From an uncultured Desulfohalobiaceae bacterium (GTDB taxonomy: Bacteria > Desulfobacterota > Desulfovibrionia > Desulfovibrionales > Desulfothermaceae): a stretch of DNA of 64,000 nt. The DNA lies in contig CAZNIP010000004.1 in assembly GCA_964573115.1 (NCBI GenBank), positions 1,190 through 65,189 of the forward strand. Direction: 5' to 3'. The notes under the pieces are model-generated. The model was not told where the DNA came from. It searched no databases and saw only the letters and a list, made by a program, of their open reading frames with translations. Position numbers and translations under genes: made by a program. Positions within the stretch are counted from its first letter, which is position 1; every line of letters begins with the position of its first letter. Shown here piece after piece: positions 1 through 64,000 of the stretch.

Positions 1-1143
1 CTGGTTGCAGACCACGAAGGCGTATTCAAAGACGCTCTTGAGCTCACGGATGTTTCCAGGCCATTGATATCCATAGAGGATATTCATGGCCTCCCGGCTG
101 ATGCCCTGGACGTTCTTGCCGGTCTTGGCCTTCAAGCGGTGGAAGAACGTCTCCGCCAGGAGGGGAAGGTCGTCCAGCCTTTCCCTCAGAGGCGGGAGGT
201 GGATGGGAATGACGTTGACCCGGTAGTAGAAGTCCTCCCTGAACATTCCGGCCTGGACCAGCTCGTGGAGGTCCTTGTTCGTGGCCGTGATGATCCGCAC
301 ATCCACCGGGATGGGCCGGTGATCCCCGACCCGTTCGACGACCCTCTCCTCCAGGACCCGCAGAAGCTTCACCTGGGTTGACAGGGGGATGTCCCCGATC
401 TCGTCCAGGAAGATGGAACCCCCATGGGCAGCCTCGAATCGACCTTCCCGGCTGGTCATCGCCCCGGTGAACGCCCCCTTGACGTGCCCGAAGAGCTCGC
501 TCTCCAGGAGGGACTCCGGGAGAGCCGCGCAGTTGACCTTGATCAGGGGTTTGTCCTTTCTGTCGCTTGCCGTATGGATGGCCTGGGCCACGAGCTCCTT
601 GCCGGTTCCGCTCTCTCCGGTGATGATCACCGGGGCGTCAGACAGCGCGGCGTTGGGAATGAGGTCGAAAACCCTCTGTATGGCGGCAGAATGACCCAGA
701 ATCCCGAACGAGGCGCCCCCCGTTCCCAGCTCCTGGCGGCAGGCCTCGAGCTGCTGCTCCTTTTCCACCACCTCGGAGAGGTCGGTCAGCGTCTCCACGG
801 CACCGATCATGGCCCCGTCCTTGCCCGCCAGCACCGAGGCGTTCTTGAGCACAGGAATGAATCGCCCGTCCTTGTGCTGGATGGTGCAGTGGCGCATGCG
901 GACCTTCCTGGTGCGAAACAGGGAGCACCAGTAATGCTTCTCCTCCTTCCTGACCTTCCAGCACATGTCGCAGTTGAAGATCAGGCAGGAGCTCCCCAGG
1001 ATCTCCTGCCTGGAGTAGCCGGTCAGCCGTTCCATGCCGGAGTTGACGGAGACGATTTTTCCGTCGGGGCTGACAACCATGACCCCCTCGTGGATCGTGT
1101 CCACCACGGTCTTCCAGTACATGTTCAAGTCTTGTTCAAACAT
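1..1143 (-). CDS. sigma-54-dependent transcriptional activator, PAS sensor + AAA+ domain (C-terminal HTH cut off by the left window edge)
   Basis: Absent from the ORF track because it runs off the edge. Hand translation of the reverse strand from ATG 1143-1141 gives MFEQDLNMYWKTVVDTIHEGVMVVSPDGKIVSVNSGMERLTGYSRQEILG... It then shows Walker A GESGTGKEL, ESELFGHVKGAFTGA (GAFTGA sigma-54 contact motif) and IITATNKDL. It is a paralog of 13838-15319 and 35337-36674. Confidence 0.9.
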   Translation of the reverse strand, partial: MFEQDLNMYWKTVVDTIHEGVMVVSPDGKIVSVNSGMERLTGYSRQEILGSSCLIFNCDMCWKVRKEEKHYWCSLFRTRKVRMRHCTIQHKDGRFIPVLKNASVLAGKDGAMIGAVETLTDLSEVVEKEQQLEACRQELGTGGASFGILGHSAAIQRVFDLIPNAALSDAPVIITGESGTGKELVAQAIHTASDRKDKPLIKVNCAALPESLLESELFGHVKGAFTGAMTSREGRFEAAHGGSIFLDEIGDIPLSTQVKLLRVLEERVVERVGDHRPIPVDVRIITATNKDLHELVQAGMFREDFYYRVNVIPIHLPPLRERLDDLPLLAETFFHRLKAKTGKNVQGISREAMNILYGYQWPGNIRELKSVFEYAFVVCNQ

Positions 1144-1326
1144 AACCCGTCATCTGCCTTGAATTGGACAAGTGTTCAATTCTGAATAGCATCTGAACAG
1201 CTCCTTGCCAACACCTGATCCACGAACCCTCCTGGCATTGGACAGGAAGCCTGAGATTTCAGAGGTTTGTTGTTTCTTTTCCAGATGTCCGCCCCCCCTT
1301 TCGCCCAGAGCGGGATGTTCCTCAGC

Positions 1327-1342
1327 TGGCATTGATATTGCT
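1327..1342 (+). promoter_or_regulatory. sigma-54 (-24/-12) promoter candidate for the tusA/dsrE-like cluster
   Basis: TGGCATtgataTTGCT matches TGGCAC-N5-TTGCW with the correct spacing. It lies in the divergent region next to an enhancer-binding-protein gene. The caveat is that it sits about 270 nt upstream of the first convincing CDS (1615). Confidence 0.6.
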
Positions 1343-1614
1343 CTTTCAGGGTGCAAGGAGGTCATCCATGAGGTTTCAGCACCTCGCAGGTTATCAGGTC
1401 TTTGTCTTCTCGAGTGGTCAGGCCCTCGTGTCGCGTCCGAGAACAGAGCATAAGCTCATGAAAGTTCCAGAAACCCGACGCTCTGAACGGCCAGCAGGCC
1501 GTCCACGCCGCCAATGACGGCGAAAGCGAGCTGAAAACCGCGTTTTTCAGCGAAGCGATCTTCCGCGAAATGAATTCACATGCATTTCGCGAACATCACC
1601 CTAGGAGCGCGTGA

Positions 1615-1863
1615 ATGACCGGATGCGGAGGACATCGTCTCGATTTGAAAGGTCTGGTGAGCCCTTTTGTCCATCTCAAGGTCATACAGCAGGTTCAAGA
1701 GCTCAACCCGGGGGACTCGCTGCATCTCGAGCATATCGACCCCGAGACCATCCACGACCTCATGGCCATTCTGAAGCACTACCCTCTTGAGCTGGGCCCG
1801 GTTACGGAAAGGGAAGGCTCCTGCGGGCTGCAAATCACCAAGAACACATCAACACCCTTGTAA
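1615..1863 (+). CDS. TusA/SirA-fold small protein, non-canonical (Ser replaces the CPxP cysteine)
   Basis: 82 aa. DLKGLVSPFVHLKV aligns with the TusA motif D-x-x-G-L-x-C-P-x-P but has S instead of C. An AGGAG RBS lies 8 nt upstream. The gene is directly followed by a canonical tusA. Confidence 0.6.
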   Translation: MTGCGGHRLDLKGLVSPFVHLKVIQQVQELNPGDSLHLEHIDPETIHDLMAILKHYPLELGPVTEREGSCGLQITKNTSTPL

Positions 1864-1878
1864 CAACGGAGGACAACC

Positions 1879-2124
1879 ATGGACGTTCAAAGCATTCAAG
1901 CCGACCAGGTTCTGGACACCAGCGGATTGAGCTGCCCCATGCCCCTGCTCAAGACCAAGAAAGTGCTCAAGACCATGTCTGCTGGTCAGGTCCTGGAAAT
2001 CATCGGAACAGACCCGGGATCCAAGAATGACATTCCTGAATACTGCAACAAGGGAAATGCTGAGTTCCTCGGCTTCGTGGACGAGGAAGGGGGCCGGACC
2101 CGCTACTTTGTCAAAGTCACCTGA
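1879..2124 (+). CDS. tusA: TusA-family sulfur carrier protein
   Basis: 81 aa with DTSGLSCPMPLLKTKK, the canonical GLxCPxP active-site motif. A GGAGGA RBS is present. Confidence 0.85.
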   Translation: MDVQSIQADQVLDTSGLSCPMPLLKTKKVLKTMSAGQVLEIIGTDPGSKNDIPEYCNKGNAEFLGFVDEEGGRTRYFVKVT

Positions 2125-2142
2125 GCTTTCAGGAGAAGAAAG

Positions 2143-2430
2143 ATGAAATCAATCATCGTGCTCATCAAAGATCCGGAGCAGCAGTACGAGGGCCTGAGAA
2201 CGAGTCTTGGGGCCCTGTTGGAGATGGCCTCGGTGTCCATGGTCGTCCTGAACCACGAAGTGGCCGACATGGATGAGGCCTACAGCGAAAACATGGAGTT
2301 CCTGGATGAAATGGAAGGGGAACGGTTCTCCAACCACCAGGCCAATGTGGACAAGTATGGGTTTCAGCCCATCACCATGGCCGAACTGGGCCGCAAGGTG
2401 AGAGAAGCGGATATCGTCATTCCTTTCTGA
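2143..2430 (+). CDS. DsrE/DsrF (TusC/D)-fold-like small protein, no obvious catalytic Cys
   Basis: 95 aa beginning MKSIIVLIKDPEQQYEGLRTSLGALLE..., the size and N-terminal beta-alpha pattern typical of the DsrEFH family. It sits between tusA and a DsrE-like gene. The assignment rests on pattern recognition only. Confidence 0.5.
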   Translation: MKSIIVLIKDPEQQYEGLRTSLGALLEMASVSMVVLNHEVADMDEAYSENMEFLDEMEGERFSNHQANVDKYGFQPITMAELGRKVREADIVIPF

Positions 2431-2442
2431 TGGAGGAGAACT

Positions 2443-2613
2443 ATGGATGTGCTGCATGTGTGTCGCACCGAACCGGACGAAACCGTGTCGACGCTCATTG
2501 ACGAAGTGTCCGGGCCGGAGGCGGTGACCCTGGACCTCTTCAAGGAGGACGTGGACTGGAATGAGGTCGTGGACGCCATCTTCAAGGCGGACAAAGTGAT
2601 CAGCTGGTGGTGA
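2443..2613 (+). CDS. 56-aa small protein in the sulfur-relay cluster (DsrH/TusB-like position)
   Basis: Below the ORF-track size cutoff and found by hand. A GGAGGAG RBS precedes ATG 2443. The product is MDVLHVCRTEPDETVSTLIDEVSGPEAVTLDLFKEDVDWNEVVDAIFKADKVISWW, with stop TGA at 2611-2613. It is tightly packed between neighbouring genes. Confidence 0.4.
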   Translation: MDVLHVCRTEPDETVSTLIDEVSGPEAVTLDLFKEDVDWNEVVDAIFKADKVISWW

Positions 2614-2668
2614 ACACTGCCAGCCTGGATGGCCTCAGGGAAACCTTTAACCAGGCAGGACAGCGACA

Positions 2669-2977
2669 ATGGCTCAATTACTCGGCATCATGGTCAGTTC
2701 GGACAAGCACCTGGACTATGTGGTCAACCTCACTCGGGCAGCCCATGCTCAGGGACACCAGGTCAAGGTCTTCTTCACCGGCAGATCGGTCCTGCTGACC
2801 CAGGAAGAGGATTTCAAGCAGCTGGTGGGCAAGGCCCTGCTCTATGTCTGCGACGTGAGCTTCCGGGCCAACGGCCTGGAAGGCAAAGAGGTCCCGGGGG
2901 TGGGGTTCAAGGAGTTCGTGACCCAGGCCCGCAATGCGGAGATGCTCGAGGAGTGCAACCGCTACCTGGTGCTTTGA
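2669..2977 (+). CDS. DsrE-like protein with candidate active-site cysteine
   Basis: 102 aa. The opening MAQLLGIMVSSDKHLDYVVNLTRAA... and LLYVCDVSFRANGL resemble the DsrE/TusD Cys loop. Confidence 0.6.
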   Translation: MAQLLGIMVSSDKHLDYVVNLTRAAHAQGHQVKVFFTGRSVLLTQEEDFKQLVGKALLYVCDVSFRANGLEGKEVPGVGFKEFVTQARNAEMLEECNRYLVL

Positions 2978-3027
2978 AAGCCGACCCGGGCCCTGGCCTG
3001 GATGACGGAAGAAGCAAGGGAGGTGAC

Positions 3028-3501
3028 ATGAGGGCCAGGGAGATCATGGACACAACTTTTGAAACCCTGCGCCCGGACAACACTGTTGCCGAGGCGGTGC
3101 AGCGGTTTTCCGCGGTCAGCAGCACCCTGGGCCGGAAGATGTTCGGGCTCATGGTCACGGACGGCGAAGAGCGGCTTGTGGGCATGCTCTCCATGTACGA
3201 CATCCTCCTGTTCATTCAGCCCAAGCATGTCCATATCTGGGGTGAAATGGACGATCTGGAGCCGACTGCGCTCTTTGACGAACTCCTGGGCAAGGTCAAG
3301 AACATTCACGTCGGGGACATCATGACCACCGACGTGGTGACCATTCACCCCGAAACCCACGTTCTGCTCATCGTCGACCTGATGCTCAAAAAGCACATCC
3401 GGCGCCTGCCCGTGGTGGACGGGGACAGCGTGGTGGGCATCGTCTATGTCTCGGATGTCTTCTATCAGCTCATGGGCAGGATCGTTGAACCCCACTCCTG
3501 A
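3028..3501 (+). CDS. CBS-domain pair protein
   Basis: MRAREIMDTTFETLRPDNTVAEAV...VGDIMTTDVVTIHPETHVLLIVDLMLKKHIRRLPVVDGDSVVGIV shows two CBS repeats. A GGGAGG RBS precedes ATG 3028. The longer track ORF from 2629 overlaps the dsrE-like gene and is rejected. Confidence 0.8.
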   Translation: MRAREIMDTTFETLRPDNTVAEAVQRFSAVSSTLGRKMFGLMVTDGEERLVGMLSMYDILLFIQPKHVHIWGEMDDLEPTALFDELLGKVKNIHVGDIMTTDVVTIHPETHVLLIVDLMLKKHIRRLPVVDGDSVVGIVYVSDVFYQLMGRIVEPHS

Positions 3502-3518
3502 CCACAGAGGGCCGGGCT

Positions 3519-4409
3519 ATGGTCGTCATCAACAGGAAAAGCGTCCTCAGCGGCATCCTGGTGCAGGAGGTCATGCGCAGGCAGGTCGTCTCCCTGAGTC
3601 TGGAAGCCAGCATCAAGAAAGGCATCAACGCCTTGATCAAGTACAAGGTCAATGCCGTGCTCGTCACCGACCAGGGCGGGCAGCCCCAGGGGGTGGTCAC
3701 GGGAACCGACCTCATGTCCGCATTTTACGCCGGACTGCCCCTGGAGATGGAGCTGGAGAACATCCTCTCCAGCCCTCCCCTGAGCTGTTTCCCGGACGAT
3801 GTCCTGGAAGACGGTCTCGACCTGATGAAAGAGCACCTGGTGCATCAGGTCTACGTTCAGGGAGAGCAGCCCCGGAGGATCGTCGGCTTCCTGGCCTACT
3901 CCGACATCGTGGGCCTTTTGTACCGGACCTGCTGGGCCTGCAGGCGCAACCTCCACAAGTCCAGAGATGGTCAGAAGGACGGCGGCGGGACCAGACCCCT
4001 TCGGGTTGAGGAGGTCATGACCCGGGGGGTGGCCTCGTCCCGGACCGACCAGAGCCTGGACCAGGTCATCGAGACCCTGTCCGAAAACCGTTTCGGCGCG
4101 GTTCTGCTGCAAAATGACCAGGCCATGGCTCAAGGGGTGGTTTCCAAAACCGACCTGGTCCTGGCCTATGCCCACGGGCTCAGCCTGGGCACAAAGGCTG
4201 AGCAGATCATGAGCTCCCCAGTGCTGACCTGCGGCCAGTCCGACCTCTTGACCACGGCCCTGCAGAAAATGCTCCTCTGGGACACACGGCGGATCTTCAT
4301 CGCCCAGGACGACTCCCCTTCCATTGTCGGCGTTCTGTCCCTGTCCGATGCGGCCAGATTCCGCTCCGGCTCCTGTCTGGCCTGCACAGCCGGCAGGCTG
4401 ATGGCCTGA
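3519..4409 (+). CDS. four-CBS-domain protein with Cys-rich inserts
   Basis: 296 aa with repeated (V/I)M..xVV(S/T)... CBS signatures. It also carries CWACRRN and a C-terminal SGSCLACTAG motif. Confidence 0.8.
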   Translation: MVVINRKSVLSGILVQEVMRRQVVSLSLEASIKKGINALIKYKVNAVLVTDQGGQPQGVVTGTDLMSAFYAGLPLEMELENILSSPPLSCFPDDVLEDGLDLMKEHLVHQVYVQGEQPRRIVGFLAYSDIVGLLYRTCWACRRNLHKSRDGQKDGGGTRPLRVEEVMTRGVASSRTDQSLDQVIETLSENRFGAVLLQNDQAMAQGVVSKTDLVLAYAHGLSLGTKAEQIMSSPVLTCGQSDLLTTALQKMLLWDTRRIFIAQDDSPSIVGVLSLSDAARFRSGSCLACTAGRLMA

Positions 4410-4439
4410 GCCTGACGGGCTGCGCCCCTTGAAAGCGCG

Positions 4440-6254
4440 TCACTTGCCTCTCAGACGCACTGGGCACCCCTCCGCCTTTCCCTGTCTGAGCTTTCGGAGG
4501 CTCAGGGCGAAGTCGTCATACACGGGGTCGATGTACTGATCATGGCAGGCCAGGCAGGGGCCCGGCCTGAGAATGGCCTCGAGCTCGGCCCGGGTCCAGG
4601 GTCGCCGGTCTGGCCTGGAGGCTGTGTGCAGCCGGGTTCCGTTGAGGCTGCCAAAGGCCTCGGGCGGGACATCCAGGCCAAAACCAGACCTCCTTGAATC
4701 GTACAGGGGATCGAAAGAGACCCCTTCCGGGCCAGTGAGCAGGTGCCCCTCCCCCAGGCCCAGGGCCTTGGGGTCCAGATGGCATTCAGCGCAGGTCCTG
4801 GCCGAGGGCTGGGTGGTGTGGGGGTCAAAGGTGGTCATGGCCGGAATGGTCTTCGAGGCCTCGGGCTGATGCCGGCCCTGCCGGTCGAAGACCGAGACGA
4901 AGACCTGGCAGGGGGCAAAAGGAACCACCTCTGCCCCGTCCACCCCGAGAATCGGTTGGGTCAGGCGCATGTAGGAACGGCCCTCGTTCCAGTGCCCCCT
5001 GGTCTCCTGGCCGGACAGCTTGTCCAACTGGACCTCGTCCTTTCTGTATTCCAGGTGACAGCCGTAGCACTGGGGCATGAGCCTGCTGTGGCAGGCCTGG
5101 CAGCTGAGCCGTTCGTGGCCCGGCAGGTTGTGGTGGGGTTGGGACAGGTCAGTGGACTCCATGAAAATCGGCTTCCCGTCCAGCTTGCGGAACAGGACCG
5201 CCCGGCCGTCAATGGAGCGCAGGTGGTACAGGGGGGCGGATCGCGGAGAATAGGCGATCCTGGCCCCCTTGATCCCGGGCACGGCCCGGTTCAGGCCGGC
5301 CAGGGTCACAGCCAGGCCGTCCCCGGGCCGGACAGCCTCGAACTCCGGGGCATGGCACATCTCGCAGCTGATTTCGGTCTGCTCCTCCATATACTCATGG
5401 GTCTGCCCGTCGCCCATGATCTCCAGATGGGTATGGCAGTCGATGCAGGTCAGGCCCAGATCAAAGTGGACATCGGCCGGCCCCTGGATGAAGTAGCGCC
5501 CCCCTGAGAGCCTCCTGGTCCCAGGGGCCCCCCGCACGTAGGGTGTGCCGTACCCTTCCGACTCGAACCTGCCCTGATAGGACAGACCCTGCCTGGCTGA
5601 ACGGTTGTGACAGCGCAGGCAGTTGTCAGCCGGGACCCTGACCGAGAGCCGGGCATGATCGAAGGTCATCAGGGTCGGATCGTCCGCGGTGTCGCCTTTG
5701 CCGACCACATGGCAGGCCGAGCACCCCCCGCCCCGCTGGCCGATCTCCCCTTCACCTTCCCGGGGCTTCCAGAGGTGGCAGGAGGCGCACATCTTGGCGA
5801 ACTGATCCTCGGCCAGACTGAGCCTGGCCGGATCCTCGAGCATCCGGGGCACATCCCGGGGCGCGGCCGCAAGCTGGCCATCGGTTTCCCAGTGATAGGA
5901 GAGGGTGTTCAAAATACCCTTGTTCGTGGCCATGATCGACGACTTGACCCTGGGCACGATCTCAGGGTGGCACTCGGCGCGGCCGCAGGTTTGCCTGGCG
6001 AAGTGAAGGTCCCCGGGGTTGATGACCATCCCGGCGTGGGCCCTCTCCTTGTCCAGAGAGCTGGGATTGCCCAGGTGGCAGACCGCGCATCCCAGGGCCG
6101 AGACCGGGTGGGACGGGTCGGGGTCGCTGACCTCAGGGTGGCAGACCAGGCAACCCTCCTGGTAGGGCTCTTCGGGCCTGGGCCGGAGCATGTCCTGGAC
6201 CATGACCACCGCCCCCAGAAGGACGAAGCTCAGGAGCAGAAGGGACCCCTTCAC
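4440..6254 (-). CDS. periplasmic multihaem c-type cytochrome
   Basis: 604 aa with an N-terminal signal/TM segment. I counted 11 CxxCH motifs (CLVCH, CAVCH, CASCH, CSACH, CLRCH, CIDCH, CEMCH, CQACH, CYGCH, CAECH, CLACH) plus one CxxxxCH (CGRAECH). Confidence 0.9.
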   Translation of the reverse strand: MKGSLLLLSFVLLGAVVMVQDMLRPRPEEPYQEGCLVCHPEVSDPDPSHPVSALGCAVCHLGNPSSLDKERAHAGMVINPGDLHFARQTCGRAECHPEIVPRVKSSIMATNKGILNTLSYHWETDGQLAAAPRDVPRMLEDPARLSLAEDQFAKMCASCHLWKPREGEGEIGQRGGGCSACHVVGKGDTADDPTLMTFDHARLSVRVPADNCLRCHNRSARQGLSYQGRFESEGYGTPYVRGAPGTRRLSGGRYFIQGPADVHFDLGLTCIDCHTHLEIMGDGQTHEYMEEQTEISCEMCHAPEFEAVRPGDGLAVTLAGLNRAVPGIKGARIAYSPRSAPLYHLRSIDGRAVLFRKLDGKPIFMESTDLSQPHHNLPGHERLSCQACHSRLMPQCYGCHLEYRKDEVQLDKLSGQETRGHWNEGRSYMRLTQPILGVDGAEVVPFAPCQVFVSVFDRQGRHQPEASKTIPAMTTFDPHTTQPSARTCAECHLDPKALGLGEGHLLTGPEGVSFDPLYDSRRSGFGLDVPPEAFGSLNGTRLHTASRPDRRPWTRAELEAILRPGPCLACHDQYIDPVYDDFALSLRKLRQGKAEGCPVRLRGK

Positions 6255-6255
6255 G

Positions 6256-7158
6256 TCAAACCCCTCTCTGAAGGAGGACCAGACCGGTGAGCGCAGCGTA
6301 GACGCCCAGGGATCCCAAAAAGGTCAGCCTGGCAGCCTGCTCCGCCCTGCCCGACATCAAGGGCAGGCCAAGAAAGAGGGCTGCGGCGCAGGCCGGGAGC
6401 ACCACCCCGGCCCACAGCGGAGGCAGGTGCTTGAGCATCTCCTGGAGTCCGAGGAAGAACCAGGGCCCGGAGGCCTCATGAATCTCGGCCTCCGGAGGCA
6501 GAGCCAGGGGCATGGGAATCATGATGGCCCCCAGGGCGCAGACCAGGAGCGCCACAGTCATGTAACGGACTCGGGGGAGCCAGGACCGGATATGGTTCTT
6601 CAGCAGCACCAGGAGGAGAAGCGGCAGCAGCCAGCAGTGCCAGAGGTATGGCGGAAAAAAGAAGTCCTGGCCGCTCCCGATGAGGAGGCGGGCCAGAGTT
6701 TCCCCCGCCAGGGGGATGGAGCTGGAGAGATTCTGCAGGATGGTGCCGGCCAGGATCCCCTCCTTGTCCCCTTTGAGCACAAAGCCGGTGAACAGGAGAA
6801 GCAGGGCCAGGGCCGAAGCCAGCCAGAGACGGGCCCATTCAGTCAGGGAAACCACCCGGTGGTTGCGGCGCAGGAAGTGGTCCAGGACATGGAGCAGGGT
6901 CAGGACCACGCAGGCCTCTCCGGACAGGAAATGGAGCCTTCGAAAGAACCACCCGAAGGGGATGCGGGTGGTGATGCTCTCCACCCGGGCAAAGACATCC
7001 CCCCAGGGGTGAAACTGAAAGGCCAGAATGAGCCCGGACCCGAGACAGAAGATGCCTGTGGCCAGGGCCATGCGCGGCAGTACCGGGCTGATCCGCCTGT
7101 GATCCTTGATCAAGGCTGCTGCTTTGCCAAAGACAGAACGGGTATGAAATGTCATCAC
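6256..7158 (-). CDS. cytochrome b subunit (bc1/b6-type four-helix di-haem domain)
   Basis: 300 aa and polytopic. RRLHFLSGEACVVLTLLHVLDHF provides the helix B His pair, and WHCWLLPLLLLVLLKNH provides a second His pair 14 residues apart. It lies adjacent to the Rieske gene. Confidence 0.8.
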   Translation of the reverse strand: MMTFHTRSVFGKAAALIKDHRRISPVLPRMALATGIFCLGSGLILAFQFHPWGDVFARVESITTRIPFGWFFRRLHFLSGEACVVLTLLHVLDHFLRRNHRVVSLTEWARLWLASALALLLLFTGFVLKGDKEGILAGTILQNLSSSIPLAGETLARLLIGSGQDFFFPPYLWHCWLLPLLLLVLLKNHIRSWLPRVRYMTVALLVCALGAIMIPMPLALPPEAEIHEASGPWFFLGLQEMLKHLPPLWAGVVLPACAAALFLGLPLMSGRAEQAARLTFLGSLGVYAALTGLVLLQRGV

Positions 7159-7177
7159 AGGCGTTCAGATTTCGGGT

Positions 7178-7232
7178 GTCAGCCCTGCCTCTGGCCTGGG
7201 CTGACAGGTTCAGGGTTCAAGGTTGAGGAGGG
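7178..7232. repeat. intergenic hairpin (GCCTCTGGC apex) plus GGTTSA-type short repeats, inside the Rieske-cyt b spacer
   Basis: gtcagccctgcctctggcctgggctgac is followed by aggttcagggttcaaggttgaggagggg. The same architecture occurs at 21508-21566, 48268-48323 and 63470-63530. Confidence 0.8.
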
Positions 7233-7303
7233 GAAAGTTCCCGACGTGACCAGCAGGATCTCGACTCGGCCAGGTTGATCAGCCAAGAAACTTGACTCCA
7301 GAA

Positions 7304-7720
7304 TCAAGTTTCATACGAGCCCCTGACGGGCAGAATGACCTCCAGGTCACCACTGTCAAGCCTTTGCGATTCAAGGACGGCCAGATCGGACCTGGCCGGG
7401 CCCCTGAGGCGCTTGCCCTGCAGGTCGTAGGCGCTCCCGTGGCAGGGGCAGACAAACTCTTTTTCAGCCTCATTGAAGTGGACCCAGCATCCCAGGTGGG
7501 TGCACCTGGCGGACAGGGCCTGCAGGGATTCCCCCTTGGGAATCAGGATGGCCCCGTCCCGACTGGCGAAGGGAGACAGCTCCGGGGCGGGGAACACGAC
7601 CCGGCGGACGGTGCGCTCCTGCCAGGTGACAAAGCGCAGGATGGGCCAGCCCCAGAAAGCCAGCCCGGCAGCCCAGACGGTCGAGCCCAGGAGCCATTGC
7701 AGGAAGCGCTGCCTGGTCAT
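7304..7720 (-). CDS. Rieske [2Fe-2S] protein
   Basis: Carries CTHLGC...CPCHGS cluster-binding boxes. The N-terminus MTRQRFLQWLLGSTVWAAGLAF is Tat-like and hydrophobic. ATG 7720 overlaps the upstream stop (ATGA at 7717-7720). The longer track ORF reaching 8089 is rejected. Confidence 0.9.
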   Translation of the reverse strand: MTRQRFLQWLLGSTVWAAGLAFWGWPILRFVTWQERTVRRVVFPAPELSPFASRDGAILIPKGESLQALSARCTHLGCWVHFNEAEKEFVCPCHGSAYDLQGKRLRGPARSDLAVLESQRLDSGDLEVILPVRGSYET

Positions 7721-9597
7721 GAGTCGTCTTCCCTCTGCTGCAAGCGGTTCGAACGGGCTCGCGGGACCTGTTCGGCGGCCAGGCCTTTCGAACCCGGGGT
7801 CTGCTTCAGGCCGGGGCCCAGGGACTCCAGGAGGCCTTGCTTCTGTTTGAAAAACCTTTGTCCGTATCCGGAGCCGGGTTCCAGGAGCCGATCCCGTTCC
7901 CGGGGGTTCAAAAGCCGCATCCCGGGCACGGCCGGGGGGCTGGGGCGCAGCAGATCGAAATCCGGCCCGGCCTCGAGCTCCCCGTCCCAGGCCAGGCCAA
8001 GCCCCGCTGCAACGGGGTTCCGATGGCAGGTTTCGCAGGGCCGGCCCTGACTGCCGGTGGTGTGGGGAACAGAAGGCATGAAGGCCCATCCAGGGGCTTG
8101 CCCGTCGCCCCGAACGGGGATCTCGCTGTCCAGGAGCACCCTGCCTGCTCGATCCACATAGGAGACCTGATACTGGTGCAGAGGCCTCATCAGGCTGATG
8201 CGATTCTGATGGTCAACTCCCAGGACCCTGTTTTCCCACCTCCTGAACCGGTAGCCTTTGAGCCACAGCCCTGTCGTTGTTTCTCCAGTGAGGAGGTCCC
8301 GGGAGGTCGGTGAACCTTCCGGATCTGCCAGGAGCCTGTTCAGTTCGGTCAACAGCCCGGGGTCGCCCTGTCTGGTCAGGTACGTCCAGACGCGAAAATC
8401 CCCGCCGTCCTGTCGCTGCAGGCTCAACCCGTAGTCATGGCCGATCCACCTGGCATGGCAGCTGCTGCAGCGCAGCCGTGAATGGACTGCGGGGTCGTGA
8501 GAGGGGCTCGTGGCACGGAAAATCGGCAGCAGCCTGTTCCTGCCCTGGCGGTCCTGGAAAGACCATGTTCCGTTCCGGTTCTGGAGACCCTCCACCTCGG
8601 GGTTCGGTCCGGCGTCGGAGAACCCGCCGTGGCAGTCCTGGCAGGTTGTACCCGGACTGTCCAGGGCAAAGGCGGCTCGGTGCCCATCCCCCATGACATC
8701 CTGCTTGTGGTGGCAGTCCAGGCAGCTCATGCCCCTTTCCTGATGGACGTCCCTGGCCAGGACATGAAAGGCCCCCTGCGGCATGTCGCGGACCGGGACC
8801 TCCCCCAAAACGGCTTCCTGGAAAAAGGAGTCGTAGTCCCGCTCAAACAGGCCGTGGCCATCCGAGCCAATGGAGTTGGGGCGATGGCACTTCAGGCATT
8901 GGGCGTCAGGAATGTCGGCTGTCAGGCCATGAACCCTGGGGTGGCCCGCGCTGGAGCGGTCGATGGACTGGTCGTTCCCGCGATAGCGGCCGTCAGCCGC
9001 ATACGGCACGTGGCAGGCGGCGCAACCCCTGGCCCTGTAGGGCGGGTTCCCTGCAGCACCCACCGCACTGACGTGGCACTGCAGACACTTGCGCCGCAGG
9101 AGGTCGTCCACCAGGTCCTCGGGTTCTGCCGGGTCTGGAGGACTGTGCGGAAGGGGCTCGAGGGCCCCTCCGGCCCCGTAAACAGCGGGGACAGCCGAGG
9201 CCTGGGCCCCGAAAAGGAACCTGGTCTGGTTGATCATTCCAGCCAGGGTGAGGTGCAGGCTGGTCTGAAACGTCTCCACGTCGTCCTGGTGGCACTGGCC
9301 GCAGACCTGTTCGGCCGAGGCCATCCGCGAAGGGTTTTCAAGGATCGGCGAATGATCGTCCAGCGGCCGGCCGCGATCCTGGCGAAGGAGATGGCAGACC
9401 GGGCAGCCGAAAGTGTGTCCGGAGCCTGGGGATTCGACACCTCGATGGCAGGACAGGCAATCCTGAAAGTCGTGCTCCGGGCTCTTCAGACAGCCTGTCC
9501 CGGCGGCGAGAAGGGTCAGGAGCAGAAGCCCTGCCCGAATGACACCTGATTGGAGAACGGTCTCACACCTCCACGACGAATCGTTCCGTTTCCTCAT
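7717..9597 (-). CDS. multihaem c-type cytochrome, probable lipoprotein
   Basis: 626 aa with an LLAAGTGC lipobox-like signal. It has 10 CxxCH motifs (CLSCH, CPVCH, CGQCH, CLQCH, CAACH, CLKCH, CLDCH, CQDCH, CSSCH, CETCH). It shares blocks with 4440-6254, for example DCH(H/T)..(D/E)(V/I)MGDG. Confidence 0.9.
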   Translation of the reverse strand: MRKRNDSSWRCETVLQSGVIRAGLLLLTLLAAGTGCLKSPEHDFQDCLSCHRGVESPGSGHTFGCPVCHLLRQDRGRPLDDHSPILENPSRMASAEQVCGQCHQDDVETFQTSLHLTLAGMINQTRFLFGAQASAVPAVYGAGGALEPLPHSPPDPAEPEDLVDDLLRRKCLQCHVSAVGAAGNPPYRARGCAACHVPYAADGRYRGNDQSIDRSSAGHPRVHGLTADIPDAQCLKCHRPNSIGSDGHGLFERDYDSFFQEAVLGEVPVRDMPQGAFHVLARDVHQERGMSCLDCHHKQDVMGDGHRAAFALDSPGTTCQDCHGGFSDAGPNPEVEGLQNRNGTWSFQDRQGRNRLLPIFRATSPSHDPAVHSRLRCSSCHARWIGHDYGLSLQRQDGGDFRVWTYLTRQGDPGLLTELNRLLADPEGSPTSRDLLTGETTTGLWLKGYRFRRWENRVLGVDHQNRISLMRPLHQYQVSYVDRAGRVLLDSEIPVRGDGQAPGWAFMPSVPHTTGSQGRPCETCHRNPVAAGLGLAWDGELEAGPDFDLLRPSPPAVPGMRLLNPRERDRLLEPGSGYGQRFFKQKQGLLESLGPGLKQTPGSKGLAAEQVPRARSNRLQQREDDS

Positions 9598-10759
9598 TCC
9601 AGGTCACCAGCACGTACCAGATCGCCATGAGCAGGGACACGGCCACGATGGTCCCCTGATAGCCGAGAATGTCAGGGAGGAAAACTTCGAAGCCCACAAT
9701 CCGCTGCATCAGCTCGGAAGCATCGATCCAGGCACGGACCAGGGAGTTGGACAGAGCAAAGAAGACCAGGGCGAGCATGAGCTTGACCTGACCCTCAACG
9801 GCCCGCCAGGCCGTCCCGCTGCCGCAGCCGCCGGTGACGAGCATCCCGAAACCGAAGATGAAGCCGCCGATGAGGGCCCCGAACCCGAAGTTGGCCGTCA
9901 CGTACGTGGTTTCCATTCTCAGGCCGACCCACTTCAGGGTGGCGAACCCGAGCATGCTGATCAGAATGCTGACGATGACCGTCCTGGTGACCTCTCCGTC
10001 GCCAGTCATGAACGGCTCCCTGAAGCAGCGGGCAAAGCAGAGCCTGGACCGGTGCAGGACAAAGCCGAAGCCCAGGCCGCAAAGCAGCAGGCCGCCAACG
10101 AAGATGTACCCGTAAAACGTGTACACCTCGGAGGCGATGAAGGCCAGGACGATGAGCGCCGCCCCAATCCAGGGCTGGATTCTCTTCCAGTTGAAGCGTG
10201 ACTGCTTGAGCCTCGGGATGTCGGTTTTCCCGCTCCCAAGAGTGATGTTTTCCATTTCCCAGTACAGGTATTTCAACCCTGCCCAGGCACCGAGCATGAG
10301 CCCGGCCATCATCACGAAGCCGCTCAGGGACAGGGCGCTGATGGCGGTGTAGAACCCACCGACATTGCACCCCCCCGCCAGGGCGGCCCCTGTTCCGAGG
10401 AGCAGTCCCCCCACCACCGCCTTGATGCCCTCCAGAAGGGGCGGGACGCGAATGGCGAACTGACCTGCCAGGAGAGCGGCCGCCAGGGCTCCGACCATCA
10501 GGCCGAGCGTCAGAATGGAGTTCGTGGAGACCAGGGCTGAATAGGGCTGCTCTGCATACATTCCCAGGCTGTAAAAGAACCAGTCCGCCCAGTTGCGCAG
10601 TCCGCCGACAACCCCCCAGGGCCTGTCCCAGGCAAAAGTGATCACGGAGAGGATCCCCACCAGGACCCCGCCGGTCATCATGGGCCACGGCTGGACAAAG
10701 ACCTTGTCCCAGGCCTGCTTGACCACCTTGATGAAGACGCTTGTGTTCTGGCTCATCAT
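9563..10759 (-). CDS. YeeE/YedE-family membrane protein (thiosulfate/sulfur-compound transporter-like)
   Basis: 398 aa and polytopic. Two family-typical Cys loops are present, LAGGCNVGGF and VTGGCGSGTAW. Confidence 0.85.
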   Translation of the reverse strand: MMSQNTSVFIKVVKQAWDKVFVQPWPMMTGGVLVGILSVITFAWDRPWGVVGGLRNWADWFFYSLGMYAEQPYSALVSTNSILTLGLMVGALAAALLAGQFAIRVPPLLEGIKAVVGGLLLGTGAALAGGCNVGGFYTAISALSLSGFVMMAGLMLGAWAGLKYLYWEMENITLGSGKTDIPRLKQSRFNWKRIQPWIGAALIVLAFIASEVYTFYGYIFVGGLLLCGLGFGFVLHRSRLCFARCFREPFMTGDGEVTRTVIVSILISMLGFATLKWVGLRMETTYVTANFGFGALIGGFIFGFGMLVTGGCGSGTAWRAVEGQVKLMLALVFFALSNSLVRAWIDASELMQRIVGFEVFLPDILGYQGTIVAVSLLMAIWYVLVTWNEETERFVVEV

Positions 10760-10771
10760 GCACTCCTTTCC

Positions 10772-12448
10772 TCAGCAGCCCTCGTCTTCTTTTGAAAACA
10801 GCCCGGTCGCCTGTCCTCCGGGTTCAGTGACCGGGACGTCAGGTGCGCCAATGCAGCTTGGGTCGTCTTCAGCGCGATCAGCCAGGGCGAAGACCACGGC
10901 CATGTCGTAGGAGCGCCAGGCCAGCTTCGAGGTCGGGTCGGCCAGAATGGCTTTCCAGAAGAGCTTCTTGGCTTCCTGGTACCTTCGGCGTTCAAAGGCT
11001 GTCTGACCGTGACGGATCATCCTGGCGCAGAGCTCCGAATCCGGGGTGGAGACCTCGATGTCGGTTTCGGCCAGGGTTTCCAGGTCAGCTGTGTCCCCGG
11101 CAAGCTCCACAGTGGTTCCCAGGTAGACCTGCTTGCCCACGATATCGATGTTGTCGTTGTAAAAGCGGGCATCATGCCCGGCCTTCTTGAGCATGTTGTA
11201 GGCCATTTCAGCCCGCATGCCGGTGGCACAGTGGGCGACGATCTCCTTGTTTTCGGGAAGCTCGTTTTGGCGCATCTGAAGCTCGTCCAGAGGAATGTTC
11301 ACGGATGGCGGCAGGGAACCGGCAGCCACTTCATTCGGGGACCGAACATCGAGGATCAGGATGTCTTCGGGGTTCTCCTCAATGATTCTGGCGAACTCAC
11401 CTGTGGAGATCTCTCCCGGCAGAGGCTGGGGTGCGTACGCGATCTTCGACACTGGTGCGCCCTGCTTGACCTCCCTTCCGGAGTCAGCCCAGCCCTGATA
11501 GCCGTCTTCGAGGATCGAGACGTTTTTGTAGCCCCAGGAGCGGATGGTGGTGACAGCAGGCTTGAGCCGATTCAGGTCAGTGGCTGTGGAATAGAGGATG
11601 ATCGGGGCTTCCCGGTCCAGGGGGAACCCGCTTTTCCGGTCAGCAATGTCCTCCAGAGGGATGGACACCGCATCAGGGATGTAGCCCTGACCTGCCTGCC
11701 TGGTATCGATGAGCACGTAGTTGCCTCTCCTCTTCGTCAGGTAGGTCCCGGTGGTCAGGAGGACATTCCCCTTCTTTTTCCACCCCGGGGCGCCGTCGTG
11801 GTAGACTTTCACCCTGGTGTAGCCCCACTGCTCGGCCATCTGGGAGGCCATCGGGCTCAGTGTGCAGTGGTTCCCGCCGCAGTAGAAAACGAGGAGCACA
11901 TCTTTGCTGTCCGGGAGTTCGGAGCGCATGGTGTGCATGGAGCTGAAGGGGATGGACACGGAGGTGGGGATGTGGGCTTCATGAAAGCGAAGCCCGGGTC
12001 TGGAGTCCACGAGCAGGTAAGGCTCCCCAGATTCGCCGGCCACGAGGCGTTCGACGTCTTCTGTGGTGGCCAGCTGCTCTCTGGGAATTTCAATGGGAGG
12101 CATGGTCCAGATTTCATCTGCCAGCAGATCCTCGGTTTGCTGCCGGAGCCTGATTTTGATGGGCACCTTCGGGGCCAGCTCAGCAGCCAGGTTCAGCGTC
12201 GTGGCCTGGTCATACTTGACCATGTGGGTTTCTGGACCCACCTTGACCTGGATGGTTCTGGCCTTTTGGGACCGTTTGACGAAGCTTCCGGCAATAACCC
12301 CCTGTTCCTGCTTGTACTCTCCATGACAGCGCAGACACTGCTTGGACACCATGCTCTGCACCGGACGTTCAGCCCCAGTCGCCGCAAGGCTTGTGACGAT
12401 GAGCAGGCTGGCAACGAGCGGGACACCGATTTTGAATGGCTGATGCAT
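10772..12448 (-). CDS. exported monohaem cytochrome c fused to three rhodanese domains and a C-terminal TPR-like segment
   Basis: Has a signal peptide (MHQPFKIGVPLVASLLIVTSLAATGA) and one CLRCH motif. Rhodanese loops are YCGGNHCTLSP (Cys), YSTATD (no Cys) and AHCATGMRAEM (Cys). I chose ATG 12448, preceded by GGAGG, over the track start at 12481. Confidence 0.85.
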   Translation of the reverse strand: MHQPFKIGVPLVASLLIVTSLAATGAERPVQSMVSKQCLRCHGEYKQEQGVIAGSFVKRSQKARTIQVKVGPETHMVKYDQATTLNLAAELAPKVPIKIRLRQQTEDLLADEIWTMPPIEIPREQLATTEDVERLVAGESGEPYLLVDSRPGLRFHEAHIPTSVSIPFSSMHTMRSELPDSKDVLLVFYCGGNHCTLSPMASQMAEQWGYTRVKVYHDGAPGWKKKGNVLLTTGTYLTKRRGNYVLIDTRQAGQGYIPDAVSIPLEDIADRKSGFPLDREAPIILYSTATDLNRLKPAVTTIRSWGYKNVSILEDGYQGWADSGREVKQGAPVSKIAYAPQPLPGEISTGEFARIIEENPEDILILDVRSPNEVAAGSLPPSVNIPLDELQMRQNELPENKEIVAHCATGMRAEMAYNMLKKAGHDARFYNDNIDIVGKQVYLGTTVELAGDTADLETLAETDIEVSTPDSELCARMIRHGQTAFERRRYQEAKKLFWKAILADPTSKLAWRSYDMAVVFALADRAEDDPSCIGAPDVPVTEPGGQATGLFSKEDEGC

Positions 12449-12496
12449 GTCTTTGACCTCCGGCCTTGGTGTGCTCAACACGTCATTCAGGAATGA

Positions 12497-12512
12497 AGCA
12501 AATACAGGGCCA
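12497..12512 (-). promoter_or_regulatory. sigma-54 (-24/-12) promoter candidate for the cytochrome/rhodanese/YeeE/Rieske operon
   Basis: The reverse strand reads TGGCCCtgtatTTGCT, with GG and GC at canonical spacing, about 50 nt upstream of ATG 12448. An AT-rich tract (12520-12560) lies just upstream. Confidence 0.65.
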
Positions 12513-12819
12513 CATCAAAATGAATAGAACATTCTGAATTTATTTTATATTATGGCATGTCCATCAGAGTCTCTGTTCACGAAGTGTTTCGATGACTGAC
12601 ATTTTGAACTCATGTTCACATTCTTGTTCATGCAGCCTGGAACAGGGGCTGAAAACGCTTCTCGTTCCGCCCTGCTCCGATGATCTGGCCTTTTTTTTGC
12701 TTCAGACCATCAGGAGTCATGGCCCTTGACCATCGCGAGACGCCGGAGGCAGGCATGACCTCCCTGAACGTGACGTCTGAACCAGTTGTATCATGAAAAC
12801 GCCTTGAGGAGAACAAGCC

Positions 12820-13221
12820 ATGCTTGAAATGGAGATGTCGTTTCCCGGAGGAATGCGGGTCGATGCCGAGTTTAAGGGCTTCAGGGTCAGCACGGATCAA
12901 CCCCTGGACGAAGGCGGCCACGGCTCGGCACCCGAGCCGTACGACCTTTTCGTGGCCTCCCTGGCCACCTGTGCCGGGGTCTATGTTGTGTCGTTCTGTC
13001 AGGAGAGGAACATTCCCACACAGGACCTGAAAATGCGGCTGACCGCGGAAAAGAACGACCAGACCAAGCTGTTTGAGAAGATCACCCTGTTCATCACTCT
13101 GCCGGCCGAGTTCCCGGACAGATACGTCCGGGCGGTCCAGAAGGCGGCCGGGCTGTGCACGGTCAAAAGGAGCTTGACCGAGCCTCCGGAATTTGAAACC
13201 GTGATCACAAATGGAGTGTGA
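12820..13221 (+). CDS. OsmC-family peroxiredoxin-like protein
   Basis: 133 aa. GHGSAPEPYDLFVASLATCAGVYVVSF...AAGLCTVKRSL shows the two conserved OsmC/Ohr cysteines. A GAGGAG RBS is present. Confidence 0.85.
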   Translation: MLEMEMSFPGGMRVDAEFKGFRVSTDQPLDEGGHGSAPEPYDLFVASLATCAGVYVVSFCQERNIPTQDLKMRLTAEKNDQTKLFEKITLFITLPAEFPDRYVRAVQKAAGLCTVKRSLTEPPEFETVITNGV

Positions 13222-13237
13222 ATCCGGTCGTCATGGT

Positions 13238-13343
13238 CTTGTATGAAACTTCGGAAGAGAGAACCCCTCAGCCTTCGGCAGCTCCCCTGAGTACAGGGGA
13301 GCAGTAAGAGGAGCAGCCTCGAAAGTTTCTGCCTTGATCAAAC
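13238..13343. repeat. mosaic intergenic repeat, copy 1 (module A + module B)
   Basis: cttgtatgaaacttcgg is followed by gaacccctcagccttcggcaGCTCCCCTgagtacAGGGGAGCagtaagaggagcagcctcgaaagtttctgccttgatcaaac. Near-identical copies lie at 21622-21728 and 48043-48221. Confidence 0.85.
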
Positions 13344-13417
13344 CGGTTCATGAGAGCCGGCGGCCGCGTTGACCAGAGGTGAAAAGCTCAAACCGCATCA
13401 ATGAGGAGGTCGCGCTC

Positions 13418-13780
13418 ATGTCCAAGATGTACTTCATCATCTCCAAAGGCTTTGAAAAGGCCGGCGGGGCTACCCGGGCCATGCAGTTCGCCGCCTTTGC
13501 TGCTGAACAGGGCAGCGAGGTCGAGGTGGCCTTGATCGACGATGCCATCCACTGGGCCCAGATCGGGATGGCCGAAGGGATCCGGGCCTCCACCGGGGAG
13601 CACATGCTGGACATGATCCAGAAACTGGCCGCGGCCAACGGCAAGCTCCTGGTCTGCAAGGCCTGCGCGGACAAGCGCTACATCGGCCCGGACGAGCTCA
13701 TCGACAATGCGGTCATCGCCGGGGCAGGGGAGATCGTCCAAAAGATGTGCGACCCTGAGAACAAGGTCGTCTCCTTTTAG
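13418..13780 (+). CDS. DsrE/DsrF-like family protein
   Basis: MSKMYFIISKGFEKAGGATRAMQFAAFAAEQGSEVEVALIDDAIHW...LLVCKACADKRYI. A GAGGAGG RBS precedes ATG 13418. Confidence 0.7.
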   Translation: MSKMYFIISKGFEKAGGATRAMQFAAFAAEQGSEVEVALIDDAIHWAQIGMAEGIRASTGEHMLDMIQKLAAANGKLLVCKACADKRYIGPDELIDNAVIAGAGEIVQKMCDPENKVVSF

Positions 13781-13804
13781 TGTCCCCAGCCATTCCCTTG
13801 TCTT

Positions 13805-13834
13805 CACGGGGCCGAGCCAGGATGCGGCCCCGTG
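13805..13834. terminator. hairpin between convergent genes
   Basis: CACGGGGCCG-agccaggatg-CGGCCCCGTG forms a 10-bp GC-rich stem between the DsrE-like (+) and EBP (-) stop codons. Confidence 0.6.
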
Positions 13835-13837
13835 AGG

Positions 13838-15319
13838 TCATCCTGACCCGGGCTCTGGCTTGAGAGGAATGCCCCACGTCTTCATGCGCTTCCAGACTGC
13901 TGTCCGGCTGATGCCCAGCTGCCTGGCCACCTCTGCCTTGTTCCATTCGTGCTCCTCAAGCAGCTCCAGGAGCCCCTCCTTCTCGATCTTGACCCCTGTC
14001 CGGCGGCCTGTGGACGGGTGCGAACCCCCTTTTTTTCCAGGTCTGCCGCCCGGCCTGCCTCTTTCCCTGACCTCTCCAGGCAGGTCGTTGACCCGGATCG
14101 TGTCCCGGGAGGCCAGGACAAAGGCATGTTCCACAGCGTTCTCCAGCTCCCGGACGTTGCCGGGCCAGTCATAGTCCATGATCAGCCGCATGGCCTGGGG
14201 CTCCATCCCCTTGATGCGCTGACCGGTCTGTTGGTTCTGCTTGGCGATGAAATGGCTGACCAGCAGGGGCAGGTCGTCCCGGCGCTGACGCAGGGGAGGC
14301 AGCTGGATGGGAAAGACCTTGAGCCGATAGTACAGGTCCTGGCGGAAGATCCCCTGGGCCACCAGGGATGCCAGGTCGCGGTGGGTGGCCACGATGACCC
14401 GGATATCGATCTTCCGGGGCCTGGACTCCCCGACCCGCTCCACTTCACGTTCCTGCAGAATACGCAGGAGCTTGACCTGAACGGGCTGACTGAGCTCCCC
14501 GATTTCGTCCAGAAAAATGGAGCCGCCGTGGGCTTCTTCGAAACGGCCCCGCCTGTCCCTGACCGCTCCGGTGAAGGCCCCCTTGACGTGCCCGAAGAGC
14601 TCGCTCTCCAGGAGGGACTCGGTCAAAGCAGAGCAGTTCACGGTCACGAAAGGCTGGTCTGCCTGGTCGCTGTTGTAGTGAATGGCGCTGGCAATGAGCT
14701 CCTTGCCGGTTCCGCTTTCCCCCTGAATGAGGACCGTTGCCCTGCTTGCCGCCGCGGCCCTGACCCTGGAGAAGACCTCCTGCATGGCCTCGCTCTTGCC
14801 CAGGATGTTGGCAAAGCTGTAGTGTTCGGCCAGGAGCCGGCTGGCCTCTTCAGCCTTGTGCCGCGCTCTGTGCAGCTCGGTCATATCGGTCACGGTCTCC
14901 ACAATGCCGATGACCTGGCCATCATCGTCCTTGACCACTCTGGCCTGTTTGATGACCGGGACATCCCGGCCCTCCCGGTGGCGAAGGACGCATTCCCTGG
15001 CTTCAGGGCGCTCACGCTCAAGGATGCCGCACTTGCGGACATCGGCAGGGCAGACCCTGCCGAAGCAGCGGCTGAATCCAAGAATTTCGCAGGATCTGCC
15101 CAGGGCTTCCGAGGAGGCGAAGCCGGTGATCCGTTCCATGGACCTGTTCCAGGAGGTGATTCGGCCCTGGGTGTCCAGGGTGAAGACCCCTTCGGCCATG
15201 GAATCCATGATCTGGTTCAGAAAGCGGACGTTCCAGACCGCATGCGTTGTGTCGGACATGGCCACTCCTTGATCTGCCGGGCATGCTAGGACATCGCCCA
15301 CCGACGAGCGAGTCAGCAC
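13838..15319 (-). CDS. sigma-54-dependent transcriptional activator (PAS + AAA+ + Fis-type HTH)
   Basis: 493 aa with GESGTGKEL, ESELFGHVKGAFTGA and a C-terminal HTH (EVARQLGISRTAVWKRMK). The PAS domain has a Cys-rich stretch CEILGFSRCFGRVCPADVRKC. The start could instead be MSDTTH at 15259. Confidence 0.9.
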   Translation of the reverse strand: MLTRSSVGDVLACPADQGVAMSDTTHAVWNVRFLNQIMDSMAEGVFTLDTQGRITSWNRSMERITGFASSEALGRSCEILGFSRCFGRVCPADVRKCGILERERPEARECVLRHREGRDVPVIKQARVVKDDDGQVIGIVETVTDMTELHRARHKAEEASRLLAEHYSFANILGKSEAMQEVFSRVRAAAASRATVLIQGESGTGKELIASAIHYNSDQADQPFVTVNCSALTESLLESELFGHVKGAFTGAVRDRRGRFEEAHGGSIFLDEIGELSQPVQVKLLRILQEREVERVGESRPRKIDIRVIVATHRDLASLVAQGIFRQDLYYRLKVFPIQLPPLRQRRDDLPLLVSHFIAKQNQQTGQRIKGMEPQAMRLIMDYDWPGNVRELENAVEHAFVLASRDTIRVNDLPGEVRERGRPGGRPGKKGGSHPSTGRRTGVKIEKEGLLELLEEHEWNKAEVARQLGISRTAVWKRMKTWGIPLKPEPGSG

Positions 15320-15321
15320 AA

Positions 15322-15364
15322 AACGTTACCGTAACGTTACCATGGTCTGTCAAGGCCCTTGACA
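15322..15364. promoter_or_regulatory. two perfect palindromes in the EBP/marR divergent spacer (candidate operators)
   Basis: AACGTTAC-C-GTAACGTT at 15322-15338 and TGTCAAGG-C-CCTTGACA at 15348-15364, within a 74-bp intergenic region. Confidence 0.5.
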
Positions 15365-15393
15365 ATCGGCAGACGCCATGAATAATTCGTATC

Positions 15394-15882
15394 ATGAACT
15401 CTCGAAACCATCAGGATCGATCGGAGCAGGCAGGGCTGCTCTGCTTTCAGGCGGAAAAACTGCAGACGTTGATCAATGAGCTCGTCAAGTGCTGCGAAGA
15501 CCGACAGACCTATGAAACCCAGCGTTTTGGCCTGCCCTGCTCCGAGGCCCGCTGCCTCCTGCTCTTCAAGGACGAACGTTACCTGACGGTCAAATGCCTG
15601 GCCAGGAGGATGGGCCTGGCCAAGAGCCGAGTGACCAAGCTCATCAGCGGGCTGCTGGACAAAAAGCTGGTGGAGCGGATCAGCGACCCCCAGGACACGC
15701 GGTACAAGCTGATCTGCCTGACCCGGGCCGGTCAGGACAGGCTCCTCGAGATCGAGTCCTTTCAGCAGCAGCTCTTCACAGACCTCTTGAGCCGGCTCTC
15801 CCCGGAAGACAGGGACCATGCCCTCTTTCATCTGGAAAAGATCCGGGACAGCATGGAGGCTGTCAAGCGAACCCTGGAGTAG
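15394..15882 (+). CDS. MarR-family transcriptional regulator
   Basis: 162 aa. The winged-helix core reads LTVKCLARRMGLAKSRVTKLISGLLDKKLVERISDPQDTRYKLICLTRAG. Confidence 0.85.
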   Translation: MNSRNHQDRSEQAGLLCFQAEKLQTLINELVKCCEDRQTYETQRFGLPCSEARCLLLFKDERYLTVKCLARRMGLAKSRVTKLISGLLDKKLVERISDPQDTRYKLICLTRAGQDRLLEIESFQQQLFTDLLSRLSPEDRDHALFHLEKIRDSMEAVKRTLE

Positions 15883-15917
15883 AAAGGTGCCGATTTTGTT
15901 TCACGGCATGACCTTTT

Positions 15918-15933
15918 TGGCCGAAGACATGCA
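15918..15933 (+). promoter_or_regulatory. weak sigma-54-like -24/-12 element upstream of the MMPL gene
   Basis: TGGCCGaagacATGCA has GG and GC at the correct spacing, but the -12 flank is non-consensus. Confidence 0.3.
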
Positions 15934-16070
15934 ATGATGGTTGCTCTGACTGCTGACCTGAACACCAGTGATCACCTTTCAGGTGAGGACCCTTTGAGCC
16001 CGGGTCGAACAGGACATCGCCGTCCAGCCCCAAACATCAACAACACTGCGAACATCAAGGAAGTCTGTCC

Positions 16071-18938
16071 ATGAGTCTGGCCACCCGCACGAGCGATACC
16101 TCCACCCACCACCCTCAAGCCGTGTTTGCCGTTGTGGGGGCCCTGACCCTCGCTCTGGTCATCCTGGCCCTGCTGCCCACGCTCTGGCCCGGAGCCTTTT
16201 CAGCCCTTCATGGGGTCACGGTCGATACCGACCCGGAAAACATGCTCAGCCGGGATGAGCCGGTGCGGGTCTTTCACAACCGGATGAAAGAAACCTTCAA
16301 CCTCCATGACATGATCGTGGTCGGCGTGGTCAACGAGGCCCATCCCCAGGGGGTGTTCAACAAGGACACCCTCCGCCGGGTCTACGAGCTGACCGAGTTT
16401 GCCCAAACCCTTCAGGGCGAGGCCGTGGGCCGGGACGATCCGGCCGCGGGCGTTGTCCGGGCGGACATCATCGCCCCCTCTACTGTGGACAACATTGAGC
16501 AGGGCGGTGTCGGCACCGTGCGCTTTGAATGGCTCATGCGCCAGCCCCCGGCCAACGACGAGCAGGCCCTGGAGGTCAAGAACAAGGCACAGGACATCCC
16601 CTTCCTCAACGGGACGCTGGTTTCAGAAGACGGCGGGGCCCTGGCCGTCTATCTGCCCATCACGGCCAAGAAGCTGAGCTACGAGATCTGGTCCAAGCTG
16701 AACCAGAAGATCTCCACTTTTGACGGGGCTGAAGAATGGCACATCACCGGACTGCCTGTGGCCAACGACGTCTTTGGGGTGGCCATGTTCAAGCAGATGG
16801 CCATTTCCGCCCCTCTGGCCATGCTGGTCATCTTCGTGCTCTTGTTCTTCTTTTTCCGAAAGCTCATCCTGATCATGTCCCCCCTGCTCGTGGCCATGGC
16901 TTCGGTCCTTCTGACCATGTCCCTGCTGGTCATCACCGGCAACACCATCCACATCATGAGCTCCATGATCCCGATCTTCATCATGCCCATCGCGGTCCTG
17001 GACTCAGTGCACATCCTGTCCGAGTTCTTTGACTGCTACCAGGGCACCAGGGACCGGGTCTACACCATCCGCCACACCATCGAAACCCTGTTCCTGCCCA
17101 TGCTCTACACCTCGGTGACCTCAGCCGCCGGCTTCGCCTCCCTGGCCCTGACCCCGATCCCCCCTGTTCAGGTCTTCGGCATCTTTGTGGCCCTGGGCAT
17201 CATGGCTGCCTGGCTGTTGACCATCACCCTGATTCCGGCCTTCATCATGTTCATCCCTGAATCCAGGCTGGAAAACTTCGGCATGCAGGCCAAAGAGGTC
17301 GAGACCTACGCCAGCACCTCCCTCATGGGCCGGATTCTGGCCTTTGTGGGCAGTTCCACCTATCGCAGGAGCAAGGTCTACTTGGCTGCCACGGTGGTCC
17401 TGGTGGCCGTCTCCGGCTACGGCATTTCCCAGATCGTGATCAATGACAACCCCACCAAGTGGTTCAAGAAAGACCATCCCATCCGTATCGCCGACAAGGT
17501 CCTCAACGAGCACTTCGGCGGGACCTACATGGCCTACCTCCACCTCGAGCCCAGAGACGGTGAGGTCTCCATGGGCGAGGCCATGGCCGGTTTCCAGTCC
17601 AGGCTGACGTCCTTTGCGGCGGAGGAGGCCTTTGAACCCAAGACCCCTGATCTGGCGGACCGGCTTGGGGACAGGGCCGAAAGCCTGGCTCAGGATGCCC
17701 GGTCCATGCAGGCCGTGCTCGAAGACCTCAACCGGTTTGTCCGTCAGCAGCTGGACCAGGCTTCCGGGGCCGCGGCCTACGCCTGGGAGGAGCTCCTCCT
17801 CTTCCTGGATCAGGAGGCCAACCGCAGCCATGTCTTCAAAGACCCTGACGTGCTGGAGTACATCTCCGAACTGGAGCAGGCCCTCCTGGAGACCGGGGTG
17901 GTGGGCAAGAGCAACTCTTTGCCGGACATCGTCAAGACCGTTCACCGGGAACTCTTTCAGGGCAAGCCCGAGGCCTTCAGGATCCCGGACAGTGCCAAGG
18001 CCGTGGCCCAGACCCTGGTCACCTACCAGTCCAGTCACCGCCCCCAGGACCTCTGGCACTTCGTGACCCCCGACTATAGGCAGTCCAGCCTCTGGGTTCA
18101 GCTCAAGAGCGGGGACAACAGGGACATGAGCCAGGTGGTCGAGGCTGTGGACCGCTTCATGGAGGCCAATCCGGCCCCGCACACCCTGCAGGCGGACTGG
18201 TTCGGCCTGACCTACATCAACGTCATCTGGCAGGGCAAGATGGTCAGTGGCATGCTCAAGGCCTTTCTGGGCAGCTTCCTGGTTGTCATGCTCATGATGA
18301 CCCTGCTCTTCAGATCCGCCCTGTGGGGCATCCTGTCCATGGTCCCGCTCACGGTGACCATCGCCCTGATCTACGGAACCATCGGCCTGGTGGGCAAGAA
18401 CTACGACATGCCGGTGGCGGTCCTGTCCTCGCTGACCATCGGACTGGCCGTGGACTTTGCCATCCATTTCCTGGTCCGCGCCAGATCCATCCACGCCGAC
18501 CATGCCCAGTGGACCAAGGCCATCCCCCGCGTTTTCGGGGAGCCGGCCCGGGCGATCATGCGCAACATCGCGGTCATTGCCGTGGGCTTCACCCCGCTGC
18601 TGCTGGCCCCGCTGCTGCCATACGTGACCGTGGGCCTGTTCATGGCTTCGATCCTGCTCGTGTCCGGGGCCACGACCCTGCTCATCCTGCCGGCCCTGAT
18701 CCGCCACCTGGAGCCCCTGCTCTTCCCCAGGACGCGCAGGGTGTCCCTGTTCTGCAACAGAGGCACGTGTGCCGTCAGCGCCGTGGCCGCCCTGGCCCTG
18801 GTGATCGTCAATGTCCAGCAGTTCCTCCGGCTGGGATGGACCCACTGGACCTGGATCAGTCTGGCTGCATTGCCCGTGCTGTTTTTGGTCTGCGGCGTCA
18901 TGTCCAGGCGCACGAGCTGTGCCCCTGAGGAGTCCTGA
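16071..18938 (+). CDS. RND-superfamily MMPL/HpnN-like transporter
   Basis: 955 aa with two 6-TM bundles separated by large soluble loops. It has typical MMPL composition (…GLPVANDVFGVAMFKQMAISAPLAMLVIFVLLFFFFR…, …GLAVDFAIHFLVR…). Confidence 0.85.
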   Translation: MSLATRTSDTSTHHPQAVFAVVGALTLALVILALLPTLWPGAFSALHGVTVDTDPENMLSRDEPVRVFHNRMKETFNLHDMIVVGVVNEAHPQGVFNKDTLRRVYELTEFAQTLQGEAVGRDDPAAGVVRADIIAPSTVDNIEQGGVGTVRFEWLMRQPPANDEQALEVKNKAQDIPFLNGTLVSEDGGALAVYLPITAKKLSYEIWSKLNQKISTFDGAEEWHITGLPVANDVFGVAMFKQMAISAPLAMLVIFVLLFFFFRKLILIMSPLLVAMASVLLTMSLLVITGNTIHIMSSMIPIFIMPIAVLDSVHILSEFFDCYQGTRDRVYTIRHTIETLFLPMLYTSVTSAAGFASLALTPIPPVQVFGIFVALGIMAAWLLTITLIPAFIMFIPESRLENFGMQAKEVETYASTSLMGRILAFVGSSTYRRSKVYLAATVVLVAVSGYGISQIVINDNPTKWFKKDHPIRIADKVLNEHFGGTYMAYLHLEPRDGEVSMGEAMAGFQSRLTSFAAEEAFEPKTPDLADRLGDRAESLAQDARSMQAVLEDLNRFVRQQLDQASGAAAYAWEELLLFLDQEANRSHVFKDPDVLEYISELEQALLETGVVGKSNSLPDIVKTVHRELFQGKPEAFRIPDSAKAVAQTLVTYQSSHRPQDLWHFVTPDYRQSSLWVQLKSGDNRDMSQVVEAVDRFMEANPAPHTLQADWFGLTYINVIWQGKMVSGMLKAFLGSFLVVMLMMTLLFRSALWGILSMVPLTVTIALIYGTIGLVGKNYDMPVAVLSSLTIGLAVDFAIHFLVRARSIHADHAQWTKAIPRVFGEPARAIMRNIAVIAVGFTPLLLAPLLPYVTVGLFMASILLVSGATTLLILPALIRHLEPLLFPRTRRVSLFCNRGTCAVSAVAALALVIVNVQQFLRLGWTHWTWISLAALPVLFLVCGVMSRRTSCAPEES

Positions 18939-19039
18939 ATGCCGTCCGGCCTCTCTGTCGTCGGCCTGACTCCGTCAACGTGCGGGGTCGAGTCGATGCG
19001 GGGCGAATGATGAATGAGACAACACAGAGGAGTTTGATC

Positions 19040-19837
19040 ATGAAACGCTTGCTCTTTTCTTTCCTGGGATGCCTTCTTCTGTCCGCAGGATGGTCTGCAG
19101 CCTCTCTTGAGGCTGCTCCGTCTGTGGACGAGATCGTGGCCAGAGCCAACCACATGTCTTACTACCAGGGCCAGGACGGCAGGTCCCGGGTGGACATGAC
19201 CATCACGGACCAGCAGGGCAGGACGAGGAACAAGTCCCTGACCATCCTGCGCAAGAACATGGACGACAAGGACCGGGAGCAGAGGTTCTACGTCTACTTC
19301 CACCGCCCGGCCGATGAACGGGGCACGGTCTTCCTGGTCTGGAAGCACGTGGGCAGTGACGACGACCGCTGGCTCTACCTTCCGGCCCTGGACGTGACCA
19401 AACGCATCGCTGCCTCGGATGAGCGCACCAGCTTCGTGGGCTCCCACTTCTTCTACGAGGATGTCTCCGGGCGGGGGATCCAGGAGGACGAGCACGAGCT
19501 GCTGCGAACCACGGATAATTACTATGTCGTCAAAAATACTCCCAAAAAGCCCGAAGCAGTGGAGTTCGACCACTACCTCACCTACATCCACAAGCAGAGC
19601 TTCATCCCGGTCAGAGCCGAGTACTACCGGGGCGAGACCAAGTACAGGGAGCTCTCCGTGCTCGAAGTGGACGGGATCCAGGGCTACACCACCATTGTCA
19701 AGCAGAAGATGAGCGATCTGGAAAGCGGCGGCCACACGGTCCTCGAGTTCAGCAATGTGGCCTACGACCTGGGACTGCCGGAGGACATCTTCACCGAGAG
19801 GTACCTGCGCCGGGCTCCGAGGGAGCATCTCCGTTAA
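19040..19837 (+). CDS. outer-membrane lipoprotein-sorting (LolA-like) protein
   Basis: Signal peptide MKRLLFSFLGCLLLSAGWSAASLEA, then SVDEIVARANHMSYYQGQDGRSRVDMTITDQQGRTRNKSLTILR...WLYLPALDVTKRI, as in LolA-like partners of MMPL/RND genes. An AGAGGAG RBS precedes ATG 19040. Confidence 0.75.
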   Translation: MKRLLFSFLGCLLLSAGWSAASLEAAPSVDEIVARANHMSYYQGQDGRSRVDMTITDQQGRTRNKSLTILRKNMDDKDREQRFYVYFHRPADERGTVFLVWKHVGSDDDRWLYLPALDVTKRIAASDERTSFVGSHFFYEDVSGRGIQEDEHELLRTTDNYYVVKNTPKKPEAVEFDHYLTYIHKQSFIPVRAEYYRGETKYRELSVLEVDGIQGYTTIVKQKMSDLESGGHTVLEFSNVAYDLGLPEDIFTERYLRRAPREHLR

Positions 19838-19873
19838 AATCTTTGGGACCGGAAGACCGGCCCCAAAGATTTT
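19836..19873 (+). terminator. hairpin between the LolA-like and barrel genes (attenuator/terminator candidate)
   Basis: AAAATCTTTGGG-accggaagaccgg-CCCCAAAGATTTT. Confidence 0.4.
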
Positions 19874-19916
19874 AAAGAGGGTTAAAGAGATAAACTGCGC
19901 TTCAACGAGGACGCTC

Positions 19917-21506
19917 ATGAACATTTGGCCTTTTGGCGGGCCCCTCTGGCAGCTGTCCTGGCCTTGGGTTGTGCTCGGGTTCCTGCTGGCCGTGTGCCTT
20001 TTCGGAGGGTCAGCCTCCGGTGTTCAAGCCAGGGAGCCGGCCTTGCCGGCCGGGCTCCAGCAGGTGCAGGATCAGGTCCAGGAGGCTCCCCGGGAGCCTG
20101 CCCTGCCCCAGGGACTTGGAAAGGGCGAAGAGGCAACTGATGAGCCCGCCCTCCCCTCCGGGCTCGAACAGGGTTCAGGGACAAAGGAGCCGTCGCTGCC
20201 CTCGGGGCTTTCGTCGCCCACAAAGCCCGAACCCGAGCTGCCTGCCGGTCTGGCCGGGGAGTCTCAGGAGAGTGATGAAGCCTCGGGCGCAACAGGTGAC
20301 AGAGAGGCCGGATGGTGGGGCAGCCTGGACCTGCCGGTGTATGGGTATCTGGAAGGCCGAGTGGGGCCGAGGCTCCAGTCCGACCCTGTTCAGTCCAAGG
20401 ACGCCACCCTGGGTGAAGTCCGGCTGCAGCTGCAGAGCGAAAAGTACTGGGACACGGCCACGCTGGACCTCACGGCCGATGCCGTCCTTGACGGCGTGGC
20501 CGAGGAGGCCGATCTGGATGTGCGCCAGCTCCGGCTGACCTTTTCCCCCCTGGACTCGATGGACGTGCGGGTCGGGCGGCAGGTCCTGTCCTGGGGGACC
20601 GGGGACCTGATCTTCATCAATGACCTCTTTCCCAAGGACTGGGTCTCCTTCTTGATCGGCCGGGACGAGGAATACCTCAAGGCCCCTGGCAATGCGGTCC
20701 GCATCGGGTGGTTCACCGAGCTGGTCAATGTGAACCTGGTCTATTCCCCGAAATTCGATCCGGACCGCTTCATCACAGGCGAGCGGCTCAGCTACTGGAA
20801 TCCGGCTCTGGGTCGGATTGCCGGTGAAGACAATGAGGTCCGGACAGAGAAACCCGACGACTGGTTCGACGACGACGAGCTGGCCCTGCGGCTGTACAGG
20901 AACATCGCCGGCACCGAAGTGGCCCTGTACAGCTCCTTCGGATACTGGAAGAGCCCGGCCGGCCAGGACAGGGCATCCGGCAAGGCCGTCTTCCCCAGGC
21001 TCAACGTCTACGGGGCCAGTGTTCAGGGCACGGTGGGACCGGGCATCGGAAATGTCGAGGTAGGGTACTACGATTCCAGGGAGGATCAAGGCGGGGACGA
21101 CCCCTTTGTGAACAACAGCGAAGTTCGGGTCCTGGTGGGCTACGAGCAGGAGCTGGCCACCGAGTTCACCGGGAGCGTCCAATACTATCTGGAGCACATG
21201 CTCGACTACGATGACTACAGGGACAACCTGCCCCAGGGGGCAGAATCCAGGGATGAGGACCGTCACCTGCTGACCCTGCGCCTGACCAAACTGCTCATGA
21301 ATCAGGACCTGACCCTGTCCCTGTTCACCTTCTACTCCCCTTCGGACCAGGACGCCTACCTGCGCCCCGAAGCCAGGTACGAGCTCAGCGACGCCTGGAC
21401 TGTGTCCACCGGAGGCAACCTCTTTGCGGGGGAAGATCCGAATTCCTTTTTCGGTCAGTTCGAGGACAACTCCAACTGGTATCTCAGCCTGCGCTACGCT
21501 TTCTGA
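19917..21506 (+). CDS. outer-membrane beta-barrel protein with an N-terminal EPxLPxGL repeat region
   Basis: Has a signal-like N-terminus (MNIWPFGGPLWQLSWPWVVLGFLLAVCLFGGSASGVQA) and five EP(A/S/E)LP(A/Q/S)GL repeats. The remainder is rich in alternating aromatic/polar beta-strand pattern and ends ...YLSLRYAF, a terminal-Phe OMP signature. Confidence 0.7.
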   Translation: MNIWPFGGPLWQLSWPWVVLGFLLAVCLFGGSASGVQAREPALPAGLQQVQDQVQEAPREPALPQGLGKGEEATDEPALPSGLEQGSGTKEPSLPSGLSSPTKPEPELPAGLAGESQESDEASGATGDREAGWWGSLDLPVYGYLEGRVGPRLQSDPVQSKDATLGEVRLQLQSEKYWDTATLDLTADAVLDGVAEEADLDVRQLRLTFSPLDSMDVRVGRQVLSWGTGDLIFINDLFPKDWVSFLIGRDEEYLKAPGNAVRIGWFTELVNVNLVYSPKFDPDRFITGERLSYWNPALGRIAGEDNEVRTEKPDDWFDDDELALRLYRNIAGTEVALYSSFGYWKSPAGQDRASGKAVFPRLNVYGASVQGTVGPGIGNVEVGYYDSREDQGGDDPFVNNSEVRVLVGYEQELATEFTGSVQYYLEHMLDYDDYRDNLPQGAESRDEDRHLLTLRLTKLLMNQDLTLSLFTFYSPSDQDAYLRPEARYELSDAWTVSTGGNLFAGEDPNSFFGQFEDNSNWYLSLRYAF

Positions 21507-21507
21507 T

Positions 21508-21566
21508 GTCAGCCCGGCCTCTGGCTGGGCTGACAGGTCGGTGGTCGAGGGTGGAGGGTTGAAGGA
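21508..21566. repeat. hairpin (GCCTCTGGC apex) + GGTYGAGGG repeats directly after the barrel-gene stop
   Basis: gtcagcccggcctctggctgggctgac followed by aggtcggtggtcgagggtggagggttgaagg. Confidence 0.8.
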
Positions 21567-21621
21567 AGAAAAGATCCCCGGCATGTCGAGCATGGCTTCG
21601 ACCCGGCCTGTTTGATCATAA

Positions 21622-21728
21622 CTCGTATGAAATTCGAAAGAAAGAACCCCTCAGCCCTGCGGGCAGCTCCCCTTGGAAAAGGGGAGCAGTCAGAGGTGCA
21701 TCCTCGAAAGTTTCTGCCCTGATCAAAC
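21622..21728. repeat. mosaic intergenic repeat, copy 2 (module A + module B)
   Basis: ctcgtatgaaattcg...gaacccctcagccctgcgggcaGCTCCCCTtggaaaAGGGGAGCagtcagaggtgcatcctcgaaagtttctgccctgatcaaac. This copy is flanked by the inverted 9-mers gtttgatca (21610-21618) and tgatcaaac (21720-21728). Confidence 0.85.
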
Positions 21729-21893
21729 TGGCAGCTTTAAGCATAGGGCTATAGAAAGCTTTAATCCATTTTTGTCTATTTAAATCAAATAGATATGTTT
21801 CAACTTTGCCAGAGGCAAAGCTGAAACATGACTGCATCAATCTCAATTCAATGATTCCATGCTGCCGGCGGCAGCACAGTGAGGGAGGACCAT

Positions 21894-22103
21894 ATGGGCA
21901 TCAACAGGCTTCTGCGCGGCATTGCCGGATTTTTTATCCTGCTCAGCCTCGTTCTGGCGGTCTTCTTTTCGATGTGGTGGCTGCTGTTCACCGCTTTTGT
22001 CGGGGCAAACCTTCTCCAGTCGGCCTTCACCGAGTGGTGCCCGATGATGACTTTTCTGGAAAAAATCGGGTTTCGCAAAGAGGTTCCTGCTCCGAAACAG
22101 TGA
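21894..22103 (+). CDS. DUF2892 (YgaP C-terminal-like) small membrane protein
   Basis: MGINRLLRGIAGFFILLSLVLAVFFSMWWLLFTAFVGANLLQSAFTEWCPMMTFL has two TM helices and a conserved C-terminal Cys-Pro. A GAGGGAGG RBS precedes ATG 21894. Confidence 0.7.
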   Translation: MGINRLLRGIAGFFILLSLVLAVFFSMWWLLFTAFVGANLLQSAFTEWCPMMTFLEKIGFRKEVPAPKQ

Positions 22104-22313
22104 GAACGTTCATGGTAACGTTCCTCAGCGTTCCTCTGGAATCTTGGTAACGGTATGGAGGCCTTTTCTCCCTCTAAGGCCGCAAGGCCCAAAGACCCCG
22201 GCAGGCGTGACGTCTGCCGGGGTCTTCCAGTCCTGGCACTCTCTTTGCTTCCATACGAGAGCGTATCGGCAGGACAACGGACAGCCCATGAACATCAATA
22301 CAGGAGAGGATCT

Positions 22314-22628
22314 ATGACCAAGCAAGAGATTTCACAGGAACTCGAAGAGGCCATCAGCAGCGGGGTGGCCCTGCTCGACTTCAGCGCCTCCTGGTGCGGC
22401 CCGTGCAAGGCCCAGGAGCCGATCATCGAGCATCTGACCCAGAGCTATGACGGTCAGGCGGTGGTCAAAAAGGTCGACATTGACGAGCACAGGGACTTTG
22501 CCGTCAGAATGGGCATCCAGAGCGTGCCCACCCTGGTCCTGTTCAAAGACGGCCAGGAGGAGCAGCGGTTCATCGGGATGCAGAACAAGACGGTCCTGCA
22601 AAAGGCTTTGGATGCTGCCCTGAACTGA
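22314..22628 (+). CDS. trxA: thioredoxin
   Basis: SASWCGPCKAQEP contains the WCGPC active site. 104 aa, with an AGGAGAGG RBS. The track ORF start at 22155 is rejected. Confidence 0.9.
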   Translation: MTKQEISQELEEAISSGVALLDFSASWCGPCKAQEPIIEHLTQSYDGQAVVKKVDIDEHRDFAVRMGIQSVPTLVLFKDGQEEQRFIGMQNKTVLQKALDAALN

Positions 22629-22877
22629 AAAAAAACCGTGGCTCGAGCACCCAGCGGCCGCTCTTCATTCCTCTCTGCGCAGCAGATCTCGCTTGACGAG
22701 GTGAAGCCGGCCGCTGGACACTCGAGCACCCTTGTATGAAACTCAACTCCTGGTAAAGACCAGCCCAGAGTCATCAACAGAGGGAAATCATTTCTATCCT
22801 TTGAAATCATAAAGATATGTGTCAGCCCTGCCAGAAGCAGGGCTGACACACGAACAACATCACCCAAAGGATCAACT

Positions 22878-24434
22878 ATGTGGAAGCTCCTCTCGACCAT
22901 CAGCAAGCACCTGACCATCGCCATTCCGGTGATGATGGTCCTGGGGTTCGTCTTCGGGGTCATGGTGGACGCTGCGCCGCTCAAAAGCCTGATCATTCCC
23001 TTCACCTTCCTCATGGTCTACCCCATGATGGTCAACCTGAAGATCAAGAAGGTTTTTGAAGGCGGTGATCTCAAGGCCCAGCTCCTGACGCAGATCATCA
23101 ACTTCGGGATCGTGCCTTTTGTCGCCTTTGGCCTGGGCGTGCTCTTCTTCAGGGACAGCCCCTACATGGCCCTGGGCATGCTCCTGGCAGGCCTGGTGCC
23201 CACCAGTGGGATGACCATTTCCTGGACGGGCTTTGCCAAGGGCAACATGGCCTCGGCCGTGAAGATGACCGTGATCGGGCTGACCCTGGGGTCCCTGGCC
23301 ACCCCGTTCTATGTCCAGGCCTTGATGGGGGCCAGCCTGGAGGTCAATGTCCTGGCGGTCATGAAGCAGATCGTGATCATCGTCTTCATCCCCATGCTGG
23401 CCGGATTCATCACTCAGCAGGGGCTGATCAAGCGCTACGGCCAGAAGGGGTTTCAGCAGGAATGGGCCCCGAAATTCCCGGCCCTGTCCACCCTCGGCGT
23501 CGTGGGCATCGTCTTCATCGCCATGGCCCTGAAGGCCAAGCCCATCGCCGGGTCGCCCCAGATGCTCCTCTACATCCTGGCGCCCCTGCTCATCATTTAC
23601 GCTTTCAACTATGCCCTGAGCAGCTTCGTCGGGAAACGGCTTCTCCCCAGAGGGGACGCCATAGCCCTGGTGTACGGGTCGGTGATGCGCAACCTGTCCA
23701 TCGCCCTGGCCATCGCCATCAACGCCTTTGGCCCGGAAGGCTCAAGCGCCGCCCTGGTCATCGCCATCGCCTACATCGTCCAGGTCCAGTCCGCGGCCTG
23801 GTACGTCAAGTTTTCCGATGCCATCTTCGGACCGGCCCCTGCGCCAGAAGCGGTGGCGGAAAAGCCAGCCCCAGCCCCGGAAGCGGAAGAGGTTCTGGAG
23901 GAGGTCACATCAGAGCCGGAGTTCAGGAAGATCCTCTATGTCACCGACCTGTCCAGGAGCGCCAGGCATGCAGGTCAATACGCCTGCAGCCTCGGCGTCA
24001 AGTACGACGGCCAGGTCACGGTCATGCATGTCATCCCGGATGTCCTGGAGGAGTTCTCGGAGACTGCCGGGATCGACATCTCTGATCGCGTGGACCAGAG
24101 GACCTGGAAAGAGTTCAACGAGTTCGGAATAGAAAAGGCCCAGGAAGACATCCGCAAGCGGATCGAAACCACCGCCAGGCAGGTCACCCAGCGAATGCCC
24201 TACTGCCCCATGACCCCGAACAACATCAGGGTCGAAGTCGGCGACCCTGTTGACAAGATCGTTTCTGTGGCCAGGGAGGAGGGCTTTGACCTGATCATCC
24301 TGGGCACGCACGGCCATGGAGCCTTTCAGGAAGCCTTCGTGGGCGGCGTGGCCCATGGCGTGATCCGCAAGAGTCCGGTTCCAGTTCTTTCGGTCAAGCT
24401 GCCGGATGGCGACCATGAACAAGCCAGCATTTGA
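22878..24434 (+). CDS. bile-acid/arsenite (BART/ACR3-like) family permease fused to a C-terminal universal stress protein (UspA) domain
   Basis: The first ~330 aa are polytopic and SBF/ACR3-like (…LAGLVPTSGMTISWTGFAKGN…). A PAPAPEAVAEKPAPAPEAEE linker follows. The Usp domain reads RKILYVTDLSRSARHAG...DLIILGTHGHGAFQEAFVGGVAHGVIRKSPVPVL. Confidence 0.8.
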   Translation: MWKLLSTISKHLTIAIPVMMVLGFVFGVMVDAAPLKSLIIPFTFLMVYPMMVNLKIKKVFEGGDLKAQLLTQIINFGIVPFVAFGLGVLFFRDSPYMALGMLLAGLVPTSGMTISWTGFAKGNMASAVKMTVIGLTLGSLATPFYVQALMGASLEVNVLAVMKQIVIIVFIPMLAGFITQQGLIKRYGQKGFQQEWAPKFPALSTLGVVGIVFIAMALKAKPIAGSPQMLLYILAPLLIIYAFNYALSSFVGKRLLPRGDAIALVYGSVMRNLSIALAIAINAFGPEGSSAALVIAIAYIVQVQSAAWYVKFSDAIFGPAPAPEAVAEKPAPAPEAEEVLEEVTSEPEFRKILYVTDLSRSARHAGQYACSLGVKYDGQVTVMHVIPDVLEEFSETAGIDISDRVDQRTWKEFNEFGIEKAQEDIRKRIETTARQVTQRMPYCPMTPNNIRVEVGDPVDKIVSVAREEGFDLIILGTHGHGAFQEAFVGGVAHGVIRKSPVPVLSVKLPDGDHEQASI

Positions 24435-24447
24435 ATGAGGAGGAGAT

Positions 24448-24861
24448 ATGCGATCCACGACCCTCTATGCCACTGAAACCGCAAAGCCCCTGTCCGAGTT
24501 TCTCCAGGGCCTGAACAGGGCCGCAGAAGAAAAGGGTTTTGTCATTCACAACGAAGACAAGATGGAGATGAGCCACACCTTCGGCCGGCACGGCATTGAG
24601 GTGGCCGAGGGCTTTGACCTGCACATGATCCAGGTCTGCAAGCCGGAAAAAGCTGCGGCCAGCCTGAGCACCAACCCGGAACGGGCCGCCCTGATGCCGA
24701 AATTCATCACCACCTTCAGTCACAACGGCACGCTTCAGATCAGGATGCTGGTTTACGGTCAGGACATGATCGAAGACCTCATCGGTGATGCCGACTTTGC
24801 CCACTCTGTCCAGGCCTCGTATCAAGCCATCATTGAGATCATCGAAAAGGCCAGGTCCTGA
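24448..24861 (+). CDS. DUF302 domain protein
   Basis: 137 aa. ...FVIHNEDKMEMSHTFGRHGIEVAEGFDLHMIQVCKPEKAAASL...ALMPKFITTF fits the DUF302 pattern. The call is by recollection, not by search. Confidence 0.65.
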   Translation: MRSTTLYATETAKPLSEFLQGLNRAAEEKGFVIHNEDKMEMSHTFGRHGIEVAEGFDLHMIQVCKPEKAAASLSTNPERAALMPKFITTFSHNGTLQIRMLVYGQDMIEDLIGDADFAHSVQASYQAIIEIIEKARS

Positions 24862-24866
24862 TTCTG

Positions 24867-24909
24867 TCCGATTGTTCGGCACAGGCCTCGGCTGTGCCGA
24901 ACAATCGGA
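24867..24909 (+). terminator. rho-independent terminator-like hairpin
   Basis: TCCGATTGTTCGGCACAG-cctcg-CTGTGCCGAACAATCGGA followed by TTTC, 6 nt after the DUF302 stop. Confidence 0.7.
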
Positions 24910-25129
24910 TTTCAACCCTGGGTCATCAGTCCGGCCAGAGGCTGTGCTGATGGCCGAATTCGCGCGGCATCTCCTGAGTCGTTGCAGCCGCATCATGCCT
25001 GCCGGATGATGAAAAAAATATTGTCTCCTGTCTGGATTTGCTCTACAAATATGGATTGACCCCATCTTTGGTCAGATGTTCCTCAAGAGGGGGGACCAGA
25101 GACAACTGTGCCGCCAGGAGACGAACCCC

Positions 25130-25558
25130 ATGAAAGACACCCTTGAATCGCTTGTTTCTCAAATCCAGGAAGATATTGACCAGAAGACCCTTGAGGACTA
25201 TGGATCCGATTTTTTTCAGCGCTGGAGGGATCCACAGTTCATGGGCAGAATGGAGACCCCGACCGTTTCAGCCGCATTGACAGGCAGCTGCGGCGATCGA
25301 ATCGAGATCGAGCTCAAGATAGACAACGAGACCATCACCCATGCCCAGTTCTTCACCACCGGGTGCGGTCCGAGCATCGCCTGCGCCAACACGGCCTGCG
25401 AGCTGGCCATGAACAAGGACCTCGAAGAGGCGGCCGGGCTTGAAGGCCAGGATATCCTCAAGGTGCTGAAAACCGTGCCTGAGGACAAGGAGCACTGCGC
25501 CCACCTCGCTGCCCAGACCCTCAGGGAGGCCATCCGCAACTACTGGGCCCGGCATTGA
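25130..25558 (+). CDS. NifU N-terminal/IscU-like Fe-S scaffold protein
   Basis: The three scaffold Cys are present in GSCGDRIEIELKI, FFTTGCGPSIACA and EHCAHLAAQTLREAI. A CAGGAG RBS precedes ATG 25130. Confidence 0.8.
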   Translation: MKDTLESLVSQIQEDIDQKTLEDYGSDFFQRWRDPQFMGRMETPTVSAALTGSCGDRIEIELKIDNETITHAQFFTTGCGPSIACANTACELAMNKDLEEAAGLEGQDILKVLKTVPEDKEHCAHLAAQTLREAIRNYWARH

Positions 25559-25655
25559 ACCCTTTCCAGACCTGACCGCGGTCCGGGCTGGAGCTGCGAC
25601 GTTGCTCAGCCCACTGCTTCAGCTCCCGGCAGCAGCCTCTTTCTTGGGACCGCTC

Positions 25656-25697
25656 AAAAACCAATGCGTCCGCTGGCCAGCGGACGCATTGGTTTTT
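25656..25697 (+). terminator. strong bidirectional terminator hairpin
   Basis: AAAAACCAATGCGTCCGCTGG|CCAGCGGACGCATTGGTTTTT is a 42-nt perfect palindrome with flanking A/T runs. Confidence 0.8.
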
Positions 25698-25724
25698 GAC
25701 AGGGTTTTGAAAACTTTCTATTCT
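25696..25724 (+). promoter_or_regulatory. sigma-70-type promoter candidate for the peroxiredoxin gene
   Basis: TTGACA (25696-25701), a 17-nt spacer, then TATTCT (25719-25724). Confidence 0.5.
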
Positions 25725-25905
25725 TTTCCTCAATAAGAAACGGCTCAGGCATTGTTGCCATGCATCCACCACGAGACACTGTCAGGAGGTGATTATGGAA
25801 GAAGAGATCGATCTTGGTTGCGCCAGGCCATCTGGAGGACCAGTCGGTGATGCACCACCCACAGAAACCACAACAGAGCCGAACGTTGCTCAGGAGGTAC
25901 CGCAG

Positions 25906-26517
25906 ATGATCAAGGTTGGCCAGAAAGCCCCGGATTTCACTGCCCCGGCGTTTTATCAGGGCAAGTTTGTGAACACGACCCTGTCTGAATGTCTGGGCAA
26001 GTGGACCCTGCTCTGTTTCTACCCAGGGGACTTCACCTTTGTCTGAGCAACAGAGCTGGCGGCAGTTGCCTCCAAAATCGAGACCTTCAACAGTCTCGGC
26101 GTCCAGGTCATGTCCATGAGCGTTGACAGCGTCTTTGTGCACAAGATGTGGGTGGATCACGAACTGTCCAAAATGGTCCCTGGAGGGATTCCTTTCCCCA
26201 TGCTCTCCGACGCTGCCGGACGGGTGGGCACCACCTACGGCATCTACGATGAGCAGGCCGGGGTCGAGACCAGAGGGCGATTCATCATCGACCCTGACGG
26301 GGTTGTTCAGGGCTATGAAGTCCTCACCCCCCCGGTGGGACGCAACGTGAACGAGTCCATCCGCCAGATTCAGGCCTTCCAGAAAGTCAGGGAGTCCAAG
26401 GGCACTGAAGCCACGCCGTCGGGATGGAGGCCCGGAAAGCAGACCCTGAAACCGGGCCCGGATCTCGTGGGCAAAGTCTGGGAAGTCTGGAAAGTCGACG
26501 AGGCTTTTCAGGATTGA
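25906..26517 (+). CDS. AhpC/Prx-type peroxiredoxin with in-frame TGA (26044-26046) at the peroxidatic Cys position, so a probable selenocysteine protein
   Basis: Track ORFs 25789-26046 and 26110-26517 are in the same frame. Reading through the TGA gives MIKVGQKAPDFTAPAFYQGKF...FYPGDFTFV-U-ATELAAVASKIETFNSLGVQVMSMSVDSVFVHKMW...GTEATPSGWRPGKQTLKPG. This is colinear with typical 2-Cys Prx (DFTFVCPTE ... EVCPAGWKPG). An AGGAGG RBS precedes ATG 25906, and an alternative upstream start at 25795 also has AGGAGG. Confidence 0.75.
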
Positions 26518-26531
26518 TTCGATGCGCCAGG

Positions 26532-26567
26532 GGGATTGAGCCGACATGAGGGCATGGGCTCAATCCC
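26532..26567. terminator. hairpin between convergent peroxiredoxin and methyltransferase genes
   Basis: GGGATTGAGCC-gacatgagggcatg-GGCTCAATCCC forms an 11-bp stem. Confidence 0.6.
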
Positions 26568-26593
26568 TGAACCTGCCTCCACGTCCCTCATGA

Positions 26594-27385
26594 TCACGAC
26601 CTGATCCTGCCTGCAACAGCCCGGTAGTAGAGCGGTCTGCCGGACAGGGAAAAGCGGTGCCGGTACTGCCGGGTCTGCAGGAATTCGAGGTCCTGCCCGA
26701 TCATCGATCTGAGGGCCTTCCGGAACCCGCTCGTGTCTGCGTCCTCCAGAAAAGAGGCCTTGATGTTGAAGGCCAGCCAGGATTCCGGCTCCAGAAGCTC
26801 CAAAGCCCTGGTGAAGGACTCCACGGGGATGTCGTCGAACCCGAGCGAGCCGACGGTCAGCAGGCCATTGAACTGCCTGGAACGCAGCTGCGCTTCCACC
26901 TCAGCGGGGAGCTCGGCGAAGTCGCTGACGTGATAGTCGCAGTAGAGTCCGGGCCGGTCCCTGACGGCCGCCTCCCTGGCCTGGGGGATGATGTCCACCC
27001 CAACCAGGGAGCATGACGGGAGCTGACTTCGCAGACACTCCCCAGCCACCCCGTTGCCTGCCCCGAGCTCCAGGACCGAGAGGGACCTCTTCTCCTCCCC
27101 CGCCTGCCGGAGAGCATCCAGGAGCAAGCTGCAGACCACCCGGTGGGACTGGCATTGAAGCCTCCTGTAGACGACCTCCTCATAGAGCCCCTGTATCTCG
27201 TAGATCCTTTCATAGTCGTGGATTCTCAGGCGTTCCTCCCCACGATCCGTCCTGAGGACGAACCACTCCTCATGCTGATCCAGCGTGGTCTCGATGTCCA
27301 CAACGTCGATCTCAAACACAGTCCACCTCTGTTGTTTCCTGGCCTTGATCCCGGGTATGGCCAGCCCCCCTGTCTCGGATGCCAC
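26594..27385 (-). CDS. class I SAM-dependent methyltransferase
   Basis: 263 aa. VLELGAGNGVAGECL is motif I (GxGxG), followed by LVGVDIIP (the acidic loop). Confidence 0.8.
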   Translation of the reverse strand: MASETGGLAIPGIKARKQQRWTVFEIDVVDIETTLDQHEEWFVLRTDRGEERLRIHDYERIYEIQGLYEEVVYRRLQCQSHRVVCSLLLDALRQAGEEKRSLSVLELGAGNGVAGECLRSQLPSCSLVGVDIIPQAREAAVRDRPGLYCDYHVSDFAELPAEVEAQLRSRQFNGLLTVGSLGFDDIPVESFTRALELLEPESWLAFNIKASFLEDADTSGFRKALRSMIGQDLEFLQTRQYRHRFSLSGRPLYYRAVAGRIRS

Positions 27386-27652
27386 CGACTATCCTATCAT
27401 GACTCCATCAGCTCTTGTGAGTCAAGGCGTCCCTCTGTCCTGTCCGTGCGCCAGCACCGTCCTTCCAGAACACAGAACCGATTCGAGGCGAAATCAGCGA
27501 GGTCTGATGAGGCGACAGCTTCATGAAACCGTGACCAGATCGACATCACATCGTCATTATTGAGGGGTATAACTCAAGAGTCATGTTCTTCCTTCCGCCC
27601 TCAGGCCACGTGAGCCCCAGCTGATCTCCGGACGCTGATGATGAATGAGCCC

Positions 27653-27708
27653 CTGTGACCCAATTGTAACCCGATTGCCACGCAGCTGTCATGTTTCAGT
27701 CCTATACC
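27653..27708 (+). promoter_or_regulatory. Pho-box array (PhoB-type direct repeats, 11-bp phase) plus a -10 element upstream of alkaline phosphatase
   Basis: CTGTGAC ccaa TTGTAAC ccga TTGCCAC gcag CTGTCAT start at 27653, 27664, 27675 and 27686. TATACC follows 10 nt later (27703-27708). The ATG is at 27754. Confidence 0.6.
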
Positions 27709-27753
27709 TTTTCGTGTTTTGGTCAATCGTAAACCCAACCCAAGGAGGCCTGT

Positions 27754-29244
27754 ATGCGCACGTCATGTTTCAAACGATGGTCTGTTTCCCTGGTGGCCCT
27801 GACGCTTCTGGTGCTCTGGGCTGCGACGCCCCTGCTGGCCAAGGAAGCCAAGTACGTCTTCCTGCTGATCGGAGACGGCATGGGCATTCCCCAGCGCACT
27901 GCAGCCGAGCAGTACATCGGCAAGAAGCTGCTCATGGACACCCTGCCGGTGCAGGGCATCACCACCACCCATGCCGCTGACCGGTTCATCACCGGTTCTG
28001 CCGCATCGGCCACAGCCATGGCCTCAGGCCTGAAGACCAACATCGGGGTCGTGGGCATGGACCCCAAGATGCGCGCCGTGAAGACCCTGGCTGAAATGGC
28101 TCAGGACAAGGGCATGAAAGTGGGCATCGTGTCCAGCGTGTCCATCGATCACGCCACCCCGGCCGCCTTTTACGCCCATGTGCCCAAGAGAGGCCAGTAC
28201 TACGACATCGACGTGGCCCTGGCCAAGAGCGATTTCGACTACTTCGGCGGCGGCGGACTCAAGGACCCGGCACACAAGAGGAACAACTCCAGCAATTATC
28301 AGGGCAATGCCCTGGAGATGGCCAAGAAGAACGGCTACACCGTGGTCACGGACAAGGACGAGTTCATGGCCCTGGATGCCAAGGCCGGCAAGGTCCTGGC
28401 CTACAACGAATGGCTTCAGGACAGCGGCGCCCTGCCCTATGACATGGACAACCGCAGCCAGGACATCACCCTGGCTGAGTTCACTCAAAAAGGGATCGAG
28501 CTCCTGGACAACGACAAGGGCTTCTTCATGATGGTCGAAGGCGGAAAGATTGACTGGGCCTGCCACGCCAACGACGGCAAAGCCTCGATCCAGGACACCC
28601 TGGCCTTTGATCGCGTTGTCAAGGCAGCATTTGACTTCTACGAGCAGCATCCGGACGAAACCCTGATCGTGGTCACCGGCGACCACGAGTGCGGCGGGTT
28701 GACCCTGGGCTTTGCCGGGACCAAGTACGCCACCAACTTCGATATCCTGGGCAAACAGAACGTCTCTTTCCAGAAGTTCTCGGCCGAGGTTCTGGAGGCC
28801 TTCAAACAGGGCGACCAGACAACCTTTGGAGCCATGAAACCCTTGATCACCAAGCATTTCGGCCTGAAGTTCGATGCGGATGCCAGCGATCCCATGGCCC
28901 TGAAGAGCCATGAAGTGATCAAGATCATGCAGGCTTTCGAGCGCAGCATGGCCGGAGACGTTGAAAAATCGAAAGATCCCGAGACCTACATCCTCTATGG
29001 CGGATACGATCCCCTGACCGTGACCCTGACCCACATCCTGAACCAGAAGGCGGGCATGGCCTGGACATCCTACAAGCACACCGGTGTCCCGGTGACCACC
29101 TCGGCTGTCGGCCTTGGGGCCGAGGCCTTCAGCGGCGCCTACGACAACACGGACATCGCCCTGAAGATCATGGACACCATGGGCTTTGAGGCCAAAGTCC
29201 ACTTTGCCGCCCAAGATGACGAGCAGCTCGTGGCTGCCCAGTAG
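27754..29244 (+). CDS. phoA: alkaline phosphatase (PhoA family)
   Basis: 496 aa with a signal peptide. It carries LLIGDGMG, the active-site region FITGSAASATAMASG, and GGKIDWACHAND...VTGDHECGG metal-ligand blocks. Confidence 0.9.
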   Translation: MRTSCFKRWSVSLVALTLLVLWAATPLLAKEAKYVFLLIGDGMGIPQRTAAEQYIGKKLLMDTLPVQGITTTHAADRFITGSAASATAMASGLKTNIGVVGMDPKMRAVKTLAEMAQDKGMKVGIVSSVSIDHATPAAFYAHVPKRGQYYDIDVALAKSDFDYFGGGGLKDPAHKRNNSSNYQGNALEMAKKNGYTVVTDKDEFMALDAKAGKVLAYNEWLQDSGALPYDMDNRSQDITLAEFTQKGIELLDNDKGFFMMVEGGKIDWACHANDGKASIQDTLAFDRVVKAAFDFYEQHPDETLIVVTGDHECGGLTLGFAGTKYATNFDILGKQNVSFQKFSAEVLEAFKQGDQTTFGAMKPLITKHFGLKFDADASDPMALKSHEVIKIMQAFERSMAGDVEKSKDPETYILYGGYDPLTVTLTHILNQKAGMAWTSYKHTGVPVTTSAVGLGAEAFSGAYDNTDIALKIMDTMGFEAKVHFAAQDDEQLVAAQ

Positions 29245-29289
29245 CCAGACCGGAAGATGAACCCAGAGGGCGGCCCGCTGCGCCGCCCC

Positions 29290-29323
29290 CATCAGCGCGG
29301 CCTTTCGGCCGCGCTGATGTTTT
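29290..29323 (+). terminator. rho-independent terminator after phoA
   Basis: CATCAGCGCGGCC-tttc-GGCCGCGCTGATG followed by TTTT. Confidence 0.8.
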
Positions 29324-29357
29324 GGACGACATGGTCCAACCTCAAGAGGTCTCTCCT

Positions 29358-30551
29358 ATGCTCATCACACGCATTCCTTACAACCGGGACACCCTGCTTG
29401 TCGCGGTTTTCATCCTTCTGTCATTCCTGGTCTTCCTCATCCCCACCGGATTTGAGAGCAATGTGGACAAGGACGCCATCCGCTGCAAGGGACGGATCCT
29501 GGAGGTCGACAACAGCCAGGTCCAGCACCTGGGCATGGTCAAGTCCGGAGATCAGGGCGTGACCCTGGAAATCATGAACGGCCCTTTCGAGGGCCGGGTG
29601 GTCCAGGCCAGCAACCCTCTCCTGGGGCAGATGGACAGGGACAAGATCTTCAAGCCCGGGGACACCGCCCTGGTGGTCCTGACCCTCGACCAGCAGGATG
29701 AGATCATCTTTGTCAACCCCCAGGAGCATTACAGGCTTGGCCTGGAGATGATCCTCCTGGCCATGTTCGCCCTTCTGCTCATCGCCTTTGGAGGCTGGAC
29801 AGGGGTCAAGGCCCTGCTCTCTTTCCTCTTTGCCGCCCTCATGCTCTGGAAGGTCCTGGTCCCGCTCCTGCTCAAGGGCTATGACCCCATCCTGACCTCC
29901 CTGAGCATTGTGGCCCTGCTCAGCGCCGCCATCATCTTTCTCGTGGCCGGGGTGAACCGCAAGGGTCTGGTCGCTTTCTGCGGAGCCTTCCTCGGGGTCC
30001 TGACCAGCTGCATCATGGCTGCGGTGTTCACCAAGAGCTTTCATCTTCACGGGGCGGTGATGCCCTTTGCCGAAACCCTGCTCTACTCCGGCTTTCAGCA
30101 CCTGAACCTGACCAAGATCTATGTGGCTGCCGTCTTTCTGGCCTGTTCAGGGGCGGTCATGGATCTGGCCATGGACGTGGCCGCCAGCATGCACGAGGTC
30201 GTCTGCCAGCATCCCGGGATCAGCCGGAAAAGGGCCTTTGCCTCCGGGATCAATGTCGGAAGGGCTGTGGTCGGGACCATGACCACGACCCTGCTCCTGG
30301 CCTATTCAGGAGGCTTCATCACTCTGCTCATGGCCTTCATGGCCCAGGGGGTGCCCCTGGCCAACACCTTCAACCTGGTCTATGTGGCTGCGGAAGTCCT
30401 GAAGACCCTCGTGGGCAGCTTCGGTCTGGTCACAGTGGCCCCCTTCACCGCCCTGATCGGCAGCCTGCTCTTGACCGGAGGCCAAGAGCCGGAAGCGTGC
30501 GAGGCCACGGTCAAAAGCCCGGCAGAGCAGTCCCTGAGCGATGCCGGCTGA
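29358..30551 (+). CDS. YibE/F-like integral membrane protein
   Basis: An N-terminal TM and a soluble beta-rich domain are followed by ~7 TM helices (…GWTGVKALLSFLFAALMLWKVLVPLLLKGYDP…). I preferred ATG 29358 (AGAGG 8 nt upstream) over the TTG at 29322, which lies inside the terminator. Confidence 0.6.
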   Translation: MLITRIPYNRDTLLVAVFILLSFLVFLIPTGFESNVDKDAIRCKGRILEVDNSQVQHLGMVKSGDQGVTLEIMNGPFEGRVVQASNPLLGQMDRDKIFKPGDTALVVLTLDQQDEIIFVNPQEHYRLGLEMILLAMFALLLIAFGGWTGVKALLSFLFAALMLWKVLVPLLLKGYDPILTSLSIVALLSAAIIFLVAGVNRKGLVAFCGAFLGVLTSCIMAAVFTKSFHLHGAVMPFAETLLYSGFQHLNLTKIYVAAVFLACSGAVMDLAMDVAASMHEVVCQHPGISRKRAFASGINVGRAVVGTMTTTLLLAYSGGFITLLMAFMAQGVPLANTFNLVYVAAEVLKTLVGSFGLVTVAPFTALIGSLLLTGGQEPEACEATVKSPAEQSLSDAG

Positions 30552-30695
30552 AACTGGCTTGTCCATGACGATCGCGTCTGTCCCTCAACAGCTTGCGTCC
30601 CGGAGATGAGACGCATATACTCGCAAAGTTTCATACGAGCGCTGCCAGCGGCAGCGCTGACCTGCAATGGCGCATTTTTCACAGAGGAGCAGGAC

Positions 30696-31604
30696 ATGAG
30701 AGTTCGTCAGCCCGGCCCTGTCTGCGACGGCCTGTGGTGTCTCGGACGGGCAGAGTCATCCGTCTACCTTCTCCAGGGGGCTCAGGGGTCGATGCTCATC
30801 AGCGGGGGGATGAGCGGGATCGTTCCCGACGTCCTCCAGCAGCTTCAGGACTTCGGCCTGGATGAAAGCCGCATCACTTCCTGCCTCATCCTGCACGCCC
30901 ACTTCGATCACGTGGGCATCATCCCCTTTTTCAAGCGCCGGCTGCCCCACATGGAGGTCTACGCTTCGGACAGGGCCTGGCAGCTGTTGAGCAAGACCAA
31001 GGTCATCGAAACCATCAACGCCTTCAGCCAGATGACAGACGAGCAGCTGGGCATGAGTCGTCAGGCCCACGGGCTGGATCTGGACTGGCGTGACGATGTT
31101 ACCGGAACCGTTGTCCGGGAGGGCGATGTCCTCGACCTCGGGAACCTGGAGGTTCAGATCCTTGAAACTCCGGGGCATTCTTCATGCTCCATTTCAGCCT
31201 ACGTCCCCAGGCACAAGGCCCTCTTCCCCTCTGACGGCGGAGGCATCCCCTACCAGGAGGAGATCATCCCCTCAGGCAATTCCAACTACACTCAGTTTCA
31301 GCAGAGCCTGGCCAAGCTGGCCCCCCTGGAGGTGCGGTTCCTCTGCGCCGACCACTGCGGCTTCGTGACTGGCGACGAGGCCGGACATTTCATCCAGGAT
31401 GCCCAGGTCGCAGCTGCCGAGTTCAGAAAGCTCATGGAAAGAGTCTACGCCCGGCTCGGGGACGTGGATCAGGCCGTGGAGCACCTGGTCCAGAACACCT
31501 TTGAGCAGCGACCGGATTACTTTTTGCCCCGGGACATTTTGACCGGGGTCTACAGGCAGATGGTCCGGCACATTGCGGCCGAAATGGAGGCCTCGCAGAG
31601 CTGA
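30696..31604 (+). CDS. MBL-fold metallo-hydrolase
   Basis: Carries the HAHFDHVG (HxHxDH) motif. A GAGGAG RBS precedes ATG 30696. Confidence 0.8.
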   Translation: MRVRQPGPVCDGLWCLGRAESSVYLLQGAQGSMLISGGMSGIVPDVLQQLQDFGLDESRITSCLILHAHFDHVGIIPFFKRRLPHMEVYASDRAWQLLSKTKVIETINAFSQMTDEQLGMSRQAHGLDLDWRDDVTGTVVREGDVLDLGNLEVQILETPGHSSCSISAYVPRHKALFPSDGGGIPYQEEIIPSGNSNYTQFQQSLAKLAPLEVRFLCADHCGFVTGDEAGHFIQDAQVAAAEFRKLMERVYARLGDVDQAVEHLVQNTFEQRPDYFLPRDILTGVYRQMVRHIAAEMEASQS

Positions 31605-31691
31605 GACCCTCTGGATTCCCGACAGGCGGTCGTCATCAACAGGCCAGGCTCGCAAGACGCCAGGCACGGAACCGACACGAGGAGGAGCGAG

Positions 31692-32546
31692 ATGAGCCAG
31701 ACCACGATCACCGTTCTCTGCGAAAACACGGCAGCAGGGCCTATGGGGCTCATTGGCGAGCACGGTTTTTCAGCCCTGATTCAGGGCGACAACGGGCCGA
31801 TCCTCTTCGATACCGGCCAGTCCATCTCCCTTGGCCACAATGCCCCTCTTCTGGGGGTCGATCTCAAGGACATCCAGACCGTGATTCTCAGCCACGGCCA
31901 CTACGACCACACTGGTGGGCTGCCGGCCGTGCTCCATCCCCCAAGAGGGGTCGAGGTCATTGCCCATCCAGACATCTTCACGGCCAAGTACGCCGAGTTC
32001 GAAGGGCCACAAGGCATGGTGCGCCCGTTTATCGGGATCAGGACCAGGCGGGAGTTTCTGGAGGGCTCGCTCGGGGCCAGGTTCACCTTTGTCCGGGAGA
32101 TGACCGAGATCAGGCCGGGGATCTTCTTTTCCGGGGAAGTCCCGAAAAAGACGGATTTCGAGCACCCGGACCCCAGGCTCAAGGTCGATCAGGGAGGCCA
32201 GCTGGTTGAGGATCCCCTTTTGGACGACATCAGCCTGCTCATCGAGACGGATTCAGGGCCGGTGATCCTCCTGGGCTGCGCCCATTCCGGGGTGGTCAAC
32301 GTCATGAACCATTTTGCCGAACACACGGGACACACCACATTTCACGCCGTCATCGGAGGCACCCACCTGGGGTTCATGGGCGGCCCGGGCCCCCAGCTGG
32401 AAAGAGCCATGGACGCCTTTGACGATTACAAGGTGCAGCTCATCGGGGTGGCTCACTGCACAGGGCAGGAAGCCGCCGCCATCTGCCACCACCGTTTTCA
32501 GGACAGGTTCGCCTTTGCCAGTGTGGGCTGGAGGACGACGTTCTGA
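31692..32546 (+). CDS. MBL-fold metallo-hydrolase (second, unrelated paralog)
   Basis: Carries the SHGHYDHTGG motif. 284 aa, with a GAGGAGG RBS. Confidence 0.8.
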   Translation: MSQTTITVLCENTAAGPMGLIGEHGFSALIQGDNGPILFDTGQSISLGHNAPLLGVDLKDIQTVILSHGHYDHTGGLPAVLHPPRGVEVIAHPDIFTAKYAEFEGPQGMVRPFIGIRTRREFLEGSLGARFTFVREMTEIRPGIFFSGEVPKKTDFEHPDPRLKVDQGGQLVEDPLLDDISLLIETDSGPVILLGCAHSGVVNVMNHFAEHTGHTTFHAVIGGTHLGFMGGPGPQLERAMDAFDDYKVQLIGVAHCTGQEAAAICHHRFQDRFAFASVGWRTTF

Positions 32547-32557
32547 TCAGGGCTCCA

Positions 32558-32602
32558 GGAAGATGATTCAGCCTGGCCAGAGGCCAGGCTGAATCATCTT
32601 CC
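32558..32602. terminator. perfect 21-bp-stem hairpin with AGA triloop between convergent genes
   Basis: GGAAGATGATTCAGCCTGGCC-AGA-GGCCAGGCTGAATCATCTTCC. It overlaps the last 9 nt of the LarA-like gene. Confidence 0.7.
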
Positions 32603-33853
32603 AACCTTCCCCACGACGTAGGGTCCGTCCGGGGAGACGATGACCCTGGGGTGATCCGGAAGCAGCCTGTCCACAACGGACTGGACGTCATCGATCTTGA
32701 TCATCCCGGTTTTGGCCAGATCGTCCCGGGAGAGCCCGGGTGAATAGATGCAGACCTCCCCGGCGTGGTCCAGGGCCTGGTAGATGTTCTGGGCGCACCA
32801 CTGGTCGATGACAAAGTTGTCCGGCTCGCAGTAGTGGTCGAAAAACTCCTGGGGCGAGCAGACCGACTGCATGATGCCGCAGAACTCGGAGCTGCCCAGG
32901 CCCTCGCTGCATTCGGCAGCGATGACGATCGTCCCGCCTTTTCTGAGCATGTCTTTGGCGCAGGTCAACCCTTTGGAGACCTGGTACAGGGTTGCGTCAA
33001 GGGGGGCCCCGCCGCCGGAGGTGATGACCAGATCGGCCTCCTCCTCGACCTCGACCACGGAATGCTCCCTGACCATCTGGCATCCCCTGAGATGGGCCTG
33101 GTCGTAATGCCCCCCGAACACCCCGCAGAGCTCCCGGTCCGAGTTGATGACCACGTTGAGGATGAAATCCGCGCCAACGGTCCTGGTGACCCGAAGGCCG
33201 TAGTCGTGAAAGATGTTCCCGTCCAGAACGCAATTGGCCACCCCGGGATGGTCGATGACCTGAAAGGAGTGCATGAACTTCATGGTTTCATAGCTGGAGA
33301 TCCCCGGCAGAATGGCCTTCCGGCCGCCTGAGTACCCGGCGTAGAAATGGGGCTCGATGAGCCCGGTCAGGATCTTCAGGTCGGCCTCGAGGTAGTGGAC
33401 GTTGATCTCGATCGGGGCGCCCTCGATGCGGTCGATTTCCCGGACCTCCTCCGGTTTTCGGCAGTAATGGTTGATGATCCGGTAGTTACCCTTGATCTCC
33501 GGTCCCACCAGAGACTCCAGCTCCTGGCCTACATTGGGTCGATGCATGCCGGTGGCGATGAGGATGGTCATGCTGTCCCGTTCGATCCCCGCGGCTTCCA
33601 GGGTCTGGAGCATGGGAGGCAGAATGAGCCTGTTCGGGACCGGTCTGGTGATGTCCGAGATGACGATGCAGGCCGAATGCTTGCCCCTGGCCAGCTCTGC
33701 CAGGGGTGGGCTGGCCACGGGCTGCTCCAGGGAGTGAGAAACCGCGGCTTCCGGGTCAGAGAGTGGAGACACCGGCTTCATTTCCAGCAGGGTGGCCTGA
33801 TCAGGCACCGTGACCGGGATCGAGTCCTGTCCGCACAACAGATTGGCCTGCAT
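32594..33853 (-). CDS. LarA-like (nickel-pincer lactate racemase family, DUF2088) protein
   Basis: MQANLLCGQDSIPVTVPD...ACIVISDITRPVPN...ILIATGMHRPN...GYSGGRKAILPG are family-typical blocks. GGAGG precedes ATG 33853. Confidence 0.8.
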   Translation of the reverse strand: MQANLLCGQDSIPVTVPDQATLLEMKPVSPLSDPEAAVSHSLEQPVASPPLAELARGKHSACIVISDITRPVPNRLILPPMLQTLEAAGIERDSMTILIATGMHRPNVGQELESLVGPEIKGNYRIINHYCRKPEEVREIDRIEGAPIEINVHYLEADLKILTGLIEPHFYAGYSGGRKAILPGISSYETMKFMHSFQVIDHPGVANCVLDGNIFHDYGLRVTRTVGADFILNVVINSDRELCGVFGGHYDQAHLRGCQMVREHSVVEVEEEADLVITSGGGAPLDATLYQVSKGLTCAKDMLRKGGTIVIAAECSEGLGSSEFCGIMQSVCSPQEFFDHYCEPDNFVIDQWCAQNIYQALDHAGEVCIYSPGLSRDDLAKTGMIKIDDVQSVVDRLLPDHPRVIVSPDGPYVVGKVGR

Positions 33854-33867
33854 GAAACCTCCAGGGT

Positions 33868-35208
33868 TCAGAGTTGTTTGAGCAGCTGGTTGGCTGCCGT
33901 CAGCAGGGGATCCCAGACCGGCCCGAAAGGCGGGGCGTAGGCCAGGTCGCACTGGGCGAAATCGGCCACGGTCATCTGGGTGTGCAGAGCCACTGCGGCA
34001 GCGTTGATTCGGTGGGCCACCCCCTCGTTGCCCACCATCTGGGCCCCGAGAAGCCGCCCGGAGTCGGCATCCCCAATCATGTGCACCTTGATGCTCGAAG
34101 CCCCAGGGTGCCCGTGGGCCTTGTTCCGGGTCTCGATGGTGGCCGTTCGGGGGGAAAAGCCGGCCTTTTCGGCGTCCAGGGCGCTCAGACCGGTTGAGGC
34201 CACTTCAAGGCCAAAGACCTTGAAGACCGCTGTCCCGGCCACGCCCTGGATGCTGACCTCGCGCCCGGACAGGTGATCGGCCACGGCCCAGCCGGCCCTG
34301 TTGGCCCGCAGGGCCAGGGGAACCCACGTCCTCTCCCCGGTGACCACGTGAAAAGCGTCTGCGCAGTCTCCGGCCGAAAAGATGTCAGGATCCGAGGTCA
34401 GCATGGACCGGTCAACGGCAATGGCCTCATCAGCCCCAAGCTCCAGTCCGGCCTGGACAGCCAGCTCGTTGTTGGGTTGAACCCCAACAGCCACGATGAC
34501 CGCATCGCTGTCCAGGACCATATCCTGACAGACCACCTGGAGACGCTGGCCCTTTCCCTGAATGGATTCGATGGCCTGCCCGGGATGGATCTCAACACCC
34601 TGAGTCTTCAGCTCGGCCCAGACCATGTCCGAGAGTTCTTCGTCCATCCAGGGCAGGAGGACCGGTCTGGGTTTGACCATCGCGACCCCGATGCCTCTGG
34701 CCCGCAGAGCTTCGGCCATCTCCATGGCGATGTAGCCCATGCCGATGAGGGTCACCTGACGGACCTCGTTCGCGGCCAGATAGCTCTTGATCTGCCGGCC
34801 GTGCTCGAGGCTCTTGAGCACCAGCACGCCGTCGCGGTCAAAGCCCGGGAGGTCGGGAACCCTCGGTGACGCCCCGGTGGCGATGAGCAGCCTGTCATAA
34901 TCGGCCTGAAATGGAGCCTTGTCGGTGGTCAGCCCGGAGACCCTCTTGTTCTCCCGATCGATGGCGGTCACCCGATGACCCAGCCGGAGATCAATTCCAG
35001 CCTTGTCCCTGAAGACATGAGCCGGCCTGACCACCAGATCTTCGATGGGCCGATCGGGCTCGGCAATGTTGTAGGGCATGCCGCAGGCGCTGTAGGACAC
35101 GTCCTGGGTCTGTTCAAAAACGGTCACCTCAAGGTCGGTGACCTTTCTCCTGGCCCTGCTTGCAGCGCTCATGCCGGCAGCATCACCGCCTATGACCACA
35201 AAACGCAT
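33868..35208 (-). CDS. CoA-disulfide reductase / NADH oxidase-type pyridine nucleotide-disulfide oxidoreductase
   Basis: MRFVVIGGDAAGMSAASRARR and the single redox Cys motif SYSACGMPY, plus a second Rossmann fold VTLIGMGYIAMEMAE. AAGGAG precedes ATG 35208. Confidence 0.8.
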   Translation of the reverse strand: MRFVVIGGDAAGMSAASRARRKVTDLEVTVFEQTQDVSYSACGMPYNIAEPDRPIEDLVVRPAHVFRDKAGIDLRLGHRVTAIDRENKRVSGLTTDKAPFQADYDRLLIATGASPRVPDLPGFDRDGVLVLKSLEHGRQIKSYLAANEVRQVTLIGMGYIAMEMAEALRARGIGVAMVKPRPVLLPWMDEELSDMVWAELKTQGVEIHPGQAIESIQGKGQRLQVVCQDMVLDSDAVIVAVGVQPNNELAVQAGLELGADEAIAVDRSMLTSDPDIFSAGDCADAFHVVTGERTWVPLALRANRAGWAVADHLSGREVSIQGVAGTAVFKVFGLEVASTGLSALDAEKAGFSPRTATIETRNKAHGHPGASSIKVHMIGDADSGRLLGAQMVGNEGVAHRINAAAVALHTQMTVADFAQCDLAYAPPFGPVWDPLLTAANQLLKQL

Positions 35209-35336
35209 GGCACACTCCTTGGAAATCTCCATGAGAACTGATATGTCGACATCACATCCTCGGACAGCGTGATTGAAATTATCCTTTTTGACCACCACTG
35301 ACAACCTGGGCCGATCCGGCCAGACAGCGCAACCTT

Positions 35337-36674
35337 ATGGAAAAACAGCCTCTTGCTGAAGATGCGACCTCCATTATTCTGGAGTCCATTTCCGATGGTG
35401 TCTTCACGGTTGATGAGTCCTGGAAGATCACCTCCTTCAACCGGGCGGCCGAGAGCATCACGTCCATTCCAAGGCAGGAAGCCCTGGGCAAATACTGCTG
35501 GGAGGTCTTCAGATCGAGCATGTGCGAGACAGGCTGCCCTTTGCAACAGACCATGGACACCGGCTCGCCCTCCATCAACGTGCCGGGCTACATCGTCACT
35601 GGAGAGGGGGATCAGAAGCCGGTAAGGGTCTCCACGGCCCTGCTCAGGGACAGTGAGGGCACTCTCCTTGGAGGCGTTGAAACCTTCAGGGACGTGAGCG
35701 AAGTCGAGCATCTGCGTCGGCAGCTCCAGGACCGTTTCCAGGTCGGCGACATGGTCAGCCGCAGCAGGGCCATGGCCAGGATCTTCAAGGTGCTGCCGAG
35801 GATCGCCGAAAGCAGGAGCACCGTGCTCATTGAGGGCGAGACAGGAACCGGTAAGGAGCTTCTGGCCAGGGCGGTCCATCATCTGAGCCCCCGCAGGGAC
35901 AAGCCCTTTGTGCCGGTGCACTGTGCCGCCCTTCCGGACACCCTCCTGGAGTCGGAGCTGTTCGGCTACAAGGCCGGGGCCTTTACCGATGCCTCCAGGG
36001 ACAAGAAGGGGCAATTCGCCCTGGCAGACGGGGGAACCGTCTTTCTGGACGAAATCGGCGAGACCAGCCAGGCTTTCCAGGTCAAGCTCCTCAGGGTCCT
36101 CCAGGAACGGGAGTTCACGCCTCTCGGGGCGTCGTCGGCCGTCAGGGTCGATGTCCGGGTCATTGCCGCCACCAATCGTGACCTCGCGGACATGGTCGCC
36201 CGGCAAGAGTTCCGCCAGGACCTCTTCTACCGCATCAACGTGGTCCGACTCGAGCTGCCGCCGCTTCGGGAACGCAAGGAGGACATCCCCCTGCTCGTGG
36301 AGCATTTCGTGAACAAGCTCAACGCGGTCTACGGAAAAACCGTTCGCGGTCTGTCCCAGGACGCCCTGAGTCTGCTCATGGGCCACGATTTTCCCGGCAA
36401 CATCAGGGAGCTGGAAAACATCCTGGAGCACGCTTTCGTCCTCTGCAACACGGATCTGATCCAGGAGGTGCACCTCCCCGAGAACCTGAAAAACAGTGTC
36501 CCGCCTCCTGCAGCCGGCCATGAACTCAAGAGGACGGTTGACACCCTGGAAACGCAGACCATCAAAGAGGCTCTTGAGCGCAACCTGGGCAACGTGACCC
36601 AGACAGCCCGCCAGCTTGGGATGCACAAGTCCACCCTGTACCGGAAAATGAAGCGCTACGGGCTTTCCCGGTGA
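35337..36674 (+). CDS. sigma-54-dependent transcriptional activator (PAS + AAA+ + HTH)
   Basis: 445 aa with GETGTGKEL, ESELFGYKAGAFTDA (a GAFTGA variant) and the C-terminal HTH QTARQLGMHKSTLYRKMKRYG. The PAS domain carries CWEVFRSSMCETGCP. Confidence 0.9.
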   Translation: MEKQPLAEDATSIILESISDGVFTVDESWKITSFNRAAESITSIPRQEALGKYCWEVFRSSMCETGCPLQQTMDTGSPSINVPGYIVTGEGDQKPVRVSTALLRDSEGTLLGGVETFRDVSEVEHLRRQLQDRFQVGDMVSRSRAMARIFKVLPRIAESRSTVLIEGETGTGKELLARAVHHLSPRRDKPFVPVHCAALPDTLLESELFGYKAGAFTDASRDKKGQFALADGGTVFLDEIGETSQAFQVKLLRVLQEREFTPLGASSAVRVDVRVIAATNRDLADMVARQEFRQDLFYRINVVRLELPPLRERKEDIPLLVEHFVNKLNAVYGKTVRGLSQDALSLLMGHDFPGNIRELENILEHAFVLCNTDLIQEVHLPENLKNSVPPPAAGHELKRTVDTLETQTIKEALERNLGNVTQTARQLGMHKSTLYRKMKRYGLSR

Positions 36675-36703
36675 ATGGCCTGTCCCCTGGACAGGCCATT
36701 CAC
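36671..36703 (+). terminator. terminator hairpin overlapping the EBP stop codon
   Basis: GTGAATGGCCTGTCC-cct-GGACAGGCCATTCAC forms a 15-bp stem, with a T-rich tail further on. Confidence 0.75.
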
Positions 36704-36939
36704 CATCCTGTTTTCATCGTCAAGCAGCCGTGACATCCTTGGACCTCGCAGAACCTTTCATGCTCGTCCGGAACGTTCAACTCAGGATTGAATTCGTCGC
36801 GTTTTTGCAACTCATTGACGCGATTCTTCGCGAATCTGCACCACTTTTCTCCTCCACTCCACACCCTTTGACCGCTTCTTCTCCTTTAAAAATCATAGAA
36901 TGATTGAATATTATTTTTTTTGCACACTTTATGCAAAAC

Positions 36940-37329
36940 ATGGCCATGAGTCGTGTCGTGCTGTCAGTCTGGGATCATCGTGTATCCCCGGTCTTTGAAA
37001 CCTGCTCGCAGCTCCTGATGGCGGAGACGGGCCGCTGGCCGGCCGACGTTCAGGTCGTGGCCGCCTTTCTCCCTGGCGAGCCGGAGCTGAACCGGGTTTT
37101 CAAGACCCTTGAATCTGGGGCGCAGACCCTGATCTGCGGAGCCATCTCCAGACTGTATCTGAACATGATCACGGCTTCATCCATTCAGGTTGTCCCCTTT
37201 GTCACCGGTGAGGTCACGGAGATCATCCGGGCTCACTCCCGGAACCGTCTCAGTGCGGAACGTTTCGGGATGCCGGGGTGCCGGAGGCAGCGTCGGCGGC
37301 AGCGAGGCAGAGGACACGGATCATGGTGA
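36940..37329 (+). CDS. NifX/NifB-C-terminal-like (dinitrogenase FeMo-cofactor-binding fold) protein with an Arg-rich tail
   Basis: ...VLSVWDHRVSPVFETCSQLLMAE...TLICGAISRLYLNMITASSIQVVPFVTGEVTEIIRAH resembles the PF02579-type fold (recollection only). The tail reads GMPGCRRQRRRQRGRGHGSW. The start is uncertain (36904 TTG, or 36931/36940/36946 ATG, none with a clear RBS). Confidence 0.5.
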   Translation: MAMSRVVLSVWDHRVSPVFETCSQLLMAETGRWPADVQVVAAFLPGEPELNRVFKTLESGAQTLICGAISRLYLNMITASSIQVVPFVTGEVTEIIRAHSRNRLSAERFGMPGCRRQRRRQRGRGHGSW

Positions 37330-37366
37330 TCAACGTGAAGATAAGACCACACAGGAGGATCAAATC

Positions 37367-37585
37367 ATGCCACGAGGAGACGGAACAGGACCGGCAGGTC
37401 AGGGGCCGGCAACAGGACGGGGACTGGGGCCCTGCCGAAGCGGGCAGCAGGCGATGAATCGCACCCCTGAGGGGAATCAGGGTCAGTCTTTCTGGTCCAG
37501 ATTGTCCAGAGGGTTTCGGCGAAACCGCCCGGGTCAAGGGTCCGGCATGGGCCGGGGCCGCGGCGGTGGCCGTTCCGGGTGGTGA
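37367..37585 (+). CDS. DUF5320 family protein (copy 1)
   Basis: MPRGDGTGPAGQGPATGRGLGPC... is the hallmark N-terminus MPRGDGTGPxGxGPxTGRGxGxC. It has an RG-rich tail GMGRGRGGGRSGW. An AGGAGG RBS is present. Confidence 0.7.
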   Translation: MPRGDGTGPAGQGPATGRGLGPCRSGQQAMNRTPEGNQGQSFWSRLSRGFRRNRPGQGSGMGRGRGGGRSGW

Positions 37586-37641
37586 TGGCCTTTGTCAATG
37601 TCAGTCAGGAAAGCCAAGAAAAGCAATGGAGGACATCGAAC

Positions 37642-37992
37642 ATGCCATGGGGAGACAGAACTGGACCAATGGGTTGGGGACCAATGACCGGTCGAGGTTT
37701 TGGATACTGCAGCGGCAGTGAACAGCCTGGTTTTGCCGCCGGCCCGGGACTGGGCCGCGGCTGGGGCGGCGGTCGCGGCCGCGGCAGAGGCTTTGGCCCG
37801 GGCAGAGGCTTCGGGCGCAGAGGGTGGTATGGGGCCTGGCCCCCGGCAGCTCCCTACCCGTCATCAGTTCCTGCTGCAACCATGTCCGTTGAGCAGGAAA
37901 AGGACATGCTCAAGAGGGAGGCCCAAAACCTCAGAGAGACCATGAACAGGCTTGAACAGAGAATTCAGGAGCTTGAAGATCAGTCGTCCTGA
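37642..37992 (+). CDS. DUF5320 family protein (copy 2) with C-terminal coiled coil
   Basis: MPWGDRTGPMGWGPMTGRGFGYCSG..., then the RGG tract GLGRGWGGGRGRGRGFGPGRGFGRRGWYG, then EQEKDMLKREAQNLRETMNRLEQRIQELEDQ. A GGAGG RBS is present. Confidence 0.75.
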   Translation: MPWGDRTGPMGWGPMTGRGFGYCSGSEQPGFAAGPGLGRGWGGGRGRGRGFGPGRGFGRRGWYGAWPPAAPYPSSVPAATMSVEQEKDMLKREAQNLRETMNRLEQRIQELEDQSS

Positions 37993-38051
37993 GCCAGTCC
38001 AGCCGCCGGCAACCGGAGAGTCTCCGGGATGCCGGCGGCTCTGGTTGTCCT

Positions 38052-38990
38052 ATGAGTCACTACGCCACACTGTTTGGACCGGTCCCTTCCCGACGTTTCG
38101 GGAGATCTCTGGGAATCGACCTGACACCGCTCAAGACCTGCTCCCTGGACTGCGTCTTCTGCCAGCTCGGCCGGACCACAGTCCACACCGTGGATCGGAG
38201 GCCCTATGTTGACCTCGGACTGGTCATTCAGGAGCTCAGGGACTGGTTTGACCGGGACGGTCAAGCCGATGTCCTGACCCTGTCCGGCTCCGGGGAACCG
38301 ACCCTGCACAGCGGCTTTGGGGATGTCCTCGAGGCCATCGCCGAGACGAGTGGGCTCCCAAGCCTCCTTCTGACCAACGGGACCCTGCTGAACCGCAAAG
38401 AGGTCCGTCAGTCCGCGAGCAAAGCGAACATGGTCAAATCCTCCCTCTGCGCCTGGGACGAGGCCTCCTTCCAGGCCATCAACCGTCCCCATCCCCGGAT
38501 TCATTTTCAGGACTTTGTTCAGGGGCAGGTCGACTTCAGAAAGGTCTACTCCGGTCAGCTCTTTCTGGAGGTTTTTCTGCTGCAGTCCATGAACGACGCT
38601 CCAGAGCAGATACAGGCCATTGCTGAGATCGCAGGAGCCATCGAGCCGGACAGGATCCAGCTGAACACCGTGGACCGCCCGCCTGCAGAGACCTACGCCC
38701 GCCCGGTGCCTCTGGAACAGCTGAGAGTGGCCAGGGAGACCTTTGGCCCCAGGGCCGAGATCATCGCCCGGCAGCCGGTTTCACCCGGCGCCAGGGCTTC
38801 CCTGACCAGGGAGGCCATCGTGAACATGCTCCGCAGACGCCCGGCGACCATGGAGCAGCTCTGCAATCTGACAGGCAGGCATCGCAACGAAATCGCCAAG
38901 ATCATGGCCCAGCTCCATGAGGAAGGAACGGTGACCTGGCGGACCACCCACGGGGAGCAGTTCTACCTGGTTCCTGAATTCAAGGCATGA
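38052..38990 (+). CDS. radical SAM protein with a C-terminal winged-helix-like extension
   Basis: GPVPSRRFGRSLGIDLTPLKTCSLDCVFCQLG contains the CxxxCxxC motif. The C-terminus is ...MLRRRPATMEQLCNLTGRHRNEIAKIMAQLHEEGTV. Confidence 0.85.
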   Translation: MSHYATLFGPVPSRRFGRSLGIDLTPLKTCSLDCVFCQLGRTTVHTVDRRPYVDLGLVIQELRDWFDRDGQADVLTLSGSGEPTLHSGFGDVLEAIAETSGLPSLLLTNGTLLNRKEVRQSASKANMVKSSLCAWDEASFQAINRPHPRIHFQDFVQGQVDFRKVYSGQLFLEVFLLQSMNDAPEQIQAIAEIAGAIEPDRIQLNTVDRPPAETYARPVPLEQLRVARETFGPRAEIIARQPVSPGARASLTREAIVNMLRRRPATMEQLCNLTGRHRNEIAKIMAQLHEEGTVTWRTTHGEQFYLVPEFKA

Positions 38991-39146
38991 TCCAGTTTTT
39001 GAGGGGGCCTCACTCCCCGCGGAAAGGTGTTGCCCTGCGGGCATTCGTGTTGCCTCCTCCCTGCAAATCAAGTAAGATCCCCCATCGCCTGTGATGACGT
39101 TCCATACGAGCCCGGCCGGAGGCCGGACTGAAGAGGTTGTCTGTTC

Positions 39147-39578
39147 ATGAAGCTCTCGACACGCAGCAGGTACGGCATTCGATTGCTGGCCGACATCGCC
39201 CGACAAGGGAACAGCGCAGTGGTCACCCTCCAGGAGGTGGCCGACCGGCAGAACATCTCTTTCAAGTATCTGGAGAAGATCACCAGAATCTTAAAAGAAG
39301 CCGGATACCTGTCCGGTAAAAAGGGACCAAACGGCGGGCATCGCCTGAACCGCTTTCCCCAGGACATCCTCATCGGTGACCTGGTGATCGTCCTCGAGGG
39401 CAACCTTGAGCTCGTGGACTGCACCAAAGGCGATCAACCCTGTCCGCGGCTCCCTAGCTGCCGCACCCATCAGGTCTGGGACGATCTGAAAAACATCATC
39501 CACCAGAAGCTCAACGCCATCAGTCTGGCCGACCTCATCCGCGATGAGGAGGAGTGCACTCTGATGTTCAGGAATTGA
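39147..39578 (+). CDS. Rrf2-family (IscR-like) transcriptional regulator with three-Cys cluster motif
   Basis: MKLSTRSRYGIRLLADIAR...VTLQEVADRQNISFKYLEKITRILKEAGYL...VDCTKGDQPCPRLPSCRTH. Confidence 0.9.
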   Translation: MKLSTRSRYGIRLLADIARQGNSAVVTLQEVADRQNISFKYLEKITRILKEAGYLSGKKGPNGGHRLNRFPQDILIGDLVIVLEGNLELVDCTKGDQPCPRLPSCRTHQVWDDLKNIIHQKLNAISLADLIRDEEECTLMFRN

Positions 39579-39855
39579 TGGCTTTCCTGGTGGTTCACCG
39601 AATCTGCACTCCATGGTTCCAACTCTCCAACACTGCCCTGCCCCAATGCACTGCAGTTCCCTGACACCGGCCCGATCCTTTTATTCTCCGTATTGACACG
39701 CTTGAGGCCGTCCTGATATGGATCTGCATTTGTTTTTTGCACGACTTGATATGCTCCCCGGCATTTTCCTGCGGCTGCCAGGCCATTGATCTGAATCCAC
39801 CGCTGGCAGTGCTTCAACCGGGTCTGACCTTCACTCTCTGAACACAGGAGGATCT

Positions 39856-40536
39856 ATGATTGTCGCCAAGAGAAAGCCCTTTGATGAAATCAAGACATCC
39901 GTCGACGAGTACGCAAAGATTCTGACCGTGGGATGCGGCACCTGCGTGGCCGTATGCCTGGCTGGCGGCGAAAAGGAAGTGGCCAACCTGAACGCCGAGC
40001 TTGAAATGGCCAGAAAGATCGCCAAGAAGCCGGTTGAGCTGGGGGCCAAAACGGTTGAGCGTCAGTGCGACATGGAGTTCCTGGCAGAGCTCGATTCCAT
40101 GGTCAGCGACTACGATGCCCTGATTTCCCTGGCCTGCGGGGTCGGGGTTCAGTTCCTGGCCGAACGATACCCGCATATTCCTGTCTTTCCCGGTGTGGAC
40201 ACCACCTTCATGGGCGCCAACCGGGATGTCGGCTGGTACGAAGAGCGGTGCCGCGGCTGCGGGACATGCGTCCTGGCCTACACCGCCGGCATCTGTCCGG
40301 TGACCACCTGCGCCAAGGGACTGTTCAACGGCCCCTGCGGCGGGACCAATGCCGGAAGTTGCGAGGTCGACCCCTCCCAGCCCTGTGCCTGGTACAACAT
40401 CTACCATCGACTGGCGCAGCAGGGTCGGCTGGACAACATCATGACGGTCTTCCCGGCCACGGAGTGGCGGAATCAGATCCCCAGAACCGTGATCCAGCCC
40501 GGCTACGAACAGAAAGTCACGAGTGAAAAAGCCTAG
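39856..40536 (+). CDS. methylenetetrahydrofolate-reductase C-terminal-domain (MetV-like) Cys-rich protein
   Basis: Carries GCGTCVAVCLAGG, RCRGCGTCVLAYTAGICPV and the hallmark LFNGPCGG. An AGGAGGA RBS is present. Confidence 0.75.
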   Translation: MIVAKRKPFDEIKTSVDEYAKILTVGCGTCVAVCLAGGEKEVANLNAELEMARKIAKKPVELGAKTVERQCDMEFLAELDSMVSDYDALISLACGVGVQFLAERYPHIPVFPGVDTTFMGANRDVGWYEERCRGCGTCVLAYTAGICPVTTCAKGLFNGPCGGTNAGSCEVDPSQPCAWYNIYHRLAQQGRLDNIMTVFPATEWRNQIPRTVIQPGYEQKVTSEKA

Positions 40537-40566
40537 CGCCCTACCCCAAACATAAGGAGCTCCCAA

Positions 40567-41802
40567 TTGAAGAGCAAAAGTGTCATCATCATCGGCGGTG
40601 GCATTGCCGGTCTGACTGCTGCATGGGAACTGGCCCAGCAGGATGTGGGTGTGCATCTCGTTGAGAAGGGTCATTTCCTGGGAGGTCATGCCATTCACTA
40701 CAACTGCAAGGCCACAGACGTGTGTCAGCAATGCGATGCCTGCACAGTGGAGAAAATGCTCAAAAACGTGGTCTCCGAACCTCGCATCACTGTGCATCTG
40801 GCCTCGAACGTTCAGAGCATCTCAAAGAACACAGGCTTCGCAGTCACCTTGGACAAGAGGGCCCAGTACGCCTCTCCCCGGGAGCAGGAGCACCTGTCGG
40901 CAGCCTATGCCCGCTGCCCTGTCCCTGGAGCCATTCTGCGGGGAAGGTCCATCAACAACTCCCCCCTGTTCGCCCTGGATGAAAGCCTGCTTCCGCAGCT
41001 CAAGGACCAGCTCCCGGACCTCTTCGGACCGGACGGGCTGGATGCGAACAAAGAACCAGCTCAGGAAACCCTCAAGGCCGACGCCGTCATCCTGGCCACA
41101 GGGTTTGAACCATTCCACCCTGAAGACAAACCCACCTACAACTCGGCCTCTCTGAAGAACGTGGTTTCCGCCCTGGACATGGAAAAGATCAAGAAGGAGC
41201 AGGGACACTACGTTCGCCCTTCCGACGGACGGCCTCCGCACAGAGTGGCCTTTATTCAGTGCGTCGGCAGCAGGAATGAGCAGCTCGGACACCTGTGGTG
41301 CTCCCACGTCTGCTGCCCCTACGCCCTGCGCATGGCCGAGGTGATGAAGAAAGACGATTCAGAGACAGACATCACGGTCTTTTACATGGATATTCAAAAC
41401 ATCGGCAGGGACCATCCGTCGTTTTACCAGCAATGCCAGTCAGACTTCCGTTTCGTGCGGAACATCCCGGTGGACATCTACCCCGGGGAGAACGACTCCA
41501 TGCTGGTCAGCTACATGGATGAGAGCGACGAAAAGGTCATCCGCGACCCTTTCGATCTCGTGGTCCTCTCGGTGGGGATCATGCCTGGACAGGACAATGC
41601 CCGGCTGGCCGAAATGGCCGACATTTCCCTGACACCCAATGGGTTCCTTCAGTCCGCAAGCGAGCTTGACACCACCTCCACCGCCGTGGAGGGCATCTTT
41701 GCTGCCGGGACGGCCACAGGGCCAAAGAGCATTGCCGAGAGCATGGTCAATGCCGGGCAGGCCGTGCGCAATACGGTCAAACACTTAGGGGTATCCAAAT
41801 GA
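40567..41802 (+). CDS. HdrA-like FAD-dependent oxidoreductase
   Basis: TTG start 7 nt after AAGGAG. VIIIGGGIAGLTAAWELAQ is the dinucleotide fold. It also has VCQQCDAC, and QCVGSRNEQLGHLWCSHVCC is typical of the HdrA Fe-S region. Confidence 0.75.
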   Translation: MKSKSVIIIGGGIAGLTAAWELAQQDVGVHLVEKGHFLGGHAIHYNCKATDVCQQCDACTVEKMLKNVVSEPRITVHLASNVQSISKNTGFAVTLDKRAQYASPREQEHLSAAYARCPVPGAILRGRSINNSPLFALDESLLPQLKDQLPDLFGPDGLDANKEPAQETLKADAVILATGFEPFHPEDKPTYNSASLKNVVSALDMEKIKKEQGHYVRPSDGRPPHRVAFIQCVGSRNEQLGHLWCSHVCCPYALRMAEVMKKDDSETDITVFYMDIQNIGRDHPSFYQQCQSDFRFVRNIPVDIYPGENDSMLVSYMDESDEKVIRDPFDLVVLSVGIMPGQDNARLAEMADISLTPNGFLQSASELDTTSTAVEGIFAAGTATGPKSIAESMVNAGQAVRNTVKHLGVSK

Positions 41803-43448
41803 CTGACATGCAGACGATCCCAACGATGGAAACTGACGTGAACACCCGTGTCCTGGTCATCGGCGGAGCCTGGTCAGGGGCCCGGACTGCCGCCGAGCTG
41901 GTGGATCAAGGATACGGCGTGACCCTGGTCGAAGAGGCCCCGACGCTGGCCAAGGCCAGGGAAGCTTCGAGTTTTTATTCCCGGCTCGTTCCCGATCGGG
42001 ACACGCCACTTCTGGAGACGGTCCAAAAGGTCGAAGACATGGACCACATCGAGCTTCTGACCTCAGCCAGCCTCCTCCATGTGGACGGCCTGCCAGGGAA
42101 TTTCCGGGTCAAGCTCAATGTCGGCGGGCAGATCAAGGACCTCGATGTCGGAGCCGTGGTCGTGGCCACGGATATTGAAGCCAGGCCTGCCTTCGAGACC
42201 TACGGACTGACCCCTGGGGACAAGGTCGTTGGCCTGAGCGAGCTGGAGAGCACCTTGCAGTCCAGGCCGCCGCAGGACGCCAAAGTCGCTTTCCTGGCCG
42301 GGTTCTGCGATGACGGCTCGCCACTGTCCATGGAAAGGATCATGCGCTCGGCCCTGCAGGTCCAGGAAGGTGGGTCCCAGGCTTATGTCTATGTCAGAAA
42401 CATCAAGGTGGCAGCCGAGGGACTGGAAAAACTCTACAAGACAACCCGGGACAAGGGCGTGCTCTACTTCAAGCTCCAGGACAAGCCGGAGCTGGACGGG
42501 GACGGCTCGAGCCTGGTCTTCCTGGATCCGGTCCTGTCCCAGCAGGTTGAGCTCAAACCCGACCTGATGGTGGTCGAGGATCAGCTCGCAGCCAACCATC
42601 TCAACCAGCGTCTGGCCGAGCTCCTGCGCATCGACCTCGGCCCCGGAAACTTCATCCAGGAAAACAACGTGCACCGTTTCCCTGTCCACTCCAACAGGGA
42701 AGGCATCTTTGTGGCCGGAGGCAGCCGGGATGCGCTCAGCCTCCCGGACACGCTGGCCGATGTCGGGAACGTGGCTCTGGAAGTGGCCCGATTCCTGAAC
42801 GACGGGCACAAGAGCGTGCCCGAGCACATGGGCATCGTGGACCGGGAAAAATGCTGCTTCTGTCTGACCTGCTACCGCTGCTGCCCCCACGGTGCCATCA
42901 CCTGGGAAGACAAGCCGGTCATCTCCTCCATCGCCTGTCAGGGATGCGGCATCTGCGCCAGTGAATGCCCTCAGGACGCCATTCAGATCGTGTCCTTTGA
43001 AGACGACACCATCAAGCAGGCCATCAAGGCCCACCTGGCCGCTCAGGCCGAAAGTCCGACCATTATCGCCTTCTGCTGCGAGAACTCGTCCCTGGAGGCC
43101 GGGCACATGGCCCAGACCTTCAATCGACCGCTACCGGCCGGGCTGAAGATGATCAAAATCCCCTGCGCCGGCAAGGTCGACCTGGACTACATCTTCACCG
43201 CCTTCCTCAACGGCGCTGACGGCGTCATGGTTCTGAGCTGCCATCCGGGCAACTGCAAGTCGGTCCGGGGCAACACCTTTGCCAGCTGGCGGGTGGACAA
43301 CGCCTATCGCATGCTGGACAATGCCGGAATGAACCACAGCAGGCTCCTGACCGCCAGTCTGGCTTCGAACATGGATGTCGAGTTCTCTGAGCTGGCCACC
43401 CGGATGGAAGCCAGCCTGAACGAGCTCGGACCTTCCCCTCTGAAGTAA
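41799..43448 (+). CDS. HdrA-like flavoprotein / 2x[4Fe-4S] ferredoxin / MvhD(FlpD) fusion protein
   Basis: ATGA overlap with the upstream gene. It carries VLVIGGAWSGARTAAELV, CCFCLTCYRCCPHGAI and CQGCGICASECPQDAI. The C-terminal IIAFCCENSS...IKIPCAGKVD...MVLSCHPGNC is an MvhD-type domain. Confidence 0.8.
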   Translation: MTDMQTIPTMETDVNTRVLVIGGAWSGARTAAELVDQGYGVTLVEEAPTLAKAREASSFYSRLVPDRDTPLLETVQKVEDMDHIELLTSASLLHVDGLPGNFRVKLNVGGQIKDLDVGAVVVATDIEARPAFETYGLTPGDKVVGLSELESTLQSRPPQDAKVAFLAGFCDDGSPLSMERIMRSALQVQEGGSQAYVYVRNIKVAAEGLEKLYKTTRDKGVLYFKLQDKPELDGDGSSLVFLDPVLSQQVELKPDLMVVEDQLAANHLNQRLAELLRIDLGPGNFIQENNVHRFPVHSNREGIFVAGGSRDALSLPDTLADVGNVALEVARFLNDGHKSVPEHMGIVDREKCCFCLTCYRCCPHGAITWEDKPVISSIACQGCGICASECPQDAIQIVSFEDDTIKQAIKAHLAAQAESPTIIAFCCENSSLEAGHMAQTFNRPLPAGLKMIKIPCAGKVDLDYIFTAFLNGADGVMVLSCHPGNCKSVRGNTFASWRVDNAYRMLDNAGMNHSRLLTASLASNMDVEFSELATRMEASLNELGPSPLK

Positions 43449-43572
43449 GAAGGCGGAGGATCGAGGGTGGGTGGTTGAGCAAGGAGGCTCTCCACTGCAT
43501 TGGGGTTCCTCATCCAGCCTCCTGGGATCATCGAGGCCCACCCTCGTCAGCCCCTTCGTCCTGCGCAAACAA

Positions 43573-43600
43573 GAAAAGCACGCCGGTCGGCGTGCTTTTC
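43573..43600. terminator. bidirectional rho-independent terminator
   Basis: GAAAAGCACGCC-ggtc-GGCGTGCTTTTC between convergent genes. Confidence 0.8.
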
Positions 43601-43648
43601 CGCTTGGTGAACCTTGATGCCCGGCGCAATCATCCACCACACCGGGCA

Positions 43649-43879
43649 TCAGTAGTCGATGAGGTTTTTGCTCCTGGTCCCCATCCGGGCATTGACCTTT
43701 TCGATCCTCTTCTCCAGCTCCAGCCGTCTCCCGGAATCGTCAACCCGGTAGAACTGCCTGAGCAGGAAGTTCCGGCAATCGATGAGCGTATGCCGCTCGT
43801 TTTCCGGATCGACCATCTTCTGGCAAAAGGGGCAGGGCCGGAATGCCGGCTTGTGTTCAGTCTTCTTGAACATGACCAT
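43649..43879 (-). CDS. 76-aa hypothetical protein (CPFC motif), translationally coupled to the REC-TPR gene
   Basis: The start lies 1 nt after the upstream stop. The product is MVMFKKTEHKPAFRPCPFCQKMVDPENERHTLIDCRNF... I recognise no family. Confidence 0.45.
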   Translation of the reverse strand: MVMFKKTEHKPAFRPCPFCQKMVDPENERHTLIDCRNFLLRQFYRVDDSGRRLELEKRIEKVNARMGTRSKNLIDY

Positions 43880-43880
43880 G

Positions 43881-44954
43881 CTAGAGGGCCTGTTTCTGAA
43901 TCATGCTCTTGCCGTCCGGGTCCCAGTTCTGTCCGGTCACTGTGCGATAGAAGTCCCGGGCCTCCTGGAACTCGGGGTTGATGGTCAGGGCCTGCTCCAG
44001 GCAGTGCGCGGCCTTGTCCAGCTCATTGGCGAAATAATACGACTTGGCCACGTTGTAGTGAATGTTTTCGTCGTTCGGATCCAGGTTCAGCGCCTGTTTG
44101 TAAGCCTCTAGGGCCTGCTGGTACTTGCCTTCTTTGCGGAGGTTGATGCCAAGGGTGTTGTAGGGGTTGGGGGCGTTGGCATCGCACTTGAGGATTTGGC
44201 TGAAGATCTTCCTGACCTCAATGAAATCGTCCAGCCTGGCATACTCGTCTGCGGCCTTCTGGAGGTAGGCCTTGTAGCTGTCCATGTCGCCCTTGAGCTT
44301 GTAGGCTTCGGCAATGCCGGTGTAGGCCTTGATGAACAGGTTGTTCAACTTGATGGCCTTCTTGAAGGCTATGATGGCCTTGGCGAATTTCTGCTCCACC
44401 AGATACTGGTTGCCTTTGGTGAAGTAGTCTTCAGCCCGCTCCCCTTCGACATTGCCGGAAACGATTTCGCCAAGGTCTTCGATCGCCCCGTCATAGTCCC
44501 CCTGGGACATCTTGTCTTCGGCTTCGGCAATGAGCCTGTCTTCGATTTCGCTGAGCTGTTCCAACTGGACAATGGTCTGCAGATGGTTCTTCAAGACGTC
44601 CATGCTGTAGGGCCGGATCACGAACCCCGAGCATCCAGCGGCAATGGCGTCCAGGACAAAATCTTTGCAGCTCTGGGAGGACAGGACGACCACCGGCACA
44701 GGGTCCAGCCGGACCATCCTGTTGACCTCGGCGATGAAGGTGTGGACATCCATGTCGTTGAGCTCGATGTCGGTGATCACCAGGTCAGTCGTGTTGTGGG
44801 CCAGAAAGTCCATGGCCGCGACCGCGGAGGAGAACCTGTGGGCCACCTGCAGCTCAAGCTTTTTGAGGCTCTGGGAATCGATATGGAAATGGTCATTGTT
44901 GTTCGTGGTCACAATGACATTCCATCGGGAAAGGGGTTTCTGATTTCTGTTCAT
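43881..44954 (-). CDS. receiver-like (REC) domain + TPR-repeat protein
   Basis: The N-terminal ~130 aa are REC-like, with the phospho-Asp context DLVITDIELNDMD. The acidic pair is degenerate (TTNNND) and the conserved Lys context reads FVIRPY. The C-terminal two-thirds consists of TPR repeats (…AEDYFTKGNQYLVEQKFAKAIIAFKKAIKLNN…). Confidence 0.75.
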   Translation of the reverse strand: MNRNQKPLSRWNVIVTTNNNDHFHIDSQSLKKLELQVAHRFSSAVAAMDFLAHNTTDLVITDIELNDMDVHTFIAEVNRMVRLDPVPVVVLSSQSCKDFVLDAIAAGCSGFVIRPYSMDVLKNHLQTIVQLEQLSEIEDRLIAEAEDKMSQGDYDGAIEDLGEIVSGNVEGERAEDYFTKGNQYLVEQKFAKAIIAFKKAIKLNNLFIKAYTGIAEAYKLKGDMDSYKAYLQKAADEYARLDDFIEVRKIFSQILKCDANAPNPYNTLGINLRKEGKYQQALEAYKQALNLDPNDENIHYNVAKSYYFANELDKAAHCLEQALTINPEFQEARDFYRTVTGQNWDPDGKSMIQKQAL

Positions 44955-45040
44955 AGGCTCAGGACGTGAACTGTCCGTTCATCTGGAACGCCCAGCATCG
45001 ATGAACCTGCATGACCGGCATGGATCCCGGAAGGAGGGCC

Positions 45041-46411
45041 TCATGCGCCGGTCCAGGCCTGGACGTACTGATCCACATCGAACTTGCGTTTGCATCCGGC
45101 GTGGCTCATGTAGCGAATCTGCCCGAACACGGACCTCTCCTGAAAGGGCCGGTCATGGAGTCCGCCGATGGCCCACAGGGCCCCGACGTATCCGTTGGGG
45201 TCACGGCCGTCCAGTTCATAGCGATCGTTGAGTTCGATGGTTCGCTTCAGGGCCTGTTCCGGGTCCTCGCTCCACTCCAGGATCTTTTTGGCCCAGTACA
45301 TGCGGAGATAGCCATGCATCTTGCCCCGCTTGACCATCTCCATCTGGGCGGCATTCCAGAGAGGGTCGTGCGTCTGGCCCTCTTCGAGGTCAGCATAAGA
45401 ATAGAGGTACGGCCTTGGATCCCGGGCGTGTTTGTTCAGGGTTCGCCGTCCCCAGTCCGGGGCTGATGTGAGGCTGGTGGGATGATGGTTCCAGGCGCAG
45501 AAGTTTTCAGACAGCTCCCGCCGGACCACGAGCTCTTCGAGAAAGGCCTCTTTGCCGGCCGCATCGGCATTTTTGGCGTTCCAGGCTTCAAAAGCGGCCC
45601 GCTGCGGAGCGATCTGGCCGAAATGGAGATACGGGGAGAGATTGGACAGGGCCCGGGCATTGGGGTCGTTCCTGTGCTGATCATAGTCGTTGATGATCCG
45701 GCTGACAAACCTGCCCACCTGGTCCATCCCGGCCCTGGTCCCGGGCTCAATCCAGTCGACCGGCCCGACAGTCCGGTCCACGTTGAGGCTCTGGCCTGCA
45801 GCTGTCCAGTCCGGCTCCTGAAGAGGGCTCTGGGCATGGGGATGTTGCTTGAGCTCAGGAAAGGGCTCCAGGTATTCCATGAGCTGGCGGTGAATCTTGG
45901 GTCTGATGGTCCGGGCCGCATATTCCTGCTTGCCTGAAACCTCCCAGCATGGGACCACATTATGGGCATCGACCTCGATCACCGGCACGTCGGCCAGCTG
46001 GGAGACATCCTTTTTCCAGCCCCGCTTGACCGGCAGGGGATCGAAATCCATGACCAGGGAGTGGGCCCTGCAGGAGGACAGGACGCTCCCGATCGAACGG
46101 CCTGGATCACCCAGGAGGAGCTGAAACGGGATGTGCAGCTGCAGGGCCTGCCGGGCGCACTCCTTCAGGCCCTTGAGCATGAAGTCGTACTGCCGCAGGG
46201 TGGCCCCGAGAAAGCTGGGCACGAGGCAAAAGACGATCTGGAGCTCCCTGGAGTCCTGCAGGGCGATGTCCTGGGCGTGGATCAGGGCCCAGTTGTCCTG
46301 AATGCGCTGATCCCTGCTCATCCAGTAGACAACCGGTCCGGGTCCCGGGGTCCCCGTGTTCAGGGTCCTGACTCGTCTGACATTGACGCGCATGAAAGAA
46401 GCCCTGTCCAA
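45041..46411 (-). CDS. phr: deoxyribodipyrimidine photolyase, class II type
   Basis: 456 aa with VVYWMSRDQRIQDNWAL, ...LSPYLHFGQI..., ...MHGYLRMYWAKKILEW.... Confidence 0.85.
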   Translation of the reverse strand: MDRASFMRVNVRRVRTLNTGTPGPGPVVYWMSRDQRIQDNWALIHAQDIALQDSRELQIVFCLVPSFLGATLRQYDFMLKGLKECARQALQLHIPFQLLLGDPGRSIGSVLSSCRAHSLVMDFDPLPVKRGWKKDVSQLADVPVIEVDAHNVVPCWEVSGKQEYAARTIRPKIHRQLMEYLEPFPELKQHPHAQSPLQEPDWTAAGQSLNVDRTVGPVDWIEPGTRAGMDQVGRFVSRIINDYDQHRNDPNARALSNLSPYLHFGQIAPQRAAFEAWNAKNADAAGKEAFLEELVVRRELSENFCAWNHHPTSLTSAPDWGRRTLNKHARDPRPYLYSYADLEEGQTHDPLWNAAQMEMVKRGKMHGYLRMYWAKKILEWSEDPEQALKRTIELNDRYELDGRDPNGYVGALWAIGGLHDRPFQERSVFGQIRYMSHAGCKRKFDVDQYVQAWTGA

Positions 46412-46447
46412 GGGTTGTCCATGGGGCAGGCCAATGCCCCACAGGGG

Positions 46448-46960
46448 TTACAGCTCCAGGATGGAGACCTTCTGGAAGTCGACCACGGCGACCACCCGCT
46501 GCACCGCAACAGTGAAGAGGGCCGATTTCGGGCTGGTGACAAAAGCCTCGAGCTCAGGATATTTGGCCACAAAGACGCTTTCCAGAGACTGGCGCTCGTC
46601 CGCCACAACCTCCCTGGCCTGACCGTTCAAGGTCACGGCCGTCCCCGCCTGGTGGTCGAACTGGACATTGTCCACCTCAGAGACCATGAGGGACACGGCA
46701 CTGTTGACGACCATGTTCTCATATTTCGTGGTCTGCTGGGGGGTGACCAGGATGAGCGAACAGGCACCCGGCCCCTGGGCAAAGGTCATCAGATTGCAGT
46801 ACGGGATGTTGTCCCTGACTGTTGCCAGGGTCAATGTCTTCTGGGCGGCGAGGAATGCTTTCAGCCATTGCAGAAAGGCTGGCCGCTCCTCTCTGGGGAC
46901 CTGCTGACGGGAGGGAGTGTACCTGTCCTGGCTCACGGCGATGATTCTCCTGAAGCTCAA
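46448..46960 (-). CDS. pyridoxamine-5'-phosphate-oxidase-like FMN-binding split-barrel protein
   Basis: 170 aa. ...TLTLATVRDNIPYCNLMTFA... fits the beta-barrel-type pattern. The assignment is weak and pattern-based. Confidence 0.5.
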   Translation of the reverse strand: MSFRRIIAVSQDRYTPSRQQVPREERPAFLQWLKAFLAAQKTLTLATVRDNIPYCNLMTFAQGPGACSLILVTPQQTTKYENMVVNSAVSLMVSEVDNVQFDHQAGTAVTLNGQAREVVADERQSLESVFVAKYPELEAFVTSPKSALFTVAVQRVVAVVDFQKVSILEL

Positions 46961-47172
46961 GGTTCAACTCTGGCCTCTCTGTACCTCATTTGCTCCCAGG
47001 CTGCAATGAGCCGGGGCTCTGGGTGCAGGCGGGGCCTTGCCACCTGAAATCTGAGTTCTTATTGTTACATCACCCTCGCCCGCTGGCAGGGCCACAACCT
47101 GACCTCAGATATTGAGTTCTGACCACCACGACGATCAATGCTGCCAGAGGCAGTTTCAACGAGGAGGTTCCC

Positions 47173-48003
47173 ATGAAGGATTCCGTGATCACATCCATCT
47201 ACCCCGAAGACTTGAGGGACTACATGTCCTCCCATCGGGAGAGGAGGTACACCCTCCTCGACGTCCGGGAGACTGAGGAATACGAACAGGAGCATATTCC
47301 AGGGGCTTTGAACCTGCCCCTGTCCGAGCTCGAAGACAGGCTGGAGGACATTCCCAGGGACAAGGACCTGGTGGTCTACTGTCGCAGCGGCCGGCGATCC
47401 ATGGCCGGGGCGGCTTTGATCACCGAACAGGCCGAACAGCGGGTCCCGTCTGTCTACAACCTCAGTGGAGGCATCACCGCCTGGGAGGGGAAGATCCTGG
47501 AAGACATCCCCAGAATCAGCCTCTTCGACGACCAGGATGACTTTCTGACTGTTCTGCACCGGGCGGCGGACATGGAAAAAGGGGCCTACGCCTTCTACTC
47601 GGCCATCACCCAGCGACTGCCCCGGTCACCCCTGGCTCCGACAGTGGAAAACCTGCAGGAAATGGAGCACAAACATGCCCGGGCGGTCCATGCGATGATG
47701 GCCAGGCATGGCGATGTGGCTCCTTTCGAGGAGTTCTTTGCCGGCCTGTCAGGACAGATCGTCGAAGGCGGGATGGAGCTGGAAGACCTGCTCGATGAAA
47801 ACCGGTGGGTCGAGATCGGGCGATGCATGGCCCTGGCCGAGATCGCCATGGACATCGAGTACAGGGCCTTTGATCTCTACAAGCATCTGGCCTCGAGGTC
47901 CGAGGACCCTGAACAGGAGCAGGCCCTGCTCTTCCTGTCCGAGCAGGAGAAGACGCACATCAGGCTTCTGGCCAAGGGGCTCCGCGGGTGTGTCGAGGCC
48001 TGA
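47173..48003 (+). CDS. rhodanese domain fused to a ferritin/rubrerythrin-like di-iron four-helix domain
   Basis: The rhodanese part is LLDVRETEEYEQEHIPGALNLP...VVYCRSGRRS (active Cys loop). The C-terminal half has ExxH-type pairs (EMEHKH, EQEKTH) in helical repeats. Confidence 0.8.
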   Translation: MKDSVITSIYPEDLRDYMSSHRERRYTLLDVRETEEYEQEHIPGALNLPLSELEDRLEDIPRDKDLVVYCRSGRRSMAGAALITEQAEQRVPSVYNLSGGITAWEGKILEDIPRISLFDDQDDFLTVLHRAADMEKGAYAFYSAITQRLPRSPLAPTVENLQEMEHKHARAVHAMMARHGDVAPFEEFFAGLSGQIVEGGMELEDLLDENRWVEIGRCMALAEIAMDIEYRAFDLYKHLASRSEDPEQEQALLFLSEQEKTHIRLLAKGLRGCVEA

Positions 48004-48042
48004 GCAACCAGGCCTCCGGGTTCAGCCCAGCCAGAGGCTGCA

Positions 48043-48221
48043 CTCGTCTGAAACTTCATGAGGAAGAACCCCTCAGGCCTTCGGCCGGCTCCCCGGACCC
48101 CTCAGGCCTTTGGCCAGCTCCCAAGAACCCCTCAGCCCTGCGAGCAGCTCCCCTTGGAAAAGGGGAGCAGTTAGGGGAGCAGTCAGAGGAGCAGCCTCGA
48201 AAGTTTCTGCCCTGATCCAAC
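48043..48221. repeat. mosaic intergenic repeat, copy 3 (module A + expanded module B with three ~29-nt sub-repeats)
   Basis: ctcgtctgaaacttc... then gaacccctcaggccttcggccggctcccc / ggacccctcaggcctttggccagctccc / aagaacccctcagccctgcgagcaGCTCCCCTtggaaaAGGGGAGC..., ending cctcgaaagtttctgccctgatccaac. Confidence 0.85.
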
Positions 48222-48267
48222 TGGTACAGTCAACAAACTCCTCTACACGGAAAAAATCTTTTCTTCC

Positions 48268-48323
48268 CTCAACCTTCAACCCTCAACCTTCAACCTGTCA
48301 GCCCGGCCTCTGGCCGGGCTGAC
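48268..48323. repeat. CCTCAACC-type short repeats + perfect 12-bp hairpin (GCCTCTGGC apex) abutting the CofD-like gene stop
   Basis: ctcaaccttcaaccctcaaccttcaacct followed by GTCAGCCCGGCC-tct-GGCCGGGCTGAC. Confidence 0.85.
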
Positions 48324-48324
48324 A

Positions 48325-49518
48325 TCAGACGCTCAGGGACAGCAGGATGTCTGCCAGCAGCCGGGGGTCGATACGCTCTGCTCCGCCCTCTGTCACCAGC
48401 CTGGTCTGCAGGATGTCGATTCCCCTTTCTTTGAGGAAATCAATGGGGATTCCTCCTGAATAGCGCTGCCCGTCTTGGTCCACGAGGATGAAGTTCAGGA
48501 CCCGACTGCAGTCCTCAGGGATGTAGTCACGCCCCAGAAGCTGGACCAGGAGCCGGTCCACCTGCATCTGGAGATCGAGCCCCATGCACTCCGGATCCTC
48601 GAAGGTGTTCGGGATGTAGATCTTGGGGCAGCTCGTTTCGGCCACAGCCCTGGCCACGCCTTCGGGCAGGAGGTTGGCCAGCAGGCTGGTGTAGAAGCTC
48701 CCCATGGGATAGCAGATCAGATCGGCAGACTGGATCTGGGCTTTGACCTTGTCCCGGATGGCCACCGGCATCGGGGCCGGTTCCTGCAGGCTCCTGACCA
48801 GGGTCATGCCCTTGATGGCCGACGTCAGGGCCGGCGACCCCTTCCCTGTCAGCAGATGCTGACCGACAACCCGCTGTCCGTCTGCCAGCTCTGCCGCCAG
48901 ATGGGCGTCCACATTGACCACCGGCCGGACCGTTCCCCTGACCTCCACCAGCTTGGAGTAGATGAAGATCACTGGATCGAGGTGGCGGTCGTTTTCCAGG
49001 TAGCCCGCGGTCAGGACCAGGTTGCCCAGGCTGGCCCCCCGAAGGTCAAAGTCTTCGGGCATGTTCCGAGCGAAGAAGTCGAGATGGTGCTTGATGATCT
49101 TGCGCATCGGGTCAGGGACATTGGCCACGTTGGGGTGCTGACCGCGGACAAAGGACTCGAATTCCCTCTTCAGAGCGGCCTGGTCGGCACGGTGCGGGAG
49201 CCGGTGGGAAAAGAGGGCATAAATCTCCGGGTGCCCTTTGACGGTCTGATCAGCCAGGGCCATGAGCCTGTTCCTGATGTCCCCCACTGCAGGCATGTTG
49301 AAGACCCTGCGAAGCTCGGCTGAGCTGCCGCCGGAGTCGAAGGGGGTGATGATGTGGATGGAGTTGTGCGTGGCGTTGATCAGGGTCCGGCTGAGGGCCC
49401 TCAGGGCTGTTCCCCCGCTGAAGAAGAGTATTCTGGGGCCCAGCTCCGGTGACTTCTGAAATCGGGCCAGTCTGATCCGGTCCGGGATGGTGATGTTCCT
49501 GGTCAAGCTGATGTGCAT
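48325..49518 (-). CDS. CofD/YvcK-family protein (GAK-system CofD-like)
   Basis: ILFFSGGTALRALSRTL...ITPFDSGGSSAELRRVF..PAVGDIRNRLMALA matches the CofD/YvcK GGGTG / DdGGSsG / GDiRN blocks. Confidence 0.85.
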   Translation of the reverse strand: MHISLTRNITIPDRIRLARFQKSPELGPRILFFSGGTALRALSRTLINATHNSIHIITPFDSGGSSAELRRVFNMPAVGDIRNRLMALADQTVKGHPEIYALFSHRLPHRADQAALKREFESFVRGQHPNVANVPDPMRKIIKHHLDFFARNMPEDFDLRGASLGNLVLTAGYLENDRHLDPVIFIYSKLVEVRGTVRPVVNVDAHLAAELADGQRVVGQHLLTGKGSPALTSAIKGMTLVRSLQEPAPMPVAIRDKVKAQIQSADLICYPMGSFYTSLLANLLPEGVARAVAETSCPKIYIPNTFEDPECMGLDLQMQVDRLLVQLLGRDYIPEDCSRVLNFILVDQDGQRYSGGIPIDFLKERGIDILQTRLVTEGGAERIDPRLLADILLSLSV

Positions 49519-49619
49519 GGCTCGGTTCGCTGTTGCAGCCTGTTCGTCAATGTCTCGTGCCCCAGGCGTCCCTGACGGGGGAACACACGGCCAGTGCCGC
49601 TCTCAAAGACCAGGCCCCT

Positions 49620-50702
49620 TCACCCCGGGACATGGCCTTCCCGGAGAAAGTGCAGGCACGCCCTGCGGGCATGGTCAAAGTCGACCCCCCCGACAGCCTC
49701 CATGACCACGCACCTGGACAGGACATCGAGGTAGGTCGCCTCTGAGAGGCTGGCTCCGTGACCCTCCTGAGGCAGGAAAAACAGGCCGACCTCTTTCATG
49801 AAGGCCGGCAGGAGGTCCTGGCGTGACCTGAGGTCGACCTCCTGAACACGCACCTGCTCGTTCCTGCGGGACCAGTTCAGGATGAGCAGGCCGTGCATCG
49901 GGGCCGTGAGCTCGAAACGCCCCTGGCCGAAGCAGGTTTCGATGGGCACGTCGTACTTGTGCTCCAGGTCCCAGAGCTGGTCTTCCTCCAGGGAGCTGAA
50001 TCTCTTCAGATCGTCCTCAGGCACGATGTCAACCAGGCAGGGGTTGTTCAGGGCCGTGCCCGGATTGATCCTGGGCAGCTTGGCCACTCCGCGCATGATC
50101 AGCCCGTCCCTGTGGGGACTGACCAGCAGCCTGTCGTTGCTGACAAAAACCGCGTCCTGCTCCAGGAGCTTCAGGGCCAGCGTGGACTTGCCCATGCCTG
50201 AAAAACCGGCCAGGGCCAGTCCCCTGCCCTTCAGGCTGACCCCGGCCGCATGGCCCAGGAGGGCCCCCTGGTGGAGCTGGTCCTGGATGAACCGGTTGTT
50301 GATGAAGTTCACGACCTGGTTGACATTGTTCAGACAGGGGCCCACACAGCAGTGATCAGACCCGCCAAAGACAAAGAGCATCCCGGTCAGGCGCTTGCGG
50401 ACCACCCGGCCGTCGCTCAGGTCGCAAAACTCCTCCTTGATTCTGCTCTTTCCGGGCTCGGGGGGCTTGACCCTGAACTCCAGCCCCAGGTCCGGTTCAG
50501 CTGCTTCATGACAGGTGATCAGGATGTCGGTCTCAGGCCCGGAGATGACAAAAGGACGGAAATAATCGGTCAGGGCCTGCAGCAGCTCTGGATGACTGGC
50601 CTGAACCTCGATCCTGCAGGAATCAAAGCCGAGCTTCAGCCCGGGACTCGTGGGGTGCTGCTGCCGGAGATGCTGGACAAGCTCCCGCCTGGTCACGGTC
50701 AT
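49620..50702 (-). CDS. HprK-related kinase (type B) P-loop protein
   Basis: MTVTRRELVQ... LALAGFSGMGKSTLALKLL has an HPr-kinase-like P-loop in the C-terminal half. ATG 50702 overlaps the ATP-grasp stop (ATGA). The long N-terminal extension in the track (to 51443) is rejected. Confidence 0.75.
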   Translation of the reverse strand: MTVTRRELVQHLRQQHPTSPGLKLGFDSCRIEVQASHPELLQALTDYFRPFVISGPETDILITCHEAAEPDLGLEFRVKPPEPGKSRIKEEFCDLSDGRVVRKRLTGMLFVFGGSDHCCVGPCLNNVNQVVNFINNRFIQDQLHQGALLGHAAGVSLKGRGLALAGFSGMGKSTLALKLLEQDAVFVSNDRLLVSPHRDGLIMRGVAKLPRINPGTALNNPCLVDIVPEDDLKRFSSLEEDQLWDLEHKYDVPIETCFGQGRFELTAPMHGLLILNWSRRNEQVRVQEVDLRSRQDLLPAFMKEVGLFFLPQEGHGASLSEATYLDVLSRCVVMEAVGGVDFDHARRACLHFLREGHVPG

Positions 50703-51568
50703 GCCTGTATCCTCTCGGCCACGTACTCCGTGAGCAGGGCTGCGGCGTTGATGTTCTGGGCTTCGAGCATGCCCCGGAACCCCCCAAAGGCCGAGACTTC
50801 GAAGACCACGGGCCCCTGCTCGGTTTCCACCAGGTCCACGCAGGTAAAATCGAGCCCGAACAGGGACTGGGCCTTTTCCGCCAGGCTGATGCTCTCGTCC
50901 GAGGGCGTAAAGGGTTCGTACTTGCCGCCGTTGGCCGTGGTCGTGTTCCAGGAGTGGCCCAGTTTCCTGGAGTAGGTTGTCAGATAGGACCCTCCCAGGA
51001 AGACCAGTCCCAGATCCCGGCCATTGAGATCGATCTTTTTCTGGATGTACATGATGGAATTGTGGCGATGGTAGTCCTGGACCTGTCGCTCGATGTCCGA
51101 ATCGGCGGAGATGAGCTTCATGCCCCTGGCCTTGGAGGTGTACAGGGGCTTGAACACGGCCTGGCCGTAATCCTGTACGGCCTTGATGGCCTGCGCGGAC
51201 TCTTCGGTGATCGTGGTCGGCGGCATGGGGATGCCGGCCAGCCTGAGGCTGATGGTGCAGCTCAGGCGGTCCAGGACGCGCATGATGTTCAGGGGGGAGG
51301 AGTAGACCTTGACCCCCTGTTCCTGGACAAAACGGAGCATCTCCAGTCTGTCCAGGAGATCGGGGGAATATCTGGCCCCGATCTTCTTGACGATCAGCCC
51401 GTCCAGCGTGCAGAGGTCGGTCTGTCCATGCCAGGCCCGGCATCTCTCGAGGTCCAGGCTGACATCCGCCATGTCCACGAGCAGACGGAAACCGGTCTTG
51501 TCCTGAACTGCATCAGCCAGGAATTCCGAAGACCATCCTCCGTGCGTGCCGACAACTCCAATTCTCAT
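50699..51568 (-). CDS. ATP-grasp (RimK-like) ligase
   Basis: 289 aa with MRIGVVG...GLIVKKIG...VFKPLYTSKARGMKLI...MYIQKKID...FTCVDLVETEQGPVVFEVSAFGGF. Confidence 0.85.
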   Translation of the reverse strand: MRIGVVGTHGGWSSEFLADAVQDKTGFRLLVDMADVSLDLERCRAWHGQTDLCTLDGLIVKKIGARYSPDLLDRLEMLRFVQEQGVKVYSSPLNIMRVLDRLSCTISLRLAGIPMPPTTITEESAQAIKAVQDYGQAVFKPLYTSKARGMKLISADSDIERQVQDYHRHNSIMYIQKKIDLNGRDLGLVFLGGSYLTTYSRKLGHSWNTTTANGGKYEPFTPSDESISLAEKAQSLFGLDFTCVDLVETEQGPVVFEVSAFGGFRGMLEAQNINAAALLTEYVAERIQA

Positions 51569-51637
51569 AGGTCGATCACCTCGTCATGATACGGTTTGAG
51601 CAGTGTTCCAGACTCGGCAGGTGTCCAGGACCTGCCA

Positions 51638-53293
51638 TCAGGAGCGCAGGATTCTGTCCGGGAAGGAGAATGCTGACCAGGGCCGGTCGCGATGGTTGAC
51701 GACCTTGTCCAGGAGGTAGTGGGCCCTGAGGAACATGTCTCTGGAAAAGCTGGAGTTCAGTTCGAAACGGGTGGAGGTGTACAGGGACCGGGCCACCGCC
51801 AGGGCCAGGCGGATATCGAAGAGGGTGTCGCCGCGATCTCCGGCATAGGACTTGGCAAAGAGAAACATGCGCTGGATCATCCAGTTCAGGCGGTCCCGCT
51901 TGTCTTTGGAAAAGATCGGGATGCGGTAGTTGGAGACCAGAAAGACTGAAATGTCCTGGACAAAATCAAAGGGCCTGGAGCGGTGGACGTCGATGAAGTG
52001 CACCTTTTGCCGGGTGTGGTTGTAGACGATGTTGTTGATGTTGAAATCGCCGTGGATCAGAACGGAAAACGGGGCCTGGACCTCGTCCTCCACCGCGGTG
52101 CAGAGGGTCATGAGCTCACGGGTGCTGTAAATCTGGTTTGAGCCGACCCTGGAGCTTCTGCGCTCAAAGCTGGGATGGACCTGCTTGACGGCGCCCAGAC
52201 GGCTGCTCAACTGCTGCATGAAGTTGGTCTGCACCGGTTCCGGCCTGGTGGTCGTGTCCCAGACTTCCTGAAGCGTCTCCTCCAGGATAAAGGCCGCATT
52301 GAGCAGGGTGTCCCAGTCCGTGGTCAGGACAGCCTCGTCCAGGGTGCACCCGGGCAGAAGCTCCACCAGCATGGAGGCCTGATCATCGGTTTCGTGCTCA
52401 AAGTAGTTGAAGATCTTGGGCACCAGGCCGGGGAAGGCCTCTTCCCAACGGATCAGGTTTTCCTTCTCCTCCTTGATCTTCTGCCTGCTGCCCTCCTTGA
52501 AGATGGAATCCTGGACCTGAAAGCGCTCCTTCTTGTCCTCGACACGGCCGATTCTGCAACCGGACCGGCTGCCCCAGATGAACTGGACATTGACATCTGA
52601 AAACGAGGATTGCATGTCCGGCTGATTCAAGGTCTGCTGCAGGGCCTGGAACTGATTGATCTTGATCTTCTCGCCCAGGATGGTGAACAGAATGGCTTCG
52701 CCGATGTTCAGCAGGCTGTCTCCGATCCGTTCCAGGTAGCGGACGATGAACAGGATGGTGATGTAGTTGCCTGGATCGGAACGCCCCTCCTTCAGCTCGG
52801 CCATGACCCGGTCGAAATGGGTCTTGTACATCTGGTCCAGATGGTTTTCAGCCCGGCAGATGGTCAGGGCCTTGGAGAGCTCCTTTTCCTTCAGGGCAGG
52901 GTCGATTTCCGCCAGGGTGTCCAGGATCTCCGTGAGCATGCCCTCATAGTTGAAGGAGTACAGGAACGAGGTGTCGGTCAGGTATTGCACCTGGCGGACG
53001 ATGTTCACGCAGAAGTCCGCGATCCGCTCCAGGTTGACGGCAATGGTCTGCATGGCCCGGATGTTGTTGACGTCCCTTTTGGACAGGCTGCCGTTGGTGG
53101 AGGAGATGATCTGTTCAAAGCAGGCGTTCTCCACCATGTTTCTCAGGTTGTCGACGGCGTCGTCCTTGGTGGTGATGGCTTGAAAGAGCTCAGGAGAGGG
53201 GTCGTTCAGGAAGTCGAAGGTGTTGGTGGCCAGGTTCTTGACCTCGATGAGCAGAAACTGAAAGTTGTCGTAGAGCGAGCCAAAGGTGAGCAT
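51638..53293 (-). CDS. two PhoU domains fused to an aminoglycoside-phosphotransferase/choline-kinase-like kinase domain
   Basis: The N-terminal ~220 aa hold PhoU repeats (LERIADFCVNIVRQV, LERIGDSLLNIGEAILF). The C-terminus has LIHGDFNINNIVYN...FIDVHRS, the HxDxxxxN catalytic loop and DxxxD-like Mg site. Confidence 0.75.
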   Translation of the reverse strand: MLTFGSLYDNFQFLLIEVKNLATNTFDFLNDPSPELFQAITTKDDAVDNLRNMVENACFEQIISSTNGSLSKRDVNNIRAMQTIAVNLERIADFCVNIVRQVQYLTDTSFLYSFNYEGMLTEILDTLAEIDPALKEKELSKALTICRAENHLDQMYKTHFDRVMAELKEGRSDPGNYITILFIVRYLERIGDSLLNIGEAILFTILGEKIKINQFQALQQTLNQPDMQSSFSDVNVQFIWGSRSGCRIGRVEDKKERFQVQDSIFKEGSRQKIKEEKENLIRWEEAFPGLVPKIFNYFEHETDDQASMLVELLPGCTLDEAVLTTDWDTLLNAAFILEETLQEVWDTTTRPEPVQTNFMQQLSSRLGAVKQVHPSFERRSSRVGSNQIYSTRELMTLCTAVEDEVQAPFSVLIHGDFNINNIVYNHTRQKVHFIDVHRSRPFDFVQDISVFLVSNYRIPIFSKDKRDRLNWMIQRMFLFAKSYAGDRGDTLFDIRLALAVARSLYTSTRFELNSSFSRDMFLRAHYLLDKVVNHRDRPWSAFSFPDRILRS

Positions 53294-53302
53294 GAGCCAG
53301 CC

Positions 53303-53575
53303 TCAGGACTTGATGGTCAGGGGTTGATTCGCGGTCCCGGTCTGAGTCTGCTTGTCCTCCCAGACGATCTTCAGCTGCAGTTTGCTGCTCCCGTCCTTCT
53401 TCTTGGCTTTGATGGACAAAGTGAATAAATCTGGAGGGTTGAGGGTGAACTCCTCCTGAGAGGATCCCAGGACGATCCGCCCGTTTTCCAGCCCTTTCTG
53501 CAGAGTCTCCAGAAAGGACTTGATGGACTGGACATCCTGCATGGATTCATGAAAAAACTTGCCGTCACTGGCCAT
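53303..53575 (-). CDS. amphi-Trp-domain small protein
   Basis: 90 aa: ...SIKSFLETLQKGLENGRIVLGS...LSIKAKKKDGSSKLQLKIVWEDK. It matches my recollection of the amphi-Trp domain, an amphipathic segment ending in a conserved Trp. Confidence 0.65.
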   Translation of the reverse strand: MASDGKFFHESMQDVQSIKSFLETLQKGLENGRIVLGSSQEEFTLNPPDLFTLSIKAKKKDGSSKLQLKIVWEDKQTQTGTANQPLTIKS

Positions 53576-53715
53576 AGACTCTTTCCTTGTTGTCAGAGCA
53601 GAAGGCGGAGTTCAAAGCGCGGTCGCGCCTTCTAGTCAAGGACCGACGCCGGAGAAAAAGGATCGCTTGGCAACAGCGACGACATGGTGATCAATGGCCA
53701 ATTCCAGGACGATGA

Positions 53716-54882
53716 TCAGCCCTGCAGGCGGCTCAGGTATTCGTCAATGGTCCCTGCCCGGCTGACATGAGCCTTGATGAGCATTTTCTGGATGGACAGG
53801 TCGTCCCAGGCCGGCTGGAGCCCGATTTCCCGCGAAGCCTTGTCCAGGTCCTGCAGCTCAGGGTCCTTGACCTTTTCCCCCATGTGGGTGTCATCGCCCA
53901 TGAAGATCAAGAGCCGTCTCTTGGACAGCCCCAGTTCCCGGTTCTTGCGATTGACCACAGAAATCAGGAAATCGGTGTAGCGCTGGGACTGGGGGTTCCA
54001 GACTTCATAGCCGTCCACGTCGTATTCCGCCAGCAAAATAGGCCAGAACTGCTCCGGATGGGGGACAATGATCCCGGCCTGATGCTTGCGTGCCTCCTCG
54101 ATGATCTCTGATGTCCGGTAGAAGTACTGCAGGGAAAAGTTGGCCTTCACAGTCTGCTTGACCGTCTTCAAAAAGGCCTGGGCCCGGTCGATGACCTGAT
54201 GGCCGAACTGTGGCCGCAACCCGTCGAAGAAGTTGCGCAGCAGCTTGTTCTTGATCATGTCCTCGGGCACGGAGTCCAGGTGCTCGTCCAGGAGCTTCTT
54301 GATCTTGCGGACCGTGATCTGGATGAAGGTGACCAGGTCCTGGTCAGCGCCCGTCTCCCGGGCGGCATACTCCAGTCTGCCCTGCTTCGGGGCGGCGATG
54401 GTCTCGATGAAGTCGAAGAGCTGGGAGGCGCGATACTTCCTGGTGTGTTCGAGCATGGAGAGCAGGATGCCGGCGTCCTGGAGATTGGCCTGGTCGAAAT
54501 GGAGAAGCAGCTGGACCTTCTGGTCAAAGGCCCTGGAATAGCAGTCGACCTCAACGCCGCAGTATCCGTTCCAGTTCAGGAGCACATTGTGCTGAGTGGG
54601 AATGATCAGCTCCCTGTCCAGGCCTGGAAACATGGCGTGGGTCCTGGACAGGCAGAGTTCCAGGGGAACGAACTCGGGATGCCAGTGAACAGCCAGGATC
54701 TCCCTCTGCCGCGGATAGGTCAGTTCGGGGTTGCTGATCCGGTCGGTCTGCTCCTGGCTGAGCTCGATGTTCACGAGCTGAAAAAACAGGCGCCGATCCT
54801 CGTCCGTCGGCTCCTCAGGGATGGACCGGTCAAAGAGTGAGGGGCATTGAGGCTGGTTCTTCAGGACCATGACCATGAGCAA
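53716..54882 (-). CDS. 388-aa hypothetical protein (possible PHP-like C-terminal region)
   Basis: A long ORF with genome-typical codon bias inside the cluster. It carries AVHWHPEFVP, IIVPHPEQFW...GYEVWNPQS...FMGDDTHMGE. I cannot name a family with confidence. Confidence 0.6.
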   Translation of the reverse strand: MLMVMVLKNQPQCPSLFDRSIPEEPTDEDRRLFFQLVNIELSQEQTDRISNPELTYPRQREILAVHWHPEFVPLELCLSRTHAMFPGLDRELIIPTQHNVLLNWNGYCGVEVDCYSRAFDQKVQLLLHFDQANLQDAGILLSMLEHTRKYRASQLFDFIETIAAPKQGRLEYAARETGADQDLVTFIQITVRKIKKLLDEHLDSVPEDMIKNKLLRNFFDGLRPQFGHQVIDRAQAFLKTVKQTVKANFSLQYFYRTSEIIEEARKHQAGIIVPHPEQFWPILLAEYDVDGYEVWNPQSQRYTDFLISVVNRKNRELGLSKRRLLIFMGDDTHMGEKVKDPELQDLDKASREIGLQPAWDDLSIQKMLIKAHVSRAGTIDEYLSRLQG

Positions 54883-54900
54883 AACCTCGACTTCGTCCGG

Positions 54901-55425
54901 TCACTTGTAGGTGTCATGACATCGGCTTTTGAGGGTGTTCAGGGTGTTGACGCACTCCTTCAGCCGGGGCAGGTCCTCCTGTCCGTAGGCCTGTTCAAAG
55001 GCCTGACAGGCCTGCTGATACTCCTCGTAGTACTCGTCACCATACCCTGGATAGCTGATCATGCTTTCGGAGTCCTGGAGGAACACGGACACGATCTCCC
55101 GTGAGGGCATCTGGTTGTCGTTCACGCTCTTCAAGAGGTCGACGAAGTAGACTTCCATGCGCTTTTTGAGCTTGGAGTACTTCTCTTCCTCGAGATCGTC
55201 ATCGGGTTCCACATTCTCGGAACTGACGAACTTGATCTTCAGCTTGACGTTCATGAGGTCAGAAAATTTCTTCAAGCTCATCTTGAGCTTTGAAAAGTCT
55301 GACAAGTCGATATCATAGTCCTCGATCCTGGTCTGCCCATTTTCCACGCAATCGGCCACCGAGCGGAGAAAATGCGCTGCCTGATCCTTGCTCATGCTCA
55401 TTTCATATCGTTTCTTTTCGCTCAT
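54901..55425 (-). CDS. XXXCH-domain protein with an N-terminal amphi-Trp-like module
   Basis: 174 aa, acidic, with the C-terminus ...TLNTLKSRCHDTYK (xxxCH). Its N-terminal 70 aa align with the 53303-53575 protein. Confidence 0.7.
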   Translation of the reverse strand: MSEKKRYEMSMSKDQAAHFLRSVADCVENGQTRIEDYDIDLSDFSKLKMSLKKFSDLMNVKLKIKFVSSENVEPDDDLEEEKYSKLKKRMEVYFVDLLKSVNDNQMPSREIVSVFLQDSESMISYPGYGDEYYEEYQQACQAFEQAYGQEDLPRLKECVNTLNTLKSRCHDTYK

Positions 55426-55531
55426 AGGACCCCCATGGTCTCAAGTCGATTGTCAAACATCTGGTCACGTGTGAGCATTCGTTTCCATGACCTCCTTACA
55501 GGACTCACCTGGGCTTAGCAAGGGGTGAGGC

Positions 55532-56218
55532 TCACTCCTCTTCCTGGGAGCAGCGGTCATCGAACTGATTGGAATGTTTGACATTGATGCCTTTGACGAT
55601 AAAAAAGACATACTCAGCGATGTTCGTTGACAGGTCCCCCACCCGCTCCAGGGAGTTGGCCACGATGATCGTGTGCACGGCCCGCTCGACAATGATGGAC
55701 TCATTGGTCATGTAGTCGATGAGGCTCTTGATGATGGTCACGTTGAGCTCGTCCGCCTTTGAATCCAGGCAGCAGACCTCCCTGGCCATGTCGCAGTCCA
55801 GTTCTGACAGGGCGGTCATGGACTTGCGGAACATGTCCCCGACCACATTGGACAGATCCTCGATGCTGTTCATCAGGTTCAGGCGGGCCTTGCGGTTGAG
55901 CATGACCGCCCGTTCAGCCACATTGGTCGCCTGGTCGCCGATGCGCTCCAGTTCATTGGCGATTTTGGTGCACCCGGAGATGAACCGCAGATCCCTGGCC
56001 ACGGGCTGCCATCTGGCCAGGACATTCAGGATGTCCTCTTCGATATCGACTTCAATCTGATTGATGATTTTGTCCTCCTGGAGGACCTGGTCGGCCAGCT
56101 CGTCGTCCCGGTCGATCAGGGCACGGATGGCCTTGTCCAGGGCCCGCTCAGTCAGGGCGTACATCTTCAGCAGCTTGACCTTCAGGTTTTCCAATTCGAG
56201 GTGCAGATGTGTTTCCAT
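55532..56218 (-). CDS. phoU: phosphate signalling complex protein PhoU
   Basis: METHLHLELENLKVKLLKMYALTERALDKAIRAL..., with two PhoU repeats (ELERIGDQATNVAE, SLERVGDLSTNIAE). ATG 56218 is preferred over the track start at 56251. Confidence 0.85.
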   Translation of the reverse strand: METHLHLELENLKVKLLKMYALTERALDKAIRALIDRDDELADQVLQEDKIINQIEVDIEEDILNVLARWQPVARDLRFISGCTKIANELERIGDQATNVAERAVMLNRKARLNLMNSIEDLSNVVGDMFRKSMTALSELDCDMAREVCCLDSKADELNVTIIKSLIDYMTNESIIVERAVHTIIVANSLERVGDLSTNIAEYVFFIVKGINVKHSNQFDDRCSQEEE

Positions 56219-56348
56219 AAACCTTCCATCTCCTTGTCCATACAATATCATGACATTCTGGCCTCAGGCACCATGGTAAAACGATTCACCATTAGTACGA
56301 TTCCAGTTTCCAAAAGGCAAGCTGCCCTGCCGGTGGCCGGCCACCCGC

Positions 56349-58091
56349 TCAGCTCGGGACGGCCTTTTTGAGCTGTATGAAGAAAATCGATCCCTGCAGG
56401 GAACCAGGCACCGGGCTGTCGACCCAGATGCGTCCGTTCTGATTCCTGACGATGTGCTTGCAGATGGAAAGCCCGAGACCCGTTCCAGGGACATGGTTTC
56501 CATAGCCTTCCGTGCCGATGCGGTAAAAGCGTTCAAAGATCCGTTCCCTGAGCGAAAATGGAATGCCGGGACCTTCATCCTGAATGGCGATGACCCAGTC
56601 AGACCCCTTGTCCTGAACCGACACCTGGACTCGGCCTTTGATGGGTCCGTACTTGACGGCATTGTCCAGGATGTTGACCAGGACCCGCACCAGCTGCTCA
56701 AAATCTGAGAGAAGAACCACATCCTGGTCCGGCAGATTGCTGACCAGGGCCACCTGCCTGGCGTCCGCCTGCGGTCCGCATATTTCCCAGGCGGTGTTCA
56801 ACACGGAGCTCAAGTGGACAGGTTCCAGGCCCGGTTTTGATTCCATGGCCTCGAGCCTGGCCAGCTGCAGGAGATCTTCCAGGAGCTGGTTCATGGTGTT
56901 GGCGTTCTTCTGAATGACTTCCACAAAGGCTTTGGTGGTCTCCGGGTCAGGCACCGGGCTGGACAGCAGAGTTTCGGCATATCCCTTGATCGAGGTCAGC
57001 GGGGTTCGCAGTTCATGGGAGACATTGGCCACAAAGTCCTTTCTGACCTGCTCCAGCTTTTTGAGCTCAGACACGTCGTGAAAAACCAGGATCAGGCTCA
57101 GCGGCTGCTCCTCCCCGGATTGGAGTGGAATGATGCTGACATCGAAATAGCGGGCCCCGGGCATGGACACAAAGAGGTGGTGGGCCACCTGATCCCTGCT
57201 CTGCAGACAGTGCGTGATGGCATCGCCCAGATCGGCACTGTGGAGAAACTCGATGGGATTGCGCCCCTGAACGTTTTGGCTCAGACCGAAGATCTGTTTG
57301 ATGGCCTGATTGGCGATTTTGACCTTTCCCCGATCGTCAAGGACCAGGACTCCTTCCTGCATCCCGTTGAGAATGGTCTCCAGATGATCCCTCTGCTGGG
57401 CAATGGTTTGGATGTTGTTCTGAATCCTCTTGGCCAGGCGGTTGATGCTCTGGACCAGGGGGATGAAATCCCGTCCAGGGTAGGTCTGGATCCGCTTGTG
57501 GAAATTGCCGTGTCCGATCTCGTCCGCAGCCTGGCTGATGGCCGCAATCTCGCGGCTGTAGCTGCTCCCCAGCAGCCAGCTGATGACCCCGGCCAGAGCG
57601 ATCACGCCTGCGACCAAGAGGCCGTTCAGGGGCGTGAGGACATACCGGGATCCCGGTATGTCGGGGAATGTCTTGGTGATCTTCAGGGTTCCGGGTTCGA
57701 CCCCGGGGATGTCCCTGACCAGGACTGTTGCGGTGCAGCCAAGACCCCGGCCGTCCGGGTCTGGCATGCACTGCGCCAGTGCCTTTGTCTGCAGATCTGC
57801 CCCTGCTGCTTGAAGAGGTGTTGCTTCCGGGCTCCGGGCCTGAACATAGATGATCGTGGCCCCCAGGCTCTGCCCTTGGTCGTTGAGCCAGACTTCAAAT
57901 CCTTCCAGGGACGTGAAGTCCCCCCTTTTCTGAGCCAGCCGGTGGACGTGGCTCAGGATCTCAGCCGTTGATTTCGAGAACCTCTGCTCATCCTGATCCT
58001 GGAGGACCCGAATCGAGTTCAGCAGGATCACAACGACCAAGAGCAGGCTCAGGCCGATCATGGCCAGAAAAAAGGACTTCTTGAGGCTCAT
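56349..58091 (-). CDS. phoR: PhoR-like sensor histidine kinase (TM-HAMP-PAS-HisKA-HATPase)
   Basis: Carries the H-box FVANVSHELRTPLTSIKGY, an N-box NILDNAVKY and the G-boxes QDEGPGIP and GTGLGLSI. It sits between phoB-like and phoU. Confidence 0.8.
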   Translation of the reverse strand: MSLKKSFFLAMIGLSLLLVVVILLNSIRVLQDQDEQRFSKSTAEILSHVHRLAQKRGDFTSLEGFEVWLNDQGQSLGATIIYVQARSPEATPLQAAGADLQTKALAQCMPDPDGRGLGCTATVLVRDIPGVEPGTLKITKTFPDIPGSRYVLTPLNGLLVAGVIALAGVISWLLGSSYSREIAAISQAADEIGHGNFHKRIQTYPGRDFIPLVQSINRLAKRIQNNIQTIAQQRDHLETILNGMQEGVLVLDDRGKVKIANQAIKQIFGLSQNVQGRNPIEFLHSADLGDAITHCLQSRDQVAHHLFVSMPGARYFDVSIIPLQSGEEQPLSLILVFHDVSELKKLEQVRKDFVANVSHELRTPLTSIKGYAETLLSSPVPDPETTKAFVEVIQKNANTMNQLLEDLLQLARLEAMESKPGLEPVHLSSVLNTAWEICGPQADARQVALVSNLPDQDVVLLSDFEQLVRVLVNILDNAVKYGPIKGRVQVSVQDKGSDWVIAIQDEGPGIPFSLRERIFERFYRIGTEGYGNHVPGTGLGLSICKHIVRNQNGRIWVDSPVPGSLQGSIFFIQLKKAVPS

Positions 58092-58140
58092 AGGGGAGGC
58101 CTTCCGGGCGCTGGGTGAAACACCAGGAGGAGCACAGCGA

Positions 58141-58827
58141 TCAGGTGGCCTTGAGGCGATAGCCGATGCCGCGGACGGTATGAATCCAGTCAGCGTAGGG
58201 GCCCAGCTTTTGCCGGAGACGATGCATGTGGGTGTCCACGGTCCTGGCGTAGCCCATGAACTCGTAGCCCCAGACCTTGTCCAGCAGGTGCTCCCGACTG
58301 AGGACCCGGCCGTTGGCCCTGATCAGGGCAGCCAGCAGATTGAACTCCGTGGCTGTCAGGTCGGCTTCGGCCTCGTCGACCATGACTCGAAAAGCGCCAA
58401 AATCGACGCGAAGCCCGCTGTGTTCCCAGATATCCTCTTCCTTGAGGGGGGTCTTGGTCCGGCGGAGCACGGCCTTGACGCGCAGAATGAGCTCCCTGGG
58501 GCTGAAGGGCTTGACCACATAGTCGTCGATGCCCAGCTCGAAGCCCGAAATCCGGTCCTCCTCCTCTCCCTTGGCCGTGAGCATGATCACTGGAATGTCC
58601 CTGGTTTCGGGCTTCGACTTCAAAACCTTGCAGACTTCGATACCGTCCATGCCGGGGAGCATGATGTCCAGGAGGAGGACATCCGGAACCTGCCGCTCGA
58701 TGAGCGCCAGGGCGTGTTCGCCATCCTTTGCCGTCCAGGCCTCGTATCCCTCGCTTTGAAAATTGTACCTCAGCAGATTGAGGATATCCGCTTCGTCTTC
58801 AACAATGAGAATGGTCAAGGTGTCCAT
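58141..58827 (-). CDS. phoB: PhoB-like OmpR-family response regulator
   Basis: ILIVEDEADIL...DVLLLDIMLPGMDG...IMLTAKGEEEDR, plus a winged-helix C-terminus (…VDTHMHRLRQKL…RGIGYRL). Confidence 0.85.
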   Translation of the reverse strand: MDTLTILIVEDEADILNLLRYNFQSEGYEAWTAKDGEHALALIERQVPDVLLLDIMLPGMDGIEVCKVLKSKPETRDIPVIMLTAKGEEEDRISGFELGIDDYVVKPFSPRELILRVKAVLRRTKTPLKEEDIWEHSGLRVDFGAFRVMVDEAEADLTATEFNLLAALIRANGRVLSREHLLDKVWGYEFMGYARTVDTHMHRLRQKLGPYADWIHTVRGIGYRLKAT

Positions 58828-58859
58828 TGATCAGCATCCCGTTCCTGGCCTGCTTGACA

Positions 58860-59618
58860 TCAACCGAACCGACCGGTGATGTAGTCTTCAGTCTGCTTTT
58901 TGGAAGGCCGGGTGAAGATGGTTTCGGTCGTATCGACCTCAATGAGCTCTCCCATGTAGAAAAAGGCCGTGTAGTCCGAGACACGGGCGGCCTGCTGCAT
59001 GTTATGGGTGACGATGATGATCGTGTAGAGCTTCTTGAGCTCGAAGATGAGCTCCTCAATCCGCTGAGTGGCAATGGGATCAAGGGCTGAGGCCGGTTCG
59101 TCCATGAGCAGGACATCCGGCTCCACAGCCAGGGCCCTGGCGATGCACAGGCGCTGCTGCTGACCGCCTGACAGTCCCAGGGCCGAGCTCTCCAGCCTGT
59201 CTTTGACCTCCTCGAACAGGGCTGCCTGTTTCAGCCCCTCCTCGACTCGATCGGCAATTTCGTTCTTGTTGTACCTGTTGATCCTCAGGCCATAGGCCAC
59301 GTTTTCATAAATGGATTTGGGAAAGGGGTTGGGCTTTTGAAAGACCATGCCCACCTGGCGGCGCAGGGTGACCACATCGACCTTGGGGTCATTGATGTTC
59401 TCGTTGTCCAGGAGAATGCGCCCTTCGACCCTGGCCACCGGAATGAGGTCGTTCATACGGTTCAGGCAGCGCAGAAAGGTCGACTTGCCGCATCCGGAAG
59501 GCCCGATCAGGGCTGTGACTTCGTTTTTGCGGAACTGGATGTTGATGTCCTTGAGGGCATTGAAGTCACCATAGAAGAAATTCAATGCTTCGGAAGCCAT
59601 TTTCATTGAAGCGTCCAT
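58860..59618 (-). CDS. pstB: phosphate ABC transporter ATP-binding protein PstB
   Basis: Carries [34 protein letters not shown] and [12 protein letters not shown], with the PstB-typical C-terminus [18 protein letters not shown]. Confidence 0.95.
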
Positions 59619-59676
59619 GACCGTGTTCTATCCTTTGGTGCGGTTGTCGTTTGTCTCTGTCCGGGTCTTCAAGCCA

Positions 59677-60528
59677 TCAGCGCCGCTTTTGCATTCTGGA
59701 CCGGATGATGATGGCCAGCAGGTTCATGCCCACGACCAGGGCCATCAAAACCAGAGCCGTGCCGTACTGCAGGTGCCTGGTGGCCTCGATGTTCGTTCCG
59801 GCAGTGGCCAGAACATAGATGTGATACGGCAGGGCCATGACATCGTCGAAGATGGAGGTCGGCAGCTGCCTGGTATAGTACACGGCTGCCGTGAACATGA
59901 TCGGGGCGGTCTCCCCGGCAGCCCTGCTCAAACCGAGGATGAGCCCGGTGAGCATGTTCGGCAGCGCGGCCGGCAGGACCACCTTGTAGATGGTCTGCCA
60001 TTTCGTGGCCCCCAGGGCAAGAGAGGCCTCCCGATAAGTCTGGGGGATGGCCCGCAGGGACTCCTCAGCCGTGCCGATGATCAGCGGGAGGATGAAAGCT
60101 CCCAGGGTCAGAGCCCCGGAAACGATGCTCACGCCAAGCTTGAGCCAGGTCACGAAAAAGGCCAGCCCGAAGAGGCCGTAGACCACCGACGGGACGCCGG
60201 CCAGATTGTTGATCCCCAGCCTGATGATGCGCAGCCAGGGACCTGGCCTGGCGTACTCGTTGAGATAGATGGCCGTGGCCACTCCAAGGGGAAAGGCCAC
60301 GGTGATCGATCCCAGGCTGAGGTAGACGGTCCCCATGATGCAGGGCAGGATGCCTCCTTCAGTCATGGCCTCCCTGGGAGGCTGGGAGAGGAAGGTCCAG
60401 TTGATGGCCCCGATGCCCTGGACGGCGATGAACAGCAGAAAAATGAACAGCGCCACGACATTGATGTAGATGGCCAGCCTGATGACTGAGAAGGCGATGA
60501 ATTGGCTGCGTTTTCTCGACTCTTGCAC
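59677..60528 (-). CDS. pstA: phosphate ABC transporter permease PstA
   Basis: 283 aa and polytopic. The EAA-type loop reads EASLALGATKWQTIYKVVLPAA. It is the second permease in pstSCAB order. Confidence 0.9.
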   Translation of the reverse strand: MQESRKRSQFIAFSVIRLAIYINVVALFIFLLFIAVQGIGAINWTFLSQPPREAMTEGGILPCIMGTVYLSLGSITVAFPLGVATAIYLNEYARPGPWLRIIRLGINNLAGVPSVVYGLFGLAFFVTWLKLGVSIVSGALTLGAFILPLIIGTAEESLRAIPQTYREASLALGATKWQTIYKVVLPAALPNMLTGLILGLSRAAGETAPIMFTAAVYYTRQLPTSIFDDVMALPYHIYVLATAGTNIEATRHLQYGTALVLMALVVGMNLLAIIIRSRMQKRR

Positions 60529-60570
60529 AACGTCCTCGACTGTTCAGATCTGAGTTGACACGATGGAATT

Positions 60571-61464
60571 CTAAAGCGTCGCGGCTCCGACCTGCTTGTG
60601 CTTGTGGGCCAGGTGGTCGGCGATGAGATTGAAAATAAAGGTGAAGACGAACAGGACCAGACCGATGCCGAACAGGGAGTGATAGTGGTTGCTCCGGAAT
60701 GGGGCTTCGGCCATTTCCGCGGCAATGGAGGCCGGCATGGGTCTGACCGGATCAAAGATCGATTCAGGGATCATGGCCGCTCCTCCGGCGACCATGAGCA
60801 CGACCATGGTCTCCCCGATGGCCCGGGCAATGCCCAGGATGACTGCGGTGGATATGCCGGACAGCGAGGCCGGCAGGATGACCCGATAGATGGTCTCCCA
60901 CTGTGTGGCCCCCAGGGCCATGGAGGCTTCCCTCATTTCCCCGGGAACGCTGTAAATCGCGTCTTCGGACACACTGGTGATGGTGGGCACGGCCATGAAG
61001 GCCAGCATCAGGGACGCGTTGAACATGTTCAGGCCAGTGGCGATGCCCAGGAGGTCCTGCAGCAGCGGGGCCACGACAACCATGCCGAAGAACCCGATGA
61101 CCACGGTGGGCAGGCCTTCAATGAGCTCGATGATCGGCTTGACCACGGCCCTGACCCGGGGATTGGCGATCTCGGCCAGGTAGATCGCGCTCCCGATGCC
61201 CAGTGGGATGGCGATCAGGGACGACAGGGCGGTCACGGCCATGGAGCCGACGATCAAGGGGAGGATCCCGAAGTCCGGCGGGTCATAGGTCGGATACCAG
61301 AGCGTGCCGAAGAGAAAATCGGTCACCGAGACCTTGGTGAAGATGGGCACCCCTTCCAGAAAGAGAAAGAGCAGAATCAAGGCCAGGATGATGATTCCGC
61401 TCGCTCCGACGATAAAGAAGAAAGAATGGATGCCACGTTCTTTGATTTGACTTGGCGCAGCCAT
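60571..61464 (-). CDS. pstC: phosphate ABC transporter permease PstC
   Basis: 297 aa with EASMALGATQWETIYRVILPAS. It is the first permease after pstS. Confidence 0.9.
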   Translation of the reverse strand: MAAPSQIKERGIHSFFFIVGASGIIILALILLFLFLEGVPIFTKVSVTDFLFGTLWYPTYDPPDFGILPLIVGSMAVTALSSLIAIPLGIGSAIYLAEIANPRVRAVVKPIIELIEGLPTVVIGFFGMVVVAPLLQDLLGIATGLNMFNASLMLAFMAVPTITSVSEDAIYSVPGEMREASMALGATQWETIYRVILPASLSGISTAVILGIARAIGETMVVLMVAGGAAMIPESIFDPVRPMPASIAAEMAEAPFRSNHYHSLFGIGLVLFVFTFIFNLIADHLAHKHKQVGAATL

Positions 61465-61538
61465 AAGGTCCCCGTCTGCGGTTCGTGATGAGAAAAAGAG
61501 AGGTGGTCAGGAGTCCCGTCTGTTCGGGCCGGAAAAGG

Positions 61539-61567
61539 GGGAGGACCTGAAGGGATCAAGTCCTCCC
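61539..61567 (-). terminator. intra-operon hairpin after pstS (attenuator candidate)
   Basis: The minus strand reads GGGAGGAC-ttgatcccttcag-GTCCTCCC followed by CCTTTTCC. Confidence 0.5.
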
Positions 61568-61588
61568 GCTGAGCAGTCTCGTGCGTGT

Positions 61589-62404
61589 TTAGTACAGGGA
61601 GACGTAGCCGACTTCATCCACGAAGGGCTGACCCTTGTCCGGGTGCAGCACATAGTTGATGAACAGCTTGGTCTCGCCGGTCGGCCAGCCGTCGGTGAAC
61701 ATGTACAGGGTCCTGGAAACAGGGTACTCGCCGGAGGAGGTGGTGGCCTTGGTGCCCAGCACCCCATTAACAGAGACGTTCTTGAGGTCCTTGTTCAGGT
61801 AGCCGATCCCGATGTAGCCGATGGCGTTCTTGTTCTTGGCCACGGCCTGAGCCACTGCGCCGTTGGAGGCCAGGAGCTGAGCCCTGGGGGTGACCCTGGC
61901 GCCTTCGAGGACGATGTCTTCCCAGACTTCATAGGTTCCGGAGGAGGTGTCCCTGGAGATGACCACGATGGGCCGGTCAGGCCCGCCGACGTCCTGCCAG
62001 TTTTCAACCTCGCCCTCGTAGATGGCCTTGAGTTGGCCATGAGAGAGGTCAGACACGGAGTTGCTGGGGTGGACCACAGGGATGATGCTGTCCAGGGCCA
62101 CACCAAAGGGGACCGGGTAGTGACCGTTGTCCACGGCCCGCTTGACTTCCTTGTCCTTGATGAACCTGGAGGCGTCGGCAATGTCCGTGGTCCCGTCGAT
62201 CAGGGCCTTGATCCCGTTCCCGGAACCGCCGCCGGAGATGGACACGTCGATGTCAGGGTACTGATCCATGAACTTTTCAGCCACTTTCTGGGCAATGGGC
62301 AGGACCGTTGTTGAACCTTTGATCACCACTGAACCGGCGAGCACCGGAGCAGCGCAGAGACTCAGACCAACAAAGACAACCAGTGCTGCTAAACTCCTTC
62401 GCAT
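61589..62404 (-). CDS. pstS: phosphate-binding protein PstS (PBP-like, PhoT family)
   Basis: Signal peptide, then GSTTVLPIAQKVAEKF...SGGGSGNGIKALIDGTTDIA...SRDTSSGT. Confidence 0.9.
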   Translation of the reverse strand: MRRSLAALVVFVGLSLCAAPVLAGSVVIKGSTTVLPIAQKVAEKFMDQYPDIDVSISGGGSGNGIKALIDGTTDIADASRFIKDKEVKRAVDNGHYPVPFGVALDSIIPVVHPSNSVSDLSHGQLKAIYEGEVENWQDVGGPDRPIVVISRDTSSGTYEVWEDIVLEGARVTPRAQLLASNGAVAQAVAKNKNAIGYIGIGYLNKDLKNVSVNGVLGTKATTSSGEYPVSRTLYMFTDGWPTGETKLFINYVLHPDKGQPFVDEVGYVSLY

Positions 62405-62469
62405 AGTGTACCTCCTTCAAAGTTGGTAAAAAAAGTGAAACCTACCGCTTGAAAAGAAGTACGTGCGCT

Positions 62470-62511
62470 CTGTCACGATCCTATGACCCTTTTGTTACAA
62501 TTCTGTGACAC
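62470..62511. promoter_or_regulatory. Pho-box array upstream of pstS (four half-sites in 11-bp phase)
   Basis: The + strand reads CTGTCAC gatc CTATGAC cctt TTGTTAC aatt CTGTGAC, starting at 62470, 62481, 62492 and 62503. The core GTnAC is quasi-palindromic, so the minus strand also reads GTGTCAC/TTGTAAC/GGGTCAT/TCGTGAC in phase. The array lies 66-107 nt upstream of the pstS ATG. Confidence 0.6.
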
Positions 62512-62700
62512 ATTCCAGGATTTGAAAACATCTGGGATTTTTTTGTCTTCAGCAGGACCTCATTGACGCTTTGAAAAATTGCCCTTTTGAGTCCATGCCT
62601 GTGGTGTGTGAGCTGTCGGCCCTTTTGAGACGTGTGGCCGGTGGGCAGCTCTTGTGGGTCTGACGGTGAGGTTGAGAGAAGTATGACGATCAGGTGACGG

Positions 62701-63381
62701 TCAAAAACCCGACTCCAGGGATGGACTGACGATGTGGTCAACCCGGACTTCCCCCATGGATGTGGAGGGATCTGCGACCAGGCTGACCCTGCCCTGCTCG
62801 ATCCTCAGCCTGTCCCGGGCCAGCCACTGGATGGCCTGAGGGTAAATGCGATGCTCGATCTCCAGGATTCTGTCCGCCAGCTCTTGCGCTGACTCCTCAG
62901 GATCCACTGCCAGAGCCCCCTGGATGATGATCGGGCCGTGATCGAGATGTTCGTCCACAAAGTGGACCGTGGCCCCGGAAATCCGGGCTCCATACTCCGC
63001 AGCCCGGATCTGGGCGTGGACGCCCTTGAAGGCCGGCAGCAGGGAGGGGTGGATGTTCAGGATCCGCCGGGGAAAGGCCTGGACAAACCTCGAGCTGACC
63101 AGCCGCATGTAGCCTGCCAGACAGACCGCGTGAACCCCGTGGTCGCGAAGACAGGCGATCAGGGCACCATCGTGCTCCTGCCTGGCGGCGTAGTCGGCGT
63201 GATCGAGAGTCCGGGTCCGCAGACCGTGCTTCCGGGCCCGGGCCAGTCCCCCGGCATGGTGAACATTGGAGATCACGACCTCGATCCGGGCGTCGAGGAC
63301 CCCCTCCTCGATGCGGTCGATGATGGCCTGCAGGTTGGACCCGTTTCCGGACAGGAGGACTCCAAGGCAGAGGGGCATCAA
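62701..63381 (-). CDS. purN: phosphoribosylglycinamide formyltransferase
   Basis: GVLLSGNGSNLQAIID...VCLAGYMRL...ILNIHPSLLPAFKG...SGATVHFVDEHLDHGPII. Confidence 0.9.
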   Translation of the reverse strand: MMPLCLGVLLSGNGSNLQAIIDRIEEGVLDARIEVVISNVHHAGGLARARKHGLRTRTLDHADYAARQEHDGALIACLRDHGVHAVCLAGYMRLVSSRFVQAFPRRILNIHPSLLPAFKGVHAQIRAAEYGARISGATVHFVDEHLDHGPIIIQGALAVDPEESAQELADRILEIEHRIYPQAIQWLARDRLRIEQGRVSLVADPSTSMGEVRVDHIVSPSLESGF

Positions 63382-63418
63382 ACTCTCCCTGTTCTCTTGT
63401 ATAACACGACAGAATTCG

Positions 63419-63530
63419 TCCTGATCAAACTGGCCGGGTTGCGTATTCCTTGGTCATCAGGTTGAGTCTTTTCTGCCTTCAACCATCCACCCTCAACCCT
63501 CGACCTTCAGTGCTGCCAGCGGCAGCACTG
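63419..63530. repeat. partial mosaic repeat (module-B 3' end + CCTCAACC repeats + hairpin)
   Basis: tcctgatcaaactgg ... ccttcaaccatccaccctcaaccctcgaccttc followed by CAGTGCTGCC-agc-GGCAGCACTG. The module order is the same as at 48200-48323. Confidence 0.75.
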
Positions 63531-63532
63531 AT

Positions 63533-64000
63533 TCACGAAGTTTTGGCAACCGCATCTTCCAGGGCCCGGGCCAATGCAGGGATGGTATAGCTCTCCGGCG
63601 CGATGTCGGCCTGAAATCCGAAGCTCTCCAGGGTCCTGGCCGTGATCGGCCCGATGCAGGCCAGGCTGACCTTCCCGGATTGAACGTGGGGCCGCAGCTG
63701 CTCCGGAGCGAGCAGGGAAAAGAAATTGGACACTGTGGAGGAGCTGGTGAAGGTCACGAACTGAATGCTGCCCTCGTCCATGGCCTTGAGAATGGGATCG
63801 GCACTCTTCTCGGCCAGGGCGGTCCTGTAGACCGGGAGGATCCTGACTCTGGCTCCGGCTCTGCGCAGTTCCTCCGGGAGCACCTCCCTGGCCGTCTCCG
63901 CCCTGGGAATGAGCACCTGCTTGTCTTCGACCCCCAGCTCCACCAGGCCCTGAACCACGGACTCGGCCACATACCTGTCCGGAACAAAGTCCGGGCTGAT
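63533..64000 (-). CDS. hemD: uroporphyrinogen-III synthase domain (HemD), 5' part beyond the window
   Basis: The ORF is open to the right edge. ...LIPRAETAREVLPEELRRAGARVRILPVYRT...QFVTFTSSSTVSNFF...LACIGPITARTLE. It may be the C-terminal half of a CobA/HemD fusion. Confidence 0.75.
   Translation of the reverse strand: MSPDFVPDRYVAESVVQGLVELGVEDKQVLIPRAETAREVLPEELRRAGARVRILPVYRTALAEKSADPILKAMDEGSIQFVTFTSSSTVSNFFSLLAPEQLRPHVQSGKVSLACIGPITARTLESFGFQADIAPESYTIPALARALEDAVAKTS

Follow-up and report, generated by a model that had tools for sequence, protein, structure and literature searches.

What do two small Arg/Gly-rich proteins of the DUF5320 family do beside a NifX-like protein and a radical SAM enzyme? 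The question is raised by a stretch of 64,000 nucleotides (hereafter, the window) from an uncultured Desulfohalobiaceae bacterium. In it, an earlier note had recognized a NifX-like gene with an Arg tract, two tandem DUF5320 genes and a gene for a radical SAM enzyme with a winged-helix tail, and Pfam, a PDB profile match and AlphaFold agree with this gene set. The note had also held that DUF5320 is without an assigned function, and the publications within reach of our literature search assign none. The gene order, all on the forward strand like every other window feature given below, is an OrpR-type activator, then the NifX-like gene, the short and long DUF5320 genes, a strong hairpin and the radical SAM gene. 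We propose, from the genes present and at about even confidence, that the locus encodes a reduced module of the ORP/IssA type, which would handle metal-sulfide clusters.

Three small genes encode proteins with Arg/Gly-rich tracts

The first gene (36946..37329) encodes a NifX/MTH1175-like protein of 127 amino acids. Its start is at 36946, not at 36940 or 36904; the start ATGAGTCG is kept in two related loci, L001 and L042. The protein shows the signature of a subfamily, LICGAIS ... MPGC with a poly-Arg tail, and has a pI of 10.9, 3 Cys and 15% Gly over the last 40 residues. The earlier assignment to PF02579 stands for the subfamily, 8 of whose 9 members match, but not for the window protein by itself, which at 19.4-19.8 bits remains below the cut-off of 26.3. 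A PDB sequence search with the window protein by itself likewise gave no match; the subfamily profile matches solved structures of the MTH1175/TM1290 type (1rdu, E=6e-9; also 1eo1, MTH1175).

The two DUF5320 genes follow. Both products score above the PF17253 cut-off of 27 bits, and the accession given in the earlier note is correct. The long copy (37642..37992, 116 aa) reaches 102.9 bits over its full length (HMM positions 1-99) and has the complete family architecture of N-terminal Cys motif, Gly/Arg tract and C-terminal coiled coil: the N-motif occupies residues 1-25, a Gly/Arg/aromatic tract 26-63, a Pro-rich segment 64-82 and the coiled-coil helix 83-115. In the AlphaFold model, residues 1-82 mostly have a pLDDT below 65 and the helix one above 90, and a 3-4 heptad can be read off the sequence (L90, A94, L97, M101, L104, I108, L111). 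The short copy (37367..37585, 72 aa, pI 12.0) has the N-terminal Cys motif and an Arg/Gly tail and is without the coiled coil; it scores 34.9 bits over HMM positions 1-52 only, and an AGGAGG stands 8 nt 5' of its ATG. Judged by its sequence, it is a truncated paralogue, of a kind seen again in other genomes: orthologues were found in L001, L042, L080, L019 and L021, and short and long copies occur in tandem in at least 10 of 81 loci.

Arg/Gly tracts are present in all three small proteins, as quoted earlier. Against the L001 orthologues, which are 72-79% identical, dN/dS is 0.205 for the NifX-like gene, 0.170 for the short and 0.205 for the long DUF5320 gene. Since these values are about 0.2, the three ORFs are under purifying selection. 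The N-terminal motif of DUF5320, MPxGDxTGPxGxGPxTGRGxGxC, previously called invariant-looking, is indeed invariant among 27 diverse homologues, and nearly all of the 150 best representatives have it from residue 1 onward. The family comprises 4010 clusters at 50% identity (E<=1e-10), and a search seeded with a 13-sequence alignment found it in 543 species genomes of bacteria and archaea, including Asgard, DPANN and CPR lineages. PDB sequence searches with DUF5320 returned only low-complexity matches to RG tails and coiled coils. Thus, by prediction, DUF5320 proteins are largely disordered cationic Gly/Arg/aromatic chains with an invariant 25-residue, one-Cys N-motif, to which the long form adds a C-terminal coiled coil.

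An OrpR-type activator is predicted to control the operon

The gene upstream of the set (35337..36674), left out of the earlier note, encodes a sigma-54 enhancer-binding protein with PAS, AAA+ and Fis-HTH domains (Pfam PAS, Sigma54_activat and HTH_8). Its PAS domain has a Cys triad, C54-x8-C63-x3-C67, with an acidic E56 at +2, and the protein also contains GAFTDA; the reference features of OrpR are C52/C61/C65, D/E54 and GAFTDA (PMC8359166, PMC4641369). The triad with its acidic residue and GAFTDA are found in 8 of 9 related enhancer-binding proteins that adjoin DUF5320. An intrinsic terminator with a 16-bp stem and a T-run (36670..36704) lies between the regulator gene and the downstream operon and sets the two apart. 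Two putative OrpR-like upstream activating sites follow, 31 bp apart (36796..36842): GTCGCGTTTTTGCAAC at 36796-36811 and TTCGCGAATCTGCACC at 36827-36842. Pairs of GTCGCA-N4-TGCGAC occur at the equivalent position in related loci, and the OrpR sites of D. vulgaris read GGGCGYRTTTTGCGCCC and stand at positions -160 and -129 relative to DVU2107 (Orp7, annotated as a hypothetical protein), again 31 bp apart (PMC8359166). From these sequence features, the activator is predicted to control the set.

A degenerate sigma-54 promoter-like element, TTGCAC-N5-ATGCA (36920..36935), was recognized by comparative alignment only. It aligns with TGGCAY-N5-WTGC, which stands 28-40 nt 5' of the NifX-like start in L010, L042, L021, L070 and L080; in the window and in L001, T replaces the first G of the GG in the -24 element (TTGCAC vs TGGCAC). 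A sigma-54 consensus scan of the whole window gave 51 matches vs 72.7 expected, so such sites are not enriched. At the other end of the DUF5320 genes, a very stable RNA hairpin (37992..38046; -45.1 kcal/mol, z = -4.98, with 0 of 200 shuffles as stable) separates them from the radical SAM gene. L001 has a hairpin at the equivalent position made of other stem bases, and L010 has a canonical terminator there. An Rfam search of 36500-39700 gave no match; the DNA tandem repeats of this interval are trivial GGCCGC runs.

Because the upstream activator has the hallmarks of OrpR together with two putative sites 31 bp apart, the locus may be read as a reduced orp cluster of the Desulfovibrio kind. In D. 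vulgaris Hildenborough the ORP cluster consists of orp7-orp8-orp9 and orp5-orp4-orp3 under OrpR (DVU2106). Common to it and the window are the sigma-54 activator with its PAS Cys triad and GAFTDA, the paired palindromic sites 31 bp apart 5' of the first gene (putative in the window), a NifX/MTH1175-like (Orp8-like) protein and occurrence in anaerobes only. The window differs in being without Orp3/4/9-type ATPases within its 64 kb, and its operon gains two DUF5320 genes and the radical SAM gene. The orange protein holds an anionic Mo-Cu-sulfide cluster non-covalently (PMC6345978), and the ORP complex has been tied to cell morphology, with MrpORP polar (PMC6345978, PMC8359166). Whether published work already explains the set, a point raised in the earlier note, has a divided answer: DUF5320 itself is without a published function, but the set is not an orphan and is best read as a reduced ORP cluster related to IssA (PMC8359166, PMC6345978, PMC5524996).

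DUF5320 genes are found with ORP-type partners

With partner family labels checked with Pfam, 34 of the 35 full-length DUF5320 loci have at least one ORP-type partner. NifX-like proteins occur in 86% of these 35 loci, MinD/Mrp Fe-S ATPases in 77% and the radical SAM family in 49%; NifU_N (40%), DUF134 (37%) and, for iron uptake or its regulation, DtxR and FeoAB (each about 30%) are further partners. The co-occurrence with NifX-like and radical SAM genes proposed earlier is thus borne out, and the conserved synteny, together with the NifX-DUF5320 fusions described below, upholds the earlier view of a metallocluster or cofactor-handling context.

Two more genes of the window belong to families recurrent in orp-type clusters. 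A metallo-beta-lactamase-fold protein (31692..32546) has relatives in 16 of 80 DUF5320 loci, and in L082 and L083 the family lies inside the cluster. A NifU_N/IscU-like scaffold protein, encoded 11 kb away (25076..25558), is 55% identical by tblastn to an L010 orthologue that adjoins MinD-like ATPases, and its family matches Pfam NifU_N. The Rrf2 regulator (39147..39578; Rrf2 Pfam 119 bits), which the earlier note had counted among the meaningful neighbours, is weak context and was rejected as a member of the set: among the 80 DUF5320 loci, orthologues occur in L001 and L042 only, directly 5' of MetF-C/HdrA-like genes, so the linkage is confined to three close Desulfohalobiaceae loci. It probably belongs to the downstream MetF-C/HdrA-like genes.

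MinD/Mrp ATPases of the Orp3/Orp4/Orp9 type were sought in the 64-kb window by tblastn with 106 family members and none was found, the only matches being to ferredoxin domains in HdrA-like genes. The relatives L010, L023 and L070 have MinD-ferredoxin/Mrp ATPases, and the full ORP set of MinD-ferredoxin and Mrp ATPases is found in loci related to the window. DUF5320 could be an adaptor or activator of MinD/ParA-like ORP ATPases (Orp3/Orp4/Orp9), its N-terminal peptide contacting the ATPase while the disordered tract and coiled coil self-associate and so position cargo or the septum. The architecture, in which a disordered region and then a coiled coil follow an invariant peptide at the N-terminus, would suit such a role, the peptide being comparable to those with which McdB, MinE and ParB contact their ATPases. 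In 34 of 80 loci, DUF5320 has a MinD/Mrp gene no more than 1.5 kb away, such genes are present in 77% of full-length loci, and the morphological and polar connections of the ORP complex cited above point the same way. We nevertheless consider this role unlikely: the window has no MinD-like ATPase, the fusions seen join DUF5320 to NifX-like domains and not to ATPases, and the N-motif is Gly/Pro-rich, not basic or amphipathic.

NifX-DUF5320 fusions resemble the storage protein IssA

Several genomes encode NifX-like domains that continue at their C-terminus into DUF5320. The L087 fusion (268 aa) combines PF02579 (87.5 bits), PF17253 (34.1 bits) and 2 Fer4 domains; L086 (222 aa) scores 76 and 24.3 bits for the two families and P0498 38.5 and 28.9 bits. 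P0486 has the same layout as P0498, the L080 protein (270 aa) consists of NifX, DUF5320 tail and ferredoxin, and P0488 joins an MPGC-type NifX to a 100-aa Gly/Arg tail. It should be noted that low-complexity tails resemble the DUF5320 profile partly by composition and that two fusion scores are just under the Pfam cut-off.

These fusions reproduce the layout of IssA (Pyrococcus furiosus PF2025), a thioferrate iron-sulfur storage protein in which a NifX-like domain is followed by a cationic tail of 70 aa, rich in Pro, Gly, Arg and aromatic residues and containing one Cys; this tail binds anionic thioferrate (PMC5524996). IssA and the window set have in common a NifX-like (IPR003731) domain and a disordered cationic Gly/Arg/aromatic/Pro tract with a single Cys. 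In the window, however, the domain and the DUF5320 tail are not joined, the tail being split off into separate genes, and the NifX-like protein's own tail is poly-Arg. The strict published IssA tail criteria (pI >= 9, <5 Cys, >=20% Gly in the last 40 residues) hold for NifX-like neighbours in 6 DUF5320 loci, and the looser IssX criteria for those in 16 more, including the window, whose 15% Gly falls short of the strict 20%. Neither the invariant N-motif nor the coiled coil of DUF5320 is described for IssA, whose tail is compared here through its published description.

A further family, with an Arg/Gly-rich N-terminus and a 4-Cys ribbon, adjoins DUF5320 in 6 loci. One member begins MPRRDGTGP, that is, with the DUF5320 N-motif, and MPGC-type NifX proteins with the ribbon as a fused domain occur as well. 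We infer that this family is Orp5 (Dde_3197), a small [2Fe-2S] protein of the ORP operon according to Maiti et al. 2016 as cited in PMC6345978; the match is drawn from written accounts that mention "several cysteines" and annotate DVU2105 as "spidroin". Where this family has its Cys4 ribbon, DUF5320 has a single Cys and a coiled coil.

The Arg/Gly tracts can also be looked at in another way. As RGG/RG tracts they could bind nucleic acid, such as G-quadruplex RNA, or drive RNA-protein condensates, DUF5320 then being a small nucleic-acid chaperone or regulator co-regulated with the cluster. RGG-type repeats are present, and DUF5320 resembles eukaryotic-type RGG/RG proteins and McdB in its Arg/Gly repeats with aromatics, its disorder and its self-associating coiled coil; it differs from them in having no RNA-binding domains and in its metal-sulfur context, which is not one of RNA or DNA segregation. 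A computational screen flagged a G4-binding-like RG motif in the DUF5320 and DUF134 proteins of Methanosarcina mazei (PMC7565180), and DUF134, a predicted DNA-binding protein, adjoins DUF5320 in 30% of loci. But DUF5320 contains no nucleic-acid-binding domain, its conserved neighbourhood has no RNA-metabolism genes, and the PDB matches to the RG tails of uS5 and SmD1 are low-complexity (E>0.001). Moreover, the same tracts form NifX-like tails, for which IssA is a metal-sulfide precedent. By analogy, the cationic IssA tail with its anionic thioferrate is a more specific precedent for the Arg/Gly tracts than RNA binding, which we regard as quite unlikely.

The radical SAM enzyme belongs to a conserved, uncharacterised family

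The last gene (38052..38990) encodes a radical SAM enzyme of 312 amino acids from an uncharacterised, COG0731-labelled family. PF04055, named earlier, matches at 38.3 bits (cut-off 29.5), and the structural comparison gives a radical SAM fold at a TM of about 0.53. The cluster motif C30-x3-C34-x2-C37 (CX3CX2C) and a GPVPSRR motif are invariant, as are RRRP(C)T and HxNE. The AlphaFold model (pLDDT 87) predicts a C-terminal winged helix at residues 253-306 (nt 38808-38969; H253-262, H267-274, H278-290, E295-299, E302-306), which has no significant sequence match to any named wHTH family. Structure comparison places NifB among the best matches to the core (E about 3e-9), and TYW1, viperin and PFL-activase match it as well as NifB does. 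The enzyme is below every cut-off of the NifB and MoaA models and passes none of the SPASM models. The label "wyosine synthase" or TYW1 was rejected: TIGR03972 gives 29.5 bits vs a cut-off of 317.95, and the COG0731 label (JGI) is an automatic COG transfer.

The family, about 50% identical across phyla, occurs in 31 of 80 DUF5320 loci; searches seeded with its homologues found orp partners in 5 of 7 contexts and no orp genes at all in 2. A radical SAM enzyme with NifX-fold carriers, a NifU-like scaffold and P-loop Fe-S ATPases recalls NifB/NifX/NafY cofactor assembly. Unlike nitrogenase assembly, there are no nifHDKEN genes, and the enzyme has a winged helix in place of the NifX domain.

DUF5320 might be the substrate of this enzyme, the winged helix recognising the N-motif and the enzyme modifying, for example, the conserved Cys, much as happens when RiPPs or proteins are matured. 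The radical SAM gene stands directly 3' of DUF5320 in the window, L001, L025, L051, L069 and L082, the candidate substrate has a conserved N-terminus, and the enzyme has a winged-helix domain with the invariant motifs given above. We judge this very unlikely: the enzyme is missing from about half of the full-length DUF5320 loci (co-occurrence 49%) and 2 of its 7 contexts lack orp genes; no SPASM or auxiliary-cluster domain, protease or exporter is present; a terminator or hairpin lies between the two genes; and the enzyme family is far more conserved than typical RiPP maturases.

Finally, with a GC content of about 60%, the window has many spurious ORFs rich in Arg, Gly and Pro that overlap real genes, but the notion that the small Arg/Gly-rich ORFs are chance, unexpressed frames is effectively refuted by dN/dS of 0.17-0.21, DUF5320 Pfam scores above cut-off, thousands of homologues in both prokaryotic domains, conserved synteny and correctly spaced Shine-Dalgarno sequences.

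A possible role in metal-sulfide handling

In our best reading of the metal-sulfide module, the DUF5320 proteins would be tail-only partners of NifX-like proteins and would hold anionic metal-sulfide species by charge. Under reducing conditions, the predicted [4Fe-4S] PAS domain of the activator would turn the operon on. The NifX-like domain would hold an inorganic anionic Fe-S species, possibly Mo/Cu-S, non-covalently, and the Arg/Gly tracts of its tail and of both DUF5320 proteins would neutralise this polyanion and wrap around it, in the way suggested for thioferrate and the IssA tail. Conserved Cys residues may cap or ligate the metal-sulfide species, and the DUF5320 coiled coil may join chains into larger assemblies that store cluster material or pass it to proteins of Fe-S assembly. 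At some step of the same pathway the radical SAM enzyme would act.

Several observations weigh against this module. Electrostatic wrapping alone leaves the invariant DUF5320 N-motif unexplained, and the motif speaks for a specific partner, either a protein or a metal. The Gly content of the window NifX-like tail under the strict IssA value, the missing MinD/Mrp ATPase, the degenerate -24 GG in the window and L001, and the partly compositional similarity of the fusion tails to the DUF5320 profile count in the same direction, and the published ORP phenotype is cell morphology, not iron storage.

A bolder version of the metal-sulfide module, which we put forward as a tentative and on balance doubtful idea, would have DUF5320 serve as polycationic scaffold in a coacervate or nanoparticle of protein and inorganic material, a membrane-less, thioferrate-like iron-sulfur store. 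A mineral chain would be seeded or capped at the invariant N-terminal Cys motif, with particle size determined by the coiled coil. Many anaerobes would have such stores, among them Asgard archaea and the CPR and DPANN lineages with their reduced genomes, and IssA would be one fused special case of a general two-component system of NifX-like protein and tail protein.

Iron and sulfur storage and supply to Fe-S assembly in strict anaerobes are still poorly understood, and the function of the ORP complex has been an open question since 2011. The ORP/IssA neighbourhood and the NifX fusions make DUF5320 a candidate that can be tested for the role of the missing "tail" in a store or carrier like IssA. 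If true, this would be a bacterial case of Arg/Gly-rich disorder binding an inorganic polyanion rather than RNA.

Gene content of the locus and its small Arg/Gly-rich proteins

The earlier note on this stretch described tandem DUF5320 genes with Arg/Gly tracts among genes for a NifX-like protein, a radical SAM enzyme and an Rrf2 regulator, and this gene set (36946-38990) was confirmed by an ORF list combined with Pfam. On the forward strand, a PAS/AAA+/HTH sigma-54 activator (35337-36674) is followed by the NifX-like gene, a short DUF5320 gene (37367-37585; 72 aa; PF17253, 34.9 bits, N-terminal half only), a long one (37642-37992; 116 aa; PF17253, 102.9 bits, full length), the radical SAM gene (38052-38990; 312 aa; PF04055, 38.3 bits) and the Rrf2 gene (39147-39578). 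By itself, the NifX-like ORF scored 19.4-19.8 bits, below the Pfam cut-off of 26.3; PF02579 is matched by eight of the nine members of its subfamily, whose alignment matches solved structures of the MTH1175/TM1290 type (1rdu, E=6e-9). From an alignment with two related loci, this gene starts at 36946, at the conserved ATGAGTCG. The Arg/Gly tracts quoted in that note were all found in the three small proteins, which have pI values of 10.9 (NifX-like), 12.0 (short DUF5320) and 9.8 (long DUF5320).

Judging from sequence, these small genes are real. In comparison with the orthologous locus of a Desulfohalobiaceae genome (L001; 72-79% protein identity), dN/dS was 0.205 for NifX-like, 0.170 for short and 0.205 for long DUF5320, and a well-placed Shine-Dalgarno sequence precedes every small gene. 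A word-indexed search returned 654 DUF5320 relatives, all with PF17253, an exhaustive profile search gave 4010 representative clusters at E<=1e-10, and two peptide patterns were matched in 543 species genomes. A diverse alignment shows the N-terminal motif MPxGDxTGPxGxGPxTGRGxGxC to be invariant, and almost all of the best 150 representatives begin with it, at residue 1. In at least 10 of 81 loci, full-length DUF5320 is accompanied by short copies lacking the coiled coil, at times in three copies. A doubled N-terminal motif within one reading frame is common among the relatives: many gene calls of 160-190 aa (P0021, P0241, P0242, P0245, P0252, P0272) hold a mini-protein, MPxxxGTGPxGxGPxTGxGxGYC(V/I)(V/L), and, 20-50 residues further on in the same frame, a complete DUF5320 starting at Met.

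AlphaFold predicted residues 1-82 of long DUF5320 to be disordered and residues 83-115 to form a single confident helix, in which a clean 3-4 hydrophobic repeat can be read; the only related solved structures were RG-tail and coiled-coil low-complexity matches. The radical SAM model was confident (pLDDT 87) and ends in three helices and a two-strand beta hairpin, a predicted winged helix, in agreement with the tail ascribed to this enzyme previously. Its core is about equally similar to TYW1, viperin, NifB and PFL-activase (E near 1e-9 to 1e-10). Since no NCBIfam model scored above its cut-off against this protein, the label 'wyosine synthase' carried by homologues at JGI was rejected as an automatic transfer. 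At residue 265 (38844-38846), within the winged-helix motif RRRP(C)T, the window enzyme has Ala where 26 of 26 aligned homologues have Cys, including the 71% identical P0122.

An ORP-type cluster with an OrpR-type activator

By its sequence features, the neighbourhood is an orange protein (ORP) cluster of the type known from Desulfovibrio vulgaris. There, both units, orp7-orp8-orp9 and orp5-orp4-orp3, have sigma-54 promoters under OrpR (DVU2106), whose PAS domain uses a [4Fe-4S] cluster on C52, C61 and C65 for redox sensing (PMC8359166, PMC6345978, PMC3897727, PMC4641369). Similarly, the window activator has C54-x8-C63-x3-C67, E56 and GAFTDA, and the Cys triad, acidic residue and GAFTDA recur in eight of nine related activators adjoining DUF5320. 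In related loci, canonical TGGCAY-N5-WTGC promoters lie 28-40 nt before the NifX-like start and are preceded by paired GTCGCA-N4-TGCGAC palindromes. The window has two OrpR-like candidate sites 31 bp apart, at 36796-36811 and 36827-36842, the same spacing as between the -160 and -129 sites of DVU2107. Its -24 element (36920-36948 region) reads TTGCAC, with T for the first G of GG, a change shared with L001. In both loci the conserved ATG (36946 in the window) follows the -12 GC of the sigma-54-like element by just 11 nt, so that a transcript from this element would be leaderless or nearly so; by contrast, the related locus L042 has a canonical promoter, a leader and a Shine-Dalgarno sequence before its NifX-like gene. 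Sigma-70-like hexamers are enriched at 36868-36914 (five found against 0.5 expected).

A terminator follows the activator gene, and long DUF5320 is separated from the radical SAM gene by a hairpin of very high stability (-45 kcal/mol, z = -5); at the same position L001 has a hairpin with different stem bases and L010, another relative, a canonical terminator. Because of these elements at the gene borders, the small proteins are probably made in excess over the radical SAM enzyme.

The one departure from the model cluster is that no ATPases of the Orp3/4/9 type were found within the 64 kb of the window. In L010, such ATPases lie just upstream of NifU-like and beta-lactamase-fold genes, the window counterparts of which are at 25076 and 31692. 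We describe the locus as a putatively OrpR-controlled, ATPase-less, DUF5320-enriched variant of the orp-type operon. The supplement of Kazakov et al. 2015 gives DVU2105 (Orp5) the annotation 'Major ampullate spidroin', presumably owing to a Gly-rich tract, and calls DVU2107 (Orp7) a 'hypothetical protein'; each is a possible member of the Arg/Gly-rich families found here.

Likeness to IssA and natural fusions

IssA of Pyrococcus furiosus consists of a NifX-like domain and a disordered 70-residue tail, in which Pro, Gly, Arg and aromatic residues abound and the sole Cys of the protein is located. This tail is proposed to wrap anionic thioferrate into Fe-S storage nanoparticles (PMC5524996). The MrpORP authors put IssA in the family of the orange protein. 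DUF5320 has the same tail chemistry. Published IssA tail criteria picked out NifX-like proteins in six DUF5320 loci, and looser IssX criteria those of 16 further loci, the window among them. In the NifX-like subfamily of the window, the motifs LICGAIS and MPGC are invariant and a poly-Arg tail comes after them; the subfamily is encoded by the first gene after the activator in eight of nine OrpR-type loci (the exception being L064).

The two domains also occur in single proteins. The L087 fusion (268 aa) combines PF02579 (87.5 bits), PF17253 (34.1 bits) and two ferredoxin motifs; that of L080 (270 aa) has the same layout, in an operon also holding short and long DUF5320; and that of L086 (222 aa) has a NifX-like domain, long GRGMG repeats and a coiled coil (PF17253, 24.3 bits). 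MPGC-type NifX is joined to short DUF5320 in P0498 and P0486 (PF17253, 28.9 and 25.6 bits), to an Arg/Gly linker and a 4-Cys ribbon in P0484 and P0468, and to a 100-residue Gly/Arg tail in P0488.

A family of small proteins with an Arg/Gly-rich N-terminus and a CxCPxCG...CPxCG ribbon, for which no Pfam match was found, is encoded in the same clusters as DUF5320 (L030 16059-16247, L038 6662-6898, L056 3191-3367, L066, L071, L074; also the fusions P0484 and P0468, and L060 2296-2742). Its fusion partners are MPGC-type NifX and DUF134, and one member starts with the DUF5320 motif MPRRDGTGP. This family may be a candidate for Orp5/Dde_3197, a small [2Fe-2S] protein.

Starting from the observed features (gene content, conservation, the fusions, the OrpR-type regulator, and disorder with a coiled coil), we propose that the Arg/Gly tracts and the NifX-like domain would jointly hold anionic metal-sulfide species by charge, with the coiled coil as a putative cross-linker and Cys residues as possible ligands or caps. 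The invariant N-terminal motif points beyond charge alone, to a specific partner.

Conserved neighbourhood of DUF5320

ORFs were called in 80 DUF5320 loci and clustered by all-against-all BLAST, with labels checked by Pfam. Among the 35 loci of 15 kb or more, partners were NifX-like (86%), MinD/Mrp-type Fe-S ATPases (77%), the window's radical SAM family (49%), NifU_N-like (40%), DUF134 (37%), metallo-beta-lactamase fold (34%), DtxR (31%) and FeoA/FeoB (29%); 34 of the 35 had at least one core partner. The Asgard order is fixed: FeoB-FeoA, DUF5320-DtxR, radical SAM-NifU-MinD, NifX-MinD-MinD-DUF134-NifX. DUF5320 also lies next to NifX-like and MinD-like genes in CPR and DPANN genomes, and its retention with NifX-like, MinD-like and DUF134 genes in such reduced genomes (CPR L044, L079, L087; DPANN L006, L011, L058, L065) suggests a housekeeping rather than accessory role in anaerobic Fe-S metabolism. 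DUF5320 might instead be an adaptor for the MinD-like ATPases, so frequent here and lacking from the window in their Orp3/4/9 form; we consider this unlikely. Nucleic-acid binding by the Arg/Gly tracts, in favor of which a computational RG-motif screen flagged both DUF5320 and DUF134, seems decidedly improbable.

In a reverse check from seven radical SAM homologues, orp-type partners were found in five of the seven contexts. Synteny is therefore conserved, and its absence had been named beforehand as grounds for discarding the metallocluster reading. A DUF5320 domain was within 2.5 kb of the homologue in three of the seven, and that DUF5320 is a substrate of this enzyme is very unlikely.

Rrf2, counted as supporting context in the earlier note, is weak context for DUF5320: of the 80 loci, just two, L001 and L042, have orthologues, and in L042, which has no radical SAM gene, Rrf2 directly precedes MetF-C/HdrA-like genes. 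Downstream of the window's Rrf2 gene (39856-43448) are a MetF C-terminal-like Fe-S protein (PF12225) and two HdrA-like flavoproteins, the second with ferredoxin and MvhD-like Cys motifs; this trio also follows DUF5320 in L001, L010 and L042. Divergent from the activator (32594-35304, reverse strand) are a LarA-like lactate-racemase-fold gene and a pyridine-nucleotide disulfide oxidoreductase, the latter adjoining orp-type genes in L001, L010, L042, L082 and L085. When called from their first start codons, these ORFs share 85 nt, so the LarA-like protein probably starts at an internal Met.

The conserved neighbourhood and the NifX-DUF5320 fusions support and sharpen the original reading of this locus as one of metallocluster or cofactor handling. 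DUF5320, uncharacterised so far, would gain a concrete candidate role as a free-standing IssA-like tail.

Follow-up and report, generated by a model that had tools for sequence, protein, structure and literature searches.

A GAK cassette adjoining pst and pho genes as a probable conserved member of the Pho regulon

Described phosphate operons and the layout of the locus

In the paradigm of bacterial phosphate uptake, pstSCAB-phoU with PhoBR in E. coli (pnpRS-pst in Streptococcus), a Pho-box array stands in place of the -35 element, the transporter genes follow in the order pstSCAB, a hairpin lies after pstS and phoU ends the transporter genes. All of these features were found in the 64,000-nucleotide stretch of DNA analysed here (the window), which comes from an uncultured Desulfohalobiaceae bacterium. 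Unlike the paradigm, however, the window has phoB-phoR inserted between pstB and phoU, an insertion lacking in a relative with 84% protein identity (L081, pstB-phoU-XXXCH), and seven extra genes on the same strand after phoU. These belong to the GAK system, a name that we take to stand for ATP-Grasp, Amphi-Trp and Kinase. All five models of the NCBIfam/TIGRFAMs GAK set (TIGR04354 to TIGR04358) passed their curated cutoffs here in one cassette, and to these named components the cassette adds two more core members, a PhoU-PhoU-kinase fusion and a model-less protein predicted to be a PHP-type phosphoesterase. A literature search found no published regulation or function of the GAK system and no paper linking it to phosphate.

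The first-pass annotation had described 14 genes running in one direction from the Pho boxes (62470-62511) to the stop of the CofD-like gene (48325), and reading of the gene order confirmed this: pstSCAB, phoB, phoR and phoU are followed, 5' to 3', by the seven GAK genes (Table 1). With a score under the equivalog cutoff, phoB was assigned because of its best match and gene context; for the phoR/pnpS-like kinase both the PnpS and the phoR_proteo scores lay under cutoff. The ATP-grasp gene was masked in the plain ORF list by a spurious 607-aa ORF, residues 1-246 of which are out-of-frame junk, and the start codon read for the HprK-related kinase B overlaps the ATP-grasp stop as ATGA. An alternative start of phoU lies at 56218 and corresponds to the 228-aa product of the public gene call in L083, a locus that carries a 386-aa gene identical to that of the window.

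Table 1. Features of the pst-pho-GAK array, with positions in the window
Feature	Position	Strand	Basis
Pho-box array, four 11-bp-phased units TGTCAC / TGTAAC / GGTCAT / CGTGAC	62470..62511	-	direct reading
pstS, phosphate-binding protein	61589..62404	-	TIGR02136 269 bits, cutoff 206.6
Post-pstS hairpin + CCUUUUCC, attenuator-like	61539..61567	-	12-bp stem in minimum-energy and centroid folds
pstC permease	60571..61464	-	TIGR02138 296.8 bits, cutoff 196.45
pstA permease	59677..60528	-	TIGR00974 288.3 bits, cutoff 193.45
pstB ATPase	58860..59618	-	TIGR00972 409.9 bits, cutoff 343.2
phoB-like OmpR-family response regulator	58141..58827	-	best NCBIfam match TIGR02154 PhoB 262 bits, under 296 equivalog cutoff
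phoR/pnpS-like PAS histidine kinase	56349..58091	-	best matches PnpS 358 bits (cutoff 400), phoR_proteo 259 bits (cutoff 334)
phoR-phoU spacer, GC palindrome + weak terminator-like stem	56310..56348	-	fold z-score -2.56; inverted repeat I8
phoU, two PhoU repeats	55532..56251	-	TIGR02135 187.6 bits, cutoff 130.25; PF01895 twice
GAK XXXCH-domain protein	54901..55425	-	TIGR04358 106 bits, cutoff 40
Core GAK protein, 386 aa, predicted PHP-type phosphoesterase	53716..54876	-	fold prediction, invariant residues
Amphi-Trp small protein, 90 aa	53303..53575	-	TIGR04354 67 bits, cutoff 31
PhoU-PhoU-kinase fusion, APH/EcKL-type kinase fold	51638..53293	-	PF01895 twice 85 bits; EcKL 37.6 bits
GAK ATP-grasp ligase, RimK/MptN/LysX-like	50699..51568	-	TIGR04356 443 bits, cutoff 300
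HprK-related kinase B	49620..50702	-	TIGR04355 497 bits, cutoff 200
GAK CofD-like protein	48325..49518	-	TIGR04357 535 bits, cutoff 340
13-bp perfect GC-rich hairpin	48296..48324	-	inverted repeat I3, 100% complementary, 3-nt loop; fold z-score -3.5

The array in front of pstS reads TGTCAC-N5-TGTAAC-N5-GGTCAT-N5-CGTGAC, lies some 66 nt ahead of the ATG of pstS and is of the same class as the EMSA-validated PhoB site AGGTTACAGCATAGTTAC of Desulfovibrio vulgaris (PMC6456213). A two-unit Pho pattern gave three overlapping matches here (first bases 62471, 62482 and 62493). These were its sole matches in the 64 kb scanned, and the GAK cassette of this genome has no Pho box of its own by this pattern. 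The hairpin reported earlier after pstS was confirmed as a 12-bp stem followed by CCUUUUCC, but it is not, as had been stated, the only clear one. The phoR-phoU spacer is structured: a GC palindrome occupies 56329-56348, and a weak stem resembling a terminator lies at roughly 56310-56328 (no match in the terminator scan). No inverted repeat in the entire stretch is stronger than the one that directly follows the CofD-like stop. The transcription unit most likely ends at this last hairpin. Between phoU and XXXCH, where the earlier reading had seen no terminator, a fold z-score of +0.6 was obtained, and terminator and promoter scans, folding and comparison placed no terminator, structure or conserved element in the spacer. 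The closest sigma-70-type match (55339-55312) lies just inside XXXCH, in a region with 4 such matches versus 4.0 expected by chance, and no sigma-54 match was found by pattern scan in any intergenic spacer. A weak hairpin with a T-run is present in the 140-bp spacer before the amphi-Trp gene. Since the cassette has no Pho box of its own and is joined to the 3' end of phoU, it is most likely transcribed from the pstS Pho-box promoter under phosphate starvation, and attenuation after pstS, possibly also after phoR, may modulate this transcription. Part of the read-through could be stopped at the structured phoR-phoU spacer, and an internal promoter invisible to consensus scans is possible.

Pho boxes and pst genes at other GAK cassettes

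The pattern used for the search of other loci was derived from pstS promoters only. Upstream of the cassettes it gave 30 forward matches in 21 loci at a spacer of 6, against 0-5 at other spacers and 1.7 ± 1.25 in shuffled sequences. Tandem units phased at exactly 11 bp preceded the cassette in 23/66 loci (other periods, 0-5 loci). When 3 to 4 units were required, the figures were 23 loci at period 11 and 0-2 loci at other periods, and independent metagenome contigs gave 20/48 loci at period 11 versus 2-4 at other periods. Roughly one locus in three, or more, has such an array in front of the cassette, and among these are loci without a nearby pst gene; stand-alone cassettes carry Pho boxes instead of pst linkage. 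The box-bearing groups comprise Thermodesulfobacteriota, Nitrospinota, Ignavibacteria, Zixibacteria and Spirochaetia.

Adjacency to pst/pho genes in other GAK-containing genomes had been named by the first-pass annotation as the test of the link, and the link held: 13/60 loci from other genomes had pstS, pstC, pstA or phoU in the roughly 5 kb before the cassette, compared to 0/53 genome loci in the flank downstream, which is larger (Fisher p = 1.6e-4). Independent metagenome loci had pst/phoU genes upstream in 5 of 29 cases. In several other lineages phoU lies directly upstream on the same strand (L017, L034, L074, L081 and the further metagenome loci L100 and L106, where it abuts XXXCH), and in L004 phoB stands between phoU and XXXCH. 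These junction architectures vary from lineage to lineage. The cassette genes kept a common order in most of the 80 genome loci, which were drawn from many phyla. Of the 60 genome loci, 28 had no adjacent pst genes and no box passing the strict threshold, though many of them have near-miss arrays. Since the loci are not phylogenetically independent and horizontal spread of the cassette is probable, their counts overstate how many independent events took place.

Across genomes the cassette thus recurrently lies beside phosphate-uptake genes or carries Pho boxes of its own, and we therefore regard it as a conserved module of the PhoB (Pho) regulon, with the mechanism proposed below as the best explanation; we give this reading a probability of about 0.7. 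On the basis of these sequence features, phosphate starvation very probably turns on this widespread seven-gene bacterial cassette. The earlier proposal that the GAK set is part of the phosphate-starvation response is supported by the pst/phoU adjacency, the 11-bp-phased arrays and the conserved PhoU-kinase.

Cassette proteins and their closest relatives

Three PhoU domains had been counted in the array; Pfam finds one pair of repeats in phoU and another pair in the kinase, hence four, which form two PhoU modules. The PhoU-kinase, present in nearly every cassette, matches PhoU entries of the PDB by sequence, and across 72 sequences the ExxxD residues of both repeats and its HGDxNxxN and ID motifs reach 90% conservation or more. 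This fusion and the 386-aa protein are core members of the cassette.

The second kinase is reminiscent of the HprK/P-HPr pair known from carbon catabolite control, where Pi serves as substrate for the reverse reaction, dephosphorylation of the small-protein substrate. It is a P-loop kinase of the HprK C-terminal family, with a Walker-A stretch GFSGMGKST in which F, the second and third G, K, S and T are invariant and the first S is at least 90% conserved, and it is encoded beside a ~90-aa protein with a Ser conserved at 80% or more. However, the family model for bona fide HprK gave it only 28 bits (cutoff 240). Pfam and NCBIfam searches placed the amphi-Trp protein in no HPr family, and XXXCH was modelled with a beta-alpha-beta-beta arrangement in its amphi-Trp-like N-terminal domain. 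In the amphi-Trp protein, a candidate substrate or carrier, F7, S11, Q13-D14 and W72 in a 'KIVWE' stretch are conserved at 80% or more.

XXXCH was modelled (AF2 mean pLDDT 91) with a C-terminal four-helix bundle behind its N-terminal domain, ended by an invariant C169-H170. In class II cytochromes c a CxxCH motif closes the last helix, and the best Foldseek matches of XXXCH were cytochrome c'/b562, with target-normalised TM-scores of 0.5-0.62 but E-values of 0.05-0.3, which are weak and not significant. XXXCH lacks the first Cys and shows no signal peptide by eye; covalent heme attachment by periplasmic machinery is therefore unlikely.

The 386-aa protein has no match in Pfam or NCBIfam. It has 1589 homologues, and the source names shown among the 120 listed are all 'hypothetical protein' or 'Uncharacterized protein'. 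Its predicted fold (AF2 mean pLDDT 88) is similar to PHP phosphoesterases such as TrpH/YciV RNase AM, the pAp phosphatase Cv1693 and BAD_1165 (Foldseek: 3e0f/3o0f E 1e-5; RNase AM 9etk E 7e-5; 2yb1), although target-normalised TM-scores were only 0.47-0.56 and identities 13-16%. The invariant residues H64-x-H66, H96, E109, D111, H126, H273 and D328-D329-x-H331 reflect the HxH / H / E / H / H / DxH metal-ligand pattern of these enzymes, from which the protein differs by the lack of a sequence-level family match and by a helical insert of ~120 residues. Our prediction for this protein is a metal-dependent phosphoesterase of the PHP type that carries a helical insert.

The ATP-grasp ligase belongs to the RimK family (MptN 139 bits, LysX 100 bits), but in contrast to the RimK-S6, LysX-LysW and MptN systems it scored under all their cutoffs, and the amphi-Trp C-terminus has no acidic tail. 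The CofD-like protein has the PF01933 fold (136 bits) of YvcK/GlmR and CofD (2-phospho-L-lactate transferase), yet it fell below the TIGR01826 cutoff (121 bits versus 196), matched no CofD equivalog and has its own GAK-specific family. It stands nearer to the YvcK/GlmR branch, which binds UDP-sugars and acts as a regulator, not as an enzyme. Its PDB sequence matches (2ppv, 2o2z, 2hzb, 2p0y and 2q7x) are structural-genomics entries deposited as uncharacterized or UPF0052, presumably YvcK-type proteins.

Proposed cycle and alternative readings

From the domain content, the cassette most likely runs a phosphate-gated phospho-modification cycle whose targets are the small amphi-Trp-domain proteins or a ligand carried by them. 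The two kinases, one fused to a PhoU phosphate-signalling module and one of the HprK/P family, would act as writers and the PHP phosphoesterase as eraser; the ATP-grasp ligase and the CofD/YvcK-like protein may add or bind a further group, and the cytochrome-c'-like XXXCH bundle could serve as sensor or adaptor. Phospho-modification of a protein or ligand appears to fit the gene content better than the phosphate storage or mobilisation suggested earlier. Phosphate storage has no pointer among the findings of this analysis.

The combination of CofD and ATP-grasp ligase would also fit small-molecule chemistry. The cassette might make or tailor a small molecule or cofactor by F420- or methanopterin-tail-like reactions (CofD-type phospho-transfer and ATP-grasp glutamate ligation) tuned to phosphate supply, the amphi-Trp proteins being carriers like LysW or regulators and not the targets of signalling. 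The MptN, LysX and CofD scores, the small-molecule type of the APH/EcKL/choline-kinase fold and the action of PHP enzymes such as 2yb1 on nucleotides speak for this, but CofC, CofE, CofG, CofH and a nucleotidyl-transferase are missing from the cassette, the CofD-like protein is nearer the regulator branch, the amphi-Trp C-terminus lacks a LysW/S6-type acidic tail and two of the seven genes encode amphi-Trp-domain proteins. We consider this reading unlikely, though of some weight. That GAK is a RiPP-like peptide-maturation or defence-type island, phosphate-regulated by chance like many secondary-metabolite clusters, seems extremely improbable: ATP-grasp ligases and HprK-like kinases do occur in peptide-modification cassettes, small ORFs are present and weak matches were obtained to ATP-grasp ribosomal peptide maturases (23-25 bits) and ScmC (13.5 bits, E 0.034), but hypervariability is not seen in the small proteins, which are conserved, enzymes from different phyla share 50-65% identity, the surveyed cassettes have no protease, exporter or immunity gene, and PADLOC gave no match.

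Two further readings concern the regulation rather than the chemistry. It is quite improbable that the adjacency in the window is incidental, with the pst-pho transcript ending before XXXCH and GAK on a phosphate-independent promoter of its own. The structured phoR-phoU spacer, the weak hairpin before the amphi-Trp gene and the roughly half of other loci with neither pst genes nor a strict-threshold box are consistent with it; against it stand the featureless phoU-XXXCH spacer, the chance-level status of the sole nearby promoter-like match at 55339, the recurrence of phoU (or, in L004, phoB) directly upstream in other lineages and the Pho boxes before stand-alone cassettes. Recognition of the 11-bp-phased repeats by a different OmpR-family regulator, so that the cassette answers another signal, is very doubtful. 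The OmpR/PhoB family generally binds direct repeats phased at 10-11 bp, and an unassigned OmpR-type regulator adjoins the cassette in L013 and L044. However, pstS promoters alone were used to set the pattern, which recovers pstS promoters and phoB/pstS divergent promoter regions within the loci and fits the D. vulgaris PhoB site bound in EMSA (PMC6456213), and the physical linkage to pstSCAB-phoU is independent evidence for a phosphate signal.

Proteins of the GAK cassette in the window

Seven consecutive genes on one strand, from 55425 to 48325, make up the cassette, so that its members are encoded together as in other GAK systems. Five of the products scored above the cutoffs of the NCBIfam GAK models, namely the HprK-related kinase B (TIGR04355, 497 bits, cutoff 200), the ATP-grasp protein (TIGR04356, 443 bits, cutoff 300), the CofD-like protein (TIGR04357, 535 bits, cutoff 340), the XXXCH protein (TIGR04358, 106 bits, cutoff 40) and the amphi-Trp protein (TIGR04354, 67 bits, cutoff 31). 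The other two, a PhoU-kinase and a 386-aa protein, have no GAK model. Judged by these family matches and the gene arrangement, this is a genuine example of the GAK system, which is annotated but uncharacterised. PADLOC returned no matches for any of the seven proteins.

The ATP-grasp gene is invisible to automatic or plain ORF lists. The 607-aa ORF called mechanically at 49620-51443 is a chimera, its N-terminal 246 residues (low-complexity and rich in Pro, Gly, Arg and His) being an out-of-frame shadow over the real 289-aa ATP-grasp gene at 51568-50699. The HprK-related kinase B in fact begins with the ATG at 50702, and this codon and the ATP-grasp stop overlap in the sequence ATGA. When compared to bona fide HPr kinase/phosphorylase (TIGR00679), this kinase reached 28 bits against a cutoff of 240, with the P-loop region alone in common. 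The CofD-like protein scored 121 bits with the CofD/YvcK model TIGR01826 (cutoff 196) and is a member of the superfamily only.

Three PhoU domains had been counted in the first-pass annotation; Pfam resolved two repeats in phoU and two in the kinase, which amounts to two complete PhoU modules. In the 551-aa PhoU-kinase, the PhoU-PhoU module is fused to an APH/EcKL-type kinase, and the ExxxD residues of both PhoU repeats, the HGDxNxxN motif and an ID pair were conserved to at least 90% in 72 orthologues.

The 386-aa protein matched no Pfam or NCBIfam family, and a sequence search of the PDB gave insignificant PDE5 matches only (E 0.2). It has 1589 homologues; among the 120 matches listed, all are named 'hypothetical protein' or 'Uncharacterized protein'. 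Their alignment revealed invariant residues H64-x-H66, H96, E109, D111, H126, H273 and D328-D329-x-H331. The AlphaFold model (mean pLDDT 88) had its best PDB fold matches in Foldseek with PHP-family phosphoesterases, namely BAD_1165 (E 1.4e-5) and RNase AM (E 7e-5), at a Foldseek probability of 1.00, and also Cv1693, a pAp phosphatase. These matches and the succession HxH, H, E, H, H, DxH place the protein in the PHP superfamily. Because of the fold matches and the invariant ligands, we attribute it to a predicted PHP-type metal-dependent phosphoesterase with a helical insert, an assignment at the fold level only, since a Pfam PHP match is absent at the sequence level.

The XXXCH protein gave a confident model (mean pLDDT 91), in which a beta-alpha-beta-beta domain at the N-terminus is followed by a four-helix bundle at the C-terminus. 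The best matches of the bundle were weak (E 0.05-0.3, target-length TM-score 0.5-0.62) and were to cytochromes c' and b562. The last helix ends with an invariant Cys-His, at the position where class II cytochromes c carry the heme-attachment motif CxxCH; the XXXCH protein differs from these in that Cys-His alone is conserved, without CxxCH. The predicted cytochrome-c'-like shape is thus a lead and not an assignment. Inspection of the translation by eye revealed no N-terminal signal peptide. In the amphi-Trp protein (90 aa), F7, S11, Q13-D14 and W72 are conserved in at least 80% of the sequences. An acidic C-terminal tail of the LysW/RimK type was considered and is absent from the alignment.

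The pst-pho genes and transcription signals of the window

The ORF list and the family scans bore out the earlier claim of 14 consecutive genes in the same direction, all of them on the minus strand. The window proteins PstS (269.3 bits, cutoff 206.6), PstC (296.8, cutoff 196.45), PstA (288.3, cutoff 193.45), PstB (409.9, cutoff 343.2) and PhoU (187.6, cutoff 130.25) each exceeded the curated NCBIfam cutoff and are encoded in the order pstSCAB-phoU on one strand. The pst part of the window is an ordinary Pho operon. The response regulator encoded within it best matched PhoB (TIGR02154) with 262 bits, below the cutoff of 296.2, and the histidine kinase best matched PhoR (TIGR02966, 259 bits, cutoff 334.2) and PnpS (358 bits, cutoff 400), both below cutoff. 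The putative names phoB-like and phoR-like are based on best match plus gene context. This pair is missing at the same position in the closest relative, L081, where pstB and phoU are separated by a 63-bp spacer, which suggests that the two-component genes were recently inserted into the operon or lost from it. Since L081 has pstB-phoU-XXXCH without phoB-phoR, phoBR appears as the variable part and phoU-GAK as the stable junction.

Four direct repeats at 11-bp phase precede the transcription unit at 62511-62470 (TGTCAC-N5-TGTAAC-N5-GGTCAT-N5-CGTGAC), as in a member of the Pho regulon, and this array contains the only matches to the two-unit Pho-box pattern across the 64-kb window. It belongs to the same GTNAC-N6-GTNAC class as the EMSA-validated PhoB site of Desulfovibrio vulgaris, AGGTTACAGCATAGTTAC (PMC6456213).

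No strong terminator had been seen between phoU and XXXCH, and the 106-bp spacer indeed proved to be without a terminator-like site. Neither did it contain a promoter-like site; the nearest sigma-70-like match begins inside XXXCH, at 55339. The spacer folded no more than its shuffles (z +0.6) and showed no conservation when compared to its counterpart in L081, whose homologue of the 386-aa protein is 84% identical. A scan of the region for sigma-54 sites gave fewer matches than chance and none in any spacer, phoU-XXXCH included. A Pho box or promoter of the cassette's own in this spacer was considered and rejected, the only candidate being a near miss, TGACC-N7-TGACA, which includes a TTGACA but no usable -10 element.

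The hairpin described behind pstS was recovered as a 12-bp stem followed by CCUUUUCC, but it is not the only clear one of the stretch, as had been thought: the phoR-phoU spacer and 48296-48324 are also structured. In the former (fold z -2.6), a GC palindrome (56329-56348) is accompanied by a weak terminator-like stem. Among the inverted repeats in 48200-62600 the latter, with a perfect stem of 13 bp, is the strongest, and its position immediately 3' of the CofD-like stop makes it the likely end of the transcription unit. A weak hairpin with a T-run was located at 53662-53680. Rfam detected no RNA family across 47000-63000.

Short tandem repeats fill the spacer (48064-48296) that separates the CofD-like gene from a convergent rhodanese gene. 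A link of GAK to the photolyase and PNPOx-like genes further downstream, which would have suggested an F420/deazaflavin function, was dropped, since this synteny is confined to L081. No photolyase was found in any of 80 GAK loci from other genomes, and the genes at 43881-48003 therefore represent local synteny and are not part of GAK.

Coordinates of features in the window and in GAK loci of other genomes (L-numbers)
Feature	Position	Strand	Remark
phoB-like response regulator and PAS histidine kinase (phoR-like)	56349-58827	-	between pstB and phoU
Tandem repeat, 7/14-bp unit (TCAACCT) x4	48266-48296		abuts terminator hairpin
Tandem repeat, 12-bp unit x2.8	48161-48194		
Tandem repeat, 29-bp unit x3	48064-48152		
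Rhodanese	47173-48003	+	synteny common to window and L081 9354-13539
164-aa ORF, called PNPOx_N in L081	47559-47065	-	common to window and L081
Class II photolyase	46411-45041	-	common to window and L081
Response-regulator-TPR protein	44954-43881	-	common to window and L081
PF01451 gene	L009 3223-3663		
PF01451 gene	L010 3697-4167		
PF01451 gene	L023 4072-4497		
PF01451 gene	L039 5442-5873		
PF01451 gene	L047 4370-4801		

Cassette order, pst adjacency and Pho boxes in other loci

An alignment of the HprK-related kinase B was scanned against one genome per species. Out of 468 relatives the best 80 loci were taken with 10-kb flanks, and the window proteins served as phmmer queries against the six-frame ORFs of each locus. 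These loci span Thermodesulfobacteriota, Zixibacteria, Ignavibacteria, SAR324, Nitrospinota, Gemmatimonadota, Spirochaetia, Myxococcota and Planctomycetota. Most of them repeated the order XXXCH, PHP, amphi-Trp, PhoU-kinase, ATP-grasp, HprK-B, CofD-like, and the PhoU-kinase was found in nearly all. From this conservation across phyla, we consider the PhoU-kinase and the PHP protein to be core GAK members. In many loci the CofD-like gene is followed by another amphi-Trp gene with a weak match of 22-36 bits (for example L006 12497, L014 12275, L026 12310); it is missing in the window, where the terminator hairpin takes this place.

The link to phosphate genes proposed in the first-pass annotation held in other genomes. 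Upstream of the cassette, pstS, pstC, pstA or phoU was present in 13 of the 60 loci with at least 3 kb on that side (10 on the same strand, 3 on the opposite one), with only ~5 kb of flank searched. Downstream, in flanks of at least 3 kb and typically ~8.8 kb, pst or phoU occurred in 0 of 53 loci. The difference is significant (Fisher p = 1.6e-4), as is the upstream adjacency against a generous background of 1-2% (binomial p < 1e-9), with the loci being best-scoring relatives that are phylogenetically related and probably spread by horizontal transfer. The architecture of the junction differs by lineage and comprises pstSCAB-phoU-XXXCH, pstCAB-phoU-phoB-XXXCH, phoB-pstB-phoU-XXXCH, pstCAB-phoU-LMWPc-(EAL)-XXXCH, phoRB divergent from pstSCA and then PHP, and pst operons on the opposite strand.

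Upstream Pho boxes were surveyed in 66 loci, over 550 bp surrounding the first gene of the cassette, using a simple unit T[ACG]A[CT]A at an 11-bp period that was taken solely from the pstS promoters of the window, L017, L034, L050 and L063. A position weight matrix trained on the GAK-upstream matches was dropped as circular; the pstS-derived pattern was kept, with other spacings and shuffles as controls. On the forward strand the two-unit pattern gave 30 matches in 21 of the 66 loci, as compared to 0-5 matches at every other spacing from 0 to 15 and 1.7 ± 1.25 (maximum 6) in 200 shuffles that kept the local composition. The match density near the cassette was 0.99 per kb, against 0.087 per kb in the locus sequence as a whole (1.34 Mb). 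Longer arrays, defined by at least 14/15 core matches for three units or at least 17/20 for four, were found at period 11 in 23/66 loci, against 0-2 loci at periods 8-10 and 12-14. Within the loci, the pattern also marked pstS promoters and the divergent promoter regions of phoB/pstS, and the frequency matrix, (C/G)TAACA-AAAT-CTAACA, shows classical Pho-box architecture. As the GAK-upstream pattern equals that of the pstS promoters and that of the D. vulgaris EMSA site, its matches are candidate PhoB sites.

A box without nearby pst genes was present in loci that include Maridesulfovibrio, Desulfatirhabdium, Desulforapulum, Nitrospinaceae, Ignavibacteria, Zixibacteria and Spirochaetia. Taken together, pst adjacency and/or a box was found in 32 of 60 loci, and several loci scored as negative carry obvious near-miss arrays. 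Cassettes right behind phoU, the one in the window included, were mostly without their own box, a contrast that is not significant; it is suggestive in that it would be expected if these cassettes ride on the pst promoter.

The survey was repeated on metagenome contigs scanned with the PHP protein, which gave 68 loci non-redundant to the genome set. Of the 48 loci that offered 300 bp or more of upstream sequence, 20 had arrays at period 11, when compared to 2-4 at periods 9, 10, 12 and 13. Among those with at least 3 kb upstream, 5/29 had pst or phoU there. In two more loci phoU abuts XXXCH, and in one a divergent pstS lies 24 bp away.

Several further neighbours were recorded. Several loci have a low-molecular-weight phosphatase/ArsC-like gene (PF01451), either between phoU and XXXCH or immediately behind the Pho box in the place of XXXCH. 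Its product could be a protein phosphatase of the system, or an arsenate reductase tied to Pst-mediated arsenate uptake. The two nearest upstream ORFs were also enriched in family-4 glycosyltransferases (7/118) and in GGDEF and EAL proteins (6 and 5). In other bacteria starved of phosphate, GT4 enzymes make glycolipids that are free of phosphorus, and these neighbours may form a further Pho-related neighbourhood. In Maridesulfovibrio/Desulfovibrio (L006, L011, L021, L026, L029 and L045), the opposite strand ~8-9 kb downstream of the cassette encodes another CofD-like paralogue (230-297 bits) together with a phoR-like histidine kinase; in L006 an HD-domain gene lies directly upstream of XXXCH. 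The Ignavibacteria MAG locus L032 and the Zixibacteria MAG locus L033 share near-identical four-unit arrays, TTAACA.AAAACTAACAA.ACGCTAACATA, ~140-170 bp before XXXCH, and near-identical cassette scores. This likeness suggests that the cassette and its control region moved together in a recent horizontal transfer.

Predicted phosphate control and possible functions

Activation of the GAK cassette by PhoB under phosphate starvation is a well-supported prediction from the gene neighbourhoods and the Pho-box survey. In the window, activation would proceed from the pstS Pho boxes, with read-through shaped by the post-pstS attenuator and perhaps also by the phoR-phoU structure.

As to function, the gene content is dominated by phosphoryl chemistry, accompanied by two small amphi-Trp-domain proteins, and on this ground we favour a phosphate-gated modification cycle acting on the amphi-Trp proteins, to which we assign a probability of roughly 0.2-0.3. 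One writer would be the PhoU-coupled kinase, PhoU being the domain that links PstB and PhoR signalling. The HprK/P-family kinase could be the second writer; the founding member of that family phosphorylates a protein of ~88 aa on Ser with ATP or PPi, and the phosphate is removed by phosphorolysis with Pi. The PHP phosphoesterase would be the natural eraser, and the CofD/YvcK-like protein and the RimK-family ligase may add or sense a further group. The main alternative is a small-molecule synthesis via CofD-type and MptN-type chemistry, which would likewise be Pho-controlled. Extended to its full form, that cycle would make GAK an unrecognised branch of phosphate signalling, a Pho-induced and Pi-gated phospho-switch in which the kinases write on amphi-Trp and PHP erases, the CofD/YvcK-like and ATP-grasp proteins and a heme-type XXXCH sensor integrate metabolic or redox state, and the output acts back on Pst/PhoR or on phosphorus-sparing metabolism. 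This full form is speculative and we regard it as unlikely.

If true, the modification cycle would represent a novel kind of post-translational circuit that responds to phosphate, in sulfate reducers of environmental importance, and one of the rare examples in which a PhoU module is directly connected to a kinase; the phospho-switch would be at work in sulfate reducers and in several other, mostly anaerobic, phyla. For a system that is named and entirely uncharacterised, placement in the Pho regulon provides, for the first time, a definite condition in which a phenotype, a transcript and a modified substrate can be sought, namely phosphate limitation. The component list grows to seven genes with the PHP phosphoesterase and the PhoU-fused kinase.

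A literature search found nothing relevant on the GAK system, its proteins or combinations of the Pho regulon with HPr kinase or CofD, and a paper on phosphate limitation in D. alaskensis G20 mentions none of HPr, CofD, RimK, ATP-grasp or LPPG. As far as the searchable literature shows, the recurrent physical and putative regulatory coupling of GAK to the Pho regulon is new, as are the PhoU-kinase and PHP phosphoesterase as core members and the predicted cytochrome-c'-like shape of the XXXCH domain. The system is highly conserved: its enzymes are 50-65% identical across phyla, and each core protein is represented by ~1,600 sequence clusters in a collection of 5.8 billion proteins. In Dissulfuribacter thermophilus, the amphi-Trp protein DITHS69_2464 was among the 20 most abundant proteins under hydrogenotrophic sulfite conditions (PMC13490349).
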